A DNA stretch of 64,000 nt. It comes from Deltaproteobacteria bacterium (GTDB lineage Bacteria > SAR324 > NAC60-12). The stretch is taken from contig JAYOTF010000014.1 of NCBI GenBank assembly GCA_038150265.1, forward strand, positions 11,186-75,185, written 5' to 3'. Shown here in pieces: positions 1-64,000 of this stretch (positions within the stretch are counted from its first letter, which is position 1; each line of letters opens with the position of its first letter). Below the pieces are notes generated by a model. That model was not told the origin of the DNA, did not search any database, and worked only from the letters and a program-made list of their open reading frames with translations. The position numbers were made by a program, and so were the translations under genes.

Positions 1-84
1 TGTGATCACCTCGGGGCCTTCGTCAAAGACGGTGGCGGCGAGGCTGTTGGTGGTGCCAAGGTCAATTCCGATGATGCGTTCCAT
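1..84 (-). CDS. hscA: Hsp70-family Fe-S chaperone HscA, N-terminal fragment (runs off the window)
   Basis: Manual translation of the reverse strand from ATG at 84: MERIIGIDLGTTNSLAATVFDEGPEVIT (Hsp70 GIDLGTTNS motif); lies directly after hscB. Confidence 0.85.
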   Translation of the reverse strand, partial: MERIIGIDLGTTNSLAATVFDEGPEVIT

Positions 85-100
85 GAAGGGTCACGTGGGG

Positions 101-703
101 TCAGGAGTGAGGAAAGCGTTCCAGGAGGCGGCGCAGGTAGCGCTCTGCGTTGAGCGTCGTTTGAATGTGCTGCAGCGCCTCCGGATCGGGCTGGGCCTCG
201 ACAGCGGCAAACTGCTGAGGCAATTCTGCCAGAAGCGCGGCATGACGCGCCTGAAGGTCCTGCTGGGTCTGCGTTTGCTCCGCCTCGGAGCCCGACTCCA
301 GCAAATCGTCCAGGGATTCCTGAAGCAGGAACATCTCTTCCAGAAATCCGGGAGGCAGGCTCCGTTCATCCAGGGGGCGGGTGGCCAGTTGCGGGAGGAG
401 GTACGCCGCTCGCGAAACCGGATTCCGCAGGGCCTCCACCGCGCGGTTGAGCAACGAGGACGACAGCTCGCTCTGATGCTGCTCACGTCGCCCAGCCGCC
501 GCATAAAAATCCGGATGCAGCTCCACCACCAGCCGCTGAAACTGCGCCTCCAGCTCCTTCAGGTCCAGCGCAAAGGAGGCCGGGAGCCCAACGGCTTCAA
601 AGTAGCTCAGCGTGTGAGGGGGGTGCTGCAGGGTGTTGCAGGTGAAGCAGAACAGCCGAGACTGCAAGGCTGCTTCACACTGCTCACAAGAGAAGGAACT
701 CAA
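101..703 (-). CDS. hscB: Fe-S co-chaperone HscB with N-terminal CxxC...CxxC domain
   Basis: J-domain with LHPDFY, LNRAVEAL..P..RAAYLL and FLEEMF motifs; probable TTG start at 703, just after the iscU stop. Confidence 0.9.
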   Translation of the reverse strand: MSSFSCEQCEAALQSRLFCFTCNTLQHPPHTLSYFEAVGLPASFALDLKELEAQFQRLVVELHPDFYAAAGRREQHQSELSSSLLNRAVEALRNPVSRAAYLLPQLATRPLDERSLPPGFLEEMFLLQESLDDLLESGSEAEQTQTQQDLQARHAALLAELPQQFAAVEAQPDPEALQHIQTTLNAERYLRRLLERFPHS

Positions 704-708
704 GGGAC

Positions 709-1086
709 TCAGGCGGTTCGGGACTGGTAATCCTTGATGGCGGCCTTGATGGCGTCTTCTGCCAGCACCGAACAGTGGATCTTGACGGGCGGCAGAGAGA
801 GTTCCTCCACGATCTCGGTGTTCTTGATCGCCATTGCTTCGTCCAGCGTCCGGCCCTTGACCCATTCGGTCGCCAGGGAAGAGGACGCGATGGCCGAGCC
901 GCACCCGAAGGTCTTGAACTTGGCATCCACAATGCGGTCGTTCTCCACCTTGATCTGCAGCTTCATCACGTCTCCGCACTCCGGTGCGCCGACGAGTCCG
1001 GTGCCCACGCCTTCTTCTTCCTTGCCGAAGCTTCCGACGTTTCGGGGGTCTTGGTAATGATCGACTACTTTTTCACTGTAAGCCAT
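709..1086 (-). CDS. iscU: Fe-S scaffold IscU
   Basis: MAYSEKVVDHY, GAPECGDVMKLQI, FGCGSAIASSS, LPPVKIHCS. Confidence 0.98.
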   Translation of the reverse strand: MAYSEKVVDHYQDPRNVGSFGKEEEGVGTGLVGAPECGDVMKLQIKVENDRIVDAKFKTFGCGSAIASSSLATEWVKGRTLDEAMAIKNTEIVEELSLPPVKIHCSVLAEDAIKAAIKDYQSRTA

Positions 1087-1107
1087 TGAGTCTCCTGTAC
1101 AAAGGGA

Positions 1108-2322
1108 TTAGTGAGAGGTCCACTGGACCGTTGTGAGGTCAATGCCGTCCTGCACCATTTCATAAAGGGGGGACATCTCTCGCAAGCGTTTGACGGCCTT
1201 CGCCACCTCAGCCGCGGCATAGTCCACCTCTTCCAGAGTCGTGAAGCGCCCCACGCCAAAGCGGATGGAGGAGTGGGCAAGATCGTCTCCGACTCCAAGG
1301 GCATGCAGGACATAAGAGGGCTCCAGGCTGGCGGAGGTGCAGGCTGATCCGGAGGACACCGCAATGTCGCCAATGCCCATCATCAGGCTCTCTCCCTCGA
1401 CATACCCAAAGCTCAGATTCAGGTTGTTGGGCAGCCGCTCCGTGGGATGCCCGTTGAGGAACACGTAGTCCAGCTCCGCCGTCAGCTTGCTGTAGAGCCG
1501 TTGACGGAGGCTGATCTGCCGTTCGGTCTCCGAGGCCATTTCCTCGGCACAGAGTTCCGCGGCCTTCGCCATGCCGACCACACCGGTCACATTGAGCGTT
1601 CCAGACCGCAGCCCGCGCTCGTGACCTCCGCCAAACATCACGGGGGCCAGGCGTGCCCGGGGTCGCTTGCGACGGACGTAGAGGGCGCCGACGCCTTTCG
1701 GGCCGTACATCTTGTGCCCACTCAGAGAGAGCAGGTCGATGTTCATTTCATCCACATTGATGGGAATCTTCGCATACGCCTGAGTGGCGTCGGTGTGGAA
1801 GAGCACCCCGTGCTTGCGGGTGATGCGCCCAATCTCCGCAAGCGGGTGGAGGGTCCCGATTTCATTGTTGCCCGCCATCAGCGAAACCAGCACGGTGTCG
1901 GGCCGGATGGAGCGCTCCAGCTGCTCAAGGTCGATGCACCCGTCCTGATCCACATCCAGGAAGGTGACCTCCCAGCCCTGCTGCTCCAGCGCATGGAAGG
2001 GGTCGATCACGGCCTTGTGCTCAATCGGGCTGGTGATCAGGTGCTTGCCCTTGCTCTTGTGGAACTCGGCAGCGCCCAAAATGGCAATGTTGTTCGATTC
2101 CGTTGCCCCGCTGGTGAAGATGATCTCCTTGCCGGTGGCGTGAATGACGCTGCCCAGCAGCTCGCGTGCATCTTCAACGGCCTTTTCTGCCGTCCACCCA
2201 AAGGAGTGGTTCCGGCTCGCAGCATTGCCGTAGATTTCAGTAAAGTACGGAAGCATCGCCTCCACCACCCGTGGATCGGTGGGAGTGGTGGCGTTGTAAT
2301 CAAGATAGATGGGCAGTTTCAT
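1108..2322 (-). CDS. iscS: Cysteine desulfurase IscS
   Basis: [24 protein letters not shown] (PLP Lys), SSGSACTS (catalytic Cys); start trimmed to ATG 2322. Confidence 0.98.
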
Positions 2323-2749
2323 ACGGCTCTTTGACGCTTTGGGGAAGCACCGCTTCCTCGATGATCGACGCAAGGGTTGTGGCTTCCATGAACGCCTGAA
2401 TGCGCTGATGGAGCACCGTCAGGGGACCTCGGGTGGGACAATTCTGGGCCACCTGGCAACGGTCCTCCTCATGGATGCATTCTACAAGTTGAAACTCCCC
2501 GTCCATGGCCCGCACCACCTCAGCCAGCGTGATGGCCTCTGCCGGACGAGCCAGCACGTACCCGCCTCGCTGCCCCCGAATCGATTCGGCGACTCCGGCT
2601 CCCACCAACTGCTTGAGGATGTTGGCAGCCATCGGCTGAGGCAGGTGGTAGTGTGCCGAAACCTCCTGAGCGCTCACGGGGTCCTCGGACTCTCCAAGAT
2701 GACTGAGCAAAATGATGGCGTAGTCGGTCTTTTTCGAGAGCTTCAACAT
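2300..2749 (-). CDS. Rrf2-family Fe-S regulator (IscR/SUF-regulator-like)
   Basis: [24 protein letters not shown] wing, three Cys ([15 protein letters not shown]); first gene of the isc operon. Confidence 0.9.
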
Positions 2750-2783
2750 TGTCGGATTCCCTGATGAATTTTAACCTGAAATC

Positions 2784-2812
2784 AAATTAGCACTGGTTCG
2801 GTGCTATTTCAA
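2784..2812 (-). promoter_or_regulatory. sigma70-type promoter of the isc operon with a palindromic operator in the spacer
   Basis: Minus strand TTGAAA-17nt-TAATTT with an extended TGn; inverted repeat TAGCAC-N7-GTGCTA at 2788-2806. Confidence 0.65.
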
Positions 2813-2945
2813 ACAGAAATCCATGGGCAGGGGCGAATTTCCTGAGGCACTGGGGCAGACGAGCCCCGGCAAGAGGGGGGCACCCCGGAGCAAGGTGGCT
2901 CCTCAGGGGCAAGCAGGGCGGGGAAAAACCGGAGTCATGCCGGTC

Positions 2946-3191
2946 TCAGGGGCGATCGGCCGTTTCCAGAGCCGTGTTCACCATCAGCGCCGACTGGCCA
3001 TCTCGGTTCAGCACCTCAATCTCCAGCGAGTCCGGAGCAATCTTGAAGTACCGGGAAATGACGGCGTAAAGGTCTTGTTTCATGGCACTCTGGTCCGCGT
3101 CTGAAAGCTGAATGCGGTCCTTGCTGAGCACGAGCTGCAGGCGGTTTTTTGCCGAGTTGGCACTCTGCCGTTTGCGCAATAGGCTGAACAT
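2946..3191 (-). CDS. minE: Cell division topological specificity factor MinE
   Basis: SANSAKNRLQLVLSKDR; follows minD. Confidence 0.93.
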   Translation of the reverse strand: MFSLLRKRQSANSAKNRLQLVLSKDRIQLSDADQSAMKQDLYAVISRYFKIAPDSLEIEVLNRDGQSALMVNTALETADRP

Positions 3192-3200
3192 AGGGGTCCT

Positions 3201-3980
3201 TTACCTTCCGAAGAGTTTGGCCAACAGTCCGCGTTTTTCCTCAAAACTGGGAATCGGCAGGTCCTCCCCCATCAGGCGACGGGAGATGCGGTGGTAGGCT
3301 TGTCCGGCTGGGGACTGCTCATTGAGAACCGCCGGAACCCCCTGGTTGCCCGAAACCACAATTTCGGAATCCTCCGGAACCACGCCCAGCAGGTGCACCG
3401 ACAGGATGTCCACAACGTCCTCCTGGCTCATCATTTCTCCGGCTTCCACCATCCGGATGGAGAGGCGGTTGACAATCAGGTCGGTGTTGACGCCATGGTG
3501 CTGCAGGAGGCCAATGATGCGGTCGGCATCCCGGACGGCAGAGACCTCCGGAGTGGTCACCACCAGAGAGCGGTCGGCTCCGGAAATGGCATTCTTGAAG
3601 CCCTGCTCAATCCCGGCCGGACAGTCGATCATGACAAAGTCGAACTCCTGCTTCAGCTCGGCATTGAGCTTTTCCATCTCTTCCGGAGAGACGGCATTCT
3701 TGTCATCGACCTGTGAGGTGGCCAGGAGGTACAGGTTCGGGTTCCGCTTGTCTCGGATCAGCGCCTGACGCGCCGAGCACCGCCCCTTGACCACATCAAC
3801 GAGGTTGTAGACGATGCGGTTCTCCAGCCCCATGATCAGGTCCAGGTTCCGCAAGCCGATGTCGGCATCAACGGCAACCACCTTCTTCCCCGCATTGGCC
3901 AACGCGGTGCTCAGGTTGGCGGTGGTGGTGGTTTTCCCGACTCCTCCCTTTCCGGAGGTGACGACAATGGCTTCGCTCAT
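3201..3980 (-). CDS. minD: Septum site-determining ATPase MinD
   Basis: SGKGGVGKTT, DADIGLRNLD, DCPAGIEQGF, C-terminal amphipathic GLLAKLFG. Confidence 0.98.
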   Translation of the reverse strand: MSEAIVVTSGKGGVGKTTTTANLSTALANAGKKVVAVDADIGLRNLDLIMGLENRIVYNLVDVVKGRCSARQALIRDKRNPNLYLLATSQVDDKNAVSPEEMEKLNAELKQEFDFVMIDCPAGIEQGFKNAISGADRSLVVTTPEVSAVRDADRIIGLLQHHGVNTDLIVNRLSIRMVEAGEMMSQEDVVDILSVHLLGVVPEDSEIVVSGNQGVPAVLNEQSPAGQAYHRISRRLMGEDLPIPSFEEKRGLLAKLFGR

Positions 3981-4025
3981 GAATCCTCAATGACGCTAAA
4001 GTTGGCAGCGCTGGGCGCTACGGAA

Positions 4026-4874
4026 TCACAGTTTCAGGGTTCCCAGGGTGATCAGGGGCAAGCCACTTCGGCCCATGCCCCGTTTCTTGTTCTCGTGCCG
4101 ACGGGCGCCCTGGATCAGGGCCTGCAGTTCCGACATTTCATAGGGCGGGCTTTCAATGACAATCTGCCCATTTTCCACAAAGGCTTTTTCTGGCCCCAGG
4201 AGGTAGGGAGAGGCTTCTTCGGCGGGGGGACGGGCGTACAGGCCTCCGATGCGCAGCTGCGTGGGAGCGAGGCGCAGCGCCACGACCACGGCGCTCAGGT
4301 CTCCTGAAGCACCGGCATGCACCACCCCCCGGACGGCTCCCAGGACCATGACGTTGCCTTCCGAGACAATCTCCGCCCCAGCGTTCAGGTCTCCAAACAG
4401 CACCACCGACTCAGAGGCATGAACCTTCTGTCCAGAGCGCAGGGTCTGGGCGACAATCAATCCGGGATCGGTTCGCAGGCCTGCCAGGGGATCGGTCGCT
4501 TCGAGGGGGGGCACCTCGACTTCCACAACGTCTGTTGGCGCCTCCAGGGTTGGAAGCGAAAGCTGGGTCTGCGCCGGCACGGGGGAAGGGGCGTCTTCCG
4601 GAGGCGGAGCGGGAGGAAGCTCAGGAGGAAGGAGTTGCAGATCCCCTTCTTTCAGAATCGACCGAAGGCTGTCAAACTCTTCAGAGGTGACGGTGCGTCC
4701 GGGACGCAAGCGAATGGGCGAGCCCTTGAAGAACCGGTGGGTGGCATGCTCATGCACCATGCGGCGCAGATCCTGCTGAACCCGGGCGAAGGGGGCCGAG
4801 TCATCCAGCACCAGGCCCAGGGAGCCGCCGTATCCCTTTATTTCCACCGAGCGTTCGGCCTCAGCCCAACTCAT
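4026..4874 (-). CDS. minC: Septum site-determining protein MinC
   Basis: TLRSGQKV, GDLNAGAEIVSEGNVMVLGAVRGVVHAG, LAPTQLRIG; Pro-rich linker; start uncertain (4874 or 4913). Confidence 0.92.
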   Translation of the reverse strand: MSWAEAERSVEIKGYGGSLGLVLDDSAPFARVQQDLRRMVHEHATHRFFKGSPIRLRPGRTVTSEEFDSLRSILKEGDLQLLPPELPPAPPPEDAPSPVPAQTQLSLPTLEAPTDVVEVEVPPLEATDPLAGLRTDPGLIVAQTLRSGQKVHASESVVLFGDLNAGAEIVSEGNVMVLGAVRGVVHAGASGDLSAVVVALRLAPTQLRIGGLYARPPAEEASPYLLGPEKAFVENGQIVIESPPYEMSELQALIQGARRHENKKRGMGRSGLPLITLGTLKL

Positions 4875-5003
4875 TTTCCATCCATTGAGTGCAGTGGTCG
4901 TATCCAAGACCACCTATTACTACCACATGCTTGAAAAGACACAACTCCTTCGCCTAGACTTTCTCCGGCAACACCGCCCGTTGCCGCGCGCCAGAGCCGG
5001 CTC

Positions 5004-5441
5004 ATGACCTCGCTCGAGTTGGGAGCCTGGGGCCTGCTGATCCTCTCCGGAGTCGCTGTGCTGGGGCTCTTGGGAGCACTGAGCCTGGCCGTTCGGCACC
5101 GGGCGGTCCGGACCCGGAAGCGGTTCTCCCGCTGCGACCGCGTGGTGCGGGCCCCTCAGGCCGTGCTCTGGGGGCGTCCGGTGGCCGATTGGGCCCTGGC
5201 CTTCTATGCGGGCGTTCTGCTGAGCGCCTTGCTGGGCCTGTACCAGGACGCCCGCTGGCTCTGGATTCTGGACGGGGCGGTTATTGTGGGGGTGGGAGCA
5301 ACATGTTACTATGCGTTCATTCTCTTGTTCCGACTCCGAACGGTGTGCATCGGCTGCTTGAAACTCTACTTTCTCAATCTGGTCATGGCAGCCCTGCTGA
5401 TCGATTATCACTGGAATGTGCTAACGCTTTTCTTCTCCTAG
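5004..5441 (+). CDS. VKOR-family membrane thiol oxidoreductase-like protein
   Basis: Four hydrophobic segments, CDRV...WGRPVA and C-terminal VCIGC (CxxC). Confidence 0.75.
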   Translation: MTSLELGAWGLLILSGVAVLGLLGALSLAVRHRAVRTRKRFSRCDRVVRAPQAVLWGRPVADWALAFYAGVLLSALLGLYQDARWLWILDGAVIVGVGATCYYAFILLFRLRTVCIGCLKLYFLNLVMAALLIDYHWNVLTLFFS

Positions 5442-5461
5442 ATACCCTTCTGAATGAGGCC

Positions 5462-7684
5462 ATGATGGACGCATCCTTAAAGAGCTTGCTGACGCAGTCT
5501 GTCCAGCGGGACGTTTCTGATGAGATCTTTTCCTTCAGCACCTACCTGGAGCTGCTCCACAAGGAGCCCTGGACGGCTCGGAACACCTTCCAGATGCTGC
5601 ATGACATGATCCTGGGCAGTGGTGTGGAGCATGCGATGCACTCGGGAAAACCGATCAAGCATCACTACCGCTTCTTTGAGAACGCCGAGATGATCGGCCC
5701 CTTTGTGGTGTTTGGTCAGCAAAAGGCAAAGGAGAACCTGATTGAAAAGATCAACAACGCCAGCCGGGGGCTGGAAGCCTCGAAACGCCTGTGGGTGCTG
5801 CTGGGACCTCCGGGCGCTGCCAAGTCCCGCTCCATGGATGGACTCAAGAACGCCCTCAAGGAGTACTCCCTGAGCCCGCAGGGCAAGACCTACACCCTGC
5901 TGCTTCCCACTGTCGATGAGCGCCTCAAGGACCGCGCCCTCTTTGAGGAAAACGGCGTCTGGTACCTCCAGTCCCCCATCTTTGAGCGACCGCTGCAGGT
6001 GATTCCGGAGTCGGCACGCAAGGCCTTTGCCGCCCAACTGACGCAGGACCTCGACCGGACCGCCGTAGAGGAGTGGCTCCACCAGCATCCTCATTACGAT
6101 GACGAGTTCGAGGTCCAGATCTCCGGACGCCTCTCGCCGTTCTCCGACTACGTCCTCCAGGACTTCATGCGGGCCAAGCGCATCGGTTTTGTAGAAATGC
6201 TGGAGTACCTGAAGGTCAAGCGCATGGTCTATGATGCCCAGACCAAAACCGGCATTGGCTCCTACACGCCACGCGATGAAAAGAGTCAGGAAGCCGGGTC
6301 GCTGGTGGGCAACATCGACTACAGCCTGCTTCCGCGCTTCGGGTCTGAAAGCCACCCGCTTGTTCACGACTACAAGGGCGAGCTGTGTGCCGGCGCCAAC
6401 GGCTTTGTGGAGATCCACGAGATCCTCAAGCTCTCGGACAAGTTCCTGTACGAGATGCTGTTTGCCACCCAGGACCGCTTCTTCAAGCCGGAGGGCCAAC
6501 CTCCGATTCCCTTCAGTGGCGTCATCATCGGGCACACGAACTTCCACGAGTTCAACATGTTCATGGAGAACTCGTCCTTTGAAGCCCTGCGGTCTCGGAC
6601 GACCTTCATTGAGATGCCCCTCTCCGTGGACTACCGGCAGGAGCAGAAGATCTACGAGTTCACCTACGCGAACGCCAGCCGGAACTGGAACAAGTCCAAG
6701 AAGCACCTGGCTCATACGGCGCCTCACAGCCTCACCCTGCTGAGCCTCGTCTCGGCCATGTCACGGCTGTATGAAAGCAAGCAGAACCCGAACCTGACGC
6801 TGCTCCAGAAGGCCCTCATCTATGCTGGACGCGCCGACAGCGGTGTGGACAACAACCTGGCCAAGATGATCATTGACGAGTTCGAGTTCACCAAACCCTC
6901 CGAAGGCACCTTCGGGCTCGACCCGCGCTTCATCCAGAACGTCTTTGAAAATACCGAACACTTCCAGGTCAACGAGTATGCCGCCAACATCAAGCGGCTT
7001 CAGGAAGAGTCCGGTGACCACGCCATGCTGACGTCCATTGCGCTCGAAAACCCGTGCGTGACGCCGCTCGACCTCTACGTCCGCATGCAGAGCAGCATCA
7101 AGGACAGCTTTGCCTCCCAGAAGACCCGGCTCAACCACTACGTGGAGAAGATCCTTCCACAGGCCAAGAGCTGGATCTTTGGGCAGATCGCCAGTGACGT
7201 CTACAGCGCCATCCTCCGGGACGACTCCGTGATTGAGACCACCTGGAAGAAGTACACCGACCACGTCCGGGCCTTTGTCCTCAATGCCAAGGTCAAGCAT
7301 GAGGTCACCCAGACCGACGTCCAGCCGGACGAAAAGTTCATGCAGTCCATTGAGCAGTACCTGGGGGTTCCGGACAAGGATGTCTTCCGGAAGGAGCTGA
7401 GTGACGCCATTGCCAGCGTCAGCTACAGCGTCATCCTCGCCGATGAGCCGAGCTACCAGAACGCCATCAAGAAGTACGTCTTTGAGAATGAATTCAAGTC
7501 CGGAGAGAACATGAAGCTCCTGGGCTGGATCAAGAGTGGAACCAGCACCGCCGTCGTCAACGACAAGGAGCAGGAGCGCCTCAACGAGACGATCCGCTAT
7601 CTGGTGGAGGTACAGGGGTACTGTGGGAAGTGCGCGTTCCAGGCCCTCACCATCACGGCAAACGCCTCGAGCATCATCCTCTAG
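5462..7684 (+). CDS. prkA: PrkA/YeaG-family AAA+ serine protein kinase
   Basis: LLGPPGAAKS Walker A variant, LVGNIDY, YKGELCAGANGFVEIHEILK, IIGHTN, EALRSR, C-terminal GYCGKCA; start trimmed to ATG 5462. Confidence 0.85.
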   Translation: MMDASLKSLLTQSVQRDVSDEIFSFSTYLELLHKEPWTARNTFQMLHDMILGSGVEHAMHSGKPIKHHYRFFENAEMIGPFVVFGQQKAKENLIEKINNASRGLEASKRLWVLLGPPGAAKSRSMDGLKNALKEYSLSPQGKTYTLLLPTVDERLKDRALFEENGVWYLQSPIFERPLQVIPESARKAFAAQLTQDLDRTAVEEWLHQHPHYDDEFEVQISGRLSPFSDYVLQDFMRAKRIGFVEMLEYLKVKRMVYDAQTKTGIGSYTPRDEKSQEAGSLVGNIDYSLLPRFGSESHPLVHDYKGELCAGANGFVEIHEILKLSDKFLYEMLFATQDRFFKPEGQPPIPFSGVIIGHTNFHEFNMFMENSSFEALRSRTTFIEMPLSVDYRQEQKIYEFTYANASRNWNKSKKHLAHTAPHSLTLLSLVSAMSRLYESKQNPNLTLLQKALIYAGRADSGVDNNLAKMIIDEFEFTKPSEGTFGLDPRFIQNVFENTEHFQVNEYAANIKRLQEESGDHAMLTSIALENPCVTPLDLYVRMQSSIKDSFASQKTRLNHYVEKILPQAKSWIFGQIASDVYSAILRDDSVIETTWKKYTDHVRAFVLNAKVKHEVTQTDVQPDEKFMQSIEQYLGVPDKDVFRKELSDAIASVSYSVILADEPSYQNAIKKYVFENEFKSGENMKLLGWIKSGTSTAVVNDKEQERLNETIRYLVEVQGYCGKCAFQALTITANASSIIL

Positions 7685-8181
7685 CTCGCCAAGCGCGGAG
7701 GGACCGGAGCGCGCTGCAGAATCCGGTCCTTCAGCTCGTCCACCAGCTTCTGGACAGCAGCCGCGACGGGCGCGGACAACTCGCGTCCGTAGTCCACGGA
7801 TTCGGCTTCGACCAGAAACACGGTCACATGCTGTGGAAAGCGCTCCGGATACAGACGCCGCCCGGTCATCAGGGCGTGATCCCAGCGGAAGTCATGAGAG
7901 TTGAAGGCCACATCCGAGTGCGTGGGCAGCTCCTCTTCCGTCAGCTCCAGGAGCGTCCCGGCCGGGGCTCCACTGGTGCAGGCGTCAATCACCCACAGCT
8001 CCTCACACCCCTGAGCAAGGAACATCAGGTCGATTCCGGAGGTCCCGGCTTCAACCAGATGCACCTCGGAAAGCGGCAGGGGCAGTTGGGCCTGAAGGGC
8101 CTCGATCACCTGCACCCCCACCCCGTCATCACGACGGTTGAGGTTGCCACACCCAATGACGCCCAGAGGAGACGCGTCCAA
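7681..8181 (-). CDS. Hydrogenase maturation protease (HycI/HupD family)
   Basis: IGCGNLNRRDDGVG, EAGTSG, VIDAC, SHDFRWDHAL; probable TTG start at 8181. Confidence 0.9.
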   Translation of the reverse strand: MDASPLGVIGCGNLNRRDDGVGVQVIEALQAQLPLPLSEVHLVEAGTSGIDLMFLAQGCEELWVIDACTSGAPAGTLLELTEEELPTHSDVAFNSHDFRWDHALMTGRRLYPERFPQHVTVFLVEAESVDYGRELSAPVAAAVQKLVDELKDRILQRAPVPPRLAS

Positions 8182-8288
8182 ACTTCTGATTCGTTTTTTC
8201 TTCTTGCTGGAACCTCTTTGCATTCTGCGCTAAGCTCGTCAAATTGATTCAAAAAGTTAACTCCCCGTCACCAGCCCCACTTTCCAGT

Positions 8289-9488
8289 ATGCCCACAAAT
8301 CTCCGGAAGTATACCCCACAATTTTCTCTGAAGTACGGATGCAACCCGCATCAGACACAAGCGGCGCTGCATACCCTGGGAGGGCTGTCGCTCCCGTTTC
8401 GGGTGCTCAATGGTCAACCGGGGTACATCAACCTGCTCGACGCCCTCAATGCGTGGCAGCTGGTGCAGGAGTTGGACACGGCGCTGGAGTTGCCGGCAGC
8501 AGCGTCCTTCAAGCACGTCAGTCCAGCAGGAGCCGCGGTGGGAGTGGAGCTGAGCCCAGAGCTGGAGCTGGCCTACGGCACCTCCAATCAGCGCCTCAGC
8601 CCACTGGCCCTGGCGTACGTCCGCGCGCGTGGGGCCGACCCCATGTCTTCGTTTGGGGACTTCATTGCCCTCAGCCGCACCGTTGATGCCGAAACAGCCG
8701 AGGTGCTCCGGACCACCGTTTCTGACGGCGTGATTGCCCCCGGATACGATGCGGAGGCGCTTCATGTGCTGCAAAAGAAGAAGCAGGGCAACTACCTGGT
8801 CCTGCAGGTCGATGAACACTACTCGGCCCCTGAGCAGGAATTCCGGGAGGTCTTTGGGGTGGGCTTTGAGCAAACCCGCAACACGCAGCCCCTCAACGCC
8901 GACACCCTCCTGCACACCTGCGTCACGGACCGCAAGGAGCTTCCGGAGGCCGCTCAGCGAGACCTCGTGCTCGCGTCCATCACCCTCAAGTACACGCAGT
9001 CCAACTCGGTCGGCTACGCCCTGGGGGGACAGATGATCGGCATCGGAGCCGGGCAGCAGAGCCGCATCGACTGCACCAAGCTTGCCGGACGCAAGGCCGA
9101 CCTCTGGTTCCTCCGGCAGCACCCGAAGGTGCTGGAGTTGCCCTTTGCGGACAGCGTCAAGGGGGTCGCCCGGACCAATGCCCGCATCGCCTACATCGAA
9201 GGGGACCTGACGCCCCCTGAGCAGGCACGCTGGGAACAGCTGTTCCTGCAACCACCGACGCCTCTGCGAGCCCCTGCCAAACGCAAGTGGCTCAGCGAGC
9301 AGACGGGAGTCAGCCTGGCATCAGATGCCTTTTTTCCCTTCCGAGATAACCTGGATCAGGCGTCACGACATGGGGTGTCTTACGTCGTGCAGCCGGGAGG
9401 AAGCAATCGAGATGAGGAAGTCATTGAAGCGGCCAATGAGCATGAGATGGTCATGGCCTTCTCCGGAATCCGCCTCTTCCATCACTGA
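8289..9488 (+). CDS. purH: AICAR transformylase (PurH C-terminal domain only)
   Basis: LKYGCNPHQ, SFKHVSPAG, KYTQSNSV, GAGQQSR, SDAFFPFRD, QPGGS, RLFHH; no IMP cyclohydrolase/MGS domain. Confidence 0.92.
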   Translation: MPTNLRKYTPQFSLKYGCNPHQTQAALHTLGGLSLPFRVLNGQPGYINLLDALNAWQLVQELDTALELPAAASFKHVSPAGAAVGVELSPELELAYGTSNQRLSPLALAYVRARGADPMSSFGDFIALSRTVDAETAEVLRTTVSDGVIAPGYDAEALHVLQKKKQGNYLVLQVDEHYSAPEQEFREVFGVGFEQTRNTQPLNADTLLHTCVTDRKELPEAAQRDLVLASITLKYTQSNSVGYALGGQMIGIGAGQQSRIDCTKLAGRKADLWFLRQHPKVLELPFADSVKGVARTNARIAYIEGDLTPPEQARWEQLFLQPPTPLRAPAKRKWLSEQTGVSLASDAFFPFRDNLDQASRHGVSYVVQPGGSNRDEEVIEAANEHEMVMAFSGIRLFHH

Positions 9489-9523
9489 ACGCAGGCAGTT
9501 GCCCACCTGCGTTCCAGACGAAC

Positions 9524-10576
9524 TCAGAACACGGACTGTCCGGTTGAGTCCGGGCGGGCAATGGCGTCGACCGCCATCTGCATGGTGATGCTGCCCACAA
9601 CGGCGCCCTTCTTGTCAAGGACAGGCAGCGGGGTGTGGCCATGCTTGGCCAGCTTCGGCAACGCATCCTCCAGTGAGGTCGACATGGAGATTCCGGACGA
9701 GGCTTCCGGCTTGTTCTCCGTGTCCATGACCGCCTTCACCAGCAGCACCCGCGCCCGGTTGATGTCCCGGACAAAGTCGGTGATGTAGTCATCAGCCGGC
9801 TTGAGCACAATCTGCTGCACCGTCCCCTGCTGAATCACCTCGCCATCTCGCAAGATCGCAATCTGATCGCCCAACCGCAGCGCCTCATCCAGGTCGTGGG
9901 TAATGAAGACAATCGTCTTGTGCAGCTCTTCCTGCAGACTCAGCAAGATGGTCTGCATCTCGGAGCGGATCAGCGGGTCCAGCGCGCTGAAGGCTTCGTC
10001 CATCAGCAGGATGTCGGCGTCGGTGGTCAGCGCCCGTGCCAGGCCGACACGCTGCTGCATGCCTCCGGACAGCTTGGGCGGAAACTGATCCTCGAAGCCG
10101 GAAAGTCCCACACGGTCAATCCAGCGCTCGGCCCGGCGCTTTCCCTCTTCCTTGGAAATGCCCTGAATGTCGAGACCATACATGACATTTTCCAGAATGG
10201 TCCGGTGTGGCAGCAGGGCAAACTTCTGAAAGACCATGGAGGCCCGGTGACGCCGGAAGTCACGGAGCTGCTGCTTGCTCATGGACAGCACCTCTTCGCC
10301 TCCCACCGTGATGCTTCCGGAGGTGGGCTCAATGAGGCGGTTGATGTGTCGGATCAGAGTCGACTTGCCCGACCCCGAAAGGCCCATCACCACCTGGAGG
10401 CTGTTGGCCGGCATGTCCAGGTTGATGTTGTTCAACCCAAGGACGTGGTTGTGCTGATCCAGCAGTTCCTGCTTCCCCATCCCCTCCTTCACCAGAGGCA
10501 TCACCGACTGAGGGTCTGCGCCAAAGATCTTGTAGAGGTTCTCAATCTTGATGAGGATTTCCGGAGCATCAGACAT
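9524..10576 (-). CDS. proV: Glycine betaine/proline-type ABC transporter ATPase
   Basis: MGLSGSGKST, LSGGMQQRVGLARAL, MDEAFSALDPLIR; start trimmed to ATG 10576. Confidence 0.95.
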   Translation of the reverse strand: MSDAPEILIKIENLYKIFGADPQSVMPLVKEGMGKQELLDQHNHVLGLNNINLDMPANSLQVVMGLSGSGKSTLIRHINRLIEPTSGSITVGGEEVLSMSKQQLRDFRRHRASMVFQKFALLPHRTILENVMYGLDIQGISKEEGKRRAERWIDRVGLSGFEDQFPPKLSGGMQQRVGLARALTTDADILLMDEAFSALDPLIRSEMQTILLSLQEELHKTIVFITHDLDEALRLGDQIAILRDGEVIQQGTVQQIVLKPADDYITDFVRDINRARVLLVKAVMDTENKPEASSGISMSTSLEDALPKLAKHGHTPLPVLDKKGAVVGSITMQMAVDAIARPDSTGQSVF

Positions 10577-11477
10577 TCGGACCTCCTGAGCGGTGACGTT
10601 GCAGGCGTCGACCGTATTCCTGGGAAACCCGGTCAAAGATGATGGCCAGTGCCACAATGGCGACCCCGTTGAACAGGCCCAGCGCCAGGTACTGATTCGA
10701 AATGGCCTTCAGCACCGGCTGTCCGAGTCCCCGCACCCCAATCATGGAGGCGATCACAACCATGGCCAGCGACATCATGATCGTCTGGTTGATGCCGGCA
10801 AAGATGTTGGGCAACGCCAGCGGAATCTGGACGCCCGTCAGGCGCTGCCAGGCACTTGCCCCAAAGGCGTCAGCCGCCTCCAGCACCTGCTTGTCCACCA
10901 ACCGGATGCCCAGGTTTGTCAGGCGGACGATGGGGGGAATGGCATAAATCACCACGGCCAGCATGCCCGGAACCTTGCCAATGCCCAACAGCATCACCAC
11001 CGGAATGAGGTAGACGAAGCTGGGAATCGTCTGCATCACGTCCAGAATCGGTGTGATGATCATCTGGGTCCGGTTCGAGCGCGCCATCAGCACGCCCAGG
11101 GGCATGCCCACGACAATGCAGATGAGGGTGCACACCGTAATCATGCTCACGGTGCTCATGGTGTCTTCCCACATGTCCAGGTACCCGATCATCAGCAGAG
11201 CCAGAACGGTTCCGATCGTGATGCGGACACTCCGGCTTCCCAACCAGGCCAACCCGGCCGCCACCAACAGGATCAGGGGCCACGGTGCATGAGTGAGGAG
11301 GTTTTCCAGCCAGATGAGGAACTGAAGGAGGGGGTCAAAGAAGTTCTCGAGGGCTTCCCCGTATTGCCGGGAAAAACTCCGAAAGCCCTCGTCAACCACT
11401 TTTTTTAGAGCCAGGAGGTCTCGGCGTCCCATGGTGGGAAAGCTGAGTAAGAAGTCAGAGTCCAAAGCATTCTCCAT
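10569..11477 (-). CDS. proW: Glycine betaine/proline-type ABC transporter permease
   Basis: PILDVMQTIPSFVYLIP, RLTNLGIR, EAADAFGA, GINQTIMMSLAMVVIASMIG. Confidence 0.95.
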   Translation of the reverse strand: MENALDSDFLLSFPTMGRRDLLALKKVVDEGFRSFSRQYGEALENFFDPLLQFLIWLENLLTHAPWPLILLVAAGLAWLGSRSVRITIGTVLALLMIGYLDMWEDTMSTVSMITVCTLICIVVGMPLGVLMARSNRTQMIITPILDVMQTIPSFVYLIPVVMLLGIGKVPGMLAVVIYAIPPIVRLTNLGIRLVDKQVLEAADAFGASAWQRLTGVQIPLALPNIFAGINQTIMMSLAMVVIASMIGVRGLGQPVLKAISNQYLALGLFNGVAIVALAIIFDRVSQEYGRRLQRHRSGGPNV

Positions 11478-11486
11478 GAAGGTTCA

Positions 11487-11526
11487 CCTCCGAAACGGAG
11501 GCAAAGGGAGAGCCCGGAGGCTCTCC
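11487..11526 (-). terminator. Two GC-rich hairpins between proX and proW (partial terminator or mRNA stabiliser)
   Basis: CCTCCG-AAA-CGGAGG (11487-11501) and GGAGAGCC-CGGA-GGCTCTCC (11507-11526); weak U-tract. Confidence 0.5.
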
Positions 11527-11553
11527 GGTTTACCAACTCTTACGAAGAATGGA

Positions 11554-12594
11554 TCAGAGCGCTCGCTTCACCTTTGCGGCTGCGTCCGCCGACATCCAGG
11601 AAGTCCACATGGACTCCTGAGTGGCCAGGAATTCATAGGCCGCATCTTCACCAGTCGCCTGGTTGGCATCCATCCACTTCAGCATGTTGCCCAGGGCTTC
11701 CAGCGGAATCTTGCGTGCTTCCACGTAGCTCATGGCATCCGAGCCACTTTCCTTGAAGTTCTTGGTGACCACGGTGTTCACCTCAGACTTCGTCCAGGAA
11801 GAAGGCTTCGGATCAAGGCACTCTTCTTCGCTCAGCGCAATGCAGTTGTTCCAGTTGTCAGCGTCATACGGAGCATTGAAGTCCACCGGCACCATCGGGT
11901 ACTTTCCCAGCACCACCGTCGGGGCCCAGTAGTAGCCGAGCCACGGCTCCTTGCGCTCATAAGCCTTGGCAATGGAACCATCCAGACCTGCGCCGGAACC
12001 CGTGTCCACCAGGCGCCAGCCCTTCTCTTCCATGTCAAAGGCCCGGAAGAGGTTGTTGGTGGCCAACTGGCAGCCCCAGCCAGACGGGCAGGTGTAGAGA
12101 GCGCCCTTGCTCGGGTCTTCCGGATGCGGGAACAGGTCCGGACGCTTCAGGATGTCCTGCAGGGTCTTCAGCTCCGGATGCGCCTCGGCAAAGTACTTCG
12201 GAATCCACCAGCCTTCACCAGCGCCCACGATCGGAGTCGGGTTCACCACAAACAGGCGCCCCTCACCCTCTGCCTTCTTCAGCGGGTTGCGGACCGCGTT
12301 GGCCCACAGCTCCGGAGCAATGTCCGGCTCCCCCTTCTCGTCCATCGACGCAAAAGACGTCATGGTTGCACCGGCAATCAGCTCCACGTCGCAGCCATAG
12401 CCTTCCTCCAGAATGATCTTGTCGAGGTTCGCCATGAACTCAGCCGACGCCCAGTTCATCTCGGCAATCGTGACCTTGCCACAGGCGGCAAAAGCCGATG
12501 GCGCCAACAGCAGCACCAACGCCAGGACTGTTGGAAAAATCAGCCTTTGTTTAAGTCGATTCACAAGACTCGGGGTGTTCGGAAAATCCGTCAT
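11554..12594 (-). CDS. proX: OpuAC/ProX-family substrate-binding protein
   Basis: Signal peptide ending AFA, IAEMNWASA, PELW, GWWIP, CPSGWGC, GYYWAPT; substrate cannot be read from the sequence. Confidence 0.9.
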   Translation of the reverse strand: MTDFPNTPSLVNRLKQRLIFPTVLALVLLLAPSAFAACGKVTIAEMNWASAEFMANLDKIILEEGYGCDVELIAGATMTSFASMDEKGEPDIAPELWANAVRNPLKKAEGEGRLFVVNPTPIVGAGEGWWIPKYFAEAHPELKTLQDILKRPDLFPHPEDPSKGALYTCPSGWGCQLATNNLFRAFDMEEKGWRLVDTGSGAGLDGSIAKAYERKEPWLGYYWAPTVVLGKYPMVPVDFNAPYDADNWNNCIALSEEECLDPKPSSWTKSEVNTVVTKNFKESGSDAMSYVEARKIPLEALGNMLKWMDANQATGEDAAYEFLATQESMWTSWMSADAAAKVKRAL

Positions 12595-12697
12595 TTCAAT
12601 CCTTTAATGAAGTTATTGATTTGACCCCACTCGGCGGTGGCGTCGGGGGACCAGATGCGAAGAACGAGGCATAGCGGGAGGGTCCCCTCTTTTCAAG

Positions 12698-12855
12698 GCC
12701 TTGGGCCTAAAGACCGTCCTTTGTACTCGGGCAAAAATCAGGAGGTTTCGGGTGTGATTGCGAGCATGGTCAACTCACCGTACATCCGCCTCCTTTTCGA
12801 CACAAGCACGTGCCCCTGAGGGGCGTGCGGACGTGGGTTCTATGCCCTAAAGGCT
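12698..12855 (-). ncRNA. Candidate structured ncRNA or long 5' leader upstream of proXWV (family unassigned)
   Basis: 5' end falls at the predicted TSS of a near-consensus promoter; hand-folded end-to-end pairing GCCUU/AAGGC, GGGC/GCCC, CGUCC/GGACG, AGGAGG/CCUCCU. Confidence 0.55.
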
Positions 12856-12859
12856 TACT

Positions 12860-12888
12860 AAGTTACAGAGCCCCTTGCCTTTTGTCAA
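12860..12888 (-). promoter_or_regulatory. sigma70-type promoter
   Basis: Minus strand TTGACA-17nt-TAACTT. Confidence 0.7.
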
Positions 12889-13112
12889 ATTCGTCACCGA
12901 TAACACTGGTCTGCAAATTCCTGATTTTGGTCATTTATCCTCAAAAACCCCTATTACTTCGGTAAGATAGACCCCTTCGGCGCTGCTTGTTCTTCGTGAG
13001 AAATTTCTTTAGACTGCAAACCTTTTGAACCACCTGCGGCTCAGGGGGAGGTCGTTTTTGAGCGGACTTCCTCCCGGGGTCGCCTCTGTGAACGTCCCTC
13101 CCAAGGAGCCCC

Positions 13113-13769
13113 GTGCGTGTGACCCTGAAAGCGGCCGCCACCCTCGATGGCAAGATTGCGACTGCGTCCGGAGAGTCGCAGTGGATCACGGGTCCGGAAG
13201 CCCGCCAATGGGGGCACCGTTTGCGAGCCGAACATGAGGCCATTCTGGTGGGCATCGGGACGGTGCTGGCCGATGACCCGGCGCTGACCACTCGCGGCGT
13301 TCCGGAGGGGCCCTCCCCCGCCCGCGTGGTCCTCGACTCCCAGGGGCGGCTCCCGGCTCACGCCCGGGTCCTGGCTCCGGATTCGGTGCCCGTGTGGGTC
13401 TTCACCGGAGCCCATGCTCCCCCGACGCCTCCGGTTTCCCGCTCCCCCCTCCACTGGCGCCCGGCTTCCACCTTCCGTCCGGAAATCCCCTGGGTCCTCG
13501 AGCAGCTCGAACAGGGCGGAATTCAGAGCCTGCTGGTGGAGGGAGGCGCTCAGGTTCATGCTGCTTTTCTGAAAGCTGAGATTTCCCATGAATTAAAACT
13601 TTTCCTTGCACCGAAGGTGATTGGGGGACAAAATGCTCTCACTTGGTGTGCGGACTGGGGGGCTCAGGGCCTCGCAGACACCGAACGCTGGAAAATCCAG
13701 CGGGTTCAGATGCTTGGAAAGGACCTCCTGATCGAGGCTGAATATTTAAACTCTCAAATAAGTCAGTAG
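13113..13769 (+). CDS. RibD C-terminal pyrimidine reductase (stand-alone)
   Basis: VTLKAAATLDGKIATASGESQWITG, VGIGTVLADDPALTTR, LLVEGG, FLAPKVIGG; GTG start with an AAGGAG RBS; no deaminase domain. Confidence 0.9.
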   Translation: MRVTLKAAATLDGKIATASGESQWITGPEARQWGHRLRAEHEAILVGIGTVLADDPALTTRGVPEGPSPARVVLDSQGRLPAHARVLAPDSVPVWVFTGAHAPPTPPVSRSPLHWRPASTFRPEIPWVLEQLEQGGIQSLLVEGGAQVHAAFLKAEISHELKLFLAPKVIGGQNALTWCADWGAQGLADTERWKIQRVQMLGKDLLIEAEYLNSQISQ

Positions 13770-13932
13770 GATTGCGGACTGTACGGTAGCGGATCATTTT
13801 GATTAACTGTTGAGGTTTGGCGCAGCGAAAGGCTCACCAGGCGGATTTCTTCCCATGGGTCCTCAAGCAGTCCTCCACCTTTCTCGGCAAGACGTTTTTC
13901 TGAAAAATAAAATCCGCTCCCGATCAACCTCT

Positions 13933-16581
13933 GTGTCTCGTTTTTTGGTGCCGTTCCGTCTCTCCATTCAACAGCAACTCTTCCTCCTGGTCGTTGTCGT
14001 CAGTGGCGTGTTGTGCCTGGCCATTGGTGGGTTGGTGCACCTGCGAACGGTCCAGTACCTGGAAGCCGCTCAGCTGGAAGACATGGTTCGGCTCCGGGCA
14101 CTGGTCGCCCAGGACATCAACCGCTTCTTTGAGCAGCATCACCACCCCAACTACCAGGTGAGGCTCCCGGAAGCCCTGGGAGCCCCCGCCCAGCGCTCCT
14201 CTTCGGCCAACCGGCTCCTGCTTCCAGAACAAGGCTCGTTTGATTCCCCCTTGAAGCGCTGGGAAGCCTTCAACGAGTTGGAGACCACCTGGCTCCTCAG
14301 TCAGCCCGAAGTCAACCACGCCCTGCAGCTCGCCCGTCAAGGGGAAAGCCTGCTCATCCAGACCCGAGTTCCCTCGCACCCCATCAGCTTCTACCTGCAT
14401 GTGTTCCGAGACGTCGGACGCCAGGATAACCAACTGGGGCTGTACGCGTTCTACCCCTCCGACCTCACCCGGCTTCTGCAGGAGCACCTCAACTTTGAGC
14501 GGCACGACAGCGGGTTGGTCTTCTGGCTCCGAGATGCCGCCGGGGTCCCGCTCGCCTATGCCGCAGACCCCGGCGAGTTTGATGAGTCCCCTCCGACTCC
14601 CCGGACCCTGCGCTCGTCCAACCAGTTGATGGGAGAAACCTCGATTCCGGTGCCCGGAGGCACCTGGACGCTGACCACCATCCGGGGGCGCTCCGAAATT
14701 CAGGAGCAGGCGTGGGAAATGGTGACGCCCCTCTGGGGACTGCTGGCGTTTGTCTTCGTGATCTTTGCCTCCGGAGGCTTTCTGGTCTCCCGGAAGATCG
14801 GGGTCAGCGTCAAGCAGGTGGTGGAGCAGGCAGAGCGCCTGTCTGCCGGCCGCTACCTCACTCCGGAAGAGACCCCGCTGACCCGCCAAAACGAGCTGGA
14901 CGCCATCTGCCAGGCCCTGCTGCAGATCTCTGATGGCTTGCGCGGCATGGAGCAGGAAGCCACCCGGTTCATTGAAGGAGAGGCCACCCGGATTGTGCAG
15001 CCGCGCTCCAACGAAGACAGCATGGCCTCCACCTTCAACCGCATGATTGAAGCGGTGCACCAGCGGGAAGGACGCCTCAAGGAACAAGGTGAGCTGAATG
15101 AGACCATCCTCAACTCCCTCACCGAGGCGATCTTCATTGTCCAGCCAGACGGACAGATCATCCGGACCAATCCCGTTGCCGCTTCCTGGCTAGAGGGAAA
15201 CCCGGCGGAGACGGCCAACCTGATGCACCTCTTTGCCGATGAGCAGCAGCTGCATGAGCAGGTTCTCAAGCAACTGCAGCATCATCTGGAGCTGCAACAG
15301 GAGACTCCGGACTTGTTGCAGCAGACGCTTGAGGCCATCCCGCTCCCGGTCATTGGCATCCGCCCAGACAGCTCGATTGCCCTGGTCAACGATCGGTTTC
15401 TTGCAGCAACCGGTTACGAGACCTCCCTGCTCAACCAAGCCTTCGGCACCCTCCTGCCTTCCGAGTTTCAGGACAAGCATGAGGAGTACGTCGATCACTT
15501 CTTTGACGCCTCCTCCCTTCGGTCGATGGGGCAGGGCGTCCGTTTCCCGCTGATGACGGCAAAGGGGGGCAAGCGCTACTTTGAGGTGGCTTTGATTCCA
15601 CTCCATGGAGAAAATCCGCTGGCGCTGGCGTTCCTGGCCGACCCGGCGACTCAGGAGCGTTGGGAGATCTTCCGACTCGTGTACTTCTCCAGCCTCTTTG
15701 ACAGCACCGAAAACCAACGCGTCCAGCAGCTCAAGAAGATGAGTGGCGAGGAGATTCCGGTGCTCGTCTCCACTGCGGTGCTCCACGACCGTGCCGGCAT
15801 GCTCAACGGCGCCGTTGTTGCCATGCGTGACCTCACCAGCTTCCAGCGTGTGCAGCGTCAGCTGCAGCAGTCTGCCAAGCTCGCCTCGCTTGGAGAGATG
15901 GCCACCGGGGTGGCACACGAGATCAACCAGCCCCTGACCTTCATCAACGGGGTGCTCTTTGACCTCGTTGAGGACCTGAACGACGGAGTGCCCCTTGAGC
16001 CCCAACAGACCCTGCAGGACCTCAAGGAGAGCCAGCGTCAGGTCCAGCGCATCACCAAGATCATCCAGCACATGCGCCTGTTCGGACGCCAGCACTCGGA
16101 TGCTCGTCAGCCGGTGAGGCTTCGAGAAATCATCAATAACGTCATGCTGTTGCTCGGCAAGAGCCTGCGAAATGCCAACCTTGAAGTGGACCTGACCTAT
16201 CCGGAGGATGAGGAGCTGCTGTTCCAGGCCAACCCCATCCAGCTCGAACAGGTCTTCATCAACCTGCTCCAGAACATCATTGATGCCATGGAAGAGCTGG
16301 TCCTCCCCCGGGAGCGACGGTGGGTCCACATCCAGCTCAAGCGCCAACGGGGCAACGGCCTCGTGCTGCTTGAAGACAACGGCCCCGGCATTCCAGAGGA
16401 AGTCGTGGAACGCATCTTCGACCCCTTCTTCACCACCAAAGGTCCCAACAAGGGCACCGGCCTGGGCCTGTCCATCTCCCTCGGCATCATTGAAGCACAC
16501 GGAGGACGCCTCCAGTGCCGGACTCAGGTTGGCAAGGGAACCACGTTTGAGATCACCCTGCCGCTCTCCCAGGAAGCATGA
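13933..16581 (+). CDS. Membrane sensor histidine kinase (periplasmic domain, HAMP-like, PAS, HisKA, HATPase)
   Basis: Two TM segments, [45 protein letters not shown]; start uncertain. Confidence 0.92.
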
Positions 16582-18299
16582 GCCCACTCCGAAAAATCCT
16601 GGTTGTGGATGATGAACCCCTGGTCCGCCGGACCATTGAGCGGTCGCTCCGGACCCTGGAGGTGGACCTGCACACGGCCGAAAATGGCGCAGAGGGGCTG
16701 CAGCAGATTGAGGCCCTGCACCCCGACGTGGTGGTGCTGGACCTGCGCATGCCGGTTCTGGATGGCCTGGGGGTGCTGCAGCAGCTGGACCTGCGTCCCG
16801 ATGCCCCTCCAGACGTCATTGTCCTCACCGGGCATGGAGACGACGACGAGCTACGCGCCTGTTACGCTCAAGGCGCCCGAGCGTTTCTGAAGAAGCCCTT
16901 CAATCCCATTGAAATGCGAGCCCTGGTGCAGCAAAGCCTCACCATCCGAGAAGCCCAGCAGGCCCTTCAGGAAGTCAACCAGCAACTGGAGCAGCGCGTC
17001 CGGGAACGCACCCAGGACCTGAATCAGCTCAATGAAGCCTTCCGGCGCTTTGTTCCCCGGCAGTACCTCGAGCGGGCGGAGTCGGCGCAGATGGAGGCCT
17101 TCCGTCCGGGGCACTTTCATGTGGAACCGATGACGGTGCTGTTTCTGGACCTCCGGGACTTCACCAACCTCACAGAGCCCCTGACGCCTCTGGAGACCCT
17201 GGAATTCCTCAACCGCTTCTTTGGCCTGATTGTTCCTGTCATTGAAGCGCACGATGGCTTTGTTGACAAATTCATGGGCGATGGCCTGATGGCCCTCTTC
17301 GACCGCAGTGAAGGCGCCCGGCACGCCGTACAGGCGGCGCTGGAGATGCAGGAGGTCCTTCAGGTCCACAATGCCGAACGCGAGCGGCTGCAGCAGCGCC
17401 CGTTGCGCTTTGGGGTCGGCATCCACACTGGCCTGGTCGTGGTGGGGACCATCGGCTCCGACTCCCGCCTCGATTCCACGGCCATTGGCGACACCATCAA
17501 CTCCGCCTCCCGTCTGGAGCAACTGACCAAGCAGTACGGCAGCTGGTTGCTGATCACGGAGACCACGCTCAAGGACCTGGCCACCAGCGAGTTTCAGACC
17601 CGGATGATCGACCGCATCCGCTTTCGGGGCAAGCGCAACCCGCTGCGCATCTATGAGGTCTTTGACCACCTGCCCCTCTCGGCCCAGACCCTCCGGCAGG
17701 AACAGGCGCCCCTGTTTGCCAAGGGGATGGCGCTTTACCAGCAGGGCGCCTTTGAAGAGGCGCTGGACGCCTTTGAGCAGTGCCTCAAGGTGGACCCCGG
17801 AGACAGCATCGTCGTCGAGTACCTCCGGCGCTGCCACACCTTCCTCAAGTACCCCCCCGAGCACTGGGAAGGCATCATGGATGCCAGTGACGAGCTGCTG
17901 CAGCGGGCGCGTCGTCGCACCGCGCCTCGGCTTCCCTTCAGCAGCCCCGCGTGGGTGCAGCGGAATCCGGAACACATCATTCCCGCCCAAACCCTCGACC
18001 TCTCTCGCTACGGATTGCGACTTGCGCTGGAAGAGGCCGCGGGCATTGGAGAAATCCTCATGGTCCGGATCGACCCCCAGCACCTGCAGCTGGAAATCGG
18101 CCTCGACCGTCCCTTTGAAATGCTCTCCCAGGTGGCGTGGAGTCGGGAAGCCCCGCAGGAAGAGCCCCTCCTGCCCTGGCAAGTGGGAGTCGAGTTTGTG
18201 ACCCTGGATCCGGAAGAGGAAATCTGGCTCAACCGCATCCTCATCAACCTGTCGGAACAGGTCCCCAGTTCCTCTCCTCCCGAGGTGTCCCATGCCTAA
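16578..18299 (+). CDS. REC - class III adenylate cyclase - TPR - PilZ protein
   Basis: REC (VVDD, DLRMP, KPF); FLDLRDFT, DKFMGDG, TAIGDTINSASRLE; TPR; RTAPR...DLSRYG. Confidence 0.9.
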   Translation: MSPLRKILVVDDEPLVRRTIERSLRTLEVDLHTAENGAEGLQQIEALHPDVVVLDLRMPVLDGLGVLQQLDLRPDAPPDVIVLTGHGDDDELRACYAQGARAFLKKPFNPIEMRALVQQSLTIREAQQALQEVNQQLEQRVRERTQDLNQLNEAFRRFVPRQYLERAESAQMEAFRPGHFHVEPMTVLFLDLRDFTNLTEPLTPLETLEFLNRFFGLIVPVIEAHDGFVDKFMGDGLMALFDRSEGARHAVQAALEMQEVLQVHNAERERLQQRPLRFGVGIHTGLVVVGTIGSDSRLDSTAIGDTINSASRLEQLTKQYGSWLLITETTLKDLATSEFQTRMIDRIRFRGKRNPLRIYEVFDHLPLSAQTLRQEQAPLFAKGMALYQQGAFEEALDAFEQCLKVDPGDSIVVEYLRRCHTFLKYPPEHWEGIMDASDELLQRARRRTAPRLPFSSPAWVQRNPEHIIPAQTLDLSRYGLRLALEEAAGIGEILMVRIDPQHLQLEIGLDRPFEMLSQVAWSREAPQEEPLLPWQVGVEFVTLDPEEEIWLNRILINLSEQVPSSSPPEVSHA

Positions 18300-19428
18300 G
18301 AACCGCATCCTCCTTGTCGATGATGAAGAAATTGTTCGCAGTACCGTCCGACGCGCCCTCCGTCATGAAGCCGTTGAAATCGCAGAGGCTGAAAATGGAC
18401 AGGTCGCGCTGGAAAGCATCCGGAGCTGGGAGCCCGATGTGGTCTTCCTGGACCTCCGGATGCCGGTGCTGGATGGAATCGGGCTGCTGCAGGAGCTTCA
18501 GCTGACGCCTGAGGTTCCGCTGCAGGTCATCATTCTGACCGGACACGGCGATGATGAGGAGCTGCGGGAGTGCTACCAGCTGGGCGCCCGTGCCTTTTTG
18601 CGCAAGCCCTTCAACCGCATTGAAATCCGGGCCCTGATGCGCCAGAGCCTCGACTTCCTCAAGTCTCAGCGGCAGCTGCGCCTCGCTCTTTCCCTGAGGT
18701 CGGAGCAGCTGGAGCAAACGGAGGCCGAGCTGTTTCAGGCCTCCAAGCTCTCCCTCCTCGGCGAGTTCACTGCCGGCATGGTGGTGGACCTCAGTCAGCC
18801 CATCGGCTTGCTGAGCCTGGCGGTGGAAAGTGGCCGGAAGGCCCTGGAGCAACGGGATTGGGAACGGATGGAGCGCGTTGTCAACCGCCTCGGGCAGGCC
18901 ACTCAGGAGACCATGGACCTCCTGGACCGCATGCGTTCCTTTGGTCAGCAAAACCTGGAGTCGCCCTACCCGCTGCGCCTGAATGAGACCCTGCAGAAGA
19001 CCCTCAGGCTGCTGGAGCAGCCTCTGGAAAACGCCGGCATTTCCGTCAGCCTGGACCTCCAAACGGGGCTCCCGGAGGTCCAGGCCGTCTCCGGACAACT
19101 GGAGCAGGTCTTCACACACCTGATCCTGAACGCCAAGGAGGCGCTGCTGCTCAATCGCGCTGAAGGAGAGCGCACCCTGCACCTGCAGACCCGGAGCACG
19201 CCCACAGCGGTGCAGGCCCTTGTGCGCGACAACGGCGGAGGGGTGCCCGAAGACATGGAGCCGCACCTCTTTGACACCCTTTACACGACCCGGGACGGGA
19301 CGGCCGCTGCAGGGATGGGGCTCTCCATCAGCAAACGCTTGCTCGGACTCTACGAGGCTGATATTCTGTTAAACAATTACCCTCATGAGGGAGCGGAGTT
19401 TGTCATCACGTTCCCCCTGAAAATCTGA
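18292..19428 (+). CDS. REC - HATPase hybrid with degenerate H-box (pseudo-kinase)
   Basis: REC intact; GMVVDLSQP in place of [11 protein letters not shown]1 and G2 boxes present. Confidence 0.85.
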   Translation: MPKNRILLVDDEEIVRSTVRRALRHEAVEIAEAENGQVALESIRSWEPDVVFLDLRMPVLDGIGLLQELQLTPEVPLQVIILTGHGDDEELRECYQLGARAFLRKPFNRIEIRALMRQSLDFLKSQRQLRLALSLRSEQLEQTEAELFQASKLSLLGEFTAGMVVDLSQPIGLLSLAVESGRKALEQRDWERMERVVNRLGQATQETMDLLDRMRSFGQQNLESPYPLRLNETLQKTLRLLEQPLENAGISVSLDLQTGLPEVQAVSGQLEQVFTHLILNAKEALLLNRAEGERTLHLQTRSTPTAVQALVRDNGGGVPEDMEPHLFDTLYTTRDGTAAAGMGLSISKRLLGLYEADILLNNYPHEGAEFVITFPLKI

Positions 19429-19457
19429 CCTGCCCTCACGTCTACGTCACTGATTCC

Positions 19458-20228
19458 ATGCCAGATTCTGTCATGAAAAAACCTAATTTATTGTTAGTCG
19501 ATGATGACGCCAGCATGTTGGCCTCGCTGCTGGACTTGCTGGAGGAGGATTACACGGTTTATACCGCAGAAAACGGAGAGCGGGCCCTTGACCTGCTCCG
19601 GACGTCCGGAGTGGACTTCCCGGTGGTGGTCTCTGACCAGAGCATGCCGCGTCTGCCAGGACATGAACTGTTTCGCATCATTCACACGGAATTTCCTGAC
19701 ACGGTGGGGATCCTGTTTACCGGCTTTCCGGAGGTGGAAAGCCTCATTCAGGCGGTCAATGAGGGGCACATCTACGGCTGCCTCCGCAAGGACTTCAAGG
19801 CTCAGGACCTCGTGCAGCTGGTCAACCGGGCCTACTCCTGGCAGGAGAGCCTGCGGAGCCTCAAGGCTCAAGCGGGCGTGGGTGCCACCGAACTGCTGGA
19901 GCAGGAGCTGCAGCGGGCGTGGCGGTATGGGTTGGAGTACGTGGGCGTCCTGATTGACTGGTCGGGGCCGGCCTCCACCGAGCAGCTGAAGCCCAGGCTC
20001 CGCAAGACCGACGTGGTGGGCAACCTGAATGAGTCACGGAGCCTGGTGCTCCTGACGCACACGCCTCTGGAAAAGGCCCGCCCCGCCCTGGAACGCCTCT
20101 TGGCGACCTGCCCGGAATGCCAACTCGGCATCCTGAAGCCCAGCAACGAGCCTCCGAACTCTGCAGAAGCCTACCTGCTCAGCCTCAGTCAGGAAACCTT
20201 CCAGGAAGTCACCCAGCCCCTTCCTTAA
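19458..20228 (+). CDS. Response regulator with degenerate GGDEF-like output
   Basis: LVDDD, SDQSMP; C-terminal ELQRAWRY...IDW...LRKTDVVGNLNESRSLVLLTHT. Confidence 0.8.
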   Translation: MPDSVMKKPNLLLVDDDASMLASLLDLLEEDYTVYTAENGERALDLLRTSGVDFPVVVSDQSMPRLPGHELFRIIHTEFPDTVGILFTGFPEVESLIQAVNEGHIYGCLRKDFKAQDLVQLVNRAYSWQESLRSLKAQAGVGATELLEQELQRAWRYGLEYVGVLIDWSGPASTEQLKPRLRKTDVVGNLNESRSLVLLTHTPLEKARPALERLLATCPECQLGILKPSNEPPNSAEAYLLSLSQETFQEVTQPLP

Positions 20229-20584
20229 AGATCCTCCAGCATGGCCATCAGCTCCGGAACCTTGAACGGCTTGTCCAGGAATTTCCAAACGGCCAGGTCG
20301 TCAAAGAGGTGCTTGAAGCTGACGCCTTTCACATCAGCTCCACCGGACATCACGATCACCCGAAAGTCCCACCCACGTCCTCGAACGGTCCGGAGCAGCT
20401 CTTCCCCGTCCATCTCTGGCATGATGTAGTCCGTGATCATCAGATCCGGATGTGCCTCCTCCAGCACCGTCAGGGCCTCCTTCCCGTTCATGACCCCCTG
20501 AACCTCGTGGTCCAGGGTTTCCAGAATGTCAATGAGGACGTCTCGGAAGACAGCGCTGTCTTCCACCACAAGTATCTTAGCCAT
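20225..20584 (-). CDS. Single-domain response regulator
   Basis: ILVVEDS, ITDYIMP, VMSG, KPF; start trimmed to ATG 20584. Confidence 0.92.
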   Translation of the reverse strand: MAKILVVEDSAVFRDVLIDILETLDHEVQGVMNGKEALTVLEEAHPDLMITDYIMPEMDGEELLRTVRGRGWDFRVIVMSGGADVKGVSFKHLFDDLAVWKFLDKPFKVPELMAMLEDL

Positions 20585-22214
20585 GCCGGGTCTCAGAGTG
20601 GGAATCAACAGAGAATTTCGGGAGTTGGATGTGAAAGCAGGCGCCCGCGTCTTGGTTTTCCACCGTCAACCGGCCTCCCAGATGCTGCTCCACAATCATG
20701 CGGGACATGTGCAGTCCCAGTCCGGTTCCTTGACGGTCCCGCTTTGTACTGAAGTAAGGCTCAAAGATCCGTTCCTTGAGTTCGTTGGGAATGCCACCTC
20801 CGGAGTCTGCCACACTGAGCAGGAGCGAGGTGTCCTGGTTCACCAGCGTAAACGACAGGCGCCGGTTGGCTTCCGGCACACTCTGCAGGGCGTCCACCGC
20901 GTTGCTGATGAGGTTCAGCAGCACCTGCAGCAATTCGTTGGGCAAGGAGTCGATCGGGTCCACCTCTTCAAATGAGAGGGCGACCTGGACCTGAAAGCGC
21001 TCCAGGCGTTGTTCCATGAGGCTCAGGGCCTGCTGGCAGACGGTCTTGACACACGTCGGCTGCTGCTGCTGCTCAGCCTGGAGCATCTTCCGGAAGTCTT
21101 CAATGGTTTGGGAAAGGTACTCCGTCTGTGTCTGAATCTGCGTCAGGCCTTCCCCCAGCGCCTGCTCGCTCAGCTTGTGGAGCTGCCGTTTGAGGATCAT
21201 GCCCTGTGCCAGGGTGCTGATGACCGCAAGCGGTTGGCGCCACTGATGCGCCACCATGCCCAGCACCTCGCCCATGGTCGCCAAGCGCGTTGCCTGCCGG
21301 AGCTGCTTTTGGGACTCCAGCAACGCCTCGTTCGCCTGCGACAGCTCAGCATTGGACCCCTCCAGGTTCTCCTCGGCGAGGGTCCGCTCCTCCATCAGCT
21401 GCACCATGGTCTGCTGATACACCTTCACGGCCTCCATCAGCTGGACCACCTCATAAGTCGTCATCTGTTTCGGATCAAAGCGCATGGGCCGCACCAGGTG
21501 GGTGCGGTCAGCATTTTGCCACCGCAGGCTGTGCTCCGAAATCTTGTCCGCCAGGCCCATGAGGGGCAGGCTGAGGCGCCGGGAGAGGTAGTTGACGAGG
21601 ACCAGGGAGACCGCCAGGCTGATGAGCACCATGACCGTCAGGTTCTGAATCTCCTCACGCAGGAGTCCGGTCTGGAAGTCGTCGTTGAAGAGGACCATCA
21701 GGCGCCCGAGTGGCGCCCCACGGTTGTTGAGCAACACCGAAATCTCCATGAACTGCTCCCCGGGCTCCAGCACCCGGTGGCTCAGTTGCAGGCGCTCAGA
21801 GAGTTCCACTTTCTTGCTGAAGAATCCCTGGGCCTTGTAGCCCTGGAGGGGAACGGTGCCACTGTCGAGCAATCCCACCACCCGGCGCTTGGGGAGCCCA
21901 TTGGCTTGAAAGACAACCTCGTCCGATGCATCCAGCACCACTCCTTCGGGGTCCAGGACGTACACCAACTCCACCTGAGGCAGGGCACTCATTTCCTCTA
22001 GTGTGATATTCAGCAGCGCCCAGTTCCGAGACAGCACCGAATCCGTACAGTCTCGCACAAAGGTCATCACCAGCCACTGGTTGAGCTCCAGCTGCTGTTG
22101 CTGCTGAGACTGGGTGGCATACCAGATCTGGTAGGCAAACATCAGGGATGCCGTCAGGAGGAGCAACCCTCCAAACCAAAGAAACAGCTGAGATTGAATC
22201 CGCAGGCGCTTCAT
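20577..22214 (-). CDS. Membrane sensor histidine kinase
   Basis: Two TM segments, H-box AHQWRQPL, NLISNAVDA, DSGGGI, FEPYFSTK, GTGLGL. Confidence 0.92.
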   Translation of the reverse strand: MKRLRIQSQLFLWFGGLLLLTASLMFAYQIWYATQSQQQQQLELNQWLVMTFVRDCTDSVLSRNWALLNITLEEMSALPQVELVYVLDPEGVVLDASDEVVFQANGLPKRRVVGLLDSGTVPLQGYKAQGFFSKKVELSERLQLSHRVLEPGEQFMEISVLLNNRGAPLGRLMVLFNDDFQTGLLREEIQNLTVMVLISLAVSLVLVNYLSRRLSLPLMGLADKISEHSLRWQNADRTHLVRPMRFDPKQMTTYEVVQLMEAVKVYQQTMVQLMEERTLAEENLEGSNAELSQANEALLESQKQLRQATRLATMGEVLGMVAHQWRQPLAVISTLAQGMILKRQLHKLSEQALGEGLTQIQTQTEYLSQTIEDFRKMLQAEQQQQPTCVKTVCQQALSLMEQRLERFQVQVALSFEEVDPIDSLPNELLQVLLNLISNAVDALQSVPEANRRLSFTLVNQDTSLLLSVADSGGGIPNELKERIFEPYFSTKRDRQGTGLGLHMSRMIVEQHLGGRLTVENQDAGACFHIQLPKFSVDSHSETRHG

Positions 22215-22221
22215 GTTTCCT

Positions 22222-23169
22222 TCACTGCACCTGGATGCTCTCTAGGTGAAAGAAGGCCTCCAGTTTATTGGGAAACAGCAAGGACTCGTTGCTTCCGGTT
22301 TGTGCCGGTAGCACAATGAATCCGCCCCCAAAGGTCTCGGGAATGGAGTTCCCTTCCAGGGAGTAGGCCACCAGCAGCTGGTCCCGGTCGCTTTCCGCAG
22401 GAATGACCATTTCAAGCCCCAGGGAGGAGCGGAGCCTCAGCGGACGCCCCTGTGCGGTCTCGGGCAGCAGCTGACTCAGAGGCACCACGCCAATCTCCGT
22501 GTTCTCATTCGGCACCATCACCCCCTTGCGGACTCCACGCGGAATCGGAAGCACCCGGTTCAGGGTTGACCGAGAGGCCCGGAGCATCTGCTCACGCGAC
22601 CACGCCTGGGTGGCGTCTCCCTGCTGCACCTCCACCGACGACACCAGGTCGATGTGCCCAAAGAGGAGCATCTTGACGTACCAGGTGTAAAGCCCCACGT
22701 CTCGTTCGCTCGTGCTCATGACCTTCACCGGTCCACCGCGACGTGGAGAGATGGGTTCTCCGTTTTGCTCAAAGGCCAGGAGGGCACCCGCCCGGACCAG
22801 GTCGGTAAAGGGTTCATGCGTGCTGTAGCCATCATTGGCCAGCATCGTCAGGTCTCCCTCAAACGGCTGCTCCAGCTGGAGCACCTGGGGCAGGTCCTCA
22901 AACGGCATCCCGCTGAACTGCTGGGGGCCATCCTTGGAAAAGATGGGGTCTGTGACTTCAATGGTCTTGAGGTAGGGGCGCAGGTCTTCTTCGGTGACCA
23001 CCTTCTCACGAATCTGCAAGTTGGCGTCACGGATGAACAGGTGCAGCTCAAAAGGTACGGCCTGGACCGCAGAGCTGGTGATCAGCAGGAGCAGCAGCGC
23101 TCCAGGGAGCCTCTTCAAGGGGATTAGCCACTGCTGAAAAAAATGAGTCATTCTTGGGTTACGTTTCAA
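22222..23169 (-). CDS. Secreted protein with tandem truncated sulfite-oxidase-fold (PruR-like) domains
   Basis: Signal peptide ending AVQA; FSGMPF..ANDGY..LLAFEQNGEPISPRRGGPVKV and a second copy VPLSQLL..LVAYSLEGNSIPETFGGGF; no Cys. Confidence 0.65.
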   Translation of the reverse strand: MKRNPRMTHFFQQWLIPLKRLPGALLLLLITSSAVQAVPFELHLFIRDANLQIREKVVTEEDLRPYLKTIEVTDPIFSKDGPQQFSGMPFEDLPQVLQLEQPFEGDLTMLANDGYSTHEPFTDLVRAGALLAFEQNGEPISPRRGGPVKVMSTSERDVGLYTWYVKMLLFGHIDLVSSVEVQQGDATQAWSREQMLRASRSTLNRVLPIPRGVRKGVMVPNENTEIGVVPLSQLLPETAQGRPLRLRSSLGLEMVIPAESDRDQLLVAYSLEGNSIPETFGGGFIVLPAQTGSNESLLFPNKLEAFFHLESIQVQ

Positions 23170-24662
23170 GGGTTAACGACGGGAAAGGTAATCTGAACCA
23201 GGGCTCCGTGCCCTTCCCGGCTCCGGAGGTGAAAGCGGCCATTCTGGTCCGCAATGATGCTTCGGCAAATCGAAAGCCCCAGGCCGGTCCCCTTGCCGGC
23301 CTCCTTGGTGGTAAAGAAGGGGTCTTCAATCCGCTGAAGGAGCTTTTTCGGAATTCCGGGGCCGGTGTCTTCCACCTCCATGCGGACCTCGTCGTCTTGA
23401 CGAACCACCCGAAGGACCAGTTGCTTGGCGCCACCGAAGTGCTGGAAGGCGTCTCGCGCGTTGCTGACCACCTCCACCAGAACGTGCTGCACCTGTCCGG
23501 GAATGCACCTGATGGAGCAGGGCTCCTCGGTGTACTCCTCCAGCAGCTCAATGCCCCGTCCCACAAACTGCTGCCGGTGCAGATCCGCAGTGGCCCGAAC
23601 CAGGTTCCGGGGGTCTTCTTCCACAAAATCGGTCTGATTCGACACCTGAGCAAAGTGCCGGAGTTGCTGAATGACCACGGCAATCCGGTCCACATGCTCA
23701 TCAATGCGCATCAGGGAGCCCTTGACCTTCTCCGGACGCTTTTCCAGCTGGCTGATGGCGCCACTGACCGAGAGTTTGATGATGCCCAGGGGGTTGTTGA
23801 TCTCATGAGCCAACCCGGTGGCAATGCTTCCCAGAGAAGACAGCTTGGTGTTCTGAACCAGCTGACGCTGCAGGGCCACCGAATCGCGCTGGTGGCGCAC
23901 CAGGCGGGCGTGGTTTTCCAACCGTGCCAGCATCTCCTCCCGTGAGAAGGGCTTGACGAGGTAGTCGTTGGCTCCGGCCTTGAGGGACTCAATGACCACC
24001 GAATACTCGCCAGCCGCCGTGAGGATGATCACCGGCAGCTCCGGACGGTTCAGAGGCCCCCGGATGGTCCGGCACAGCTCAATGCCATCCATTTTCGGCA
24101 TCACAAAGTCCGTCACCACCAGGTCCACGGGGTACTTTTCCAGCAGCTCCACCGCCTCTTCGCCATTGGACGCATCCAGCACATGAGCGCCTCGTTTGCG
24201 GAGGATCCGGGCCAGGATCGTCCGGATGGAGCGGGAGTCGTCGACCACCAGGATGTTGATGTCTTCCAGGGAGTGCTCATCGGCCAGCAGCTCCTCCAGG
24301 TACTCCCGGAGGCTTCCGGGCTCAAAGGGCTTCTTGATGAACTCCACCGCCCCGGCATGAAAGGCTCGGGCATTCAGGTTGGGCTCCTCCTTGCTGGAAA
24401 TCACAATGATCGGAATGTGCGAACACTGCGGGTAGTAGCGGATGCGCTGAATGGTGGTAATGCCATCAATTTCCGGCATTTCCACATCCATCGTGATCGC
24501 GTCCGGCTCCAGCTCAATGGCCATGCTCATGGCCTCTCTGCCACTCTCCGCCTCATAAATCTGAGCGTTGTGCAGGCTGGAGAGTTCCTCCCGGATGAGC
24601 TTTCGGGAGCTGGCGCTGTCATCGACCACCAGGATTTTCAGAGGGACCGGGTTGGTGTTCAT
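23166..24662 (-). CDS. Cytoplasmic REC-REC-histidine kinase
   Basis: Two REC domains (DVEMP, DFVMP), [37 protein letters not shown] before ATG 24662. Confidence 0.93.
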
Positions 24663-24710
24663 TCTCCTCACACAAGAAAAGGCATTACGTCGTCACGCCT
24701 CGCATTCGCT

Positions 24711-25952
24711 TCAATCCCAAAGCGTCTGCTTGGCAAAAAAATCAAGAATCTGGTTGAGCAGCACCTGCTCCTCAGGCGCCACATAAAGGAACTCGATGCC
24801 AAACTCTCCGCGCCCCTCCTGAGACCGGTTCCAGATGGTGGTCCCGGTGACTTCCAGGGGGGCCAGGTTCGGAATCACGGGACGGCCCTGCTCCCAAAAG
24901 ATGGTCATGCGGACCGTCACGCCCACCGGAAGCGCGTGGTCGGACTTGACCCGGGCGCCGGAGCGCGACAGGTCCAGCAGCTGCCCCTCCCAGGCTTCCG
25001 CCTGCTTGAGGGTGCTCCGACGCTCTTCATACTGCACCGGCACCTGCACGTTGTAGCGCTCGGCGCGGCTCGACCGGGCGTTGAAGAAGCGCTCCTCCGC
25101 CTCGCAGAGGACCTCCTCCGAGTGCGCGCCTTCCGGAGGGTGTTCCCGAAAGTAGTTGCACCGCTTGATGTAATTGATGGTGACCGGGTCCTCCGGAAAC
25201 TGCTCCAGGCACTCCCGGAAGGGCAACAGCGCCTCCTCAAAGAGCCAGGCCTTGTACAGGGCCATCCCCTGAAAGAGCAGCATCTGCGTGGACCGCTTCA
25301 CCTCCTGCAAGGCAGGGGAGTCGGTCGCAAACACCTCATACACGTTCACCAGCCGTTGCCGTCCCCGGACCCGGAGGGTGTCCACCTCGCGGACGGCCTT
25401 CAGCTGCGACCGGAGGGCCGCATGCGTGTGGTGCGAAATGAGGATCCGCGAGCCAAACGACTTGGTCAGGGTCTCCAGGCGGGCGGCCAGGTTGACGGCA
25501 TCGCCAACCACGGACAGGTGCTTGCCCCGCAGGCCTCCCACCCAGCGGTGTCCCACAATGACGGGTCCGGTGTTGATGCCAATCCCGGCCCGGAACTGCC
25601 GAGCCCGAGGACGGGCATTGAAGGCGTCAAGCCGCTGCTGCATCGCCACTGCGGCCTCCACGGCCCGGTCAGCACTGGAACGCCCCTCAAAGAGCGCCAT
25701 CAGGGCATCGCCCATGAACTTGTCCACCACGCCCCCATGCTGCTCCACCTCCAGCACCAGCGCATCAAAGATGGCACTGAGCATCCGAAACCCCGTCTTC
25801 GGCGTTGTGGACTCCACATGGGTCGTGTACCCCCGGATGTCCAGAAACAGGATGGAGAGGGTCATTTCCCTCAGAGGAGAGACCTCGTCACTTAACGCCT
25901 CATGGCTCGCAATCCAATGAAGTCCTCGTTTTCTAGAAGAATTCGACATCAT
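24711..25952 (-). CDS. Class III adenylate cyclase - TPR - PilZ protein (no input domain)
   Basis: FLDIRGYT, DKFMGDA, SVVGDAVNLAARLE; TPR; DLSRSG. Confidence 0.88.
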   Translation of the reverse strand: MMSNSSRKRGLHWIASHEALSDEVSPLREMTLSILFLDIRGYTTHVESTTPKTGFRMLSAIFDALVLEVEQHGGVVDKFMGDALMALFEGRSSADRAVEAAVAMQQRLDAFNARPRARQFRAGIGINTGPVIVGHRWVGGLRGKHLSVVGDAVNLAARLETLTKSFGSRILISHHTHAALRSQLKAVREVDTLRVRGRQRLVNVYEVFATDSPALQEVKRSTQMLLFQGMALYKAWLFEEALLPFRECLEQFPEDPVTINYIKRCNYFREHPPEGAHSEEVLCEAEERFFNARSSRAERYNVQVPVQYEERRSTLKQAEAWEGQLLDLSRSGARVKSDHALPVGVTVRMTIFWEQGRPVIPNLAPLEVTGTTIWNRSQEGRGEFGIEFLYVAPEEQVLLNQILDFFAKQTLWD

Positions 25953-27726
25953 CGAGTAAATCGTCCTCGGTCGCCTCCACCGGCGCGGCGTCTGCTTGCT
26001 TCTCTGCAGGGTCCCACCCCTCGAAGAGGCGGTTCAGGACCTCCCGGAAGGGCTCTTGCAGACAGGAGTGGTGAATCGTCCGCTCCACGTCCCGCGAGTA
26101 GAGGCGTTCCAGTTCAGAAAGGTCGAGGGGCTCGGAAGCCTCGGGCTCGCCCGCAAGCGTCTGGTCCAGTTCGGTGTGGAGAAGTTCAATGAGCTGATAC
26201 GTCAGGCGGACGCGAAGCTCCACCTGCTCCCCAAAAGAAAGATTTTCCAACAAGGTGAGGATTCCACCAGCTAATTTCCATGTTTCCCGCGAAACCGCTC
26301 CGGTCCGGGCCAGCATCGCCACACTGGCTTCCCGGAAGCCCTGCAGGCGTTCATTGAGGGACACGCGGGTCCGGCCCACCGACTCCAGCTGCTGGTCGAG
26401 GGACTGCTGCAGCGCCTCCTGGAACCCCGAGATCAGCTCCAGCCCCTCCTGAAGGGTGGAGACTTCCCGTGAGAGCAGGTCCTGTGCTTCTTCCGAGCGG
26501 TGAATGACTTCGTGGCTGAGCTTCTCCAGACGGGCCGAGTGCTCTCCGGCGTCATTCGGAAGCAGCATCGCGTTCACCGACATGCGGCGCAAATCGTTGC
26601 CAATGTCTTCAATGGATTCCAGGTGCTCTCGGGTCAGCCGCAGCCGGGCATTGACCTCTTCCATGGCACCCAGCACCCGGCGGGTGACGCCCTCGCTGCG
26701 CCGGAGGGTCTGCAGAAGCGCCTGCAGCGCCAGGTCCAGCTGCCGCACTCCCGCACTGAGGGGGCCCTCGAGTCCCAGGATCTCTCCCACGCGGGACACC
26801 TGATTCTGAGCCCGGGCAGAGATGTCCCGGAACCGGGCGTCCACCTGCTGCTCAATTTCATCCGTCTTGTGGAGGACATAGGCCAGCTGCCCGAGCTGGA
26901 TCTCCAGGCACTGCCGGGCCCAGCGTCGGGAGGCCACCGAGCCCTCCTCCAGCCGGGTTCCGGCAAGCACCAGCGCCTCCGAGACGTGCTCCATCTGCTG
27001 CCGGGTGATGTCATGGAACTGCACCGCCATGACGACCTGATTGAGGTACGGGACAATTTCTTCCGAGTCCTTGCGGATCCAGCTGCAGGAGCTGACGACC
27101 TTGCGCATCAGGCCCCGCATCTCCCGGACCCCGTCTTCCACCTGTCGCTGCAGCGCCTCTGCCTCGAGCGGCATCAGCTCGCTCAGGCGGACCTGTCGCA
27201 TGACGGTAAAGAACTCCTCCTGGGCCTGCTCCGCGCTCCAGGTCATGGAAAGCCGGGTGTCGGCCATGTGTCCGGCCAGGGTGGTGATGCCCTCGGAGAG
27301 CTGCACAAACGCCCGGGGGTGCGAGTGCTGCTGCCCCTGAAGGTTCATGAGCACCCCAATGATGCGGACCGCATGGGCCAGGCGCATGAGGAAGCCGCCC
27401 ACCTGCTCCAGGGACTGGGTCCGGCTGGTGAGGTCGTGCAGGCTGGGAAGCGTCCCGGTGAGGAGCGTGGTGCTGTCTCCGACCTCACCGCCTCCCTCCC
27501 GGAAGAGCGTTTCCACGTCGTCCAGCCGCCAGCCTTCGCCCGACTGAATCCGGGCCTCCACCTCACCGACTTCGGCAGAGTTGTTCTTGAACTGCGTGGA
27601 GACGCCATAGATCTGGTCACCGAGCAAGAGGAAGTCCTGCTCGGTTTCGCTGGAGATGCTCATCAGCCCCTCAGCCGCCTGGCGGAGGAGGGCTGTGCCT
27701 GCAGTTAAATCGAAGGAGGCGGTCAT
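25933..27726 (-). CDS. Cytoplasmic MCP-like coiled-coil protein with CheZ-like QFHDITRQ motif
   Basis: No TM; degenerate hairpin-tip motifs (RRMSVNAML); VQFHDITRQQMEHV; acidic tail DDLLDDVEFF. Confidence 0.7.
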   Translation of the reverse strand: MTASFDLTAGTALLRQAAEGLMSISSETEQDFLLLGDQIYGVSTQFKNNSAEVGEVEARIQSGEGWRLDDVETLFREGGGEVGDSTTLLTGTLPSLHDLTSRTQSLEQVGGFLMRLAHAVRIIGVLMNLQGQQHSHPRAFVQLSEGITTLAGHMADTRLSMTWSAEQAQEEFFTVMRQVRLSELMPLEAEALQRQVEDGVREMRGLMRKVVSSCSWIRKDSEEIVPYLNQVVMAVQFHDITRQQMEHVSEALVLAGTRLEEGSVASRRWARQCLEIQLGQLAYVLHKTDEIEQQVDARFRDISARAQNQVSRVGEILGLEGPLSAGVRQLDLALQALLQTLRRSEGVTRRVLGAMEEVNARLRLTREHLESIEDIGNDLRRMSVNAMLLPNDAGEHSARLEKLSHEVIHRSEEAQDLLSREVSTLQEGLELISGFQEALQQSLDQQLESVGRTRVSLNERLQGFREASVAMLARTGAVSRETWKLAGGILTLLENLSFGEQVELRVRLTYQLIELLHTELDQTLAGEPEASEPLDLSELERLYSRDVERTIHHSCLQEPFREVLNRLFEGWDPAEKQADAAPVEATEDDLLDDVEFF

Positions 27727-27733
27727 GGTCGGC

Positions 27734-28354
27734 TCAATCCCACAAATCGACGTCCACCGGTCGTTGCGGACGATGCTGTTGTTCCCGTTCACGCTGAACC
27801 GCCCGGATGAAGCTCCGGTCGCGTTCAACCACTTCAGACACTTCGGTCCGCTGGACCTTCCGGACATAAACCGAGTAGTCCCGCGAGTCAAAATAGATCA
27901 CGCGCCCAAACACCCCTTCCAGGTCGGCGGCCACCACCGGGATGCGGTCTTCCTGGAGAAAGTTCACCACAAAGCGGGCGTTGCGGCCCCCCACATCGAG
28001 CATGGGAGCCGCCTGCTGATTGATCTGCAGCACGGCTGCTCCGCCAAACACCTTGGCCTTGAGGTGCTTGCGCTGGGCCCCCAGCTTCATCATGCGGTTG
28101 ATGAGCAACTCCATGGCATTGATGCCATACCGTCCGGCATCACTCTTGAGCATGAGGTCCTGGCTGCTGTAGGACTGGGTGCTCAGCAGGAAGTGGTTCA
28201 TGCCGACAACGTGGTTGACCGGGTCGTACAGGCACGCCGAAACGCATGAGCCCAGCAGGGTGATGAGCACCACGTCTTTCTCAGAAGCATGATACTCACC
28301 CGGCTGCACGCGAATCTTCATGCGACTGTCAAACAGTTTGGGAGCTCTGGACAT
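27734..28354 (-). CDS. cheD: Chemoreceptor glutamine deamidase CheD
   Basis: VQPGEY, TLLGSCVSAC, GMNHFLL, RYGINAMELLIN, AKVFGG. Confidence 0.95.
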   Translation of the reverse strand: MSRAPKLFDSRMKIRVQPGEYHASEKDVVLITLLGSCVSACLYDPVNHVVGMNHFLLSTQSYSSQDLMLKSDAGRYGINAMELLINRMMKLGAQRKHLKAKVFGGAAVLQINQQAAPMLDVGGRNARFVVNFLQEDRIPVVAADLEGVFGRVIYFDSRDYSVYVRKVQRTEVSEVVERDRSFIRAVQREREQQHRPQRPVDVDLWD

Positions 28355-28373
28355 GTAAAAAACCTTTCTGTAT

Positions 28374-29453
28374 TCAAGATCCGGAGTGTGCCTTCCGGAG
28401 AACTGCGGCGGGGATGGATTCGAGCGAAAGCACCTGGTGGGCGCCCCCCAGCTCAATGGCCTCTCGGGGCATCCCAAAGACCACGCAGCTGGCTTCATCC
28501 TGAGCAAAGTTGAAGGACCCGGCCTCTGCCATCTCCTTCATGCCCTTGGCGCCGTCATCTCCCATCCCTGTCAAAATGACGCCAATCGCATTCTTTCCGG
28601 CATAGCGGGCTGCTGAGCGAAAGAGGACGTCGACCGAAGGCCGGTGTCGGGACACCAGGGGTCCTTCCCGGACCTCGACGAAGTAGCGGGCGCCGCTGCG
28701 TTTGATGAGGGTGTGGTGGTTCCCGGGAGCAATCAGGGCATGCCCGGGCAAGACGCTATCGTTGTTCTGAGCCTCCTTGACGGTGATGCGGCAGAGCGAG
28801 TTGAGGCGTTCCGCAAAGGAGCGGGTGAAGTGTTCTGGCATGTGCTGGACCACCACAATGCCCGGGCACTGCACCGGCATTTGCTCCAGAAAGACCCGCA
28901 GCGCCTCGGTGCCTCCGGTTGAGGCTCCCACGACCACCACCTTCTCGGTGGTCTGCACCATGGCCCGACTGGAGGCCGCAGGCAGCACCGCGTCTGCCGT
29001 CAACTTCGGAGACACCTCCATGGTGCCCACTCCGGGAGGGCGCTTCATGCGGCTCAGCTTGGCTGCCGCTGCCGCCCGGACGGCATCTCCGATGAGGATG
29101 CGGGACTCTTCAAAGAAGTCCCGGACCCCAATGCGGGGCTTGAAGATGACCTCCACGGCTCCATACTCCAGCGCCTTCAGCGCCGTCTCCGACCCCCGCT
29201 CCGCCAGGCTGGAGCAGATGATGACTGGCAGAGGGTGCTGCGTCATGATCTTCCTCAAGAACGTCAGCCCATCCATCCGGGGCATCTCCACATCCAAAAT
29301 GATCACATCCGGAACCTTGATCCTCAGGCGCTCTGCCGCCACAATCGGATCAGGCGCCAGCACCGAGACCTTCATGTCCGGGAGGGTGTCGAGCACCTCC
29401 TTCAGCCCCTGCCGGACCAAAGCGGAATCATCCACCACCATCACATCAATCAT
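28374..29453 (-). CDS. cheB: Chemotaxis methylesterase CheB
   Basis: REC plus [42 protein letters not shown]. Confidence 0.97.
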
Positions 29454-29469
29454 GATCTTCCTATCCTGC

Positions 29470-30936
29470 TCATAACAGCCACACTCCCTTGGGGAGCTCC
29501 AAGCGCAACCGGGTGCCTCGGCCCAGACGCGAGGTGATCTCCAGTTGCCCACCATGTTCCTCCACCACCCCATAGGCCACCGCCAGTCCCATTCCGGCAC
29601 TGCGTTCCAGTTTGGTGGTAAAGAAGGGATCAAACACCCGGGGCAGGTGTTCGGACTCAATGCCTCGACCCGTGTCTTCGACCTCCAGCCCCACCTGCTC
29701 ACTTGTTTCAAAGCTCCGGATCGTCAGCAGCCGCGTCTCCTGCCCCTCCATGGCCTCAAGGGCATTGAGGAGCAGCTGAAAGACCGCCAGCTCCAATGCA
29801 GCCGCGTCGCAGATGACCTCGGGCTCCGGCTCCTCGTGGACCTGCTCAATCGTCACAGCGTCCTCCTTGAACCGAGCCCGGAGCAGATCCAGGGCGTGCT
29901 TGGTGATGGTCTGAAGCCCCACCTTCTGACGCTCCACCCGGGGGGTCCGACGCGAAAAGGCCTCCAGGCTTTCGAGCAAGTCTCGAATGTTCTCCAGAGC
30001 CTGCTGGGTGCCCTCGGCCTCCTCTTCCGGCACACAGGGGGCGTTGGCCACCACCGTCTCCAGCACCTGCAGCGACTGCCCCAGCACTTCGGAGAGCGAC
30101 GATGAAAGCGTCCGGAGCGCGCTCATCAGCGACGACAGCTGCTCCTGCTTGCGCTGCTGCAGCTGCTGGCGCCGGAGGTGAATGAGCCGGACCTCGTTCT
30201 TCAGCCGCGCCTTCAGCTCCTCCCGCGAAAACGGTTTGGTCAGGAAGTCGGACGCGCCATTCCGCAAGGCCTCAATTCGGGTCTCCTGCTCATGGAGCGA
30301 GGTCAGGACCAAAATGGACGTTTCCTGATACGCCTCCTCTTCCCGGATGCGCTTGCACAGCTCCAGGCCATCCAGGTGGGGCATCAGGAGGTCGGTAAAG
30401 ATCAGGTCCACCGGGTGATGCCGGAGCTGCTGCAGGGCCTGTCGTCCGTCTTCAGCCGTCAGGACACGGGCCCCGTTGTGTTCCAGCAAGCGCTGGAGGA
30501 GGTTCCGGACCGAGGGCGCATCATCAGCGACCAGGCACTGGATGCCCTCAAGGAAGCGCTCCTGCTCGAGGAGCTCTCCCGCATAGTTCGCCAGGTCGCC
30601 CTCTGGAAAGGGCTTGAGGAACAGCTCCACCACCCCGGCCTCAAAGGCCTGCTCCCGGATGGAGTCGGACTCTGCCGAGGTGATGAGGATCACGGGGATG
30701 TGCGCCGTCTCCGGCTGTTCCCGGAGCTTGCGGACAAAGGCCAGGCCGTCCATGCCCTCGATTTCCAGATCCGAAGTGATCAGGTCCGGAACCCACTCCA
30801 GCGCCAGCTCGAGGGCCTCTGGAGCCGAGGCGGCCTCGCGGACTTCCACGGCCTCCAGGGTTTCCAGTTCCATGCGGATGAACACACGAGCGGAGGCGCT
30901 GTCATCCAGGACCAAAATGCGGCGGGAAGCGGTCAT
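29470..30936 (-). CDS. REC-REC-HATPase hybrid lacking an H-box (pseudo-kinase)
   Basis: Two REC domains; [19 protein letters not shown] at the H-box position; [18 protein letters not shown]. Confidence 0.85.
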
Positions 30937-31772
30937 AGCCGTTTGTACGTCGCCGGCGCCACAATCCGCAGGGGCAGATCAAACTCATGGAGCGTCTCCG
31001 AGTGCCCCACAAAGAGGTACCCGCCCCGCTTGAGGTTCTGGCAGAGGCGCTTGAGGACCTGGAACTGGGTCGGCTTGTCAAAGTAGATCATCACGTTCCG
31101 GTAAAAGGTCACATCCGTGGGATACGGCATGCGGTACTGCTCATCCATGAAGTTGAGGGTAAAGAACTCCATCCGGGAGCGGAGCTGCGGGATGACGCGG
31201 ACCTTGGGCGTCTCCCGGTTCTTGCTCCTCAGAAAGTAACGCTTGAGCAACGGCAACGGAATTCCGGTGGTGCGGTTTTCCGAATAGATCCCCTGCAGCG
31301 CCGTCTGCACCGATCCACTGGAGACATCGGTCCCGAGGATCGAGTACGGGTGCTTGGTGCGGATGGGGTGCTTGCGGAAGTACTCCTCCAGCACCATCCC
31401 CAGGGTGTACACCTCCTCGCCCGTCGAGCATCCGGCACTCCACAACCGCAGGGGGTACTGCCGTCCCGGCACCCGAATCAGCTCCGGAAGCACCACCTCT
31501 GCGAGGTACGTAAAGTGATCGGGCTCCCGGAAGAAGTCCGTCTTGTGGGTGGTCACGAGGTCCACCATGAAGGCCAGCTCCTCCACCGCTTCGTCCTCAA
31601 AGAGGTGGTCGAGGTACTGCCCAAACGAGTTCATGTGGAGCGCCCGGAGGCGCTTCTGGAGGCGGGTCTCCAGCATCACCCGCTTGGTCGCCGGCATCTT
31701 GACGCCCAGGTTTTCTTCAATCCAGGCCCCCAGGACCTTGAAATCTGCTGTCTGTAAGTGAATGAAACTCAT
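30933..31772 (-). CDS. cheR: Chemotaxis methyltransferase CheR
   Basis: TTHKTDFFRE, WSAGCSTGEE, YRNVMIYFD, GGYLFVGHSE. Confidence 0.97.
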   Translation of the reverse strand: MSFIHLQTADFKVLGAWIEENLGVKMPATKRVMLETRLQKRLRALHMNSFGQYLDHLFEDEAVEELAFMVDLVTTHKTDFFREPDHFTYLAEVVLPELIRVPGRQYPLRLWSAGCSTGEEVYTLGMVLEEYFRKHPIRTKHPYSILGTDVSSGSVQTALQGIYSENRTTGIPLPLLKRYFLRSKNRETPKVRVIPQLRSRMEFFTLNFMDEQYRMPYPTDVTFYRNVMIYFDKPTQFQVLKRLCQNLKRGGYLFVGHSETLHEFDLPLRIVAPATYKRL

Positions 31773-31799
31773 GATCGTATCAACAAAAAACCCGCCTCC

Positions 31800-34337
31800 T
31801 CAGAGGGAATCCTGTGGCGGTTGAGGAGGCGTAAACGTACTTGGTAAATCATCCACCCATTCCTTCAGGGCCTCCTTGCTGGCCTGAGGCAGTTCCAGGA
31901 AGCGGTTGACGTTCCGGTCCTTCAGCATGTCCAGCGGCGCGGTGAATTCGGTGATCAGGCGGTCATCGGTGTTCTGTTCCAGTGGATTCAGGGTTTTCAG
32001 GTACCGGACCACTTCATGGTCACCCATCAGAAACAGCTGCGGCAAAAAAGTCGTGGGCTCCAGTCCAAAGCGCTGGAGCGTGGCGGCGGCCTGCGGACGG
32101 GCGGCCCGACGCACCACATCCTGATAACTGATCCGGAAGTTCGGTTGCTTCGAGGCAATCATCAGCAGGTCTCCCGGAACCGTCGACCGCCAGAGGGACA
32201 CCTGGGGAAACACCGACCGGAGGGTGTAAATGAGAATCTTCAGGTTCCGCGGCGACATGTGATACGCCGGAAGCCACTGCGCCAGCATCCCTGTGGAAGA
32301 CAGGCTCTGTTCCACCTGCTCATACCACTCCAGAGACAGCAGGCTCGACTCGCCCTTGATCCAGGGATTCGATGGCTGCGAAATGATCAGGTCAAACGGC
32401 TCCTTCTCGCTGATCAAAAAGCTTCGGGCGTCACGAGCCACCACCGTGGAGCGGGCGTCATGCAAAATGCCGTGGTTGTACTTTTCAAAGAACGAGGCGG
32501 CCCGGATCACGGCAGGAGAGATCTCTGCGGTGATGATCGTTTCGGGCTCATGGAGCAACGCGGTGCCGCTGGTGATGCCGCTCCCGAGTCCCACCACAAA
32601 CACCCGCTCCGGATTGGGGTGCAGGATCATCGGCAGAGAGGCCAGCAGCGTCTGAGTGGGCATGTCGCCACTTCCTCCTGCACTTGCATCCACCTTGCCG
32701 TTGATCATCAGGCTCCGCTTGCCCTCGGCGCTGTCCATGACGGCCACCGTCGCGACGGGTCCCATTTCGTAGTAAACGGTTTCAAACTTGCGCATCGCCG
32801 CCTCCCAGATCAGGGAGCGCTGGGCCTGTGCCACATCGTTGCGCTCCAGGGCCATCAGGTTGTAGCTCCGGGAGGAATCGTAGTACTGGTTGGCATACAG
32901 GTACACGCCACTGCTCATCAGGCGGGGCGACCAGGGCTGATTGAAGAGCAGGCTCAGGGAGGCCACCAGGGCCGTCACCATGGCCCACCGGAGGCGCTTG
33001 GCCGGAAGCCACTCCGGATGGCTCATCTGTGCCGCCAGGCCAATGGAAAAGCTGATCACGGCGCCCAGGGTCACCGTCCCCTGCATGCCAATGCCCGGGA
33101 CCAGCACCACGCCTGCGAGGGCCGCGCCCAGCATGGCGCCGAAGGTGTTGATCCCAAAGACGCGCCCCACCTCCTTGCTCGGAGCCCGGGTGTTGGCGCC
33201 CAGCACGGAACAGACCGTCGGGAACATCATCCCCATGGCAATGGTCGGAATCAGCATCACCAGCGCTGCCAGCAAGAAGCGCAGCACCTGCACCCCGCCC
33301 CAGGTGTCCAGCAGCTCGCGGTGCAACGACAGGTACAGGAACGGCAGGCGCTCCATGAGGATGTTGGCCAGCAGCACCGACACCGCCAGGATGAGCTGCA
33401 GCAGGCCGTAGAGGGTCCGGGCCGAGAGGCGCTGATCCAGGTGCCGGTACATGTAGCTGCCAATCGCAATCCCCAGCAGAAACGTCGCCAAAATGGTGGT
33501 AAAGGCATACGACGTGGTCCCCAGCAGCATGCTCAGGGTCCGGTTCCAGGCCACCTGATACCCCAGCGCCACCGCCCCTGAGAGCCCATAACTCCAGAAG
33601 ATGAGCTTGCCGTTGAAGGAAAGCGGCTCACGGCGCTCCTCCGGAGGCAGCACCCGGGCTTCACTCCCCTGGAGGCGCTTCTGCAGTTGCCAGAAGCCCA
33701 GACCAATGAGGAGGTTCAGCGAGGCGGCAATCCAGGTGGTCCCTGCTTGTCCCCAAAACCGCAGCAGCAGGTACCCGGTCACCAGCGTCCCCGTCAGGGC
33801 GCCAAAGGTGTTGGCCGAGTACAGCCGAGCGGTGTTGACCGCCAGCACCTGCTCGGTTCGGGTCAGGTAACGGCTCATCAGCGGCAGCGTCCCCCCCATC
33901 AGAAACGTCGGTGGCGCCAGCAGCAGGACGCCAAAGAAAAACGGCACCAGCGTCCGGGACTCTGCCAGCAGGGGAAACTGCTGGTACAGCTCGGCATGAA
34001 CCGCCTGAGCGCCCTCCACCAGCAAGGGAAAGAGCAGGGCGTACCCCCCGATTCCGGCCTCCAGCAACGCGTACACCTGGGCCAACCGGGCCTCCCCCCA
34101 ACGGTCTCCCTGCTTCCCAAACCACCAACCGCCCCACGCCAGTCCGCCCATGAATCCGGTCAGGATCACGGTAACCGCAGTGGTGGAGGAGCCCAGGAAG
34201 TTGGTCAGGGTCCGGATCCAGATCACCTCATAGGCCAGACTGGCGGCGCCCGAGCCAAAGAAAAACAGCGTCAGCCACTGTTCCAGGCTCAGCCCCAGCT
34301 TGCGGGGAGAGGGGTCATGTAAGCGGGAGGGGGACAT
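31800..34337 (-). CDS. Multi-TM membrane protein fused to a spermidine-synthase-like SAM-binding domain
   Basis: SGAASLAYEVIWIR, PPTFLMGGTLP, LYSANTFGA (duplicated TM unit); INGKVDAS, VVGLGSGIT, DLIISQPSNPW. Confidence 0.88.
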   Translation of the reverse strand: MSPSRLHDPSPRKLGLSLEQWLTLFFFGSGAASLAYEVIWIRTLTNFLGSSTTAVTVILTGFMGGLAWGGWWFGKQGDRWGEARLAQVYALLEAGIGGYALLFPLLVEGAQAVHAELYQQFPLLAESRTLVPFFFGVLLLAPPTFLMGGTLPLMSRYLTRTEQVLAVNTARLYSANTFGALTGTLVTGYLLLRFWGQAGTTWIAASLNLLIGLGFWQLQKRLQGSEARVLPPEERREPLSFNGKLIFWSYGLSGAVALGYQVAWNRTLSMLLGTTSYAFTTILATFLLGIAIGSYMYRHLDQRLSARTLYGLLQLILAVSVLLANILMERLPFLYLSLHRELLDTWGGVQVLRFLLAALVMLIPTIAMGMMFPTVCSVLGANTRAPSKEVGRVFGINTFGAMLGAALAGVVLVPGIGMQGTVTLGAVISFSIGLAAQMSHPEWLPAKRLRWAMVTALVASLSLLFNQPWSPRLMSSGVYLYANQYYDSSRSYNLMALERNDVAQAQRSLIWEAAMRKFETVYYEMGPVATVAVMDSAEGKRSLMINGKVDASAGGSGDMPTQTLLASLPMILHPNPERVFVVGLGSGITSGTALLHEPETIITAEISPAVIRAASFFEKYNHGILHDARSTVVARDARSFLISEKEPFDLIISQPSNPWIKGESSLLSLEWYEQVEQSLSSTGMLAQWLPAYHMSPRNLKILIYTLRSVFPQVSLWRSTVPGDLLMIASKQPNFRISYQDVVRRAARPQAAATLQRFGLEPTTFLPQLFLMGDHEVVRYLKTLNPLEQNTDDRLITEFTAPLDMLKDRNVNRFLELPQASKEALKEWVDDLPSTFTPPQPPQDSL

Positions 34338-34375
34338 CAGTGGGTTGCCTCGTCAGTTAGAGGTGGAGGGGATGG

Positions 34376-34404
34376 CATCCGGGAAGCGAGAGGCTTCCCG
34401 GATG
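34376..34404 (-). terminator. Perfect 12-bp hairpin downstream of cheW
   Basis: CATCCGGGAAGC-GAGAG-GCTTCCCGGATG; no clear U-tract. Confidence 0.55.
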
Positions 34405-34430
34405 GGGATGCAGGAGTCAGATCCTGCGCG

Positions 34431-34943
34431 TCAGGCCTGTTCTTCCGGAAGGGCCACTTCACTCAGATTCTGAGCCAGGCTCAGTTCATCAAGGGTGAAG
34501 ATCTTCTCCAGGTCCAGGATGGTGATGAAGCGTTCCTCGCGTTTCCCCATGCCTCGGATGAAGTCGATGTGGAGTCGGGTTCCCAGCCGAGGAGGAGGGT
34601 TGATGTCTTCGGTGTCCAGGTCAATGACCTCCTGAACGGAATCCGCCAGGGCGCCCAGCATGGTGCTTTCGCCGTCAATGCTGACCTCAATGACAATCAC
34701 GCTGGTGTTGACGGTCTTTTCCACCCGTCCAATGCCAAACTTGAGGCGCATGTCCACCACCGGCACCACGCTGCCCCGGAGGTTGATGATGCCCCGCATG
34801 AAGTCTGGGGTCTTCGGAACCTTGGTCACTCCGTCAAACTGCAACACTTCCCGGACATTGCTGATCGGAAAGGCATAGATCTCCTGATCCAGGACAAACG
34901 TGAGGTACTGATTGGAGATCGTCGACTGATCTTCTTCGCTCAT
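34431..34943 (-). CDS. cheW: Chemotaxis adaptor CheW
   Basis: QYLTFVL, VREVL, TKVPKTPDFMRGIINLRGSVVPVVD. Confidence 0.97.
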   Translation of the reverse strand: MSEEDQSTISNQYLTFVLDQEIYAFPISNVREVLQFDGVTKVPKTPDFMRGIINLRGSVVPVVDMRLKFGIGRVEKTVNTSVIVIEVSIDGESTMLGALADSVQEVIDLDTEDINPPPRLGTRLHIDFIRGMGKREERFITILDLEKIFTLDELSLAQNLSEVALPEEQA

Positions 34944-34981
34944 AAAAACTCCTTAATGTTCGTCAAACCGTAGAAACCGGA

Positions 34982-35007
34982 CCCTTCCCCCCTGGAGGAG
35001 GGAAGGG
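34982..35007 (-). terminator. Hairpin downstream of the MCP gene
   Basis: CCCTTCCC...GGGAAGGG inverted repeat immediately after the stop. Confidence 0.5.
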
Positions 35008-35014
35008 AAATGAC

Positions 35015-37138
35015 TCAGAACCGCTCGAAGTCCTCATCAGCGGAATCGGCACCCCCCATGTCCAGGTCGATGCCTCCCTTCTGCGCGCCGCTTTTCTTCG
35101 GAGCGGCAATCTGCTTCGGGGTCTCGCCAGACGCCTTCATGCCGCCCCCCTTTGCAGGCGGGTTGTGGGGAAGGTGCGCAATCTTGGTATGTGCGCCCTG
35201 CCGGTGCATGGCATGCCGGGAGTTTTCCAGTTTGAAGAACATCATGGCCTGCTGCAGCTGCTCAGCCTGAGAGCTCATCTCCTCAGTGGTGGAGGCCAGC
35301 TCTTCGGAAGCCGCCGCATTTTGCTGCACCACCTGGTCGAGCTGCTGAATGGCCGCATTGATCTGCTGCGATCCGGAATTCTGCTCCCGGGACGCCGCAC
35401 TGATTTCCTGAACCAGCTCAGCCGTCCGCTGGATGTCCGGAACCAGCTGCTCCAGCATCTTCCCAGCGGTTTGGGCCACTTCGACACTGCTGCTTGCCAG
35501 GGTATTGATTTCCGCCGCTGCCGTCTGGCTCCGCTCTGCAAGCTTGCGGACCTCAGAGGCCACCACGGCAAAGCCCTTGCCATGCTCACCTGCACGCGCG
35601 GCTTCAATGGCCGCATTGAGGGCCAGCAGGTTCGTCTGCCGGGCGATCTCTTCAATGATCGAGATCTTGTCGGCAATCTGGTTCATGGCCGCCACGGTAT
35701 TGGCCACGGCATCTCCCCCTTCACGGGCGTCATCCGCCGCCTTGCGGGCGATCTTTTCTGTCTGCACCGCGTTGTCGGTGTTCTGCTGAATGTTCGAGCC
35801 CATCTCTTCCATGGACGACGACACCTCCTCCACGGAGGAGGCCTGCTCCGAGGCCCCCTGAGACAGCTCCTGAGCAGTGGAGCTCACCTCCTGGGCTCCG
35901 GAAGCCACGTTGTCCGACGAGTTCCGGACCGTCTCCACAATCTCCCGAAGTCGCTCGGTCATTTGCTCAATGGAGGCCAGGATGCCAGAGTTGCGCTTTC
36001 CGGATCGGCCCTGATTGAAGTCCACATCCAGGTCTCCACCAGCAACCTTGTCCACCATCACACCAATCTCAGCGGGCTCCCCCCCAACCTGGCGGATGAT
36101 GGACAGGACGACCCACAGCGCAATCCCCAGCCCCAGCACCAGGCTGATGATGATGAGGATGATCAGGTTGTTCCGGGTGTCTTCATACATGACATCACTG
36201 GCCTGCTTGATCGCATCCAGGTCGTCATCGTTGCGCTGAACAATTCCGGCCATGATGCTCACCGCCTTGTCATTCAACTCACGTCCTTGCCCCACCGACA
36301 GGTCAAAGGCCTTGGTGTTCCCATTTTCCCGGGTGATGGACTGGACCTCCTGATTGTGGCTCAGGTAGTCTTCATAAAGGGGACGGAACTCTCGGAGCAG
36401 CGCCCGGCCCTGTCCGGAAGAGAGCGTTTCCAGGTCACTGAGCCGTGACTCCAGTTCCTTCTGGATCTGCGAGGTCACCTGGGCGTATTGGTCCATCTCC
36501 TTGTCTGTTGTGGAGAGGATGATGTTCTTCTCCGCCCGCTGCAGTTCCACCAGGTTCTGATTGATCCGCGCTCCCAGCTTGATGCGGTTCACAATCACCC
36601 GCAGGGTCTCCAGATCCAGTGCCTCATCCGCCTGGCGGTCATTGAGGTCCACCACCTGTCTCATCACGGCTGCCGCCTTGTCGAAGGCGGCTCGGGAGTC
36701 GCCCTTGGAAAGCGCCTCTGCCCGCACATTCGAGTTCAAGCGCGAGTAGCTCCGGACCTGCTGATGGACCTTCATGTAGTCATTGAAGGCGACCCCAAAG
36801 GAGTCCAGCTCCCGTTTCCCGGCTTCATCGGACAGTCCGCGCAGCTCTCCGCGTCGGGCGTCCATGTCTCCCTGGATGCCATCAATTTCCTTGGCAAAGA
36901 CATCCATGTCTTCCTGGGTCTTGGCCAGGATCATGTTCTTCTCCGCCCGGGAGATGGCGACAATGCCCTGATTGATGCGGGCCGCCAGCTTGATCTTGAC
37001 CGCCGTGTTGTCTGCAACAAAGTTCAGCTGGTCATTGACCCCACTGAGCCCGTTGATTCCCATCCAGGAGCTGATCGCCATCAGGACCAGGATGATGATG
37101 AATCCACCGAAGAGCTGGGTCTTCATGTTGATTCGCAT
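35015..37138 (-). CDS. Methyl-accepting chemotaxis protein with a duplicated four-helix-bundle sensor
   Basis: Two TM segments, [41 protein letters not shown]-terminal pentapeptide DFERF. Confidence 0.97.
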
Positions 37139-37182
37139 AAGTACCTCATCAGATGAAGTGTTGGGAAAAGCATGGATGGGAA

Positions 37183-37473
37183 CTAACCTCTCACCCAATT
37201 CAAGTAACTGAAGCCGCCCTCTTCCACGGCCTCCCCGAGGGGACCCGGCAGGGGACGCTCCAGTTGCAGGTCAATGCCCTTGCTGCGGGCCAGCAAGTAG
37301 GCTGCGTGGATCAGCTGCACGCCCGCAACATCGGCCCGCTCCATGTCCCCCCAGTTGATCCGGATCTCATCCGGGCTCTGCTGGAAGGCTCCCAGGAGCG
37401 TTTGCTGATGACGTGCGACTGTGTGGATGGTCAGGTCCCCTTGCAGCGTGACCGTCTGCGGGCTGGAACTCAT
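37183..37473 (-). CDS. STAS-domain protein (che-associated)
   Basis: [18 protein letters not shown]; lacks the phospho-acceptor Ser. Confidence 0.8.
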
Positions 37474-39638
37474 GACGCCTCCTGAGCTTTGGAGCCACCG
37501 GCCTTCTGGGTCAGGGTCAGGACATCCAGGATGAGGGCAATGCCGCCGTCTCCCAGAATGGTCGCGCCTGAGATGCCGACGACATTTTTGTAAAGCGAAC
37601 CGAGGTTCTTGATCACCGTCTGGTGCTCGCCCACGACATAATCGACCACAAAGCCGATGGGCGAACCTTCGTCAATGATCACCACTTGTTGAATGGCGGG
37701 AGGAGTCCCCGGGACATCAAACATCTCCCGGATGTAGAGGTAGGGGACCAGCTCATCGCGGACCTGCATGACCTGTCCACGGGTGCTGTTTTCGATTTCG
37801 GACGTCCGCAGCTCCACCACTTCGTCCACAGATGAGAGGGGAATGATGAAGCTCTCTTCTCCCACCCGGACGAGCATGCCCTCAATGATGGCCAGCGTCA
37901 GCGGCAGGCGGAAGGTCAGCCGCGTCCCGGCCCCCATGGTGCTGGCCAGGTTCACGTGGCCTCCCAGCGACTCGATGTTGCGCTTCACCACGTCCATGCC
38001 CACGCCTCGTCCGGAGAGGCTGCTGACGGCCTTGGCGGTGGAGAAGCCCGGCATGAAGATCAGCTCCTGCAGTTCCTGCTCGGTCAGCTCCGCATCCGGA
38101 CGGATCAGGCCCCGCTCAATGGCCTTCTTCTTGATGACCTCGGCATCCAGGCCTCCGCCATCGTCATCGACCTCAATCACGACCTTGGCGCCCACGTGCC
38201 GGGCGCTCAGGTGAATGTGTCCCTGCCGGGGCTTGCCCTTGGACTGCCGGACGTCTGGGTCTTCAATGCCATGGCCCATGCTGTTGCGGATGATGTGCAC
38301 CAGGGGGTCGTTGAGTTGCTCAATCACCGACTTGTCCAGCTCCGTGTCCTCGCCTTCTGTGGTCAGCCGGACCTCCTTCCCCAGCTCAGACGAAAGGTCC
38401 CGGATCAGGCGCTTGAAGCGTCCGAAGAGGGTGCCAATCGGCAGCATGCGGATGCCCATCGTGGTGTCCCGCAGGTCAGCCGTGAGGCGCTCCACTTCCT
38501 CGGAAAGCAGCACCAGCTCGGAGTCGTTGCGGTGCTTGACGGTCTGGCTGAGCCGGGCCTGGACGGTGACCAGCTCTCCCACCAGGTCCACCAGCGTGTT
38601 GAGCTTCCAGAACGGCACCCGGATCGTGGAGGTGTTCGCCTGCTCCCGGCTCCGTTCCTGCTCGCGGCGGTGTTCCTGCTCGCGGTTCCGGAACAGCTGC
38701 TGCTCGTTCAGAGCCGACACGATGTGGCCCTCATCGACCCCCTGCTCCAGCAAAATCTCTCCGATCCGGCGCTCATCGTCTTCCTCGATCTCCCGGATCT
38801 TCAGCTCACAGTCGTCTTCGACAAACATGAACACGTCCCGGACGGCATTGATGCCCCGGTCGGTCCGCAACAGCACCTCCCAGTACACCCGGCACTCCTC
38901 CGGATTGAACTGATCCAGCGGCAGAATCTTTTCCGTCTGGGCCACCACGTTGCCCTCTCCGAGCTCCAGCAACTCTCGGAGCAGCAGCAACGGGTTGGTG
39001 CCTCCCCGGAACAGCTGAGGCTCGGGCTTGAAGCTGATGCGGTAGGTCTGTGACTTCTCGGTTTCCGGAGCCGGTGCCTCCAGATGAGGCTGGGGGGGCA
39101 CCTCTGGCAGGTCTTCAAAGAACCCGAAGCCCGGGTCCTCTTCCTCGGTTTCCGGTTCGGCTTGAACAGCGGCAGGGGGCTCGGGGGGCTCAACCGGAGG
39201 CGGCTCAGGGGCAGCAGCAGGCGCCGGCGGCACCGTCTCTTCCTCCTGGTCCTGAGCCAGGAAGTCCCGGAGGCGCTGAATCAGGGCCTCCAGGGCGGTG
39301 GTGTCGCTTTCCTGTGCCCCTTCGATGTCTTCGAGCATGCGGTTGAGGCGATCATGCACCGCCAGGGTGAGCCCAATCAGGTTGTGCGTCACCCGTCGGG
39401 TGCCCACCCGGACCTGATCAAAGATGGTCTCCATCTCATGAGTCAGGGAGGCGATCTGGTCGAATCCGAACATGGAGCCCGACCCCTTGAGGGTGTGCAT
39501 CACCCGGAACGTTCGGTTGACGAGCTCCGGATTTTCCGGGTCCTCCTCCAGTTCCAGCAGCAGCTGCTCCAGTTCGTCATTCAGCTCGCGAGCTTCTTCC
39601 AGGAAGACGAGCCGTCCGCGTTCAAATGCCGAAGCCAT
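37470..39638 (-). CDS. cheA: Chemotaxis histidine kinase CheA (1)
   Basis: FRVMHTLKG, LVDLVGELV, DPLVHIIRNS, DDDGGG, SGRGVGMDVV, CheW domain. Confidence 0.97.
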   Translation of the reverse strand: MASAFERGRLVFLEEARELNDELEQLLLELEEDPENPELVNRTFRVMHTLKGSGSMFGFDQIASLTHEMETIFDQVRVGTRRVTHNLIGLTLAVHDRLNRMLEDIEGAQESDTTALEALIQRLRDFLAQDQEEETVPPAPAAAPEPPPVEPPEPPAAVQAEPETEEEDPGFGFFEDLPEVPPQPHLEAPAPETEKSQTYRISFKPEPQLFRGGTNPLLLLRELLELGEGNVVAQTEKILPLDQFNPEECRVYWEVLLRTDRGINAVRDVFMFVEDDCELKIREIEEDDERRIGEILLEQGVDEGHIVSALNEQQLFRNREQEHRREQERSREQANTSTIRVPFWKLNTLVDLVGELVTVQARLSQTVKHRNDSELVLLSEEVERLTADLRDTTMGIRMLPIGTLFGRFKRLIRDLSSELGKEVRLTTEGEDTELDKSVIEQLNDPLVHIIRNSMGHGIEDPDVRQSKGKPRQGHIHLSARHVGAKVVIEVDDDGGGLDAEVIKKKAIERGLIRPDAELTEQELQELIFMPGFSTAKAVSSLSGRGVGMDVVKRNIESLGGHVNLASTMGAGTRLTFRLPLTLAIIEGMLVRVGEESFIIPLSSVDEVVELRTSEIENSTRGQVMQVRDELVPYLYIREMFDVPGTPPAIQQVVIIDEGSPIGFVVDYVVGEHQTVIKNLGSLYKNVVGISGATILGDGGIALILDVLTLTQKAGGSKAQEAS

Positions 39639-40000
39639 TACCCGAGTACTTTCTTGGTCACCGCGATCAGCCGCTGGGGATCAAAGGGTTTGATAATCCA
39701 ACCGGTGGCGCCCACCTCCTTGGCCTCTTGCTTCTTGCTGGCCTCCGACTCCGTGGTCAGGACAATCACCGGGACAAACTTGTAGTCCGGATGCTGCCGC
39801 ACAGCCTGGATGACCCCAATGCCGTTGAGATTGGGCATGTGCAGGTCCGTGATCACCATGTCGATCTGACCACTGAGGCGATTGACGGCATCTTGCCCGT
39901 CTTCTGCGGCCTCCACAGAATAGCCGGCCTCTTCGAGAGTCAGGCGAACCATCTGCCGGACACTGTTGGAGTCGTCAGCGATGAGGATGCGTTTGCTCAT
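39638..40000 (-). CDS. cheY: CheY-type response regulator
   Basis: ADDS, ITDLHMP, LTTES, GATGWIIKPF; directly upstream of cheA. Confidence 0.95.
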   Translation of the reverse strand: MSKRILIADDSNSVRQMVRLTLEEAGYSVEAAEDGQDAVNRLSGQIDMVITDLHMPNLNGIGVIQAVRQHPDYKFVPVIVLTTESEASKKQEAKEVGATGWIIKPFDPQRLIAVTKKVLG

Positions 40001-40052
40001 ATGCTGGTCTCAGTTACTTGATGAAATGCCACTGATGGCCCGTCACACGGGA

Positions 40053-40931
40053 TCAGTGTTGCCCCAACGGCGGGGTGAGGGCATGAATGAAAGAGTGGGA
40101 ATCCAGCAGCACCACCTCCGGCCTACTGTCCTTCCGGTTGAAAAAAAGCCCCTGGGCTGGCGTCCGGAATTGGGCCATCAGCGGATCGGGAAGGGGTTCT
40201 CCATCTTCAAGGGCGAGCCACTCCAGTCCGACGGGGTGTCCGCAGACCGTGACCTCCTGTTCGTCGTGCTGCAGGTGCAGCAGGCTCCGAGGCGCATCCG
40301 GACGGGTCGCCTCCACGCCCAACAGCGTGCTCACGTCAGGCACCTCGGACTCTGCCGGAGCCGCCGAGACGCGCAACACGCACGAGGCTTCCAGGGCCAC
40401 AGGCGGCTCGGTGGCCAGGCGCAGCACCAGGACCTCCTGTTGTGGAGACCGGGCATCAGCGTGGTGAGGAACGGTTCGCTGGATCTCCCGAGCGGCCGCC
40501 TTGAGGTCCAGGAGGCGCTCCAGGTTGAGCAGCGGCACCGCTTGGTCCCGGTAGCTCAGCATGCGCTGCACCAGGGGGCCAAACTGAGCGGGAGGCGCCC
40601 CCAGGTGCGGGCCATCAGGCTCACTGACCCCAATCACCTGGTCCACCAGCACGCCCCACATCAGGCGTTCCTGCTCGACCACAATCACGTTCCCGTCCAG
40701 CCGCTCCTCCTTCAACCCCAGCTTGCGGGAGGCCATCACCACGGGAAGGGCTTCTCCCCTCAGGTTCATCACCCCCAGCAACGCTTCCGGCGCATTCGGC
40801 ACCGGCGTCCAGGGGTTGAGGCGCTGCACCTCCAGCACCGACCGGCGGGGGAGGGCCATGAGCATCCCCGAGACCCGGATGAAGAGCATCTTGCGTGACT
40901 GCGGGGCGTCTTCGAGCAGTGTGTTGGCCAT
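40053..40931 (-). CDS. CheW-domain protein with a degenerate second domain
   Basis: TPVPNAPEALLGVMNLRGEALPVV, GVLVDQVIGV. Confidence 0.82.
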   Translation of the reverse strand: MANTLLEDAPQSRKMLFIRVSGMLMALPRRSVLEVQRLNPWTPVPNAPEALLGVMNLRGEALPVVMASRKLGLKEERLDGNVIVVEQERLMWGVLVDQVIGVSEPDGPHLGAPPAQFGPLVQRMLSYRDQAVPLLNLERLLDLKAAAREIQRTVPHHADARSPQQEVLVLRLATEPPVALEASCVLRVSAAPAESEVPDVSTLLGVEATRPDAPRSLLHLQHDEQEVTVCGHPVGLEWLALEDGEPLPDPLMAQFRTPAQGLFFNRKDSRPEVVLLDSHSFIHALTPPLGQH

Positions 40932-42403
40932 CAGAGCACCTGATCCCGGAGCTGCACCAGGGCCTGCTCTGTGCTGGCCAGGCGTTCCGACTCGTTCCGC
41001 AAGGACTGCTTGACGGCATTCAGCCGGTCCCGGTCTTCTCGGACGGATTCCAGCACCGAGTGCGAGTCGGCCAGCACGAGCTCCAGCGTCTCCCGGCAGT
41101 AGTTGAGGTTTTCCAGCTGGTGCTGCTCGCGGTCCAGCAGGTGCTCCAGCTCCAGGCTCTGCCCCCGCAGCTCCAGCCGGAAGTGCCGCAGCTGTTCCTG
41201 AACCTGTCCCGCCACCGTGGAGGCATTCCCTGCGAGCTGGCGAGACTCCTGAATGAGGTTCAGCACCGCCTGGCGCTCATCGTCATCCAGGGCATCGGCA
41301 CTTCCGCTGTGGGCCGACAGCAGCTCCGTCTGCACACAGGCCTGCAGCCACTCCTCCAGCTCGCCTTCCATGCGCCACGCGTGCTGAATGAGCCCATCCA
41401 GGTCGTGCAGGAGGGTCCGGAGGTGCTCATGGGACGCCTGAGCAGACGTTGCCATGCTGCTCAGCACCACCAGGCTTTGGGTCAGGCGCTTGATCTCATC
41501 ATCAAGGTGCTTGCGGGTCTGCTCCGTCACCTCCGACATCGCCTGAAACTCCTTCTCCAGCTCCAGTCCCAGCCCCCGGGCACGCAGGATCAGGTCCCGC
41601 TGCCGCCCCAGCTCCTGCTGCAGGAGGAGGCTGGTTTCCGCGCTCAGCTCTGTTGCATTCCGACTCTCCGGAGCCACTTGCGTGAGGCGTTGGGACTCCC
41701 GGAAGCGGTCCAGGGGACGCAGGGCACAGGCTTCGGCAGCGAGTTCAGTGAAGTGGACCACTTCCTGTTCCTGCCCCCGGAGGACCCGAGACGCCCAGGA
41801 AACGCCATCGCGGAGCAGCAGCACATCGGTCTTGATGCGGATCAGGCCTTCCGGATGATAAAGCGACGACTTGTCCTCTTCGTGACGGAGGGTGGTGAAG
41901 CGGTCCCGCCACCCCTGAAGCTGAGACGCCCCCTGCGTCACCCACTCGGAGAGGGAGAGCAGCATCTGCTCACTGACGGCCGACAGGGTGGCCGTGACTT
42001 CAGAGATGTGCCCCAGGTTCCGGACCCGCTGCTTGCGAGAGGTTTCCAGCGCCGCATTCATGGCCAGAAACCGGACCTCGCCATCGAGGCGGGTGACCGA
42101 GGTCTTCAGGTGCTGCTGGACCTCCTGGCGGATCTCGTCCAGGACCGTTGCACTCTCGGCGACCTTGGTGTGCAGGGATCCCGAGACCTCCATGGCGGCA
42201 TGCAGGGACGAAAGGTTCTGGGCCAACTCCTGGGCCAGCCCCCGGAGGCTGTGAAAGCGGGCGCCGGTTTCCAGCAGCTCCTGGCTGCTCTGGCGGACCT
42301 GCTCCCGGATGGCCTGAGAGGAGGCTTTGAACTCGCGCAGTTCCGTGGACAGGGTCGCTAAGGACGCCCCCAGCTCTTCGGACTGCTGGAGGTGCTGAGG
42401 CAT
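40931..42403 (-). CDS. Degenerate cytoplasmic MCP-like coiled-coil protein
   Basis: RFLAMNAALETSR resembles the MCP tip; no TM; lies between STAS and CheW-like genes. Confidence 0.65.
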   Translation of the reverse strand: MPQHLQQSEELGASLATLSTELREFKASSQAIREQVRQSSQELLETGARFHSLRGLAQELAQNLSSLHAAMEVSGSLHTKVAESATVLDEIRQEVQQHLKTSVTRLDGEVRFLAMNAALETSRKQRVRNLGHISEVTATLSAVSEQMLLSLSEWVTQGASQLQGWRDRFTTLRHEEDKSSLYHPEGLIRIKTDVLLLRDGVSWASRVLRGQEQEVVHFTELAAEACALRPLDRFRESQRLTQVAPESRNATELSAETSLLLQQELGRQRDLILRARGLGLELEKEFQAMSEVTEQTRKHLDDEIKRLTQSLVVLSSMATSAQASHEHLRTLLHDLDGLIQHAWRMEGELEEWLQACVQTELLSAHSGSADALDDDERQAVLNLIQESRQLAGNASTVAGQVQEQLRHFRLELRGQSLELEHLLDREQHQLENLNYCRETLELVLADSHSVLESVREDRDRLNAVKQSLRNESERLASTEQALVQLRDQVL

Positions 42404-42756
42404 TACGCGGCTCCACTCGATTTGAAGTCCCAGAGGGCCTGGTCTTCGGTTTCATGAATCTTGATGAACCGGGAGAAGCCACAGATGTCCAGGATCTCAT
42501 GCACCTGATCTCCCACCTGCACCAGGGCAAATTCCCGGTTCTGGGCCTTGAGCTGCTTGTAGCAGTCTGCCACGAGGCCAATGCCACTGGAGGTGATGTA
42601 GTTCAGCTCGCTGCAGTCGAGGATGAGCCCACTGCTTTCCGTGTCCTCGAGGTACGTGTTGAGGTTCTCCCGCGTCTCTCGTGAGGCTTCAAGCCCCAGT
42701 TGCTCTCCCAGTGTCACAACGTGCACGGAATCCACTTTCTTGTGCTTCAACGGCAT
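42403..42756 (-). CDS. Anti-sigma-factor antagonist (STAS)
   Basis: LILDCSELNYITSSGIG, EILDICGF. Confidence 0.9.
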   Translation of the reverse strand: MPLKHKKVDSVHVVTLGEQLGLEASRETRENLNTYLEDTESSGLILDCSELNYITSSGIGLVADCYKQLKAQNREFALVQVGDQVHEILDICGFSRFIKIHETEDQALWDFKSSGAA

Positions 42757-42769
42757 CAGGCGGTCTCGG

Positions 42770-44926
42770 TTAAAGTAACAAACTCAGATCTTCCCCTGTC
42801 AGGACCAGCAAGGGGGCACCTGTTCCCATCACAATGCACCCCTCAAAGCCTCCTTCTGCGAGGAAGGGATGCAGGAAGGGGCGGATGACCCCCTGAGTGA
42901 ACTTGAGGATGCGGTCGGCATGAAAGGCCATCTGCTGGCGTCGGGAATCCTCCAGCACCAGAATCACACCCGCCTGGGGCGCCCCAGGCGCCTGCCCCAG
43001 CCCCAGCCGGGCCTGGAGGTCGAGGTAGTGACACGCAATGCCTCGGTGCCGGAACACCCCATTTTCCGGAACCTCCGGATGCAGCGACAGGTCCACAATC
43101 TCTCGGATGACGTCGTACCGGACCGCAATGGTCCGTCCCGCCAGTTCCACCACCAGCACCTTGCGGGACTGCAACCCCAGGCGCAGTGGACAGAAGAGGG
43201 TGATCTCGGAACCCTTCCCGAGCTCCGAGGCAATGCGGACGTCGCCCCCGTGGTGCCGGATCGTGCTGGCCACCACATCCATGCCCACCCCGCGGCCGGA
43301 CACATTGGTGACCTTCTCCGCCATGGAGAAACCGGGCGCCATGAGCAGCTCAAACACCTCCTCATCGGTGTACTCGGCATCAGGCTGCGCCAGCCCCCGC
43401 TCCAAGGCTTTGTTGAGGACCCGCTGGACGTCAATGCCGTTGCCGTCATCGGAGACGGTCAGGCAGAGCATTTCCGGCTCCAGACGCGCTGCGACCCGCA
43501 GGTTTCCGACGTCGGGCTTCCCCCTTTGCTTGCGGACATCCGGCGTCTCAATGCCATGGTCGAGCGAGTTCCGGATCAGGTGCACAAACGGATCGCCCAG
43601 GAGGTCAATCACCGAGCGATCCACTTCCAGGTGCTCGCCTCGCAGCTCCAGCGACACCCGCTTGCCCAGGTCCCGCTCCAGCTGCCGGAGCATCCGGGGC
43701 AGTCGATCGAACAGCTCACTCAGGCGAGACGCCCGGAGCTGCTGCAGCGACTCCTGAAGGCCGCCGAAGCGCTGCTGCACGCGTTGAACCGCCCCCCGCA
43801 TTTCGAGAGACATCCGGGGGTCGAGGCTCTGGCGGGTCTCCTGCTCCAGGGCATCCAGGTGGTTCAGCTCCGTCACCACCTCTTCAGCATGACGCGTGAA
43901 CTCGTTGAGGTCGTCCATGCCGATGCGGATCATCTCGCGCCGGGGCGCCTGAGCCGCATTGGCCGGAGCAGGCGCACTGGCCGGAGCAGGCGTCCGGGCG
44001 GAGCCGAGCCCGAGCATTTCGAGCGCAAACTCACTGGCATCATGGGAGCGGACGTTGCACTTGCGCTCCAGGCCTTCCACCCAGAACTGCTTCCAGAACT
44101 GCTCCACCATGTCAGGAACCAGGCGGGCCAGGGCGCTGAGCGAGTCCCAGTCCAGCACCGGCTCAGGCGCATCCGGATAGAGGAGCCGGTCCATCTGCTG
44201 CACCAGCGGTTCATAGCGCTCAATGCCCTCCGGCGGCAACCCTGCGCCCGCGGCAATCAGCTCCTCCAGCCCAATCAGCACCTCCCGGACCCCTGGGGTG
44301 ATGTCGTCTCCCTCCGGAGTCAGCACCGACTCCAGCAGAACGCTCCGGACCACCACGTCCACCTCAAGGGATTGCTTCTTGGCAAAGTAGGTTTCCAGCG
44401 TGTCCAGGGCATCCAGCACCTCCTGAGGCGGAGGCGCCGCGGCACTGCGGGCCCGTCCAGACTCTGCCTGCTCCACCAGGTTCCGGAGGCGGTTGGCCAG
44501 GGGCTCCACTTTTTCCTCGGAAGGCTCCTCCTTGTTGAGGCCCTGCAGGAAGCGGTCGAAGCGGTCATCGAGCTTCATCTCCTGCTGCCGCATCCGCTCC
44601 AGCGCATCCTGAAGCAGGTCAATGCCTTCCAGCACCCGGGTCTGCTCGCTTTCGCGCAGCGCCCGGTTCTGTCCCTTGAGCTGCTGGAGGTAGCTTTCAA
44701 AGACGTGGGCAAAGGACTGGAGCGCCATGAGGTCAAAGAACCCGGCGGTGCCCTTGACGGTGTGGACCCAGCGGAAGATTGCGGCCAGGGTCTCAATGGG
44801 CTGCTCCTCCAGATGCTCCAGGTCTTCCTGAATCAGCTCCAGGCCGTTGAGGGATTCCTCCACAAAGGCCTGAATGATCTCGGGGTCAAAGAAGGAGTTG
44901 ACTTCCGGAGTCGTCGTGTCGCTCAT
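42770..44926 (-). CDS. cheA: Chemotaxis-like histidine kinase CheA (2)
   Basis: FRWVHTVKG, DPFVHLIRNSLDHGIE, DDGNGID, SGRGVGMDVV; start trimmed to ATG 44926. Confidence 0.93.
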   Translation of the reverse strand: MSDTTTPEVNSFFDPEIIQAFVEESLNGLELIQEDLEHLEEQPIETLAAIFRWVHTVKGTAGFFDLMALQSFAHVFESYLQQLKGQNRALRESEQTRVLEGIDLLQDALERMRQQEMKLDDRFDRFLQGLNKEEPSEEKVEPLANRLRNLVEQAESGRARSAAAPPPQEVLDALDTLETYFAKKQSLEVDVVVRSVLLESVLTPEGDDITPGVREVLIGLEELIAAGAGLPPEGIERYEPLVQQMDRLLYPDAPEPVLDWDSLSALARLVPDMVEQFWKQFWVEGLERKCNVRSHDASEFALEMLGLGSARTPAPASAPAPANAAQAPRREMIRIGMDDLNEFTRHAEEVVTELNHLDALEQETRQSLDPRMSLEMRGAVQRVQQRFGGLQESLQQLRASRLSELFDRLPRMLRQLERDLGKRVSLELRGEHLEVDRSVIDLLGDPFVHLIRNSLDHGIETPDVRKQRGKPDVGNLRVAARLEPEMLCLTVSDDGNGIDVQRVLNKALERGLAQPDAEYTDEEVFELLMAPGFSMAEKVTNVSGRGVGMDVVASTIRHHGGDVRIASELGKGSEITLFCPLRLGLQSRKVLVVELAGRTIAVRYDVIREIVDLSLHPEVPENGVFRHRGIACHYLDLQARLGLGQAPGAPQAGVILVLEDSRRQQMAFHADRILKFTQGVIRPFLHPFLAEGGFEGCIVMGTGAPLLVLTGEDLSLLL

Positions 44927-45345
44927 GAGCCTCCTTTGCGGGCCTCTCGGGCGAGCTGCAACCAGTAATTGCGCCGCCGGAGCATCGTCTTGACGGCGTG
45001 GCCAAAGGAGTCCCAGTCGAGGGGAAAGAAGAACAGGTAGTCGGCGCCTTGCCGGTTGCTCCGGGCCACGGCTTCCAGGTCCTTCTCCCGGGCCAGGAAG
45101 ATCAGGCTGGTGGAGGGCGCCAGTTGCCGAGCCCGCTTCTTCCACTCAAAGCCATCAAAGCTGTCGCAGTTGATTTCAATGAGCAGCAGGTGGCACGGGT
45201 TGCGGCTGAGGAAGCTCATGAAGCCCTTGGGACTGTGGTGGTAGACCACCTCATAGTCGTCCTTGAAGAAGGTCTTCAGCTCCTCATTGGTCTCGGGCTC
45301 CGCCAGGGTCGCCGTGATGAAAGAGGCCTGAGGGGGCTCCGTCAT
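44923..45345 (-). CDS. Pseudo-receiver domain protein
   Basis: REC fold cues (HLLLIEIN..DGFE, GADYLFFFP) with Glu at the phospho-Asp position and no conserved Lys. Confidence 0.7.
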   Translation of the reverse strand: MTEPPQASFITATLAEPETNEELKTFFKDDYEVVYHHSPKGFMSFLSRNPCHLLLIEINCDSFDGFEWKKRARQLAPSTSLIFLAREKDLEAVARSNRQGADYLFFFPLDWDSFGHAVKTMLRRRNYWLQLAREARKGGS

Positions 45346-46223
45346 GCGTCCTCCCAGCGCTTGATCATCGTGATGCGGTTGCCGCTGTCACTCCACTCCA
45401 CCGCATCCATGATGCCCTTGATGAGCAACAGCCCCCGCCCATGCGTTTGCGTGGGGCTCGCATTGACGGCGCCTCGGTAGGCCGACGGGTCAAAGCCCGG
45501 GCCTTCGTCTTCCAGGGAGACCCGGAGCATCTCGGCGTCCAGGTCCACCTGAATCCGGACCTGACGGTCCTTGAAGGCCGGGTCCTCCATCCGAGAGGCG
45601 ACCATCTCCTCAAACTGCTCCCACGACTCATCCTTCAGGGATGACGGCAGCTCCAGGTTGCCGTGGATGACGGAGTTGGTCAGCGACTCCTGGAGGCAGA
45701 GGTCAATGAGGTGCACCGGAACCTGATTGCTTTCACAGAGGGGACGGTAGAGGGACCGCAGCGTCTGCACCGTGGCGGCCACCAGATCCGGACGGCTGGG
45801 AACCAGCAGGCGCAGCTTGAGGTTGCTGACCCCAAGGAGCTCCGTCTGGCGGTTGGTTTCTTGCTGCCGGACCTTGAGGCGATCGAGGGCCGACTGGAGG
45901 ACATGAAAGGCAAAGGGCTTGAGGATGAGGTCCACGGCGCCCAGCTTGAGGGCCTCCACCGAGGTCTGCACATCGCCATGCCCGGTGATCAGGATCGTCG
46001 GCGTCATGATGCGTCCCCGGACCATGCGCCGCAGGAGCTCCATGCCATCCATCACAGGCATGCGAATGTCCGAGAGGACCGCATCAAAGCCGGGGCCGTC
46101 CTTCAGGAGCTTGAGGGCCTCCTCTCCGTTTCCGGCGGCTTCCACCTCATAATCCGCATCCTCAAGCAGCTCAACCAGCGAGTCGCGCCACCCGGGTTCA
46201 TCATCGACCACCAGCAGCCTCAT
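45342..46223 (-). CDS. REC - RsbW/SpoIIAB-type anti-sigma Ser kinase
   Basis: REC (SDIRMP, KPF) plus ESLTNSVIHGN, EDEGPGFD, HGRGLLLI. Confidence 0.9.
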   Translation of the reverse strand: MRLLVVDDEPGWRDSLVELLEDADYEVEAAGNGEEALKLLKDGPGFDAVLSDIRMPVMDGMELLRRMVRGRIMTPTILITGHGDVQTSVEALKLGAVDLILKPFAFHVLQSALDRLKVRQQETNRQTELLGVSNLKLRLLVPSRPDLVAATVQTLRSLYRPLCESNQVPVHLIDLCLQESLTNSVIHGNLELPSSLKDESWEQFEEMVASRMEDPAFKDRQVRIQVDLDAEMLRVSLEDEGPGFDPSAYRGAVNASPTQTHGRGLLLIKGIMDAVEWSDSGNRITMIKRWEDA

Positions 46224-47422
46224 GAGGCCTCCTTTTGCTCCAGAGCATGCACCTCCACCCCCATCAGGGTGGCATCGTCATCAAAGCGGTCCTTGCCAGC
46301 AAAGTTCAGCACCGACTGCATGATCTTCTGGGTCATGCTGGAGAGGCTTTCATTGCGGAGGCTGAAGAGCGTCTTGCGCAAGCGGGGCTCGCCAAACAGC
46401 TCGGAGCTGCGGTTCTTGCCCCACGCCGGGTTGGTTTCCAGCAACGCGTCCGTGTAGATGAGGATCCGGTCACCCGGATTGAGCAGCACCTTGCCCTCGC
46501 CATACTGAACCACGTCGCTGGGCAACACCCCCAGCACCACGCCCTCGGTGGAGAGGCTGATGATCTCATCGTCCCCCTTGCGGATCAGGTAGGCCGGAGG
46601 GTGTCCGGCACAGGTGTAGGTCAGCTCATGGGTCTGCTCATCAAAGACCATGTAGAACAGGCTCGCGAAGCGTCCCGGAGGCATGTAGTCGTTGAGGGTG
46701 TCGTTGATGCGAGAGATGGCCTCCTGCGTTGAGCTGTGGCTCCCTCCCACCTGCCGGAAGGTGAGGCGGAGCATCATGGCAATCATTGAGGCAGACAGTC
46801 CATGACCCGTGACATCCGCGACCACCATCCCAATGAGGTGATCATTGAGGCGGAGGACGTCATAGAAGTCGCCGCCCACCTCATCCATCGGGATGAACTC
46901 CGCCTGAATCTGCAGGTGTTCGGAAATGTTGAGGCTGTGGGGCAGCAGCAGCTCCTGCGCCACCCGGGCCTGCTCCAGGTCGTAACGGCTTTGCTTCTGC
47001 AGGGAGATCAGGTGCTCATTCAGCATCTCCACCATCTCCAGGTGCCCATTCATGCGCCGGTTCTCCTGCAGCAGCTCGTGGTGCTTCAGAAAGACCGGAA
47101 AGAGGTGCTCCAGGATCTGGTCCGGATGCTCCTGCAGGAAGGAAAACTGAATCAGGTTCAGGTCCTCTTGCGCCTCCTCGTCTCCAATGCAGATCGCCAG
47201 CGTCTCCGGATACTTGTCCTGAAACCGCCTCAGCTCCTCGCCACTCCGGCCAATGATGATCTCCGGAGAGGCGCCTCCGGGCTGGAGGGTGCTGAGGACC
47301 TCCTCCACTTCCTGATACAGCTCCACCGTGAACAGGTGCCCGAGCTGCTGCTCCAGGATCAGGAACTCCGGTGTGGAGCCCACCAGCAGGATGAGGTTCG
47401 GTTTGGGAAACTGAGGACTCAT
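46220..47422 (-). CDS. PP2C (RsbU/SpoIIE-type) Ser phosphatase
   Basis: VGGDFYD, VADVTGHG, CAGHPP, YTDALLE, DDDATL. Confidence 0.93.
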   Translation of the reverse strand: MSPQFPKPNLILLVGSTPEFLILEQQLGHLFTVELYQEVEEVLSTLQPGGASPEIIIGRSGEELRRFQDKYPETLAICIGDEEAQEDLNLIQFSFLQEHPDQILEHLFPVFLKHHELLQENRRMNGHLEMVEMLNEHLISLQKQSRYDLEQARVAQELLLPHSLNISEHLQIQAEFIPMDEVGGDFYDVLRLNDHLIGMVVADVTGHGLSASMIAMMLRLTFRQVGGSHSSTQEAISRINDTLNDYMPPGRFASLFYMVFDEQTHELTYTCAGHPPAYLIRKGDDEIISLSTEGVVLGVLPSDVVQYGEGKVLLNPGDRILIYTDALLETNPAWGKNRSSELFGEPRLRKTLFSLRNESLSSMTQKIMQSVLNFAGKDRFDDDATLMGVEVHALEQKEAS

Positions 47423-47425
47423 GGC

Positions 47426-47770
47426 TCAGGAGGCAAGGCGTTCGAGGGCCACTTCCAGAGAAGGCGTGACCTGAAGGAAGCGGTCAATCTGCGTCAAGGC
47501 GATCGTCTGACGGACCACCTCGTTGGGACCACTGAGGAGGAAGGGAATGCGGTGACTGAGGGAAAGCTTGGAGCCGAACAGGATGATGCCAATTCCGGAC
47601 GAGTCGAGAAAGTCCAGGTCTTCGAGGCTCAGCACAATTCCAGACGGCGTTTCCTTGACCAACTCCTCCAGCTGCTGCTTGAGCTTGGACACGTTGGAGC
47701 TTTCCAGCGTCCCGGCAAGGGTGACCACCTGAACGGCGCCACTGGTGCTGAGTTCGATTTGTAGGGACAC
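47426..47770 (-). CDS. Anti-sigma-factor antagonist (STAS)
   Basis: LAGTLE, LDFLDSSGIG. Confidence 0.9.
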   Translation of the reverse strand: MSLQIELSTSGAVQVVTLAGTLESSNVSKLKQQLEELVKETPSGIVLSLEDLDFLDSSGIGIILFGSKLSLSHRIPFLLSGPNEVVRQTIALTQIDRFLQVTPSLEVALERLAS

Positions 47771-47845
47771 GTGAGGCGACCTTTCGAAGGGGAAACGGCA
47801 GGTTCGAGAGTTGGGAACGTGCGGGGTTCATCCAAGAATGGGTGA

Positions 47846-47904
47846 TTCCTTCCATCACTTTGGAAGGAAAGTGGCCATCATATCCGTCCAGTATTTTATT
47901 TCAA
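47846..47904 (-). promoter_or_regulatory. sigma70-type promoter plus 5' hairpin heading the long minus-strand signalling cluster
   Basis: TTGAAA-16nt-TATGAT (47877-47904) followed by TTCCTTCCA-N6-TGGAAGGAA (47846-47869). Confidence 0.55.
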
Positions 47905-48015
47905 GCTGATGTTTAGGAAAAATAGTGGATTATTGTTCCGGTCTCAGACCCCTTTTAAAGGTCGCCTTTTTCGCCATCAGGCTTGACATTTCAAGCGGCG
48001 CCCAACGGCTGATTT

Positions 48016-49803
48016 TCACGTTGCCTCAGAGGCTGGAAGCCAGATCCGGAAGGTGGCGCCTCGTTCGCCATCTTCATAGGCCACACCGCCCCCTTGCTCC
48101 CGCATCAGGTTGTAGGCAATGGAGAGCCCCAGCCCCGTTCCCTTTCCCAATTCCTTGGTGGTAAAAAAGGGATCAAACAGCTGTCCCTGCTGCTGTTTGG
48201 GGACCCCCGGGCCGTTGTCGGTCAGCCGCATCTCCACCTGCGCGGCTCCGGTCGTGAGGGGCTGGACGGTGACCGCGACCAGCAGGAATCGATTGGACTC
48301 CCCCTCCATGGCATCCAGCGCGTTATTCAGCAGGTTCAGCAGCACCTGTTCCGTCTGTCCCGGGTTTCCTTCCACACGCGGCAGGCCGTCAGGCCAGCTC
48401 TCCTGCACGGAAACCCCCTCATTCAGGAGCCGGTGCCGGATCAGGCTCAGTGCGTTGTTGAATGTCACCGGGAGTTCAAAAGCGGTCCGGACCTGCTCAT
48501 CCATTCGCCCAAAGGTCCGGACGTGATCGATGATGGCAGCCACCCGGCTGCAGGATTCCTGCGCCTTGGCCGTGGTCTGCAGGAGCTTCTCCCGAGGGAG
48601 CACCCGCTGGCGGATCAGTTCGAGGGAGAGGGAGATGTGAGCCAGTGGGGTGTTGATCTCATGGGCCATTCCAGTTGCCATCCGCCCCAATGAGTGCAGC
48701 TTCTCCTTGTGATACATTTCCTCCTGCAGGAAGGCCTCATTCCTCAGCTTCAGGGCCTTCAGGCGCGCAAACTTCCAGGAGGCGTACAGCAGCGCCAGGC
48801 CAAACAGGCAGTAGATCCCGAACAGGGGCACAAACTCCTGCAGCACCTGCTGGGCGAACTCATCGGCATCCAGAAACGAAATGAAGTACAACTGCTGGTT
48901 GCTGAACACCACGTCACCTCCCCGGTTAAGGGGCAGGTGGGTGGGAGAAAAACGGGTAAAACAGGCAATGCCCTCTTCATTCCTCAGGCACTGGCTCCGG
49001 AGAGTCGTCTCCTGCATCGCCTTCCAGGTGAGCGGTTTTTGCAGACGAAGGTTCTCGGCCTTCCGGTCCGGCAAACTTCCTCCCCATTCCTGGCTCGGGG
49101 CTTCCCCCATCACGTAGTAGCCGTCCTGATCCACCACCACCGACCGGGTCTGTTCTTCAGAACGTTCCACCTCTTTCAGCGCATCCAGCAGGTCGGCCCC
49201 CAGGTAGTTGAGCACCACAATGCTCACCGGAGCGTAAGACGAGGCCCCAGCCTTCAGCACGACCCGAAGGACTGGCTTGAGTGGGCGTTCCACCACGCCC
49301 CCCTCCACATTCAGGTCCAGCGCAGAAATGTAATACTGGTTGTGCTCCAGCCGGAGGCCTTCCTGAAAGTAGTAGCGGTCCCGTTTGCTCTGGAGTTGGC
49401 TCGGGGGCACCTTTTCCACGTCCCCCTCCCTGAAGTTGTAGCGCACCTGTTCCTGCCCAGAGGCGTCTAGCAAGCGGAACTGGTCATAGACCCCTCGGCT
49501 CTTCATGAACTCAGTCATGGTCTCATCCAGGTGGTCATGCGTTCCAAAGTCTCGGAACCCCACCTTGATGAAGCGCGCATCCGAGACCAGCAGGTCCACC
49601 TTTTCGCGCAACACCGCGGCTCCGAACACGGGGAACAGCAACTCCTCCGAATGGAGGGCGAGCGTTTTTTCGGCAACGAGCGAACGCCACGTGAGCCAGC
49701 TCAGGGTGACGATGAACACCACCACAGCCATGAGCAGACTCACAAACAGCCTCCGGTAGCTCTCCCAACCAATGGAGTCAGAGATCAGCTTGGACGTGGG
49801 CAC
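48016..49803 (-). CDS. Membrane histidine kinase with Cache-like sensor
   Basis: YDQFRLLDASGQEQVR, LQSKRDRYYF, YISALDLNVE; GMAHEINTPL, DNGPGV, GTGLGL. Confidence 0.92.
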   Translation of the reverse strand: MPTSKLISDSIGWESYRRLFVSLLMAVVVFIVTLSWLTWRSLVAEKTLALHSEELLFPVFGAAVLREKVDLLVSDARFIKVGFRDFGTHDHLDETMTEFMKSRGVYDQFRLLDASGQEQVRYNFREGDVEKVPPSQLQSKRDRYYFQEGLRLEHNQYYISALDLNVEGGVVERPLKPVLRVVLKAGASSYAPVSIVVLNYLGADLLDALKEVERSEEQTRSVVVDQDGYYVMGEAPSQEWGGSLPDRKAENLRLQKPLTWKAMQETTLRSQCLRNEEGIACFTRFSPTHLPLNRGGDVVFSNQQLYFISFLDADEFAQQVLQEFVPLFGIYCLFGLALLYASWKFARLKALKLRNEAFLQEEMYHKEKLHSLGRMATGMAHEINTPLAHISLSLELIRQRVLPREKLLQTTAKAQESCSRVAAIIDHVRTFGRMDEQVRTAFELPVTFNNALSLIRHRLLNEGVSVQESWPDGLPRVEGNPGQTEQVLLNLLNNALDAMEGESNRFLLVAVTVQPLTTGAAQVEMRLTDNGPGVPKQQQGQLFDPFFTTKELGKGTGLGLSIAYNLMREQGGGVAYEDGERGATFRIWLPASEAT

Positions 49804-49833
49804 ACGCCTCCTGACACGGCGAAACTCAACGTG

Positions 49834-50223
49834 TTACGCATCCTGTTCCAGAGCCGACCGCATGGCTCCCAGCAATTTTTCCCAAGAGGCGGGCTTCCCC
49901 AGGCACCGGTACGCGCCCAATTCGCTGCACTTTTGTTCAGTGGAGGCATCCAGGTGTCCGGAGTGGACAATGATGCGACAGCGGTGCTCCTCGTGCTGCA
50001 GGGTCTTCAAAACATCGATCCCACTCAGGTGAGGCATGTTCAGATCCAGCAAAATGAGCGCAGGCTGGTGGATTTGGAACTGCTCCAGTGCCAGCTTGCC
50101 ATCTGCGGCCTCCACGACCTGGTAGTCCTCTTCACAGAGATCGGCAAGTGACTGCCGCAGCATGTCGTTGTCTTCTGCAATCAGCAGGATGGGTTTACAC
50201 ACAGGCCTTTGTCTGGAATTCAT
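49834..50223 (-). CDS. Single-domain response regulator
   Basis: IAEDN, LLDLNMP, HSGH, GKP. Confidence 0.9.
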   Translation of the reverse strand: MNSRQRPVCKPILLIAEDNDMLRQSLADLCEEDYQVVEAADGKLALEQFQIHQPALILLDLNMPHLSGIDVLKTLQHEEHRCRIIVHSGHLDASTEQKCSELGAYRCLGKPASWEKLLGAMRSALEQDA

Positions 50224-50765
50224 CGTTTTTTATGGGAGGGGAAGGGCGCTCACGAGCAGACACTCAGGCCGTCTTCCTCACGTCACAGGCACAATGGATA
50301 GCTGTGAACGAGGCCTTACTTGTACTGAAGTTTTATGATTTTGCCAAACCAAATTGTCATTTGCTCGGGTCCCCAATCCTTCAGAAAAGGAATAAATCAA
50401 TAAATTTCAGTTTTCTTTCGCAGAAAAAGAGTTTTTGATTTTTGTCCCATCCCGCCCCAATCAAGCGCCAGTCTTCTTGGCAAATGGAGCCTCACCGCTC
50501 GGGCTTCCCCCTTGAGTAGAAGGTCGGGGCCTGGCGAAAAATTTCCAGAGTACGGCGCTTCCGGAGGGTCGTGCCACCGCCAGAAAGCGTCTCCAGACAC
50601 CGTCCGGGAGCAGTGGGGAAGTGGGAAAAATTGTGGGGGGTCCTTTTCCCCAATTCAGTTGTTTGTCCCAGCATCTCCTGCTAAGATGGGCGTTCTTTCC
50701 TGCTTAGGCCCCGCGATGCAGGAACCTCTCTCTAGATCCCTTGACTTAGACTTGCAGGAGTTTTG

Positions 50766-51395
50766 ATGAAGAAAATTGGCATTCTGTTTGTGACCTTTGC
50801 CGCCAGCGTGTTGCTGGCCAGTGCTGTTCATGCCGCTGGAGATCCGGCCAAGGGCAAGGCCCTTTATGGGGTGTGTGCCTCCTGCCACGGCGCCAACGGC
50901 GAAGGCAACCAGGCCCTCAATGCTCCGATGATTGCGGGGCAACACGAGTGGTACCTCGCCCGCCAGCTGAACAACTACAAGGCCGGCATCCGTGGAACGC
51001 ATCCGGAAGACACCTACGGCATGCAGATGCGCCCGATGTCCATGACCCTGCCCAACGAGCAGGCAGTCAATGATGTCGCCGCCTATGTGGCCTCGCTCAA
51101 GCCTGCTGCAGCCCAAACCACGATGGGTGGAAACGCTGCTGCCGGCAAGGCGCTCTATGGCGTCTGTGCCTCCTGCCACGGCCCCAACGGCGCCGGCAAC
51201 CAGGCCCTCAATGCTCCGAAGATTGCCGGGCAGCACGACTGGTACACCGCTCGCCAGCTGAACCACTTCAAGAAGGGCATCCGGGGCGGCGACGCCAAGG
51301 ACACCTACGGCATGCAGATGCGCCCGATGTCCATGACCCTTGCCGATGATGCCGCCGTGAACAACATGGCCGCCTACCTCGCATCCCTGAAGTAA
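50766..51395 (+). CDS. Periplasmic diheme cytochrome c (c4-like)
   Basis: Signal peptide ending VHA; two CASCH motifs, each followed by AGQH.WY..RQL and a Met-rich axial segment. Confidence 0.95.
   Translation: MKKIGILFVTFAASVLLASAVHAAGDPAKGKALYGVCASCHGANGEGNQALNAPMIAGQHEWYLARQLNNYKAGIRGTHPEDTYGMQMRPMSMTLPNEQAVNDVAAYVASLKPAAAQTTMGGNAAAGKALYGVCASCHGPNGAGNQALNAPKIAGQHDWYTARQLNHFKKGIRGGDAKDTYGMQMRPMSMTLADDAAVNNMAAYLASLK
50853..51392 (+). repeat. Intragenic direct repeat, period 291 nt
   Basis: Units start at 50853 and 51144; an identical 41-nt block occurs at 51009 and 51300. Confidence 0.9.
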
Positions 51396-51402
51396 GCACT
51401 CC

Positions 51403-51420
51403 GGCTCCCCTCGGGGAGCC
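51403..51420 (+). terminator. Hairpin after the cytochrome gene
   Basis: GGCTCCC-CTCG-GGGAGCC; no U-tract. Confidence 0.5.
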
Positions 51421-51552
51421 CTCCCCCCGGCTTCCCGCCACGACAAAATCTTGTCATTCTTGCCGGGATTCTTTAGGTTTCCTGCAGTTGCGTGCGCCTC
51501 CGACCTCCTTCGGGCGGCTCCATCGCCCTCCACCCTCAGCATCAACCTCTGC

Positions 51553-52629
51553 TTGAACCTGCAATTTTCCCTTGAAAAACGGTCCAATCCGACCCTCACC
51601 GGACGCGTCGTGGTCCTCAGCCTGGCGCTGTTGCTCTCGCTGATCATGGGAGGCCTCTTCCTCTGGGCGGTGGGCATTCCCCCGCTGGAGGCGTACGGGT
51701 TGGTGTGGGAGGAGGTGTTTGTCTCGCCGTATGGTCAGCAGGACCTGATGGTGAAGCTGACCCCGCTTCTGCTCACCGGGGTGGCCGTGGCCGTGGCCGC
51801 GCAGATGAAGCAGTGGAACATTGGGGCCGAAGGGCAGTTTCACATGGGAACCTTCGCCGTCACCTGGGTGGCCCTGAACGTGTCCGGACTGCCTCAGGGC
51901 GTGATGCTGCTGCTGATGGGAGGGGCTGCCGTGCTGGGAGGGGGCCTGTGGGGCGCCATTCCGGGGTGGCTCAAGGCGCGCCTGGGGGTCAATGAGATCA
52001 TCACCTCCCTCTTGCTCAACTACGTGGCGGCGGCCTGGATCGATTACCTGCTCTTTGGAGAGTGGAAGGATCCGGGAAGCAACAACTTCCCCATCACGCC
52101 CCCCTTTGCCGAAAGCGCGCGCCTGCCCCTGCTCGGCCCAACCAACGTGCACGCCGGACTGCTGGTGGCGCTGGTGGTGATGCTGGTGGTGGCATGGGTG
52201 ATCCAGAAGACGCGGCTGGGCTTTCAGATCCGCCTGGCCGGCGACAACCTGGAGGCGGCCCGGTACTCCGGACTCTCCACCCAGCGGTTGGTGCTGTTCG
52301 TGTTTGTCGTCAGTGGCGCCATTGCCGGGCTGGCAGGCTTCAGTGAGGTGGCCGGCATCCATTACCGGCTTCAGCAGGACATCTCCATCGGGTACGGCTA
52401 CACGGGCATCATTGTCGCGTGGCTGGCCCGGAACCACCCCATCGGCGCCCTCCTCAGCGCCCTCTTCCTGGCCAGTATCTTTGTGAGCGCCGAGGTGCTC
52501 CAGATCGACTACGGCCTCCCGGTTTCCATGGTCTACCTCTACCAGGGCGTGATCCTCTTCACGGTGCTGGGGTCTGAAATCTTCACCGAGTACCGCCTGC
52601 GACTCAGGCGCCTCGCTTCCACCGTCTAG
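51553..52629 (+). CDS. Nucleoside/sugar (BMP-associated) ABC permease 1
   Basis: WNIGAEGQ, GVNEIITSLLLNY, GYGYTGIIVAWLAR; start uncertain. Confidence 0.9.
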   Translation: MNLQFSLEKRSNPTLTGRVVVLSLALLLSLIMGGLFLWAVGIPPLEAYGLVWEEVFVSPYGQQDLMVKLTPLLLTGVAVAVAAQMKQWNIGAEGQFHMGTFAVTWVALNVSGLPQGVMLLLMGGAAVLGGGLWGAIPGWLKARLGVNEIITSLLLNYVAAAWIDYLLFGEWKDPGSNNFPITPPFAESARLPLLGPTNVHAGLLVALVVMLVVAWVIQKTRLGFQIRLAGDNLEAARYSGLSTQRLVLFVFVVSGAIAGLAGFSEVAGIHYRLQQDISIGYGYTGIIVAWLARNHPIGALLSALFLASIFVSAEVLQIDYGLPVSMVYLYQGVILFTVLGSEIFTEYRLRLRRLASTV

Positions 52630-52636
52630 CTGCCCC

Positions 52637-53566
52637 ATGGAGTTCTTCATCCAACTGCTGGTTGCCACCATTGAAATGGGCACCCCGTTGCTGTTTGCCG
52701 CACTCGGTGGCGTGCTCAGCGAACGGGCTGGGGTCATCAACCTCGGCATGGAAGGGCTGATGCTCGTTGGAGCCCTGCTGGCATTTGTCGTGAAGCTCCA
52801 CACGGGCTCCTTTGCCCTGGCGCTGGCCGCAGCAGCAGGAGTCGCCGGACTGGTCACCATGATCCACGGCCTCGTTTGCCTGGTCCTCCGTGCCAATCAG
52901 ATTGCCTCCGGCCTCGCCCTCACCCTCTTTGGCACCGGACTCAGCAGCATCTTTGGCAATACCCTGGTTGGCAAAACCTTTGAGGCCCTCCCGCACTGGA
53001 GCGTCCCGGGGCTGAGCGCGCTACCGGTGATCGGCCCCGCCTTCTTTGCGCGCGACCCGCTGGTGTATGCGTCTTATGTCCTGGTGGCCCTGATGGCGTT
53101 TGTCTTCTACCGGACCCGGGTGGGGCTGACCATCCGTTCCATGGGAGAGGCTCCGGAGGTGTGCGACTCCCTGGGCCTGTCCGTGATTGGCTGGCGCTTT
53201 TCCTGTGTGGTGGTGGGCGGCATGCTTGCCGGCATTGGCGGGGCGTACTTCTCGCTGGTCCTCAACCCCTTCTGGGTGGACAACATCACCGCTGGGCGGG
53301 GCTGGATCGCGGTGGCCCTGGTCATCTTTGCCTTCTGGGATCCGCTCCGGGCGGTGCTGGGGGCCTACCTCTTCGGCCTGGCCATTGCGCTGGAGCTCCG
53401 GTTTCAGCTCCTGGGCGTCACCCTCTCGCCGTACCTCTTGAAGATGCTCCCCTACGTCCTGACCATTGTGGTGCTGACCCTGGTGACGATCCGGAACAAC
53501 CGCCGAGGCCTCCAGGTGATGCCAGCCGCGTTGGGGCGGGTTTTCTTCCGAGGCGAGAAGCACTGA
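52637..53566 (+). CDS. Nucleoside/sugar (BMP-associated) ABC permease 2
   Basis: ERAGVINLGMEG, ANQIASG, AGRGWIAVALVIF, PAALG. Confidence 0.92.
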   Translation: MEFFIQLLVATIEMGTPLLFAALGGVLSERAGVINLGMEGLMLVGALLAFVVKLHTGSFALALAAAAGVAGLVTMIHGLVCLVLRANQIASGLALTLFGTGLSSIFGNTLVGKTFEALPHWSVPGLSALPVIGPAFFARDPLVYASYVLVALMAFVFYRTRVGLTIRSMGEAPEVCDSLGLSVIGWRFSCVVVGGMLAGIGGAYFSLVLNPFWVDNITAGRGWIAVALVIFAFWDPLRAVLGAYLFGLAIALELRFQLLGVTLSPYLLKMLPYVLTIVVLTLVTIRNNRRGLQVMPAALGRVFFRGEKH

Positions 53567-53569
53567 CGC

Positions 53570-54433
53570 CTAGCGGGCGGCCGCCTCAGCACTCGCCTCC
53601 GGAATCAACTGCTCGAGTTCCACCGCATACTCCTCGAGCTGTGCGGCCGCCTGCTGGCGCTGCTCCGGCTTCAGCAGCGCATCAATGGCCAGCACACGCT
53701 GCTCATAGCGCCCGCCTTTCCAGTGATTGGGCTCCGGATTCGTCCATCCGTCCTGCCAGTTCCGTAGCCACGCTTCCGCTTCTGCCACGGAAGGGCCTCC
53801 TTCGAGCATCTGGAGGAACGATGCCTGCGTGCGCAGCCGTCGCTCCATCCGAGACTGAGTGGGGTCGTCCTGAGCCGCCGTTTGGTCATACACCTCTCCA
53901 AAGGCCTCCCGCTGCGCGGCACTGACGTCTCCAAACCAGTCTTCCAGGGTATCCAGGGTTTCGTCTCGTCGCTCCTGCATCCGCTCTTCACGGGGCTCCT
54001 GGAGGCGTTCCTCGGTCTCGGCATTGTCTTCCGCGAGGCGGGCCTTCAGGGTTTCGAGCTGGTCGGGGTGGAGGCGGGCCAGCAGCTCTGCGGCATCCGG
54101 ACGCAGCCGATCAAAGAGCCGATCCCGTCCGGCTTCAAACTCGGCAAGGCCCTGGCGCCACTCGGTGGCCGTGAGGCCATCCTGCCCTGTGGCCTGCACC
54201 CGGCGCAGGAAGTCCACGTACTGCGGCAGCTCCTCGCGCCGATGCCACTCGAGGTGCCCGGCCAGCTGCTGATTGAGCCACTCCTCCTGCTCATCAGTCA
54301 GGTTGAAGTAGCTATCGACCTCCCAACGGATGAGCCGGTCAAGGTTGCTGTAGCCCATTCCCAGAAAGGTGCAGCCACTGAGGCTCAGGATTCCGAGTCC
54401 GAGCAACAGAACTTTCCATCGTGTGTGCGCCAT
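53570..54433 (-). CDS. Lipoprotein (DUF6279-like)
   Basis: Lipobox LSGC; YSNLDRLIRWEVDSYFNL, WHRREELPQY. Confidence 0.75.
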   Translation of the reverse strand: MAHTRWKVLLLGLGILSLSGCTFLGMGYSNLDRLIRWEVDSYFNLTDEQEEWLNQQLAGHLEWHRREELPQYVDFLRRVQATGQDGLTATEWRQGLAEFEAGRDRLFDRLRPDAAELLARLHPDQLETLKARLAEDNAETEERLQEPREERMQERRDETLDTLEDWFGDVSAAQREAFGEVYDQTAAQDDPTQSRMERRLRTQASFLQMLEGGPSVAEAEAWLRNWQDGWTNPEPNHWKGGRYEQRVLAIDALLKPEQRQQAAAQLEEYAVELEQLIPEASAEAAAR

Positions 54434-54637
54434 GACGCCTCTTTGGGGTGCAAAGTGGAGAAACGTCCCCAGCCTACCGCATCCCCCCTCCAAGGCAAGT
54501 AACCATACGTATCGGTCTTTTTCGGAGTCGCCTGCAACATTGCATTGAATCTTTGCAGGCCTTCTCCTAATTTTTTGTGAACTCTGAGCACCCACAGCCT
54601 TGAAGCCGTCATCACCACATCACCCAGGGGAACCCGT

Positions 54638-55879
54638 ATGCCATTGATCGACTCACCGGAATCCATTGCCCAGGCCAAGCAGGCCCTCCGCCAGCAAGGC
54701 GACCTCGCCGCGGCCTTTGCTTCCCTGACCCAATACCTGGAAGCGGAAATGGAGGAAATTGCCGCAGAAGCAGCGGCTGGAGCCTCTCCGGTTCCGGAGC
54801 TCGATTATGCGGAACTGGCGCAGGGAAAGGTTTCGGAAGCCCAGCGGGCCCAGGTGCAGAAGCGCGGGTGCGTCATCATCCGCAACGTCTTTGACCGCGC
54901 CGAGGTGGAGGGCTGGAATGAGCAGCTCGTGGACTACATTGAGCGCAACGCGTATTACGAGCGTGCCAAGGAAAAGGCGGGGCTCGACCAGTACTTCAGC
55001 CAACTCAAGTCCGACCGTCCGCAGGTCTTTGGCATCTACTGGTCCCGGCCCCAGATGTGGGCCCGTCAAGCAGAAGCCATGGCCCACACGAAGCGCTGGC
55101 TCAACCGCCTCTGGAAGGTCGAGGGCCCCAATGGGCCGGTCTTTGATCCGGATCGAGAATGCACCTACGCCGACCGCATCCGTCGCCGCGAGCCGGGCGA
55201 CAACACCCTCGGCCTCTCTCCCCATGTTGACAGCGGCTCCATTGAACGCTGGCTCGACCCCGGCTTTCAGCAGGTCTATGCCTCCATTTTTTCCGGAAAC
55301 TGGGAGGCGTATGATCCGCTTGATGCGGCTCACCGGCTGGACACCGAGGAGGTGCCGTCTCCGGCCGTGTGTCACATGTTCCGGACCTTTCAGGGCTGGA
55401 CCGCCCTCACGCCTCAGGGTCCTGGAGATGGCACCCTCAAGCTGGTGCCGTCCCTGATGGCCATTCCCTGGATGCTGCTCCGGGCCCTGCAGTCCGATGT
55501 CCCGGAGGGCGACCTCTGTGGCGCCCGGGCGGGCCGGGCCCTGCGGGTTTCTGAAGAGCACCACGCCTTGCTGCTCAAGGGCCTGGTCTCCATCCCCACC
55601 GTCTTTCCGGGCGACACCGTCTGGTGGCATCCGGATGTGATTCACGCCGTCGAAGACGAGCACCAGGGGTCCGGATACAGCAACGTCATGTACATCGGCG
55701 CCTCGCCCCACTGTGCCAAAAACGTGGCCTTTCAGGAGCAGCAGAAGCCGGCATTCCTTGCAGGGAAGTCCTCTCCGGACTTTGCGGCCGAAGACTACGA
55801 GGTCGCCTTTGACGGCCGCGCCACCCTCGACGACCTGAGCGAGTTGGGTCGTCAGCAAATGGGCTTCACCCCGTGGTGA
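54638..55879 (+). CDS. YbiU/DUF1479-family putative Fe(II) dioxygenase
   Basis: IYWSRPQ, YADRIRRR, LSPHVDSGSIERW, FRTFQGW, VWWHPDVIH. Confidence 0.9.
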   Translation: MPLIDSPESIAQAKQALRQQGDLAAAFASLTQYLEAEMEEIAAEAAAGASPVPELDYAELAQGKVSEAQRAQVQKRGCVIIRNVFDRAEVEGWNEQLVDYIERNAYYERAKEKAGLDQYFSQLKSDRPQVFGIYWSRPQMWARQAEAMAHTKRWLNRLWKVEGPNGPVFDPDRECTYADRIRRREPGDNTLGLSPHVDSGSIERWLDPGFQQVYASIFSGNWEAYDPLDAAHRLDTEEVPSPAVCHMFRTFQGWTALTPQGPGDGTLKLVPSLMAIPWMLLRALQSDVPEGDLCGARAGRALRVSEEHHALLLKGLVSIPTVFPGDTVWWHPDVIHAVEDEHQGSGYSNVMYIGASPHCAKNVAFQEQQKPAFLAGKSSPDFAAEDYEVAFDGRATLDDLSELGRQQMGFTPW

Positions 55880-55910
55880 GCCCAGATCCTTTCAACAACT
55901 GGAGTGATGC

Positions 55911-56357
55911 ATGAGCCGACTGGTTTTCATTCTCAATGGTCCCAACCTGAACCTGCTGGGCAAGCGGCAACCTGAAATTTACGGACACGAAACCCTTGCT
56001 GACGTGGAGGCCCAGTGCCGGGCCGAGGCCGAACCGCTGGGGCTTGAGATTCAGCTGCGTCAGACCAACGCGGAGTTTCAGCTCATCGACTGGATTCATG
56101 AGGCTCGGGAAAGTGCAGGAGGGATCATCATCAATCCGGCAGCCCTCTCCCACACCTCGGTCGCCGTGCTGGATGCCCTCAACACGTTTGAAGGCCCGGT
56201 GCTGGAGGTGCACATTTCCAACATCCACAAGCGGGAAGCCTTCCGGCACCACTCCTTTGTGTCGTCACGTGCAGAGGGAGTGATTGCCGGATTTGGCATT
56301 GAAGGCTACGTCCTGGCGGTCCGCCGCATGGGCACCCTGCTTCAAGACGCTCGCTGA
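55911..56357 (+). CDS. aroQ: Type II 3-dehydroquinate dehydratase
   Basis: [45 protein letters not shown]. Confidence 0.97.
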
Positions 56358-56376
56358 GCTCCTCTAGGGCCTGGCC

Positions 56377-57696
56377 TCATTCTCCGTCCGGTGCCGTGCC
56401 CAGCAACCACGGCAGGCACCGTTCGGCTGCTCCCTGCTGCGCCTCAATGAGCGCACGCGCCTGACGTCCCTGCTGCCGAGCCTCTTCCGGAGCCTCCAGC
56501 CACCCCTTCAGCACCTGAGCAAACGCCTCCGGAGTTTCCACCGTGTGGGCAACTCCGCGTTCCACCATCCGCCGAGCCTCAAGGGCATTGTCAAAGCGTG
56601 GGCCAAAGGCAACCGGAAGCCCCCGGGCCGCGGGTTCCATCGTGTTGTGGACTCCGGTGGTGAAGGCTCCTCCGACATAAGCCGCGTGCGCATGAGAGTA
56701 GAGGCCTGCCAGCACCCCAATGGCATCCACCAGCAGCACTCGCGTTTCCGGAGTCAGGCGGTCCCGTTGACTCCAGCGCACGACTGGGCCCTGCGGGGCC
56801 AGGCGGGTCTCCAGCTCCTGCAGGTGGGGCTCATGGGGCTCATGCGGCACCAGAATCGCCAGCAGCTCCGGATGCGCCCCCAGCATCTGCTCGAGTCCGG
56901 GCAGAAAGCAGGCTTCGTCTTCCGGCCACGTGCTTCCGGCCACCCAGATGAACCGCTCCTGAAGCCACGCGGGCAACTCCGGAGGCGTCAGGCGGTCCCG
57001 CCGCTCCAGCACGCTGTCGCACCGCGTGTCGCCCATCACGGTGAGGGGGTGGGCCTGCGGCCAGCTGCGGCGGATGCGGGTGGCATCTTCCTCCGAAACA
57101 GCATGGAGGCTCTGGAAGCAGCGGTAGAGGGTGCGGTAGAGGCTCCGCCCCAGCGGATGCGCCTCCCGGAATGAGCCGGCGTGGACAATCGCGGAAATGA
57201 GGTGCAGCGGCACCTGCGCCCGGTGGCTCTCCCAGATGAGTCCGGGCCAGAGGTCGTAGCTGACAAAGATCACCTGCTGCGGGGCCACCCGGTTCAGGAG
57301 GCGTTGGGCGTTGGCTTGGGTGTCTTCGGGCAGAAACGACGTGAAGAGCAGACGAGCCGCTGCCGAGGCTTCGCGCTCCAGCCAGCGGGCAGCATTGATG
57401 GAGCTGTACGTCAGGCCACACTGCCACCCCTGTGCCTGCAGGCGCTCCATCACGGGCACCGCCTGGAGGTACTCTCCGGCGCTGGCGACGTGAAACCACG
57501 CCAGGGGCTGCTCCGGGTTCCGGGCCTGCAGCTGCGTTTCCAGATGCTCCCAGAGTCCCGTCAGGCCCTCCAGCCGAAGCCGCAGGTTCTCATGCCTCTG
57601 GGCCTTGCGACGCACCACCGCCAGCATCAGCTGGAGCAAGGCGGGGTAAGCCGTTTGCCAGAGTCGAGTTTCCAGAACAGACCAGAAGGACACCAA
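56377..57696 (-). CDS. waaA: Kdo transferase (WaaA/KdtA)-like glycosyltransferase
   Basis: WFHVASAGE, GDTRCD, VAGSTW, AYVGG, HNTMEPAA, FGP. Confidence 0.85.
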   Translation of the reverse strand: MVSFWSVLETRLWQTAYPALLQLMLAVVRRKAQRHENLRLRLEGLTGLWEHLETQLQARNPEQPLAWFHVASAGEYLQAVPVMERLQAQGWQCGLTYSSINAARWLEREASAAARLLFTSFLPEDTQANAQRLLNRVAPQQVIFVSYDLWPGLIWESHRAQVPLHLISAIVHAGSFREAHPLGRSLYRTLYRCFQSLHAVSEEDATRIRRSWPQAHPLTVMGDTRCDSVLERRDRLTPPELPAWLQERFIWVAGSTWPEDEACFLPGLEQMLGAHPELLAILVPHEPHEPHLQELETRLAPQGPVVRWSQRDRLTPETRVLLVDAIGVLAGLYSHAHAAYVGGAFTTGVHNTMEPAARGLPVAFGPRFDNALEARRMVERGVAHTVETPEAFAQVLKGWLEAPEEARQQGRQARALIEAQQGAAERCLPWLLGTAPDGE

Positions 57697-59037
57697 TCAG
57701 CGTGTAGTCGGAGCGTTTTGAAAGGAGCTGGGGAGGATGTTGAACGGCAGCAGCCGGATGACAATCGGCAGCAGCACGGTTCCTCCGGGAAGGGCAAAGA
57801 GGGCCAGGGCCGGAATCGCCTTGAGGACGTCCTGGATCTGCTCGGAGACGCGCTTCCACTCGTCCTCCGTCAGCGGGGTGACCGTCGCCTTCATCAGCAG
57901 GTCGTAGAGTTCCTTGGTCTCCTGAACCTCCTGAATGATGCGGTTGAGGTTGAGTTTGAGGAGCTTGATGATGTTTTCCTCCACGTATTCCTGCATCTGC
58001 CGGACCGCCGGGTTGTTGTGGAGGAAGGCAAAGCGCTGCCCATGCTGGTCAAAGAAGCGGGCCACCGAGGCATAAAGCAGCTCGCGCTCCGTCGGCGCCA
58101 TGCCCATCTTTTCTGCCACGGCCGCAATCAGGGAGCGCTCTTCCCACGCCTCGTTGTTGTCAATGAGGGAGAGGAGGATCATCTGCTCCACCAGGTAGCG
58201 CCTCAGGATGGGCGAGTGGACATGAAACTCCACCTGCTTCAGGCGGTAGGGCTCCCGGACGTAACGCTGCAGCTCCTCGAGGTCGCTGGCGGGAAGTCCG
58301 GATTGTCCCAGGTAGTTCGTGATCACCTGACGCTCCGTGTCCGTGATGACATGGTCGGCCCAGATGACGGCAATCAGCGCCTGCATCAGCCCCTTCCGGA
58401 AGCGTCGGTCTTCTTCCAGCACCGGCTCCAGCGGCGCCTCCGGATTCAGGCGCAGCGCCCGGGACCAGCGCAGGAAGGTGTGGAGGTTGAGGAAGACGAA
58501 GGCATTTTGCCGGGGGTCCGAGGAGTACCCGGCCACGGCAACGTGGCGCACCAGCTCCTTCTCGAGCCGAAACAGGCAGTCCTGAAACACCTCCGAGGTG
58601 GCCATCAGCTCCGGAAGCGTCGCCTCTTCCGGAAGCCGGTAGTAGCTCTGCGGCAAAAAGAACCGGAGCAGCCGCAGGGTTACCTCCTTCAGACGGGTGC
58701 CCGAGTCCGGAAGCGCCGGGGTCGTCCGCTCCTCTTCACCAAGCGTCCGCCGGAACAGGGTTTCCAAAAAGAGGAAAAGCGTGCCGCCCTGGGGACGTGG
58801 AAAGTTCAGGGCCTCGCTGCAGGCTCGCTGTTCCTCCGAAACCACGGGGCAGCCGAGGAGCATGCCGGTCTCATGCAGCTGTTCGTAGGCCTCCAGCTCC
58901 AGTTCGTCCTCCGTGGGCGGAGCCGGGGGGGGATAGAAGGCAGGGCGGGTGCTGGGGAAGGGATGGTTGTGCCGAAAGTCAAGGTAGCGAGCCAGCCACC
59001 CTGGCGCGCGCGGCATCAGTTTCTGCATGAGTTGCAC
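57697..59037 (-). CDS. TerB-like plus LETM1-like domain protein
   Basis: IWADHVITDTERQVI (TerB-like); DVLKAIPALALFALPGG..LPSSF (LETM1-like); start uncertain. Confidence 0.7.
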   Translation of the reverse strand: MQLMQKLMPRAPGWLARYLDFRHNHPFPSTRPAFYPPPAPPTEDELELEAYEQLHETGMLLGCPVVSEEQRACSEALNFPRPQGGTLFLFLETLFRRTLGEEERTTPALPDSGTRLKEVTLRLLRFFLPQSYYRLPEEATLPELMATSEVFQDCLFRLEKELVRHVAVAGYSSDPRQNAFVFLNLHTFLRWSRALRLNPEAPLEPVLEEDRRFRKGLMQALIAVIWADHVITDTERQVITNYLGQSGLPASDLEELQRYVREPYRLKQVEFHVHSPILRRYLVEQMILLSLIDNNEAWEERSLIAAVAEKMGMAPTERELLYASVARFFDQHGQRFAFLHNNPAVRQMQEYVEENIIKLLKLNLNRIIQEVQETKELYDLLMKATVTPLTEDEWKRVSEQIQDVLKAIPALALFALPGGTVLLPIVIRLLPFNILPSSFQNAPTTR

Positions 59038-59170
59038 AGGGCCAGGTTCATGGAATGTCGTTTGCTTGGCAAAGGGTACCCAAAATGCGGCAGAGAGTCA
59101 GTAAATTTTTTCATCCCCTTCTGACTGCCGCCCACTTTTGCCATCAGGCGCTGTTACTCCACTAGGCTTC

Positions 59171-60538
59171 ATGAAAAAACTCCTCTCCCTTGCGGTCCTT
59201 GGGTTCCTCGGAACCCTGCTGGCGGTTGCGGCCACTCACTCCTTTCTGGACCAGGCCATGAAGTACCGGGACCAGGCGGTTCATAACTTTGTGACCTACC
59301 TGCTCAAGGGGGAGCGGTACCCGATGATGCATGCCATCTATGAGCTGCGCTTTGCGGTCCTCAAGCAGGAGCTCGGCATCAGCGAACGGGCAGAGACCCG
59401 GGAATGTGCCCTGCGCCGGACGTATGGAAGCGAGGTCTCGGCCAGCCAGCAGGACTTCTGTCAGCGCTACGACACCGTGGTGGACTTTGCGCGGGAAAAC
59501 GTGATGACGCCCCAGCTCTTCGAGACCGCCTACCTCGCCACCGAAGCCACCCTGATGGGCGAGCTGGAAAAGCAGCAGGCCCGCAAGGCCATGCGGGTGT
59601 GGATCAAGCAGAAGCTCAACTGCCTCAATGACCGCTTCCGCTGTGGACGAGACGAGCGGGCCCTCCTGGAGCGCCTCAACGGCTTTGCTCCGGAAAACAC
59701 CCGGCTCTTCATGACCCTGCTGGCCAACCTCGAGCGCAAGCTGTTTCCGGAAGAGCAGCAGCTTTCCGATGCGTTTGAGGAGCCCATTGAGACGCGCTGC
59801 ATGGTGGTGCCCACCGGGTTTCGAGACTCCATCAAGAGCGGCATGGCCTTCATTGCCGGAGGAGCCTTCCTGATGGGAGGAGGCGATGAGCCCATGCGAG
59901 AGGTCAAGGTGGACGGCTTCTGGATCGACCGCTGCGAGGTCACCAACTACGATTACGTCCGGATGGCCGCCCAGGATCCGTTTCTCCGCAAAAGCACCTT
60001 CCCCCGCAAGTTTCATGACGGCGGCTACCTGACCCACTGGTCCGATGACCTGCAGCCTCCGTTTGGAGAAGAGCTGCGTCCGGTGGTGAACGTCTCCTGG
60101 TACGCGGCCCGCTACTACTGCAACTCCGTGGGCAAGCGCCTCCCCTCAGAGGCCGAGTGGGAAAAGGCCGCCCGGGGGGGAGACGAGAAGCTCTACTCGT
60201 TTGGCGATGATCCGGCCTTTCTCAAGGATTATGCGTGGTACCGTCCCAATGCGCTGGGCAGCCCCCGGCAGATTGCCGAGCTGCTTCCCAACGGCTACCA
60301 GCTTTATGATGTCCACGGAAATGCTCAGGAGTGGGTCTACGACTGGTACGCCCCGCGGCGCCGCTTGGGGACCGACAACCCCCAGGGGCCGTCGATGGGC
60401 AAGTACCGCGTGATCAAGGGGGGAAGCTGGAATGATGACGCCCAGGCTTTGGAAACCGGACGGCGCCGGGACGCGTTGCCCATGATGACGGCTCAGAGCA
60501 CGGGCTTTCGCTGTGCGTCTGACCTGCCGCCCGAGTGA
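59171..60538 (+). CDS. Exported FGE-sulfatase (SUMF1)-domain protein
   Basis: Signal/TM N-terminus; EVTNYDY, PVVNVSW, KRLPSEAEWEKAARG, GNAQEWV, GGSW, GFRCA. Confidence 0.9.
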   Translation: MKKLLSLAVLGFLGTLLAVAATHSFLDQAMKYRDQAVHNFVTYLLKGERYPMMHAIYELRFAVLKQELGISERAETRECALRRTYGSEVSASQQDFCQRYDTVVDFARENVMTPQLFETAYLATEATLMGELEKQQARKAMRVWIKQKLNCLNDRFRCGRDERALLERLNGFAPENTRLFMTLLANLERKLFPEEQQLSDAFEEPIETRCMVVPTGFRDSIKSGMAFIAGGAFLMGGGDEPMREVKVDGFWIDRCEVTNYDYVRMAAQDPFLRKSTFPRKFHDGGYLTHWSDDLQPPFGEELRPVVNVSWYAARYYCNSVGKRLPSEAEWEKAARGGDEKLYSFGDDPAFLKDYAWYRPNALGSPRQIAELLPNGYQLYDVHGNAQEWVYDWYAPRRRLGTDNPQGPSMGKYRVIKGGSWNDDAQALETGRRRDALPMMTAQSTGFRCASDLPPE

Positions 60539-60541
60539 GTC

Positions 60542-60775
60542 CTACTCGAGGCCCCTGGACGCCTTCAGGGCCTGAACCGCCTTGTGCAGCCGGAACTTTT
60601 CGGTCCATCCGAACTCCTGATACTCCGGCTTTTCCAAGTGGTAGCCAAAGACTCCGCCTCCGATCCACAGGGCCACACCGCTTTGGTGCCGGGCCCAGTA
60701 CTCGTCCATCCGCCACTCGTTGGGTTTGTTCTGCATGCTGTTGATGATGACATCGAGGTTGTTCTTGCGCGCCAT
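60542..60775 (-). CDS. Small hypothetical protein
   Basis: 77-aa ORF with host-like codon usage and Trp-rich composition. Confidence 0.65.
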   Translation of the reverse strand: MARKNNLDVIINSMQNKPNEWRMDEYWARHQSGVALWIGGGVFGYHLEKPEYQEFGWTEKFRLHKAVQALKASRGLE

Positions 60776-61193
60776 GGGAGCCAAACGTCAAGGGGCCTCC
60801 GTCCGCCAGTCGGGAAGGAGGAGGGGGCTGCGAGGGCCGTTTTGGGTTTTGGTGTTGGGGGTCGTCGGGTGTCAGTCGCCCATCCTGGTTCAGGAACGCC
60901 TGCCCCGGCATCCGGAGTGTTGGGAGGAGTACCGGGCCGATGCCAGTGAGGCCTGCGACCGGATCCAGGATGCCCAGCATCGGGTTGAAATTCGGGAGGC
61001 CATGCGGCAAAGCTGGCGGACTCAGGAGCGGGTGTCCAACGCCGGAGACGCCTGCAGCCGCAATCCGAGCCTACTGCGTCCGGACAGCTGCTACGTTTCC
61101 CTGCAGCCCAGCCGGCTGCCCAAGCCCCCCTTCCACCTCAAGGGGTCGGCGCCCTTCACGCCTCAACCGAAGAAGAAGCGGAATCAGCCGTAA
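60774..61193 (+). CDS. Possible small Cys-containing lipoprotein
   Basis: Hydrophobic WVLVLGVVGC lipobox-like segment plus four further Cys; start uncertain. Confidence 0.45.
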   Translation: MGAKRQGASVRQSGRRRGLRGPFWVLVLGVVGCQSPILVQERLPRHPECWEEYRADASEACDRIQDAQHRVEIREAMRQSWRTQERVSNAGDACSRNPSLLRPDSCYVSLQPSRLPKPPFHLKGSAPFTPQPKKKRNQP

Positions 61194-61483
61194 CCCCCAT
61201 CTTCAATGAAGACCTCCACCTGTCCATCACAGAGGTCTTCGCGCTGAAAGATCTTGGAGGCTTCGCGCTGGATCATGATCTTGTCCTCCATGTCCAGCTT
61301 GCCGTCTCCGGTCACATCCTGAAAGACATGAATGTGGTCCATGAGGCCATCGTGCTCCCGGTCGATCGCAACCGCAATGCCCCGACCCTGGGGGTCCAGA
61401 AAAGAGATCATGTCCACCTTGCCATCCTCGTTGAGGTCCAGTAAGTTGGCGTAGATGTAAACACCACGTTCTTCAGTTGCCAT
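61184..61483 (-). CDS. Small acidic protein with three Dx[DN]xDG-like motifs
   Basis: DLNEDGKVD, DREHDGLMD, DVTGDGKLD. Confidence 0.75.
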   Translation of the reverse strand: MATEERGVYIYANLLDLNEDGKVDMISFLDPQGRGIAVAIDREHDGLMDHIHVFQDVTGDGKLDMEDKIMIQREASKIFQREDLCDGQVEVFIEDGGYG

Positions 61484-61641
61484 CGCTCTTCGTCAGTCGT
61501 CCCTCTACGAGGGAGGTTGGGGAATCCGTGCAAAATGAAGGTTACTTTAATTTTCCCGCTTGGGAAAGACAATGCAAAATCACGGTGGGCCCCGGTGCGT
61601 GATTCCGGAAGGCCCGAGGCCGTGAACACAGGAGCAGAGCC

Positions 61642-62076
61642 ATGGCGATCTGGCAACACTGGAGCCTCTGGGCGATCCTGGCGGCGGTCTTTGCCGCCCT
61701 GACGGCGATCTTTACCAAACTCGGCGTTGAGGGGGTGGATTCCGACTTTGCCACCCTGGTCCGGACCGTCATGGTCGTCGGGGTGCTGGGGGCGCTGGTG
61801 AGCGGGTTGGGCAAGTGGCAGAACCCGTGGGTGCTTTCCGGCAAAACGTGGCTCTTCCTCGGCCTCTCGGCCCTGGCCACCGGAGCCTCGTGGATCTGCT
61901 ACTTCCGGGCGATGCAGCTGGGACCCGTCTCCAAGGTGGCCCCGGTGGACAAGTTCAGTCTGGTCCTGGCCACCCTCTTTGCCGTGGCCTTCCTTGGGGA
62001 ACGTCCGGAACCACGGGAGTGGCTGGGGATCGGCCTGGTCGCCACCGGCGTCCTCGTCCTGGCCATTCGGTCCTGA
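61642..62076 (+). CDS. EamA-family (single-domain) membrane protein
   Basis: FAALTAIFTKLG, DSDFATLVRT, SWICYFRA, VAPVDKFS; AGGAG RBS. Confidence 0.92.
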   Translation: MAIWQHWSLWAILAAVFAALTAIFTKLGVEGVDSDFATLVRTVMVVGVLGALVSGLGKWQNPWVLSGKTWLFLGLSALATGASWICYFRAMQLGPVSKVAPVDKFSLVLATLFAVAFLGERPEPREWLGIGLVATGVLVLAIRS

Positions 62077-62229
62077 GCCTCGTCTCCGCTTCCCGGCTTT
62101 GGTCTTTTTCTTGCTTTGACCGGAGAAGGCTGCTTCCCTCCGGGGCCGTGGTCTCGCGCAACTTCCTTCGCAACAACGCTCCTTTAGAAGCGGCACGACC
62201 ACTTCCGCACGACTCACTCTTAGACGTTA

Positions 62230-63489
62230 ATGTACCGACTGACCCGTTGCTGGCTGCTTGCCCTTTCTTTTCTTTTCCTCGTGTCTGCTTCGGCCTCGGC
62301 GCAAGCTACCCTGAACCTGAACGACCCCTTCGCGTTTGAGCGCGAACTCGTCAGTGGCTTCAGTGAAGACGGCCGCATCAAGGTGCTGCTCCTGACCCTG
62401 CTTCCCACCGGAATGACAGAGACGGCTGCCGAGGAGATCTCCAAGGCCCTGCAGCTCAACCTCTTCAACACCAACCACTTCACCGTCGTGGGTCCGGGCG
62501 AATGGAACGCGCAGATTCAGGAGCGCGACCCCACCCTCGCCGACTGTCACGACGTGTCCTGTGGGGTCCGGGTGGGCAAGCTGTTCAATGCGGACAAGGT
62601 GCTCATCGGCAACATCCAGAGCGCTCCGATTCTTGATGCCAACGGCAACGAAATTGCCGGGATGGACCTGAGCATCCGCATGGTGGATGTGGTCACGAAC
62701 ATCTCCGATTTTGAGGATGAGATTCAGTTCAATGACGCCCAGATGCACGAGGCCCTCTTTCGGCTGGCCACCCGGATTTCTGAAAACACCCTCCTCCGGG
62801 GATACGTCCTGTCGGTCCGTCAGAACGGCCTGACCCTCGACCTCGGCCGGGCCCATGGCCTCAAGTCCGGAAACCAGATTGTCATCTTCCGGCCGGTCTC
62901 CACCAATGCGTCCCTTGAGGGACAGCCCCTGGAGCTTTCCAATGAGAGCATCGCCATTGCCGAGCTGATCCGGGTCAATGACATGTCCTCGGATGCAGTC
63001 CTCAAGCAGCAGTTTGCTCCCATCAACTCCGGGGATCAGATCAAGACCTACGTCAACGTCAATAAACGCGTGGCCCTTATTTCCGAGACCCGTCGAGAGC
63101 TCGACACCCGGAAACGCCTGCAGCCCAAGACCCGGCCGCTGGAACTGACTCCGGAGGTGGTGGTCAGCGACAATGGCAAGGAAGAGTGGGCCCGGCGCTT
63201 CATCACGGCCCGGAACCAGCAGGAGCGCTGGATGTACATCACCGCAGGCGCCGGCGCGCTGACGCTCGTGTTGCTGACCGATGGCTCTTCTGCCATTGGA
63301 GGAGACCTGGGCTCTTACCTGCCGTGGCTCAGTGGAGGCGCGGCGCTTTATGCCGGATACAACTTCCTTCAGTCCCAACGCCTGCTGGATGAGCTGACGG
63401 TGGAAGGACGGACCCGAGGCTTCCTCAGCCACCTCAACCTGCAGCTCTCTCCGCAGGGTCCTCAGCTTCAGTTCAGCTACGACTTCTGA
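62230..63489 (+). CDS. Secreted/envelope hypothetical protein (TolB-N/FlgT-like elements)
   Basis: Signal peptide ending ASA; CHDVSC..VGKLFNADKVLIG; LDLGRAHGLKSG; C-terminal aromatic beta strand QFSYDF. Confidence 0.7.
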   Translation: MYRLTRCWLLALSFLFLVSASASAQATLNLNDPFAFERELVSGFSEDGRIKVLLLTLLPTGMTETAAEEISKALQLNLFNTNHFTVVGPGEWNAQIQERDPTLADCHDVSCGVRVGKLFNADKVLIGNIQSAPILDANGNEIAGMDLSIRMVDVVTNISDFEDEIQFNDAQMHEALFRLATRISENTLLRGYVLSVRQNGLTLDLGRAHGLKSGNQIVIFRPVSTNASLEGQPLELSNESIAIAELIRVNDMSSDAVLKQQFAPINSGDQIKTYVNVNKRVALISETRRELDTRKRLQPKTRPLELTPEVVVSDNGKEEWARRFITARNQQERWMYITAGAGALTLVLLTDGSSAIGGDLGSYLPWLSGGAALYAGYNFLQSQRLLDELTVEGRTRGFLSHLNLQLSPQGPQLQFSYDF

Positions 63490-63692
63490 CTCACGGACCC
63501 GCCACGTTCCCGTGACCGTGGCGACCAACCTCCGCGGCCATGTTTCCTGCGAATCGCGGGGACGCTTGGGCGCGTTTTCCGCCTGCCTGCCGAAGGCAGG
63601 GGTCTCCAATTATTTTGCTCACTTTTCCTGGAAGGCCATCAGGTTGGTTTTTCTGTGGTGCGAGGACAAGCGGAAACCTGTCGTGAAAGACC

Positions 63693-64000
63693 TCACGCAA
63701 AATCCAGGGGGCTTCGCACGCCGGCACCTCCCCGGTTGAGGACGTGGGTGTAGATCATGGTGGTGGAGACATCGGCGTGCCCAAGGAGTTCCTGCACAGT
63801 ACGAATGTCATAGCCGTTTTCCAGCAGGTGGGTGGCAAAGGAATGGCGAAACGCATGGCAATTCACGCGTTTGGTCAATCCTGTGGTTTCAGCGGCTTGT
63901 TTCACGGCTTTTTGCAACACGGATTCATGGAGGTGATGACGGCGGATGCTGCCGTCACGGGGATCTGTCGCCAGCCGGGCACTGGGAAAGAGGTATTGCC
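63693..64000 (-). mobile_element. intI: Integron integrase, C-terminal part (gene starts beyond the window)
   Basis: Manual extension reads [84 protein letters not shown]; includes the IntI-specific insertion. Confidence 0.93.

Follow-up and report, generated by a model that had tools for sequence, protein, structure and literature searches.

The described proteins closest to the sensor analysed here are the FixL kinases of Rhizobium and Bradyrhizobium, E. coli DosP (EcDOS) and the FG214 heme-PAS of Fimbriimonas ginsengisoli. In FixL (PDB 1d06, 1dp6 and 8js5) a heme-type PAS controls a HisKA/HATPase kinase, the PAS domains are arranged in tandem, and the heme PAS itself adjoins the kinase; its heme is described as five-coordinate, without a methionine ligand, in the accessible part of the FG214 report (bioRxiv 10.64898/2026.03.15.711900). 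DosP (9cdr, 1v9y and 1s66) also has tandem PAS domains, with a GGDEF-EAL output. FG214 (10jx and 10jy) is a one-component HTH regulator with an uninterrupted PAS, in which His156 is given as the proximal and Met172 as an alternative distal ligand; the same part of the report notes that the way in which a PAS hands on its signal to the adjoining domain remains a matter of debate, FixL included (bioRxiv 10.64898/2026.03.15.711900).

Insertion of a PAS-fold sensor into a loop of a host domain, by way of its adjacent termini, is known from engineered switches (7tbn, LOV2-DARPin; 9hkf, photoswitchable HaloTag), both of which are among the structural matches obtained here. These switches pass on a conformational change mechanically, but they are man-made and their hosts are not PAS domains, whereas the module described below is natural, conserved and consists of a PAS within a PAS. 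Double modules of the dCache-like kind, also considered, are extracytoplasmic and are not known to be nested. In contrast to the tandem arrangements of FixL and DosP, the kinase studied here carries a heme-type PAS inside its second PAS; its output, unlike that of DosP, is a histidine kinase. We consider it probable that this forms a rigid two-domain sensor, in which an inner PAS of the FixL/DosP/FG214 lineage, most likely heme-binding, is held within a kinase-proximal transmitting PAS.

Domain layout of the kinase

The window, the whole 64,000-nucleotide stretch of DNA that was analysed, contains a membrane kinase with the architecture TM-HAMP-PAS-HisKA-HATPase, in which the split PAS is the kinase-proximal one (Table 1). 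A database gene call for the same kinase (P0002) begins at an ATG at 13855 and yields 908 residues. The HisKA (33.4 bits, cut-off 26.9) and HATPase_c (89.4 bits, cut-off 26.4) matches both exceed the Pfam cut-offs, and the protein can be assigned by sequence to the HisKA-type sensor histidine kinases. The Pfam scan gave no family match before residue 326, including the stretch of ~225 residues between the two hydrophobic segments, which is presumably periplasmic.

Table 1. Features of the kinase gene and the genes that follow it (window positions; kinase residues numbered from the TTG start)
Feature	Position	Strand	Evidence
Sensor histidine kinase gene, 923 aa from first start codon TTG	13810..16581	+	ORF list; Pfam
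Two hydrophobic segments, ~residues 55-77 and 304-327	13972..14790	+	Kyte-Doolittle 19-residue window scan
HAMP domain, residues 326-378	14785..14943	+	PF00672 E 3.9e-4, 21.1 bits (Pfam cut-off 25, not reached)
Outer PAS, N-terminal half, residues 425-497: N-cap helix, A-beta, B-beta, C/E-alpha, F-alpha	15082..15300	+	Profiles; AF2
Inner complete heme-type PAS, residues 498-613, within outer F-alpha/G-beta loop	15301..15648	+	Full PAS profile match; VIA; family profile vs PDB
His557 codon, predicted proximal heme ligand, inner F-alpha	15478..15480	+	Alignment to DosP His77, FG214 His156 (chain index 87)
Met573 codon (R-S-M-G), candidate distal or alternative axial ligand	15526..15528	+	Alignment to FG214 Met172
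Return linker, residues 614-634, motif W-E-x-F-x2-[TSAV]-x-F-[GS]-x-L-F	15649..15711	+	Motif scan; AF2
Outer PAS, C-terminal half, residues 635-675: G-beta, H-beta, I-beta, end R-D-L-T	15712..15834	+	Profiles; AF2
Outer-PAS exit helix into HisKA (Pfam residues 694-761)	15835..16092	+	AF2 H252-260; PF00512 E 4.7e-8
HATPase_c catalytic domain, residues 808-920	16231..16569	+	PF02518 E 2.7e-25
REC, class III nucleotidyl cyclase, TPR, PilZ gene	16578..18299	+	Pfam
REC + HATPase_c protein, start overlapping cyclase-gene end	18292..19428	+	ORF coordinates; Pfam
Single-REC protein, C-terminal part without assigned domain	19458..20228	+	Pfam

The split of the outer PAS

A preliminary description of this DNA had placed the N-terminal half of a PAS, a complete second PAS and the missing C-terminal half of the first at 15097-15840, and had read the arrangement as nested rather than tandem. 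That stretch is in frame with the forward-strand open reading frame at 13810-16581, and its translation agrees exactly with the peptides quoted at the time. In the 261-residue piece encoded by window positions 15082-15864, whose numbering is used for the profile segments and models below, the matches are complementary: PAS profiles are covered only in their first half by residues 1-75 (PF00989 3-67 of 113, PAS_9 2-57 of 103, PAS_4 1-37 of 110), in full by residues 76-193 (PF00989 3-99 of 113, PAS_4 1-105 of 110), and only in their final part by residues 194-261 (PAS_4 65-109 of 110, PAS_9 67-102 of 103). Each of the three pieces is singly a weak PAS match (E 7e-4 to 4e-2); the 248-residue stretch combined reaches E 1e-10. 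The NCBIfam AtoS kinase profile is split as well, protein residues 430-500 corresponding to profile positions 270-342 and residues 633-922 to positions 335-611, a gap that marks residues 501-632 as an insert. The AtoS equivalog (NF008468) gave 233.4 bits, short of its cut-off of 646, and the likeness to AtoS holds at the level of kinase class only. Profile matches that divide around the insert, a check suggested in the preliminary description, are seen with Pfam and AtoS profiles alike.

In both profiles and models the outer chain is discontinuous, with ~137 residues (498-634) between its F-alpha and G-beta, and it nevertheless has all the canonical elements in order (A-beta, B-beta, helices C-F, G-beta, H-beta and I-beta). 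The chain order is half, whole, half, and not the tandem PAS-PAS of DosP and FixL. The closest relatives of the outer PAS are the PAS of P. aeruginosa PA0861/RbdA (5xgb and 5xge; family-profile positions 3-62 match 5xgb at 5.8e-10) and the AtoS-type kinase-proximal PAS, whose profile covers both outer halves and the kinase; both of these are continuous, whereas in the window's outer PAS ~130 residues separate F-alpha from G-beta.

Two AF2 models, one of the window's module (model 1; pLDDT 80.4, pTM 0.71) and one of a paralogue module (30% identity) belonging to a different phylum, built from an alignment of other sequences (model 2; pLDDT 88.6, pTM 0.84), have the same order of elements: beta-beta-alpha-alpha-alpha, a complete PAS, short helices, and beta-beta-beta-alpha. 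In model 1 the outer N-terminal half comprises helices 2-12, 31-37, 47-50 and 54-71 and strands 16-20 and 25-29, and the C-terminal half strands 213-218, 224-235 and 241-250. Single solved PAS or LOV domains align across both halves, 5xge over 107 residues of model 1 (rmsd 3.3, Z 12.0, range 1..258), the LOV domain 6ph2 over 116 of 125 residues (rmsd 2.6, Z 11.9, range 1..257), and 5xgb over 98 residues of model 2 (30% identity, Z 11.6, range 1..275), the nesting being read here from the order of secondary structure and from the first and last aligned residues, i.e. from alignment ends only. These models join the two outer halves into a single PAS fold, the point that an AlphaFold model had been proposed to check, and their element order together with the alignments at Z 11.6-12.0 bears out nesting in preference to a tandem. 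The two runs are not independent of the collinearity of the family, because both use alignments of the same family.

When the two outer halves were submitted to complex prediction as separate chains (residues 1-73 and 206-261), the ipSAE was 0.33 in three runs and 0.00 for the best of three controls, with a partner pLDDT of at least 61 and a contact agreement between runs of at least 84%. In calibration, 116 of 157 solved complexes reached the mark applied, as did 2 of 215 mismatched pairs; scores up to 0.60 came from only 18 of those 157 complexes and from both mismatches, and the pass of the PAS halves may also reflect their likeness to solved PAS domains. This outcome, rated as weak support, is given no weight here.

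Histidine kinases are dimers, and the outer PAS could be completed in trans, the N-terminal half of one chain pairing with the C-terminal half of the other in a domain swap around the insert. The return linker, with a predicted helix at 194-205, has low confidence in model 1 (pLDDT 50-56; 67-89 in model 2) and, with the long insert, would permit such a swap, to which monomer models are blind. We nevertheless regard the swap as quite improbable, given that both monomer models close in cis (pTM 0.71 and 0.84) and that no observation demands it.

The whole arrangement aligns as one stretch (query 6-252 or similar) to proteins of unrelated lineages at 23-32% identity (e.g. P0017, E 1.9e-21, the library searched comprising 1.84 billion proteins), and is far beyond chance. 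Of the 150 best representatives in the database, 24 contain the ~270-residue module in collinear form, and up to 18 module matches occur in one gammaproteobacterial genome (2.9 Mb). It is hard to reconcile with this that a decayed PAS remnant, a normal PAS and a second remnant should merely follow one another as three independent units, a reading to which we give very little credence. The outer halves are indeed weak against PAS profiles when taken singly (E 9e-4 to 4e-2), but they are exactly complementary in profile coordinates, are kept together in 22-24 of those 150 representatives and in as many as 18 matches per genome, and are modelled as one fold that matches single PAS/LOV chains (Z 11.6-12.0); moreover, remnants in decay would not keep 23-30% identity across phyla.

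Kinship and candidate heme ligands of the inner PAS

The preliminary description had compared the inner PAS with the FixL/Dos heme-PAS domains, and this comparison holds. When a profile of the module family was searched against PDB sequences, the 14 best distinct matches were all heme-PAS domains of DosP, FixL, EcDOS or FG214 (E 4.6e-23 to 3.1e-16), among them DosP at 4.6e-23, FG214 at 6.3e-22, RmFixL at 1.8e-18, BjFixL at 3.9e-18 and EcDOS at 7e-17. The first match outside the heme-PAS group (5.8e-10) lies on the outer half, and the next full-length match to the inner region is 3bwl (5.5e-6). In the VIA comparison, model 1 residues 74-189 matched RmFixL 1d06 best (Z 13.9, rmsd 2.3, 113 residues aligned), followed by FG214 10jx (Z 13.5, rmsd 2.4, 112 aligned) and EcDOS 1vb6 (Z 13.4, rmsd 2.0, 108 aligned), and heme-PAS matches recur in model 2; the structural ranking alone does not single out heme-PAS domains, 3mfx reaching Z 13.7 and PYP Z 12.2 against the top value of 13.9. 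By its profile matches the inner domain is a member of the FixL/DosP/FG214 heme-PAS group. For the NCBIfam FixL equivalog, the match was confined to the kinase part and fell well short of the threshold (116 bits, cut-off 850). With DosP, the inner PAS aligns to PAS-A 26-133, including His77, and the two outer halves give weak matches (i-E 0.49 and 14) to successive parts of PAS-B, 151-193 and 206-261.

His557 falls on the proximal histidines of DosP (His77) and FG214 (His156) in the alignment. Histidine occupies this column in 21 of the 22 family rows, and it is kept in 25 of 26 nested and 328 of 331 free domains. The heme-PAS motif proposed earlier, LxP-x5-H, stands as a resemblance to the proximal region but not in its spacing, which is in fact L-x-P-x6-H (P550 to H557), as from P70 to H77 in DosP. 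Met573, in a column with methionine in 19 of 22 family rows, follows the histidine by 16 residues, as Met172 follows His156 in FG214, and lies two residues before the column of DosP Met95, i.e. that much nearer the histidine than the distal methionine of DosP. Both residues thus align with axial ligands of heme-PAS domains. FG214 is also the best single-sequence PDB match of the window's region (E 0.023) and shares the motif L-[LI]-P-x3-R-x2-H followed by P-x2-R-x-M-G, here too with 16 residues from His to Met. The main distal ligand of FG214, His175, is replaced by Gly576 in the window's protein. Three residues before His557 the window's protein has Gln554 where 19 of 22 family rows have arginine. 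The column of DosP Arg97, with arginine in 14 of 22 rows, is occupied by Val577, with Arg578 adjoining, and an FG-loop arginine of the kind that makes contact with the bound ligand or a propionate (Arg97 in DosP, Arg220 in FixL) is accordingly missing from its expected place.

A c-type heme was considered and dropped: the 261-residue piece has no CXXCH and no cysteine, and any heme would for that reason be non-covalent. To judge from the aligned residues, the inner PAS most likely carries heme b bound to His557, and Met573 could serve as a sixth ligand that can be displaced. Kinship by itself is no proof of heme, because 40% of cluster 3 (FixL/DosP) lack the histidine according to the accessible part of the survey by Xing et al., 2023 (PMC10468136), and the scaffold can persist without either ligand, since a divergent nested subgroup (P0160 and L049) has lost both His and Met. 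The nested fold might thus be real and the inner PAS devoid of heme, sensing another small molecule or serving only as a structural or dimerisation insert. The His-less nested members and survey cluster just mentioned speak for this, as do Gln554 and Val577 in place of arginines kept by most relatives and the nearly equal fit of the non-heme PAS structures 3mfx and PYP. We think it unlikely, however, in view of the presence of both His557 and Met573 at the FG214 spacing and of the fact that the family profile's 14 top PDB sequences are heme-PAS throughout.

Proposed signalling and spread of the module

For the heme-bearing two-domain sensor that we favour, a change of heme ligation (binding of O2, NO or CO, or a change of iron redox state) would move the inner FG loop and sheet and so shift the two closely spaced termini of the inner domain, which are anchored directly between the outer F helix and G strand. 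The outer PAS would act as the kinase-proximal transmitter, ending in the usual D-L-T/exit helix into HisKA, and would turn this strain into a movement of its C-terminal helix that sets autophosphorylation. O2 is only one of several options for the predicted signal, because FG214, the closest pocket relative, is described in the accessible part of its report as redox-regulated with a ligand switch (bioRxiv 10.64898/2026.03.15.711900). The phosphate would then reach the REC-cyclase-TPR-PilZ protein, translationally coupled to the kinase, at its REC domain. The ATG of the cyclase gene overlaps the kinase TGA in a four-base ATGA (16578-16581), and this overlap, together with the REC domain of that next gene, suggests that the kinase controls it. 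We infer heme binding, signal, direction of regulation and phosphotransfer partner alike.

The nested two-domain sensor recurs in several bacterial lineages and does not seem to have been described. Full-text literature on nested, split, interrupted or inserted PAS domains gave only engineering papers or unrelated usages of 'PAS', and the words 'insert', 'nested' and 'interrupted' are absent from the main text, so far as accessible, of the survey by Xing et al., 2023 (PMC10468136). A homologue search with the window's region returned only itself and one 69%-identical relative, a protein atlas search gave only generic 'PAS domain S-box' clusters, and a profile search of longer proteins gave at least 13 matches among the 8000 candidates scored. 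Pfam domain annotation hides nested cases because it reports them as 'PAS, PAS, PAS'.

The inner domains of nested modules form one clade, and comparison of their sequences shows a single origin of the module family. We also entertain, as a tentative reading that falls a little short of probable, that the module is a natural PAS-in-PAS allosteric relay, a distinct, single-origin unit of ~270 residues that has passed from one distant lineage to another (Fidelibacterota, a gammaproteobacterial family labelled Piscirickettsiaceae and a probable SAR324 relative). A heme-PAS, built into the FG loop of a transmitter PAS, would on this reading play the part of a proteinaceous 'ligand' that can be switched; it is this loop that moves in FixL-type signalling. 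Some genomes have a dozen or more such kinases, presumably with differing set-points for O2, NO or redox state. An expansion on this scale, with up to 18 matches in 2.9 Mb of genome, suggests that the module is a main sensing device of those bacteria. One PAS wired into another through both termini is the design that engineers use for LOV2 insertion switches, and the module offers a compact, conserved system for the study of PAS-to-PAS coupling. The output helix is always C-terminal to the module and leads into HisKA, another kinase type, or further PAS/GAF domains. Among the proteins compared, 24 of the 27 that bear the module have a loose form of the return-linker motif and none of the 126 others has it, and the signature W-E-x-F…F-G-x-L-F provides a means of finding nested modules.

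Architecture of the nested PAS kinase

Window positions 15097–15840, proposed in the preliminary description to encode a heme-type PAS domain inserted within another PAS domain, are in frame with a sensor kinase ORF (Table), and their translation is identical to the peptides on which that proposal drew. The database gene call for the kinase, P0002, starts at ATG 13855 (908 aa). A hydropathy scan identifies two hydrophobic segments (approximately residues 55–77 and 304–327), and Pfam identifies HAMP, HisKA, and HATPase_c domains, together with several stretches matched by PAS families; these features mark the protein as a membrane-bound sensor kinase whose outer domain has no assigned family and whose PAS region is cytoplasmic. 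The approximately 225 residues between the hydrophobic segments (14041–14718, + strand), presumably periplasmic, have no Pfam match and may form a second, unassigned input domain.

When the 261-residue stretch encoded by 15082–15864 was scanned as three pieces, the profile matches split around the insert, with a front half, a whole PAS, and a back half in succession (Table). Single pieces match PAS profiles weakly (E 7e-4 to 4e-2), yet the profile coordinates of the outer halves complement each other. The same division appears in the NCBIfam AtoS kinase profile: its positions 270–342 match protein residues 430–500 (piece E 8.7e-10) and 335–611 match 633–922, leaving residues 501–632 unmatched between both stretches.

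Searching 1.84 billion cluster representatives exhaustively with phmmer returned 1555 proteins at E≤1e-3, 166 at E≤1e-10, and three at E≤1e-30. Close relatives are few: one, P0003, from a genome of the same genus, has 69–70% identity. Most of the best 150 of the 1555 match the inner PAS alone; some relatives align in one stretch over nearly the whole query, including P0017 (query 6–252, E 1.9e-21) and P0025 (query 6–260), the latter from a Fidelibacterota genome and annotated 'PAS domain S-box protein'. Alignment A1, comprising the query and 21 relatives, is collinear throughout at 20–30% identity. An HMM built from A1 and run on the stored proteins detects complete modules (spanning HMM positions ≤20 to ≥250) in 25 of 153; with the window's kinase and two cluster members set apart, 22 of the best 150 representatives carry one. 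P0098 and P0148 join the module-bearing set under a looser N-terminal limit. After the inner PAS, the chain returns to the outer domain through a linker that carries the sequence W-E-x-F-x2-T-x-F-G-x-L-F; a relaxed version of this motif occurs in 24/27 module-bearing stored proteins versus 0/126 others. The family profile also matches the continuous PAS-B of DosP in the correct order (profile 12–54 to DosP 151–193, and 212–268 to 206–261), with both outer-half matches individually weak (i-E 0.49 and 14). One relative, P0137, carries two nested modules directly in tandem (residues 472–738 and 739–996), the second far more divergent (104 versus 250 bits).

An AlphaFold2 model of the window's module from A1 (model 1; mean pLDDT 80.4, pTM 0.71) has its lowest confidence in the return linker (pLDDT 50–56). 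Its predicted element order (Table) reads as half a PAS, a whole PAS, a linker helix, and three strands with an exit helix. The order is identical in a second model, that of P0062, a 30%-identical module from another, Piscirickettsiaceae-labelled lineage (pLDDT 88.6, pTM 0.84), built from A3, whose 28 rows are 26 modules of the P0062 lineage (DNA references), the window's own module, and that of its close relative L011.

We judged the outer-domain fold by structural alignment against solved chains. The inner domain (model residues 74–189) takes most alignments of solved PAS domains, and in three alignments one PAS/LOV chain spans the N-half to the C-half. Against model 1 these are 5xge (PA0861 PAS; 107 aligned, rmsd 3.3, Z 12.0, range 1..258) and 6ph2 (Brucella LOV; 116/125 residues aligned, rmsd 2.6, Z 11.9, range 1..257); against the second model, 5xgb (98 aligned, 30% identity, rmsd 2.8, Z 11.6, range 1..275). 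Aligned to the inner domain instead, the 5xgb chain has only 13% identity. The 30% identity across the outer halves agrees with the match of the family profile to 5xgb on the outer N-half (5.8e-10), the first PDB match after 14 heme-PAS sequences. The predicted structures thus favor a single PAS fold formed by the separated halves, with Z scores of 11.6–12.0 for the spanning chains; because an alignment range gives no more than the two residues at its ends, they provide good evidence rather than final proof.

FixL, a heme-PAS kinase, and DosP, in which a heme-PAS precedes a PAS, are textbook systems. Both arrangements are tandem, whereas in the window's kinase one PAS is inserted in the other. 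As an architecture, the PAS-in-PAS arrangement is well supported. No description of it was found among approximately 8.4 million full texts available without subscription, and 'insert', 'nested', and 'interrupted' are absent from the main text of a 2023 PAS survey (Xing et al., PMC10468136).

Table. Features of the kinase, its module, and neighboring genes. Piece numbering + 424 = protein residue; unlabelled positions are window nucleotides
Feature	Position	Strand	Remarks
Sensor kinase ORF	13810–16581	+	923 aa counted from first start codon
HAMP	residues 326–378	+	Pfam, below cut-off
HisKA	residues 694–761	+	Pfam
HATPase_c	residues 808–920	+	Pfam
Outer PAS N-half	piece residues 1–75	+	PF00989 3–67 of 113, PAS_9 2–57 of 103, PAS_4 1–37 of 110; front of profiles only
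Inner PAS	piece residues 76–193	+	entire PAS: PF00989 3–99 of 113, PAS_4 1–105 of 110
Outer PAS C-half	piece residues 194–261	+	PAS_4 65–109 of 110, PAS_9 67–102 of 103; back of profiles only
Model 1, outer N-half	H2–12, E16–20, E25–29, H31–37, H47–50, H54–71		AlphaFold2
Model 1, inner PAS	H76–85, E90–93, E98–102, H104–110, H121–124, H127–143, E155–158, E164–174, E180–186		AlphaFold2
Model 1, linker helix	H194–205		AlphaFold2
Model 1, outer C-half and exit helix	E213–218, E224–235, E241–250, H252–260		AlphaFold2
REC, class III cyclase, TPR, PilZ gene	16578–18299	+	downstream of kinase
Histidine kinase	20577–22214	-	signalling cluster
Molybdopterin-oxidoreductase-like protein	22222–23169	-	signalling cluster
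REC-REC-kinase hybrids, two	23166–24671, 29470–30936	-	signalling cluster
CheB	28374–29711	-	signalling cluster
PrkA-type AAA serine kinase gene	5189–7681	+	side observation
MinC and MinD	3201–4913	-	upstream of PrkA-type gene

Heme-type kinship of the inner domain

Single-sequence PDB matches are weak yet already lean toward heme-PAS domains (10jx 0.023, EcDOS 0.8, FixL 1.7). Once the family profile is used, heme-PAS domains fill the first 14 places among distinct PDB sequences: four DosP constructs (4.6e-23 to 2e-22), FG214 (10jx; 6.3e-22), seven FixL sequences (1.8e-18 to 3.1e-16), and two constructs of the EcDOS heme domain (~7–8e-17). The next full-length match on the inner region is 3bwl (5.5e-6). 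His557 aligns with DosP His77 and with His87 of the 10jx chain, and Met573 with Met103 of that chain; the proposed resemblance of the proximal-His region to heme-PAS domains thus holds at the level of sequence. Adding 69 to the 10jx chain index gives the preprint numbering (His156, Met172, His175). In the FG214 preprint, His156 is the proximal and His175 the distal ligand, with Met172 as an alternative distal ligand bound in a dithionite-reduced crystal (10.64898/2026.03.15.711900). The position of FG214 His175 is a glycine in the window's kinase.

The A1 columns are conserved at His557 (21/22), Pro550 (21/22), Met573 (19/22), Gly574 (19/22), and Arg571 (18/22). The window's kinase has Gln554 where 19/22 rows have arginine, and Val577, adjoined by Arg578, at the DosP Arg97 column (arginine in 14/22). 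Among inner-type domains of the stored proteins (≥40 bits and ≥95 HMM positions; the near-duplicate P0153 omitted), the histidine is present in 25/26 nested and 328/331 free domains, and the methionine in 23/26 and 301/331, respectively. These similarities make the inner domain a candidate heme sensor. In cluster 3 of the Xing et al. survey, the FixL/DosP cluster, 40% of the members lack the histidine, so kinship by itself does not establish heme binding. The structural score does not discriminate heme type (PYP Z 12.2 versus FixL 13.9). Covalent heme c is excluded, since the module has no cysteine.

Origin and distribution of the module

In a FastTree phylogeny of 357 inner-type domains, all 26 nested domains fall in a single clade of 27 tips (printed support 85, two state changes), the extra tip being a genuine tandem PAS (P0151, 17–133). 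The single clade and the common linker motif argue that the insertion arose once and the module then spread. Within the window's phylum (88 genomes), only the genome of the window and that of a congener carry the full module (profile 2–274, E ~1e-82); it was not found in the genus's third genome (96% complete). Free PAS domains of the inner type are frequent across these genomes (42/88 at E≤1e-15). The best named matches of the window's MinD are a 'Deltaproteobacteria' MAG (87%) and a SAR324 MAG (73%), so that its lineage is probably SAR324. The window's genome itself encodes at least one more non-nested heme-type PAS protein (G000:C12:60850–61308, - strand, a 489-aa ORF; profile positions 61–205, E 2.2e-20).

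The 2.9 Mb gammaproteobacterial genome encoding P0062 (G088) has 19 matches running from profile positions 2–5 to 272–274, plus one split in two. This paralogue expansion, approximately 19 full nested modules, consists mostly of kinases of ~730–1200 aa (e.g. L045–L048, L050, L127–L130, L133, L134, and L141). In P0062's family, 9/17 genomes reach E≤1e-35, with 1–18 matches each. When 300 genomes were sampled evenly across P0062's class, at least two had a match, both of that family; this is a floor, since eight candidates were scored per genome and one further genome was unscored. A divergent subgroup (P0160, P0161, P0163, and L049 in G317:C28) keeps the nested scaffold and has lost both His and Met; the scaffold is joined to a Tll0287-like domain with C-x2-C-H at the N-terminus and to a hemerythrin domain at the C-terminus. 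P0160 occurs on 44 contigs.

Proposed signal path and genomic context

Every family member read closes its outer PAS with a [DN]-[LIVM]-x motif (mostly D-L or D-I) and a helix, which leads to HisKA, another kinase type, or more PAS/GAF domains. Because this end and helix lead to the output, the outer PAS is taken as the transmitter and the inner PAS as the input. The inner PAS is inserted at the outer FG loop. Heme ligation or redox change in the inner domain would shift its paired termini, and the shift would strain the outer F helix and G strand; the strain could then alter the exit helix position and kinase activity, and through it control the REC-cyclase.

The kinase TGA and the ATG of the REC-cyclase-TPR-PilZ gene overlap as ATGA; downstream of that gene lie a REC-HATPase gene, which overlaps it, and then a REC-only gene. 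A second class III cyclase-PilZ fusion, without REC, lies at 24711–25952 (- strand), so that two such fusions occur within 10 kb; c-di-GMP may gate cyclic-nucleotide synthesis. A dense signalling cluster occupies 20577–30936 on the strand opposite to the kinase (Table). A 652-aa ORF at 25933–27891 (- strand), a putative gene, matches no Pfam family at E≤1e-5. The window also carries a PrkA-type AAA serine kinase gene, with MinC and MinD upstream of it.

Follow-up and report, generated by a model that had tools for sequence, protein, structure and literature searches.

A contiguous 36-kb block of 29 genes (positions 13810-50223) is present in the window, a 64,000-nucleotide stretch of DNA from an uncultured SAR324-type bacterium, and we lean slightly towards reading it as an alternative-function chemosensory pathway with two kinase cassettes, a partner switch, and a convergence of cAMP and c-di-GMP signals, arranged in about four units. 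The existence of the signalling block is confirmed. By Pfam, 27 of the 29 genes are signalling genes; an MFS/spermidine-synthase fusion and an Oxidored_molyb-like protein make up the remainder because they are not recognisable as such. Open reading frames were chosen via GC3, and of 30 scanned against Pfam at a cut-off of E<=0.001, 28 matched a family, the exceptions at that cut-off being ORFs 13041-13589 and 25933-27891. ORF 13041-13589 falls outside the island, and housekeeping genes flank the island on its outer sides.

The island encodes two complete CheAs, both with the P1 'HTxKG' histidine, two CheWs, CheR, CheB, CheD, and CheY, together with one membrane MCP and two divergent soluble MCP-like proteins. 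Four kinases keep the DHp histidine (HK923, HK545, the REC-REC-HK501 hybrid, and HK595), and two further HATPase proteins have replaced it, with Val in a 378-aa and Ser in a 488-aa protein (DHp alignment). Three STAS proteins, one SpoIIE-type PP2C phosphatase, one RsbW-like REC-HATPase_c_2 protein, and two class III Guanylate_cyc-PilZ fusions complete the signalling repertoire. Each of the 12 REC domains has an intact acidic pair and acceptor Asp. No HTH, sigma-54, flagellar, pilus, GGDEF, EAL, HD-GYP, CheZ, CheX, or CheC family was matched by Pfam within the island. An initial annotation had described about 28 contiguous signalling genes of this composition, lacking flagellar or pilus genes, DNA-binding regulators, and intact GGDEF/EAL domains; each of these points is borne out except for one item, a degenerate GGDEF (see below). 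It had overlooked the two-transmembrane (2-TM) MCP, both MCP-like proteins, the MFS/spermidine-synthase fusion, and the Oxidored_molyb-like protein. Between 30001 and 50000, all 30 of 30 bins were covered by contigs of four public sequencing runs from three studies, and a single 9108-bp contig covers 37378-46485. The window's own assembly may derive from one of these four runs. Among the public runs, no RNA run contained the island stretch.

The genes lie on two strands and probably form several operons. At the centre is a run of 20 minus-strand genes, from 44926 down to 20225, which overlap or are separated by gaps of at most 94 bp, and which would encode an 'alternative function' chemosensory pathway related to early F7 and F8. 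The run contains two cassettes, each in the order CheA, STAS, receptor or receptor-like protein, and CheW. In the upstream cassette, CheA718 (42770-44926; P1, a unique middle region, P4, and P5 by Pfam) has its ATG start codon at 44926, preceded by AAAGGAGG; a longer, 791-aa start was rejected. It is directly followed by STAS117 (42403-42756), a 490-aa coiled-coil protein (40931-42403), and CheW292 (40053-40931), in which Pfam finds a CheW domain and a second, weak CheW-like stretch. The coiled-coil protein carries the motif FLAMNAALETSR and has an Atlas feature score of 0.95 to 'methyl-accepting transducer' clusters; its hhalign comparison to A2 was not significant, and as a lead it is probably a divergent soluble MCP-like protein. 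The other cassette consists of CheA722 (37470-39638; P1, P3, P4, and P5 by Pfam and NCBIfam), STAS96 (37183-37473), which overlaps the end of CheA722, the 2-TM receptor MCP727 (35015-37198), with a periplasmic double four-helix-bundle (4HB) sensor, and CheW170 (34431-34943; Pfam).

A single CheY, a single CheR/CheB/CheD adaptation set, and a third soluble MCP-like protein would serve both cassettes. CheY120 (39638-40000) lies between them, and CheR (30933-31772), CheB (28374-29711), and CheD (27734-28507) follow on the same strand, with identifications from Pfam. The CheB and CheD coordinates are ORF maxima. NCBIfam NF001965 matches CheB above its cut-off (428 bits) from residue 87, and the CheD alignment in NCBIfam begins at residue ~62; the starts are probably near 29459 and 28370, respectively. 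The shared MCP-like protein (25933-27726, minus strand) has a tip that is degenerate and carries the motif QFHDIxRQ..EH, which is invariant; the ORF length of 652 aa (25933-27891) was rejected in favour of a start at 27726, giving 597 aa. Also within the che operon are a REC-REC-DHp-like-HATPase pseudo-kinase of 488 aa (29470-30936) and the fused MFS/spermidine-synthase-like membrane protein of 845 aa (31800-34337; Pfam, and NCBIfam NF037959 above its cut-off). Further along the run are a 501-aa REC-REC-HisKA-HATPase hybrid kinase (23166-24671), an exported periplasmic Oxidored_molyb-like protein of 315 aa (22222-23169; Pfam E 2.6e-8 and an N-terminal hydrophobic segment), the 2-TM sensor kinase HK545 with HisKA and HATPase domains (20577-22214), of which the periplasmic protein is possibly a partner, and finally the single-domain receiver REC127 (20225-20608). 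Receptor arrays would control both CheAs, which in turn may pass phosphate to CheY120, to CheB, and to some of the ten remaining intact receivers of the island. Candidates among these are both REC-REC proteins (the pseudo-kinase and the hybrid kinase), REC127, and, from the neighbouring unit, the REC-RsbW-like kinase.

That neighbouring unit begins with STAS114 (47426-47770, minus strand), followed by a 400-aa SpoIIE-type PP2C phosphatase (46220-47422; Pfam and NCBIfam) and a 293-aa REC-HATPase_c_2 protein of the RsbW-like serine kinase/anti-sigma type (45342-46223; Pfam). The phosphatase has a SpoIIE domain (E 7e-45), and its N-terminal region is without receiver residues; the HATPase_c_2 domain of the RsbW-like protein is matched at E 1e-17. 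STAS114 (DSSG) and STAS117 (TSSG) retain the phosphorylatable serine and align with the 'DSSG' site of SpoIIAA; in STAS96 this position is Val (DVAG). The three-gene unit would function as a partner switch comparable to CrsR/CrsA or HsbR/HsbA, but divided between two proteins. The CheA-adjacent STAS proteins may act on their own CheAs, as does CheS of S. meliloti, which a review describes as consisting of STAS only, being encoded in che operons, and binding CheA (PMC12654446), and STAS117 may additionally be an RsbW substrate. Complex prediction weakly supports binding between CheA718 and STAS117: the score was 0.50 (runs of 0.50, 0.51, and 0.42), compared with 0.00 for the best of three controls, with partner pLDDT of at least 82 and contacts agreeing in at least 83%. 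With this tool, 116/157 solved complexes and 2/215 mismatched pairs reach its mark, and at scores of 0.60 or less, the mark is reached by 18/157 solved complexes and by both of the passing mismatches. The score may also arise because such a STAS-GHKL pair resembles the solved complex of SpoIIAA with SpoIIAB.

Each strand carries one putative cyclase. On the plus strand, HK923 (13810-16581), a membrane sensor kinase with two TM segments, HAMP, PAS, HisKA, and HATPase domains, probably starts near 13927-13933, since the alignment with its relative in the congeneric MAG G002 begins at residue 40. It is followed by a 573-aa REC-cyclase-TPR-PilZ protein (16578-18299) that has catalytic residues of the adenylate type and keeps its receiver Asp, by a 378-aa REC-DHp-like-HATPase pseudo-kinase (18292-19428), and by a 256-aa protein with a receiver and an orphan C-terminal domain (19458-20228). 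That C-terminal domain was the degenerate GGDEF of the initial annotation. A feature search did give a lead to GGDEF clusters (0.90), but the assignment is not upheld by Pfam, which found no match even at E<=5, or by an AF2 model of low confidence (pLDDT 61.6); the only relative is the G002 orthologue. The plus-strand unit would most simply be an ordinary two-component system with cAMP output. On the minus strand, within the che run, lies a 413-aa class III adenylate-type cyclase with a TPR-like linker, a PilZ domain, and no receiver (24711-25952). Across the two island cyclases and four relatives, the metal Asps, the specificity-position Lys, and also an Asn and an Arg are invariant (alignment A1; alignment to 2w01, 6fht, and 5x4t). 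The 573-aa protein has canonical PilZ motifs (RRRTAPR and DLSRYG), and the 413-aa protein has RSSRAER, in which the first Arg of RxxxR is Ser, and DLSRSG. The earlier proposal that c-di-GMP is read rather than made remains sound, as reading within the island could be only via PilZ and GGDEF/EAL families are absent. The adenylate cyclase-PilZ protein encoded in the che run would make cAMP under c-di-GMP control, and cAMP would then be the point where c-di-GMP and the state of the pathway meet. Domain content, residues, and synteny are observed here, and the phosphotransfer and binding steps and both nucleotide activities are predicted. However, this cyclase lacks a receiver and the first Arg of RxxxR, which leaves its coupling to CheA and its binding of c-di-GMP uncertain. 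Operon membership is what suggests the CheA-cAMP link, which is indirectly supported by another che operon in the host genome (contig C6), where a REC-cyclase is found between the MCP and CheA genes. Operons of this type were confirmed in 6/6 relatives examined, which represent four genera, and in four of these six relatives the operon has no receivers other than the REC-cyclase and CheB.

Comparison with related genomes showed that the whole arrangement is rare. In G002, 27 of the 29 genes (13810 to 47770) are collinear, with 65-98% amino-acid identity, and the chemosensory, partner-switch, and cyclase-PilZ genes, whose proximity had been pointed out previously, are thus together in a second species. 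The MFS/spermidine-synthase fusion occupies the same place there (87% identity). Conservation of gene order stands for G002 and does not extend to a second congener, G001 (96% complete), in which the island was not found, or to a genome of another genus, G020, which shares no more than the CheA-STAS, REC-PP2C, and REC-RsbW parts. In G020, a STAS gene also directly follows the CheA718 orthologue (identities of 42% for CheA and 28% for STAS). The G020 locus lacks the cyclase-PilZ, the 597-aa MCP-like protein, and the MFS/spermidine-synthase fusion, and contains a true CheZ, CheV-like genes, and a FliG paralogue. The CheA718 type was found in 3 of the 88 phylum genomes searched.

The initial annotation had treated the locus as one island combining three outputs, which is more than the data will bear: the locus comprises four or more transcription units, spread over two strands. 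A rather doubtful alternative is that independent modules have accumulated side by side without mutual signalling, namely a cAMP-output two-component system (13810-20228), a second such system with accessory genes and cyclase (20225-25952), a che operon, a partner-switch operon, and a third two-component system, in which case adjacency would have produced the false impression that two CheAs have three outputs. For instance, gaps of 415 and 246 bp precede CheA718 and STAS114, respectively, and the REC-cyclase gene follows its own membrane kinase gene with overlapping stop and start codons. Similarly, the 2-TM sensor kinase HK595 (48016-49803, minus strand) and its partner REC129 (49834-50223, minus strand) are replaced in G002 by a non-orthologous pair (35% and 49% identity), and HK595 is therefore probably part of a separate system. 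Cyclase-PilZ genes are also missing from the G020 locus, and a third host copy (contig C33) has ClpS/ClpA and a PilZ gene as neighbours but no che gene nearby. In the family, cyclase-PilZ proteins are common irrespective of context: among the 150 matches listed, 22 reach the PilZ part, in 8/41 genomes. Nevertheless, the uninterrupted 20-gene run from CheA718 to REC127 and the 27-gene order kept in G002, despite nucleotide identity of only 80-83% in the flanks, argue against mere accumulation, as does a lineage that demonstrably places cyclases inside che operons. Additionally, with only six kinases to serve twelve intact receivers, some sharing is likely.

It is quite improbable that the island serves ordinary flagellar chemotaxis, with CheY120 binding the motor, the STAS proteins tuning CheA in the manner of CheS, and the remaining genes as bystanders. 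The host is a flagellated bacterium (above the cut-off, its genome matches FliG three times and flagellin 17 times), the full CheR/B/D adaptation set and the periplasmic-sensor MCP would suit this function, CheS itself operates in a motor pathway (PMC12654446), and the homologous G020 supercluster contains the CheZ, CheV-like, and FliG genes noted above. CheY120 is also the most conserved island protein (98% identity in G002), yet it is much nearer to V. cholerae CheY4 (119.5 bits, E 8e-34, to PDB 4h60/4hnr) than to motor CheYs (about 72-75 bits to E. coli CheY entries). The 4H60 structure is V. cholerae CheY4 (PMC13636085), which is thus the nearest relative of CheY120 with a solved structure; CheY4, an F7 stage-1 CheY, is described as a cluster III protein unable to bind FliM (PMC3774744). 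Moreover, the island itself has no CheZ, CheX, CheC, or flagellar gene, the CheY-CheX pair of the contig C6 operon could serve the motor, and partner-switch genes are conserved alongside the che genes, as in non-motor F7 clusters.

The preferred reading, an alternative-function pathway, has closer precedents than the initial annotation allowed when it recognised no described system. STAS and serine-phosphatase genes within che clusters define stage-1/2 F7 clusters (Ortega et al. 2020, PMC7184735), and the S. oneidensis che1 locus does hold crsR and crsA, as the initial annotation had stated (PMC9855816); the island core resembles these early F7 clusters. CheS of S. meliloti provides a second precedent, for the STAS genes next to the CheAs. 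In contrast, the gene order differs from that published for F7, with the MFS/spermidine-synthase fusion and the pseudo-kinase as insertions, and MCP727 appears to be a 34H receptor with two TM helices, given two symmetric 7-residue deletions relative to E. coli Tsr (one heptad shorter per arm). Receptors of this kind are ascribed to class F8, whereas that of stage-1/2 F7 is a soluble PAS-HAMP Aer2-type 36H protein (Ortega et al., PMC7184735), which makes the class assignment tentative. Overall, the locus resembles a non-motor chemosensory pathway with a partner switch, apparently enlarged by a second kinase cassette and by predicted cAMP-making enzymes with a c-di-GMP-binding domain.

The window has a G+C content of about 61%. 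Open reading frames were picked by third-position G+C and 30 of them were scanned against Pfam, which yielded a block of 29 genes at 13810-50223, with 4 on the plus strand (13810-20228) and 25 on the minus strand. The plus-strand genes encode HK923, a 2-TM HAMP-PAS kinase; a REC-cyclase-TPR-PilZ protein (573 aa); a REC-HATPase protein without a HisKA match (378 aa); and a receiver with a C-terminal domain (256 aa, REC256). In transcription order, the minus-strand genes encode REC129 and HK595, followed by STAS114, the phosphatase PP2C400 and a REC-HATPase_c_2 protein of 293 aa, REC-RsbW293 (genes 1-5); CheA718, STAS117, a 490-aa coiled-coil protein and CheW292 (genes 6-9); CheY120, CheA722, STAS96, the receptor MCP727 and CheW170 (genes 10-14); an MFS/spermidine-synthase fusion, CheR, a REC-REC-HATPase protein without HisKA (488 aa), CheB and CheD (genes 15-19); and a 597-aa protein without a Pfam family, a cyclase-PilZ protein (413 aa), a REC-REC-HisKA-HATPase protein (501 aa), an exported Oxidored_molyb-like protein, HK545 and REC127 (genes 20-25). 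The MFS/spermidine-synthase-like membrane fusion, at 31800-34337 (-), lies between CheW and CheR, and the congeneric genome G002 keeps it in the same position with 87% identity.

The left flank of the island consists of housekeeping genes (MinC/MinD, PrkA, purine synthesis and a glycine-betaine ABC transporter), and the right flank carries cytochrome c and branched-chain amino-acid permeases. Because both the Pfam content and the housekeeping flanks agree with them, the coordinates and the gene inventory of the 36-kb signalling island proposed in the initial annotation are considered correct. Its observation that the island has no flagellar, pilus, DNA-binding or intact GGDEF/EAL gene also held, as Pfam returned no match to a DNA-binding, flagellar, pilus, GGDEF, EAL or HD-GYP family, including at permissive thresholds for the unexplained proteins. 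Promoter-like sites in the promoter scans were not above shuffles (1 against a mean of 2.5, and 3 against 2.6), and the terminator count was below the shuffle mean; the gap at 47771-48015 contains two promoter-like sites. Among public RNA runs, none was listed as containing positions 36001-46000.

Contig C14 of a 3.39-Mb genome in 87 contigs (G000, 97.8% complete) contains the window; the RpoB of this genome is 72-73% identical to those of SAR324 cluster MAGs, its nearest named relatives. When the 29 proteins were compared with the corresponding G002 contig by tblastn, 27 were found in the same order and orientation, with identities ranging from 65% (Oxidored_molyb-like) to 98% (CheY120); the conservation of gene order in relatives, suggested with the initial annotation as a check, was thus confirmed in this congener. 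HK595 (35%) and REC129 (49%) are not orthologous to their G002 counterparts, and this distal pair at the island edge (48016-50223), which matches the position G002 C13:59558-61802, looks like a replaced two-component system. In the other congener, G001 (96% complete), neither the cyclase-PilZ nor the two island CheAs were found to have an orthologue, and unrelated genes lie behind the shared left flank. A phylum survey of 88 genomes, in which the first 330 residues of CheA718 served as the query, gave matches in 28, extending beyond the P1 domain only in G000, G002 and G020, a genome from another genus. In G020, the CheA718 orthologue (42%) belongs to a che supercluster in which a STAS gene lies directly behind it, followed by another CheA, REC-PP2C, a true CheZ, REC-RsbW, a FliG paralogue, PilZ and cNMP-MBL; cyclase-PilZ, the MCP-like family of the 597-aa protein and the MFS/spermidine-synthase fusion are absent from this supercluster. 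It spans about 36 kb (G020 C1:95632-131650, loci L023/L024) and holds three intact CheAs and one split CheA, together with a ParA-like ATPase, an Hsp70-like protein, a protein with four CheW domains, CheV and HEAT-repeat proteins. Positions 30001-50000 of the window are wholly covered by contigs of four public runs from three studies, of which one run may be the window's own source. The junctions that link the che genes, the partner-switch genes and HK595 are not assembly artefacts, since individual public contigs run through 37378-46485 and 44571-49068.

Both CheAs carry the P1 motif HTxKG. The start of the CheA791 reading frame was placed at the ATG at 44926, behind AAAGGAGG, which gives a protein of 718 aa, and the G002 orthologue starts at the same place. 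The R. sphaeroides proteins CheA3 and CheA4 form a split-function pair; this model was considered for the island and rejected because P1 with its His, P4 and P5 are present in both CheAs. Alignment of the DHp domains revealed the acceptor His in HK923, HK545, HK501 and HK595; at this position the 378-aa protein has Val and the 488-aa protein has Ser, so that the two pseudo-kinases of the initial annotation are real. The acidic pair and the acceptor Asp are kept in all 12 receiver domains, and the N-terminus of PP2C400 is without them.

By sequence, the island has features of a partner switch, namely STAS proteins with a phosphorylatable Ser, a GHKL Ser kinase/anti-sigma domain (HATPase_c_2 of REC-RsbW293, E 1e-17) and a PP2C phosphatase (SpoIIE domain of PP2C400, E 7e-45; both Pfam). 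The Ser aligned with the SpoIIAA site is kept in STAS114 (DSSG) and STAS117 (TSSG). STAS96 has Val at this position and is unlikely to be a classical partner-switch substrate, because the phosphorylatable Ser is absent. The CrsR/HsbR architecture, with REC, PP2C and kinase in one polypeptide, was not found in the island; these functions are split between PP2C400, with its degenerate N-terminus, and REC-RsbW293, and the same split is seen in G020. Over its full length, REC-RsbW293 (45342-46223, -) has as its best solved relative PDB 9qih, named 'SenB' (E 4.7e-29). There are three sigma-70-family matches in the G000 genome: RpoD, a 559-aa RpoD-like protein, and FliA behind FlhF/FlhG. Prediction of a CheA718-STAS117 complex scored 0.50 (best of 3 controls, 0.00), with a partner pLDDT of at least 82 and a contact agreement of at least 83%; by the calibration of the method, a pass at or below 0.60 is wrong in the majority of cases unless there was prior reason to expect the pair. 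The predicted pair resembles solved STAS-GHKL complexes, and the model weakly suggests that CheA718 may bind STAS117.

The receptor MCP727 has two TM helices and a periplasmic 4HB. Its comparison was made with Tsr, which is taken here to be the 36H standard, following in part what PMC7184735 states of Tar-like receptors. Because of two symmetric 7-residue deletions relative to Tsr, equivalent to one heptad less per arm, MCP727 looks like a 34H-like receptor. The best NCBIfam match is Aer2, which is confined to the signalling domain and far below the cut-off.

The 597-aa protein (25933-27726, -) begins at Met56 of its ORF. A search of a library of 1.84 billion proteins yielded 657 relatives at E ≤ 0.001, of which 77 reach E ≤ 1e-10 and 15 reach E ≤ 1e-30; they are mostly of about 600 aa. 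An alignment was made of 50 of its best 59 relatives, with nine (P0143, P0153, P0159, P0168, P0169, P0173, P0176, P0177 and P0178) dropped for partial matches or odd lengths. MCPsignal is matched by 42 of the 50 members and CheZ, weakly, by 8 (best E 1.1e-5), and the profile of the alignment matches the T. maritima MCP 2ch7 (E 1e-23). This family (MCP-like597) comprises soluble proteins of about 600 aa with two MCP-like hairpins; the tip is degenerate in the window's member. Family members share an invariant QFHDIxRQ..EH motif, which contains a DxxxQ like that of CheZ, and their C-terminus is also conserved (RYTMxSERxIH ... LGDNVELF). The AF2 model of the 597-aa protein (pLDDT 87.6) is all-helical with two long hairpins, and a related-locus search with this protein as query found only the G002 contig. 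Classification as a CheZ was rejected: the Pfam CheZ match is below the cut-off (E 0.0084, 16.4 bits against 30.7); an hhalign comparison between the family and the true G020 CheZ, in which QDLTGQ is placed over HDITRQ, has a probability of 1.8% (E 0.028); and a Foldseek search of the model against the PDB returned 0 matches at E ≤ 0.001, the best being the MCP model 9a69 (E 3.4e-3). The CheZ likeness is therefore regarded as a lead at the level of the motif.

The 490-aa protein, which carries an MCP-tip-like FLAMNAALETSR motif, had a feature score of 0.95 against 'methyl-accepting transducer' clusters. BLASTP against MCP727 matched the tip motif alone, and hhalign against the MCP-like597 family gave a probability of 4.5%; its MCP-like nature is taken as a lead only. 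Similarly, a GGDEF-like C-terminus of REC256 is treated as a lead, with no relatives of this region found beyond G002 and an AF2 model of pLDDT 61.6.

Class III cyclases use two metal-binding Asp residues, a substrate-binding Lys with Thr, Ser or Asp, and a transition-state Asn and Arg. In an alignment of both island cyclases with four relatives, D38, K78, D82, N154 and R158 are invariant, and both island proteins thus have the metal Asps, the Lys at the position that specifies the purine, the Asn and the Arg. Alignment to Cya2 (2w01) and OaPAC places a Lys at the position of the Cya2 Glu, and a Ser at that of the OaPAC Thr and Cya2 Gly. By the usual reading of class III residues, both would be adenylate cyclases. 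The PilZ domain of the 573-aa protein has canonical RxxxR and DxSxxG motifs, and in the 413-aa protein and its two orthologues in the alignment the first Arg of RxxxR is replaced by Ser or His.

Three of the six PilZ domains in the G000 genome are fused to cyclases. The third fusion (597 aa; C33, locus L020:5531-7762) is preceded by a stand-alone PilZ gene and adjoins ClpS/ClpA and type II secretion-like genes, with no che gene nearby. Cyclase-PilZ fusions are frequent in the SAR324 family, where 22 of the 150 matches listed, in 8 of 41 genomes, reach the PilZ part, and rare among the best database matches, where 5 of the 120 listed carry PilZ. Literature searches found no paper describing such a fusion, which does not prove that none exists, and no described counterpart of c-di-GMP acting via PilZ on a cyclase. 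The genome also encodes two GGDEF proteins, a cNMP_binding-GGDEF protein and a 1124-aa ORF with four tandem GGDEF domains (GGDEF loci at C6, locus L026:2941-4362 (-), and C4:75407-77314), as well as two cNMP-binding proteins, namely the cNMP_binding-GGDEF protein and cNMP-MBL. The presence of three cyclase-PilZ proteins together with cNMP_binding-GGDEF suggests reciprocal wiring of cAMP and c-di-GMP.

A separate operon on contig C6 (C6:75898-92841, loci L018/L019) has the order CheY-CheX-MCP-REC-cyclase-HK-CheA-CheW-MCP-x-CheR-CheD-CheB, encodes a 450-aa REC-class III cyclase and is fully syntenic in G001 and G002. A REC-cyclase che operon was present in 6 of 6 relatives (loci including L033-L038), which had been chosen because their CheA and cyclase matches lay 1-3.4 kb apart. 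A shorter form, MCP-CheR-REC-cyclase-CheA-CheW, occurs in four genomes: G013, G018 and G021, where CheB comes next, and G012, where the contig breaks off within CheA. In none of the four was a separate CheY gene found in the operon. By analogy, the C6-type operon lends indirect support to a cAMP link of the island. To our knowledge, there is no experimental study of this REC-cyclase che architecture. REC-cyclases in che clusters have already been noticed, since a 2012 survey (PMC3447774) lists REC-mononucleotidyl cyclase fusions among the outputs of response regulators in cheR-TPR clusters.

The reading towards which these observations lean, slightly beyond even confidence, is that the island would contain a non-motor chemosensory operon of F7/F8-like type, built of two CheA-STAS-receptor-CheW cassettes, with a split CrsR-like partner switch and two-component units as its neighbours, and that c-di-GMP-gated cAMP synthesis would be a plausible output. 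The initial annotation had joined two CheA pathways to cAMP synthesis, c-di-GMP reading and a sigma partner switch, and this is supported in part: the che, partner-switch and cyclase-PilZ genes do occur together, and within the island the putative cAMP link is one of gene position. The main rival, that independent modules are simply juxtaposed, is possible and somewhat on the unlikely side. The 413-aa cyclase-PilZ lies inside a gap-free run of che genes and is without a receiver, and the 573-aa REC-cyclase-PilZ follows its own kinase. It is less likely, and quite improbable, that the che genes form a motor chemotaxis system. The genome has three FliG matches (C7:57977, C87:158 and C1:78178), of which one, on a very short contig end, may be a duplicate, and 17 flagellin matches over the cut-off, on C6, C13 and other contigs; a motor system is probably encoded elsewhere in the genome, as with early F7 hosts. 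The best solved relative of CheY120 is V. cholerae CheY4 (4h60, at 119.5 bits; E. coli CheY reaches about 72-75 bits), which PMC3774744 describes as a cluster III protein unable to bind FliM.

An extension of the non-motor reading, which is considered doubtful, is that SAR324 chemosensory arrays set cAMP levels, directly through REC-cyclases in che operons and, in the island, through a c-di-GMP-gated adenylate cyclase-PilZ protein whose gene would be co-transcribed with those of a two-CheA array, with a cAMP/c-di-GMP loop read by the partner switch. In this loop, cAMP would drive c-di-GMP synthesis (cNMP-GGDEF) and c-di-GMP would act back on cAMP synthesis (cyclase-PilZ). If true, second-messenger cross-talk, not motility, would be the chemosensory output. 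The cyclase-PilZ fusions would link c-di-GMP directly to cAMP synthesis and, being small and soluble, can be tested in E. coli. Because all sequences come from MAGs, heterologous work is the sole route to a test; the most worthwhile subjects are the enzymes that fuse cyclase and PilZ, the pairs of CheA and STAS, and the che operon with a REC-cyclase.

Several described systems share parts of this arrangement. In Wsp, the CheA-like WspE acts on the REC-GGDEF protein WspR, and the likeness lies in a chemosensory pathway with a nucleotide second-messenger output. The C6-type operon (MCP-CheR-REC-cyclase-CheA-CheW-CheB) is formally its cAMP analogue, and would be a cAMP counterpart of Wsp. However, the output of Wsp is a GGDEF protein, whereas here it would be a class III cyclase, and the in-operon cyclase of the island is without a receiver; a Wsp-like REC-GGDEF response regulator is absent from the island, in which Pfam found no GGDEF domain. 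In Xanthomonas campestris, the linked genes XC_0250 and XC_0249 encode a class III cyclase and a cNMP-binding-GGDEF protein through which a cyclic mononucleotide, cGMP, leads to c-di-GMP synthesis (An et al. 2013, PMC3770947). One G000 protein has the XC_0249 architecture, but the cyclases here look adenylate-specific and the cNMP-GGDEF gene is on another contig. The STAS proteins of the island can be likened, by description and gene position, to CheS of Sinorhizobium meliloti, reportedly the subject of Dogra et al. 2012, as both are STAS-only proteins beside CheA in a che operon. According to a review, CheS is a protein of about 100 aa that binds CheA and speeds CheY1 dephosphorylation (PMC12654446). 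In the island, in contrast to the CheS system, a STAS gene comes immediately behind each CheA gene, and a true partner switch, with its kinase and phosphatase, is present as well.

The closest parallels are with the early (stage 1/2) F7 clusters, which include V. cholerae cluster III, S. oneidensis Che1 with CrsR/CrsA, and P. aeruginosa Che2 (Ortega et al. 2020, PMC7184735; Fortier et al. 2022, PMC9855816), and whose function the defining paper calls still unknown (Ortega et al. 2020, PMC7184735). STAS and serine phosphatase genes among che genes are given as a stage 1/2 F7 feature (PMC7184735), and the che1 locus of S. oneidensis carries CrsR and CrsA, an RpoS partner switch (PMC9855816). The island shares with these clusters cheY, cheA, cheW, MCP, cheR, cheD and cheB in one cluster, STAS genes (three) with a Ser phosphatase (one SpoIIE-type PP2C), an RsbW-like kinase with a receiver, like CrsR of Che1, and, judged by its best solved relative, a CheY of the V. 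cholerae CheY4 type. Because of the STAS and phosphatase genes in the che cluster, the CrsR/CrsA parallel and the CheY4-like CheY120, the island core appears to be near the early F7 type, and the island would be a richer relative of it from a distant phylum, with the partner switch and cAMP as candidate outputs. In contrast to early F7, there are two complete CheAs, each with its own STAS gene behind it; PP2C and REC-kinase are two proteins instead of one REC-PP2C-kinase protein; the gene order, Y-A-S-M-W-x-R-x-B-D with insertions, differs from that of F7; and pseudo-kinase response regulators, a hybrid kinase, the MFS-SpdSyn fusion and cyclase-PilZ are additional. The host is a SAR324 bacterium, whereas early F7 hosts are gamma-proteobacteria. 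Moreover, the stage 1/2 F7 receptor is an Aer2-like 36H protein that is soluble and has PAS-HAMP repeats (PMC7184735), whereas MCP727 has two TM helices and a periplasmic 4HB and looks 34H. Full F7 membership is opposed by this receptor, of a type that PMC7184735 ascribes to F8, the 34H receptor with two transmembrane regions being described there for M. alcaliphilum. The two TM helices and the one heptad less per arm than Tsr fit F8, for which the receptor is the sole feature compared. CheY has no class model according to the methods of PMC7184735. The core is therefore best filed as 'F7/F8-like', a putative relative of both classes that is assigned to neither, as placed by gene content, CheY likeness and receptor indels.
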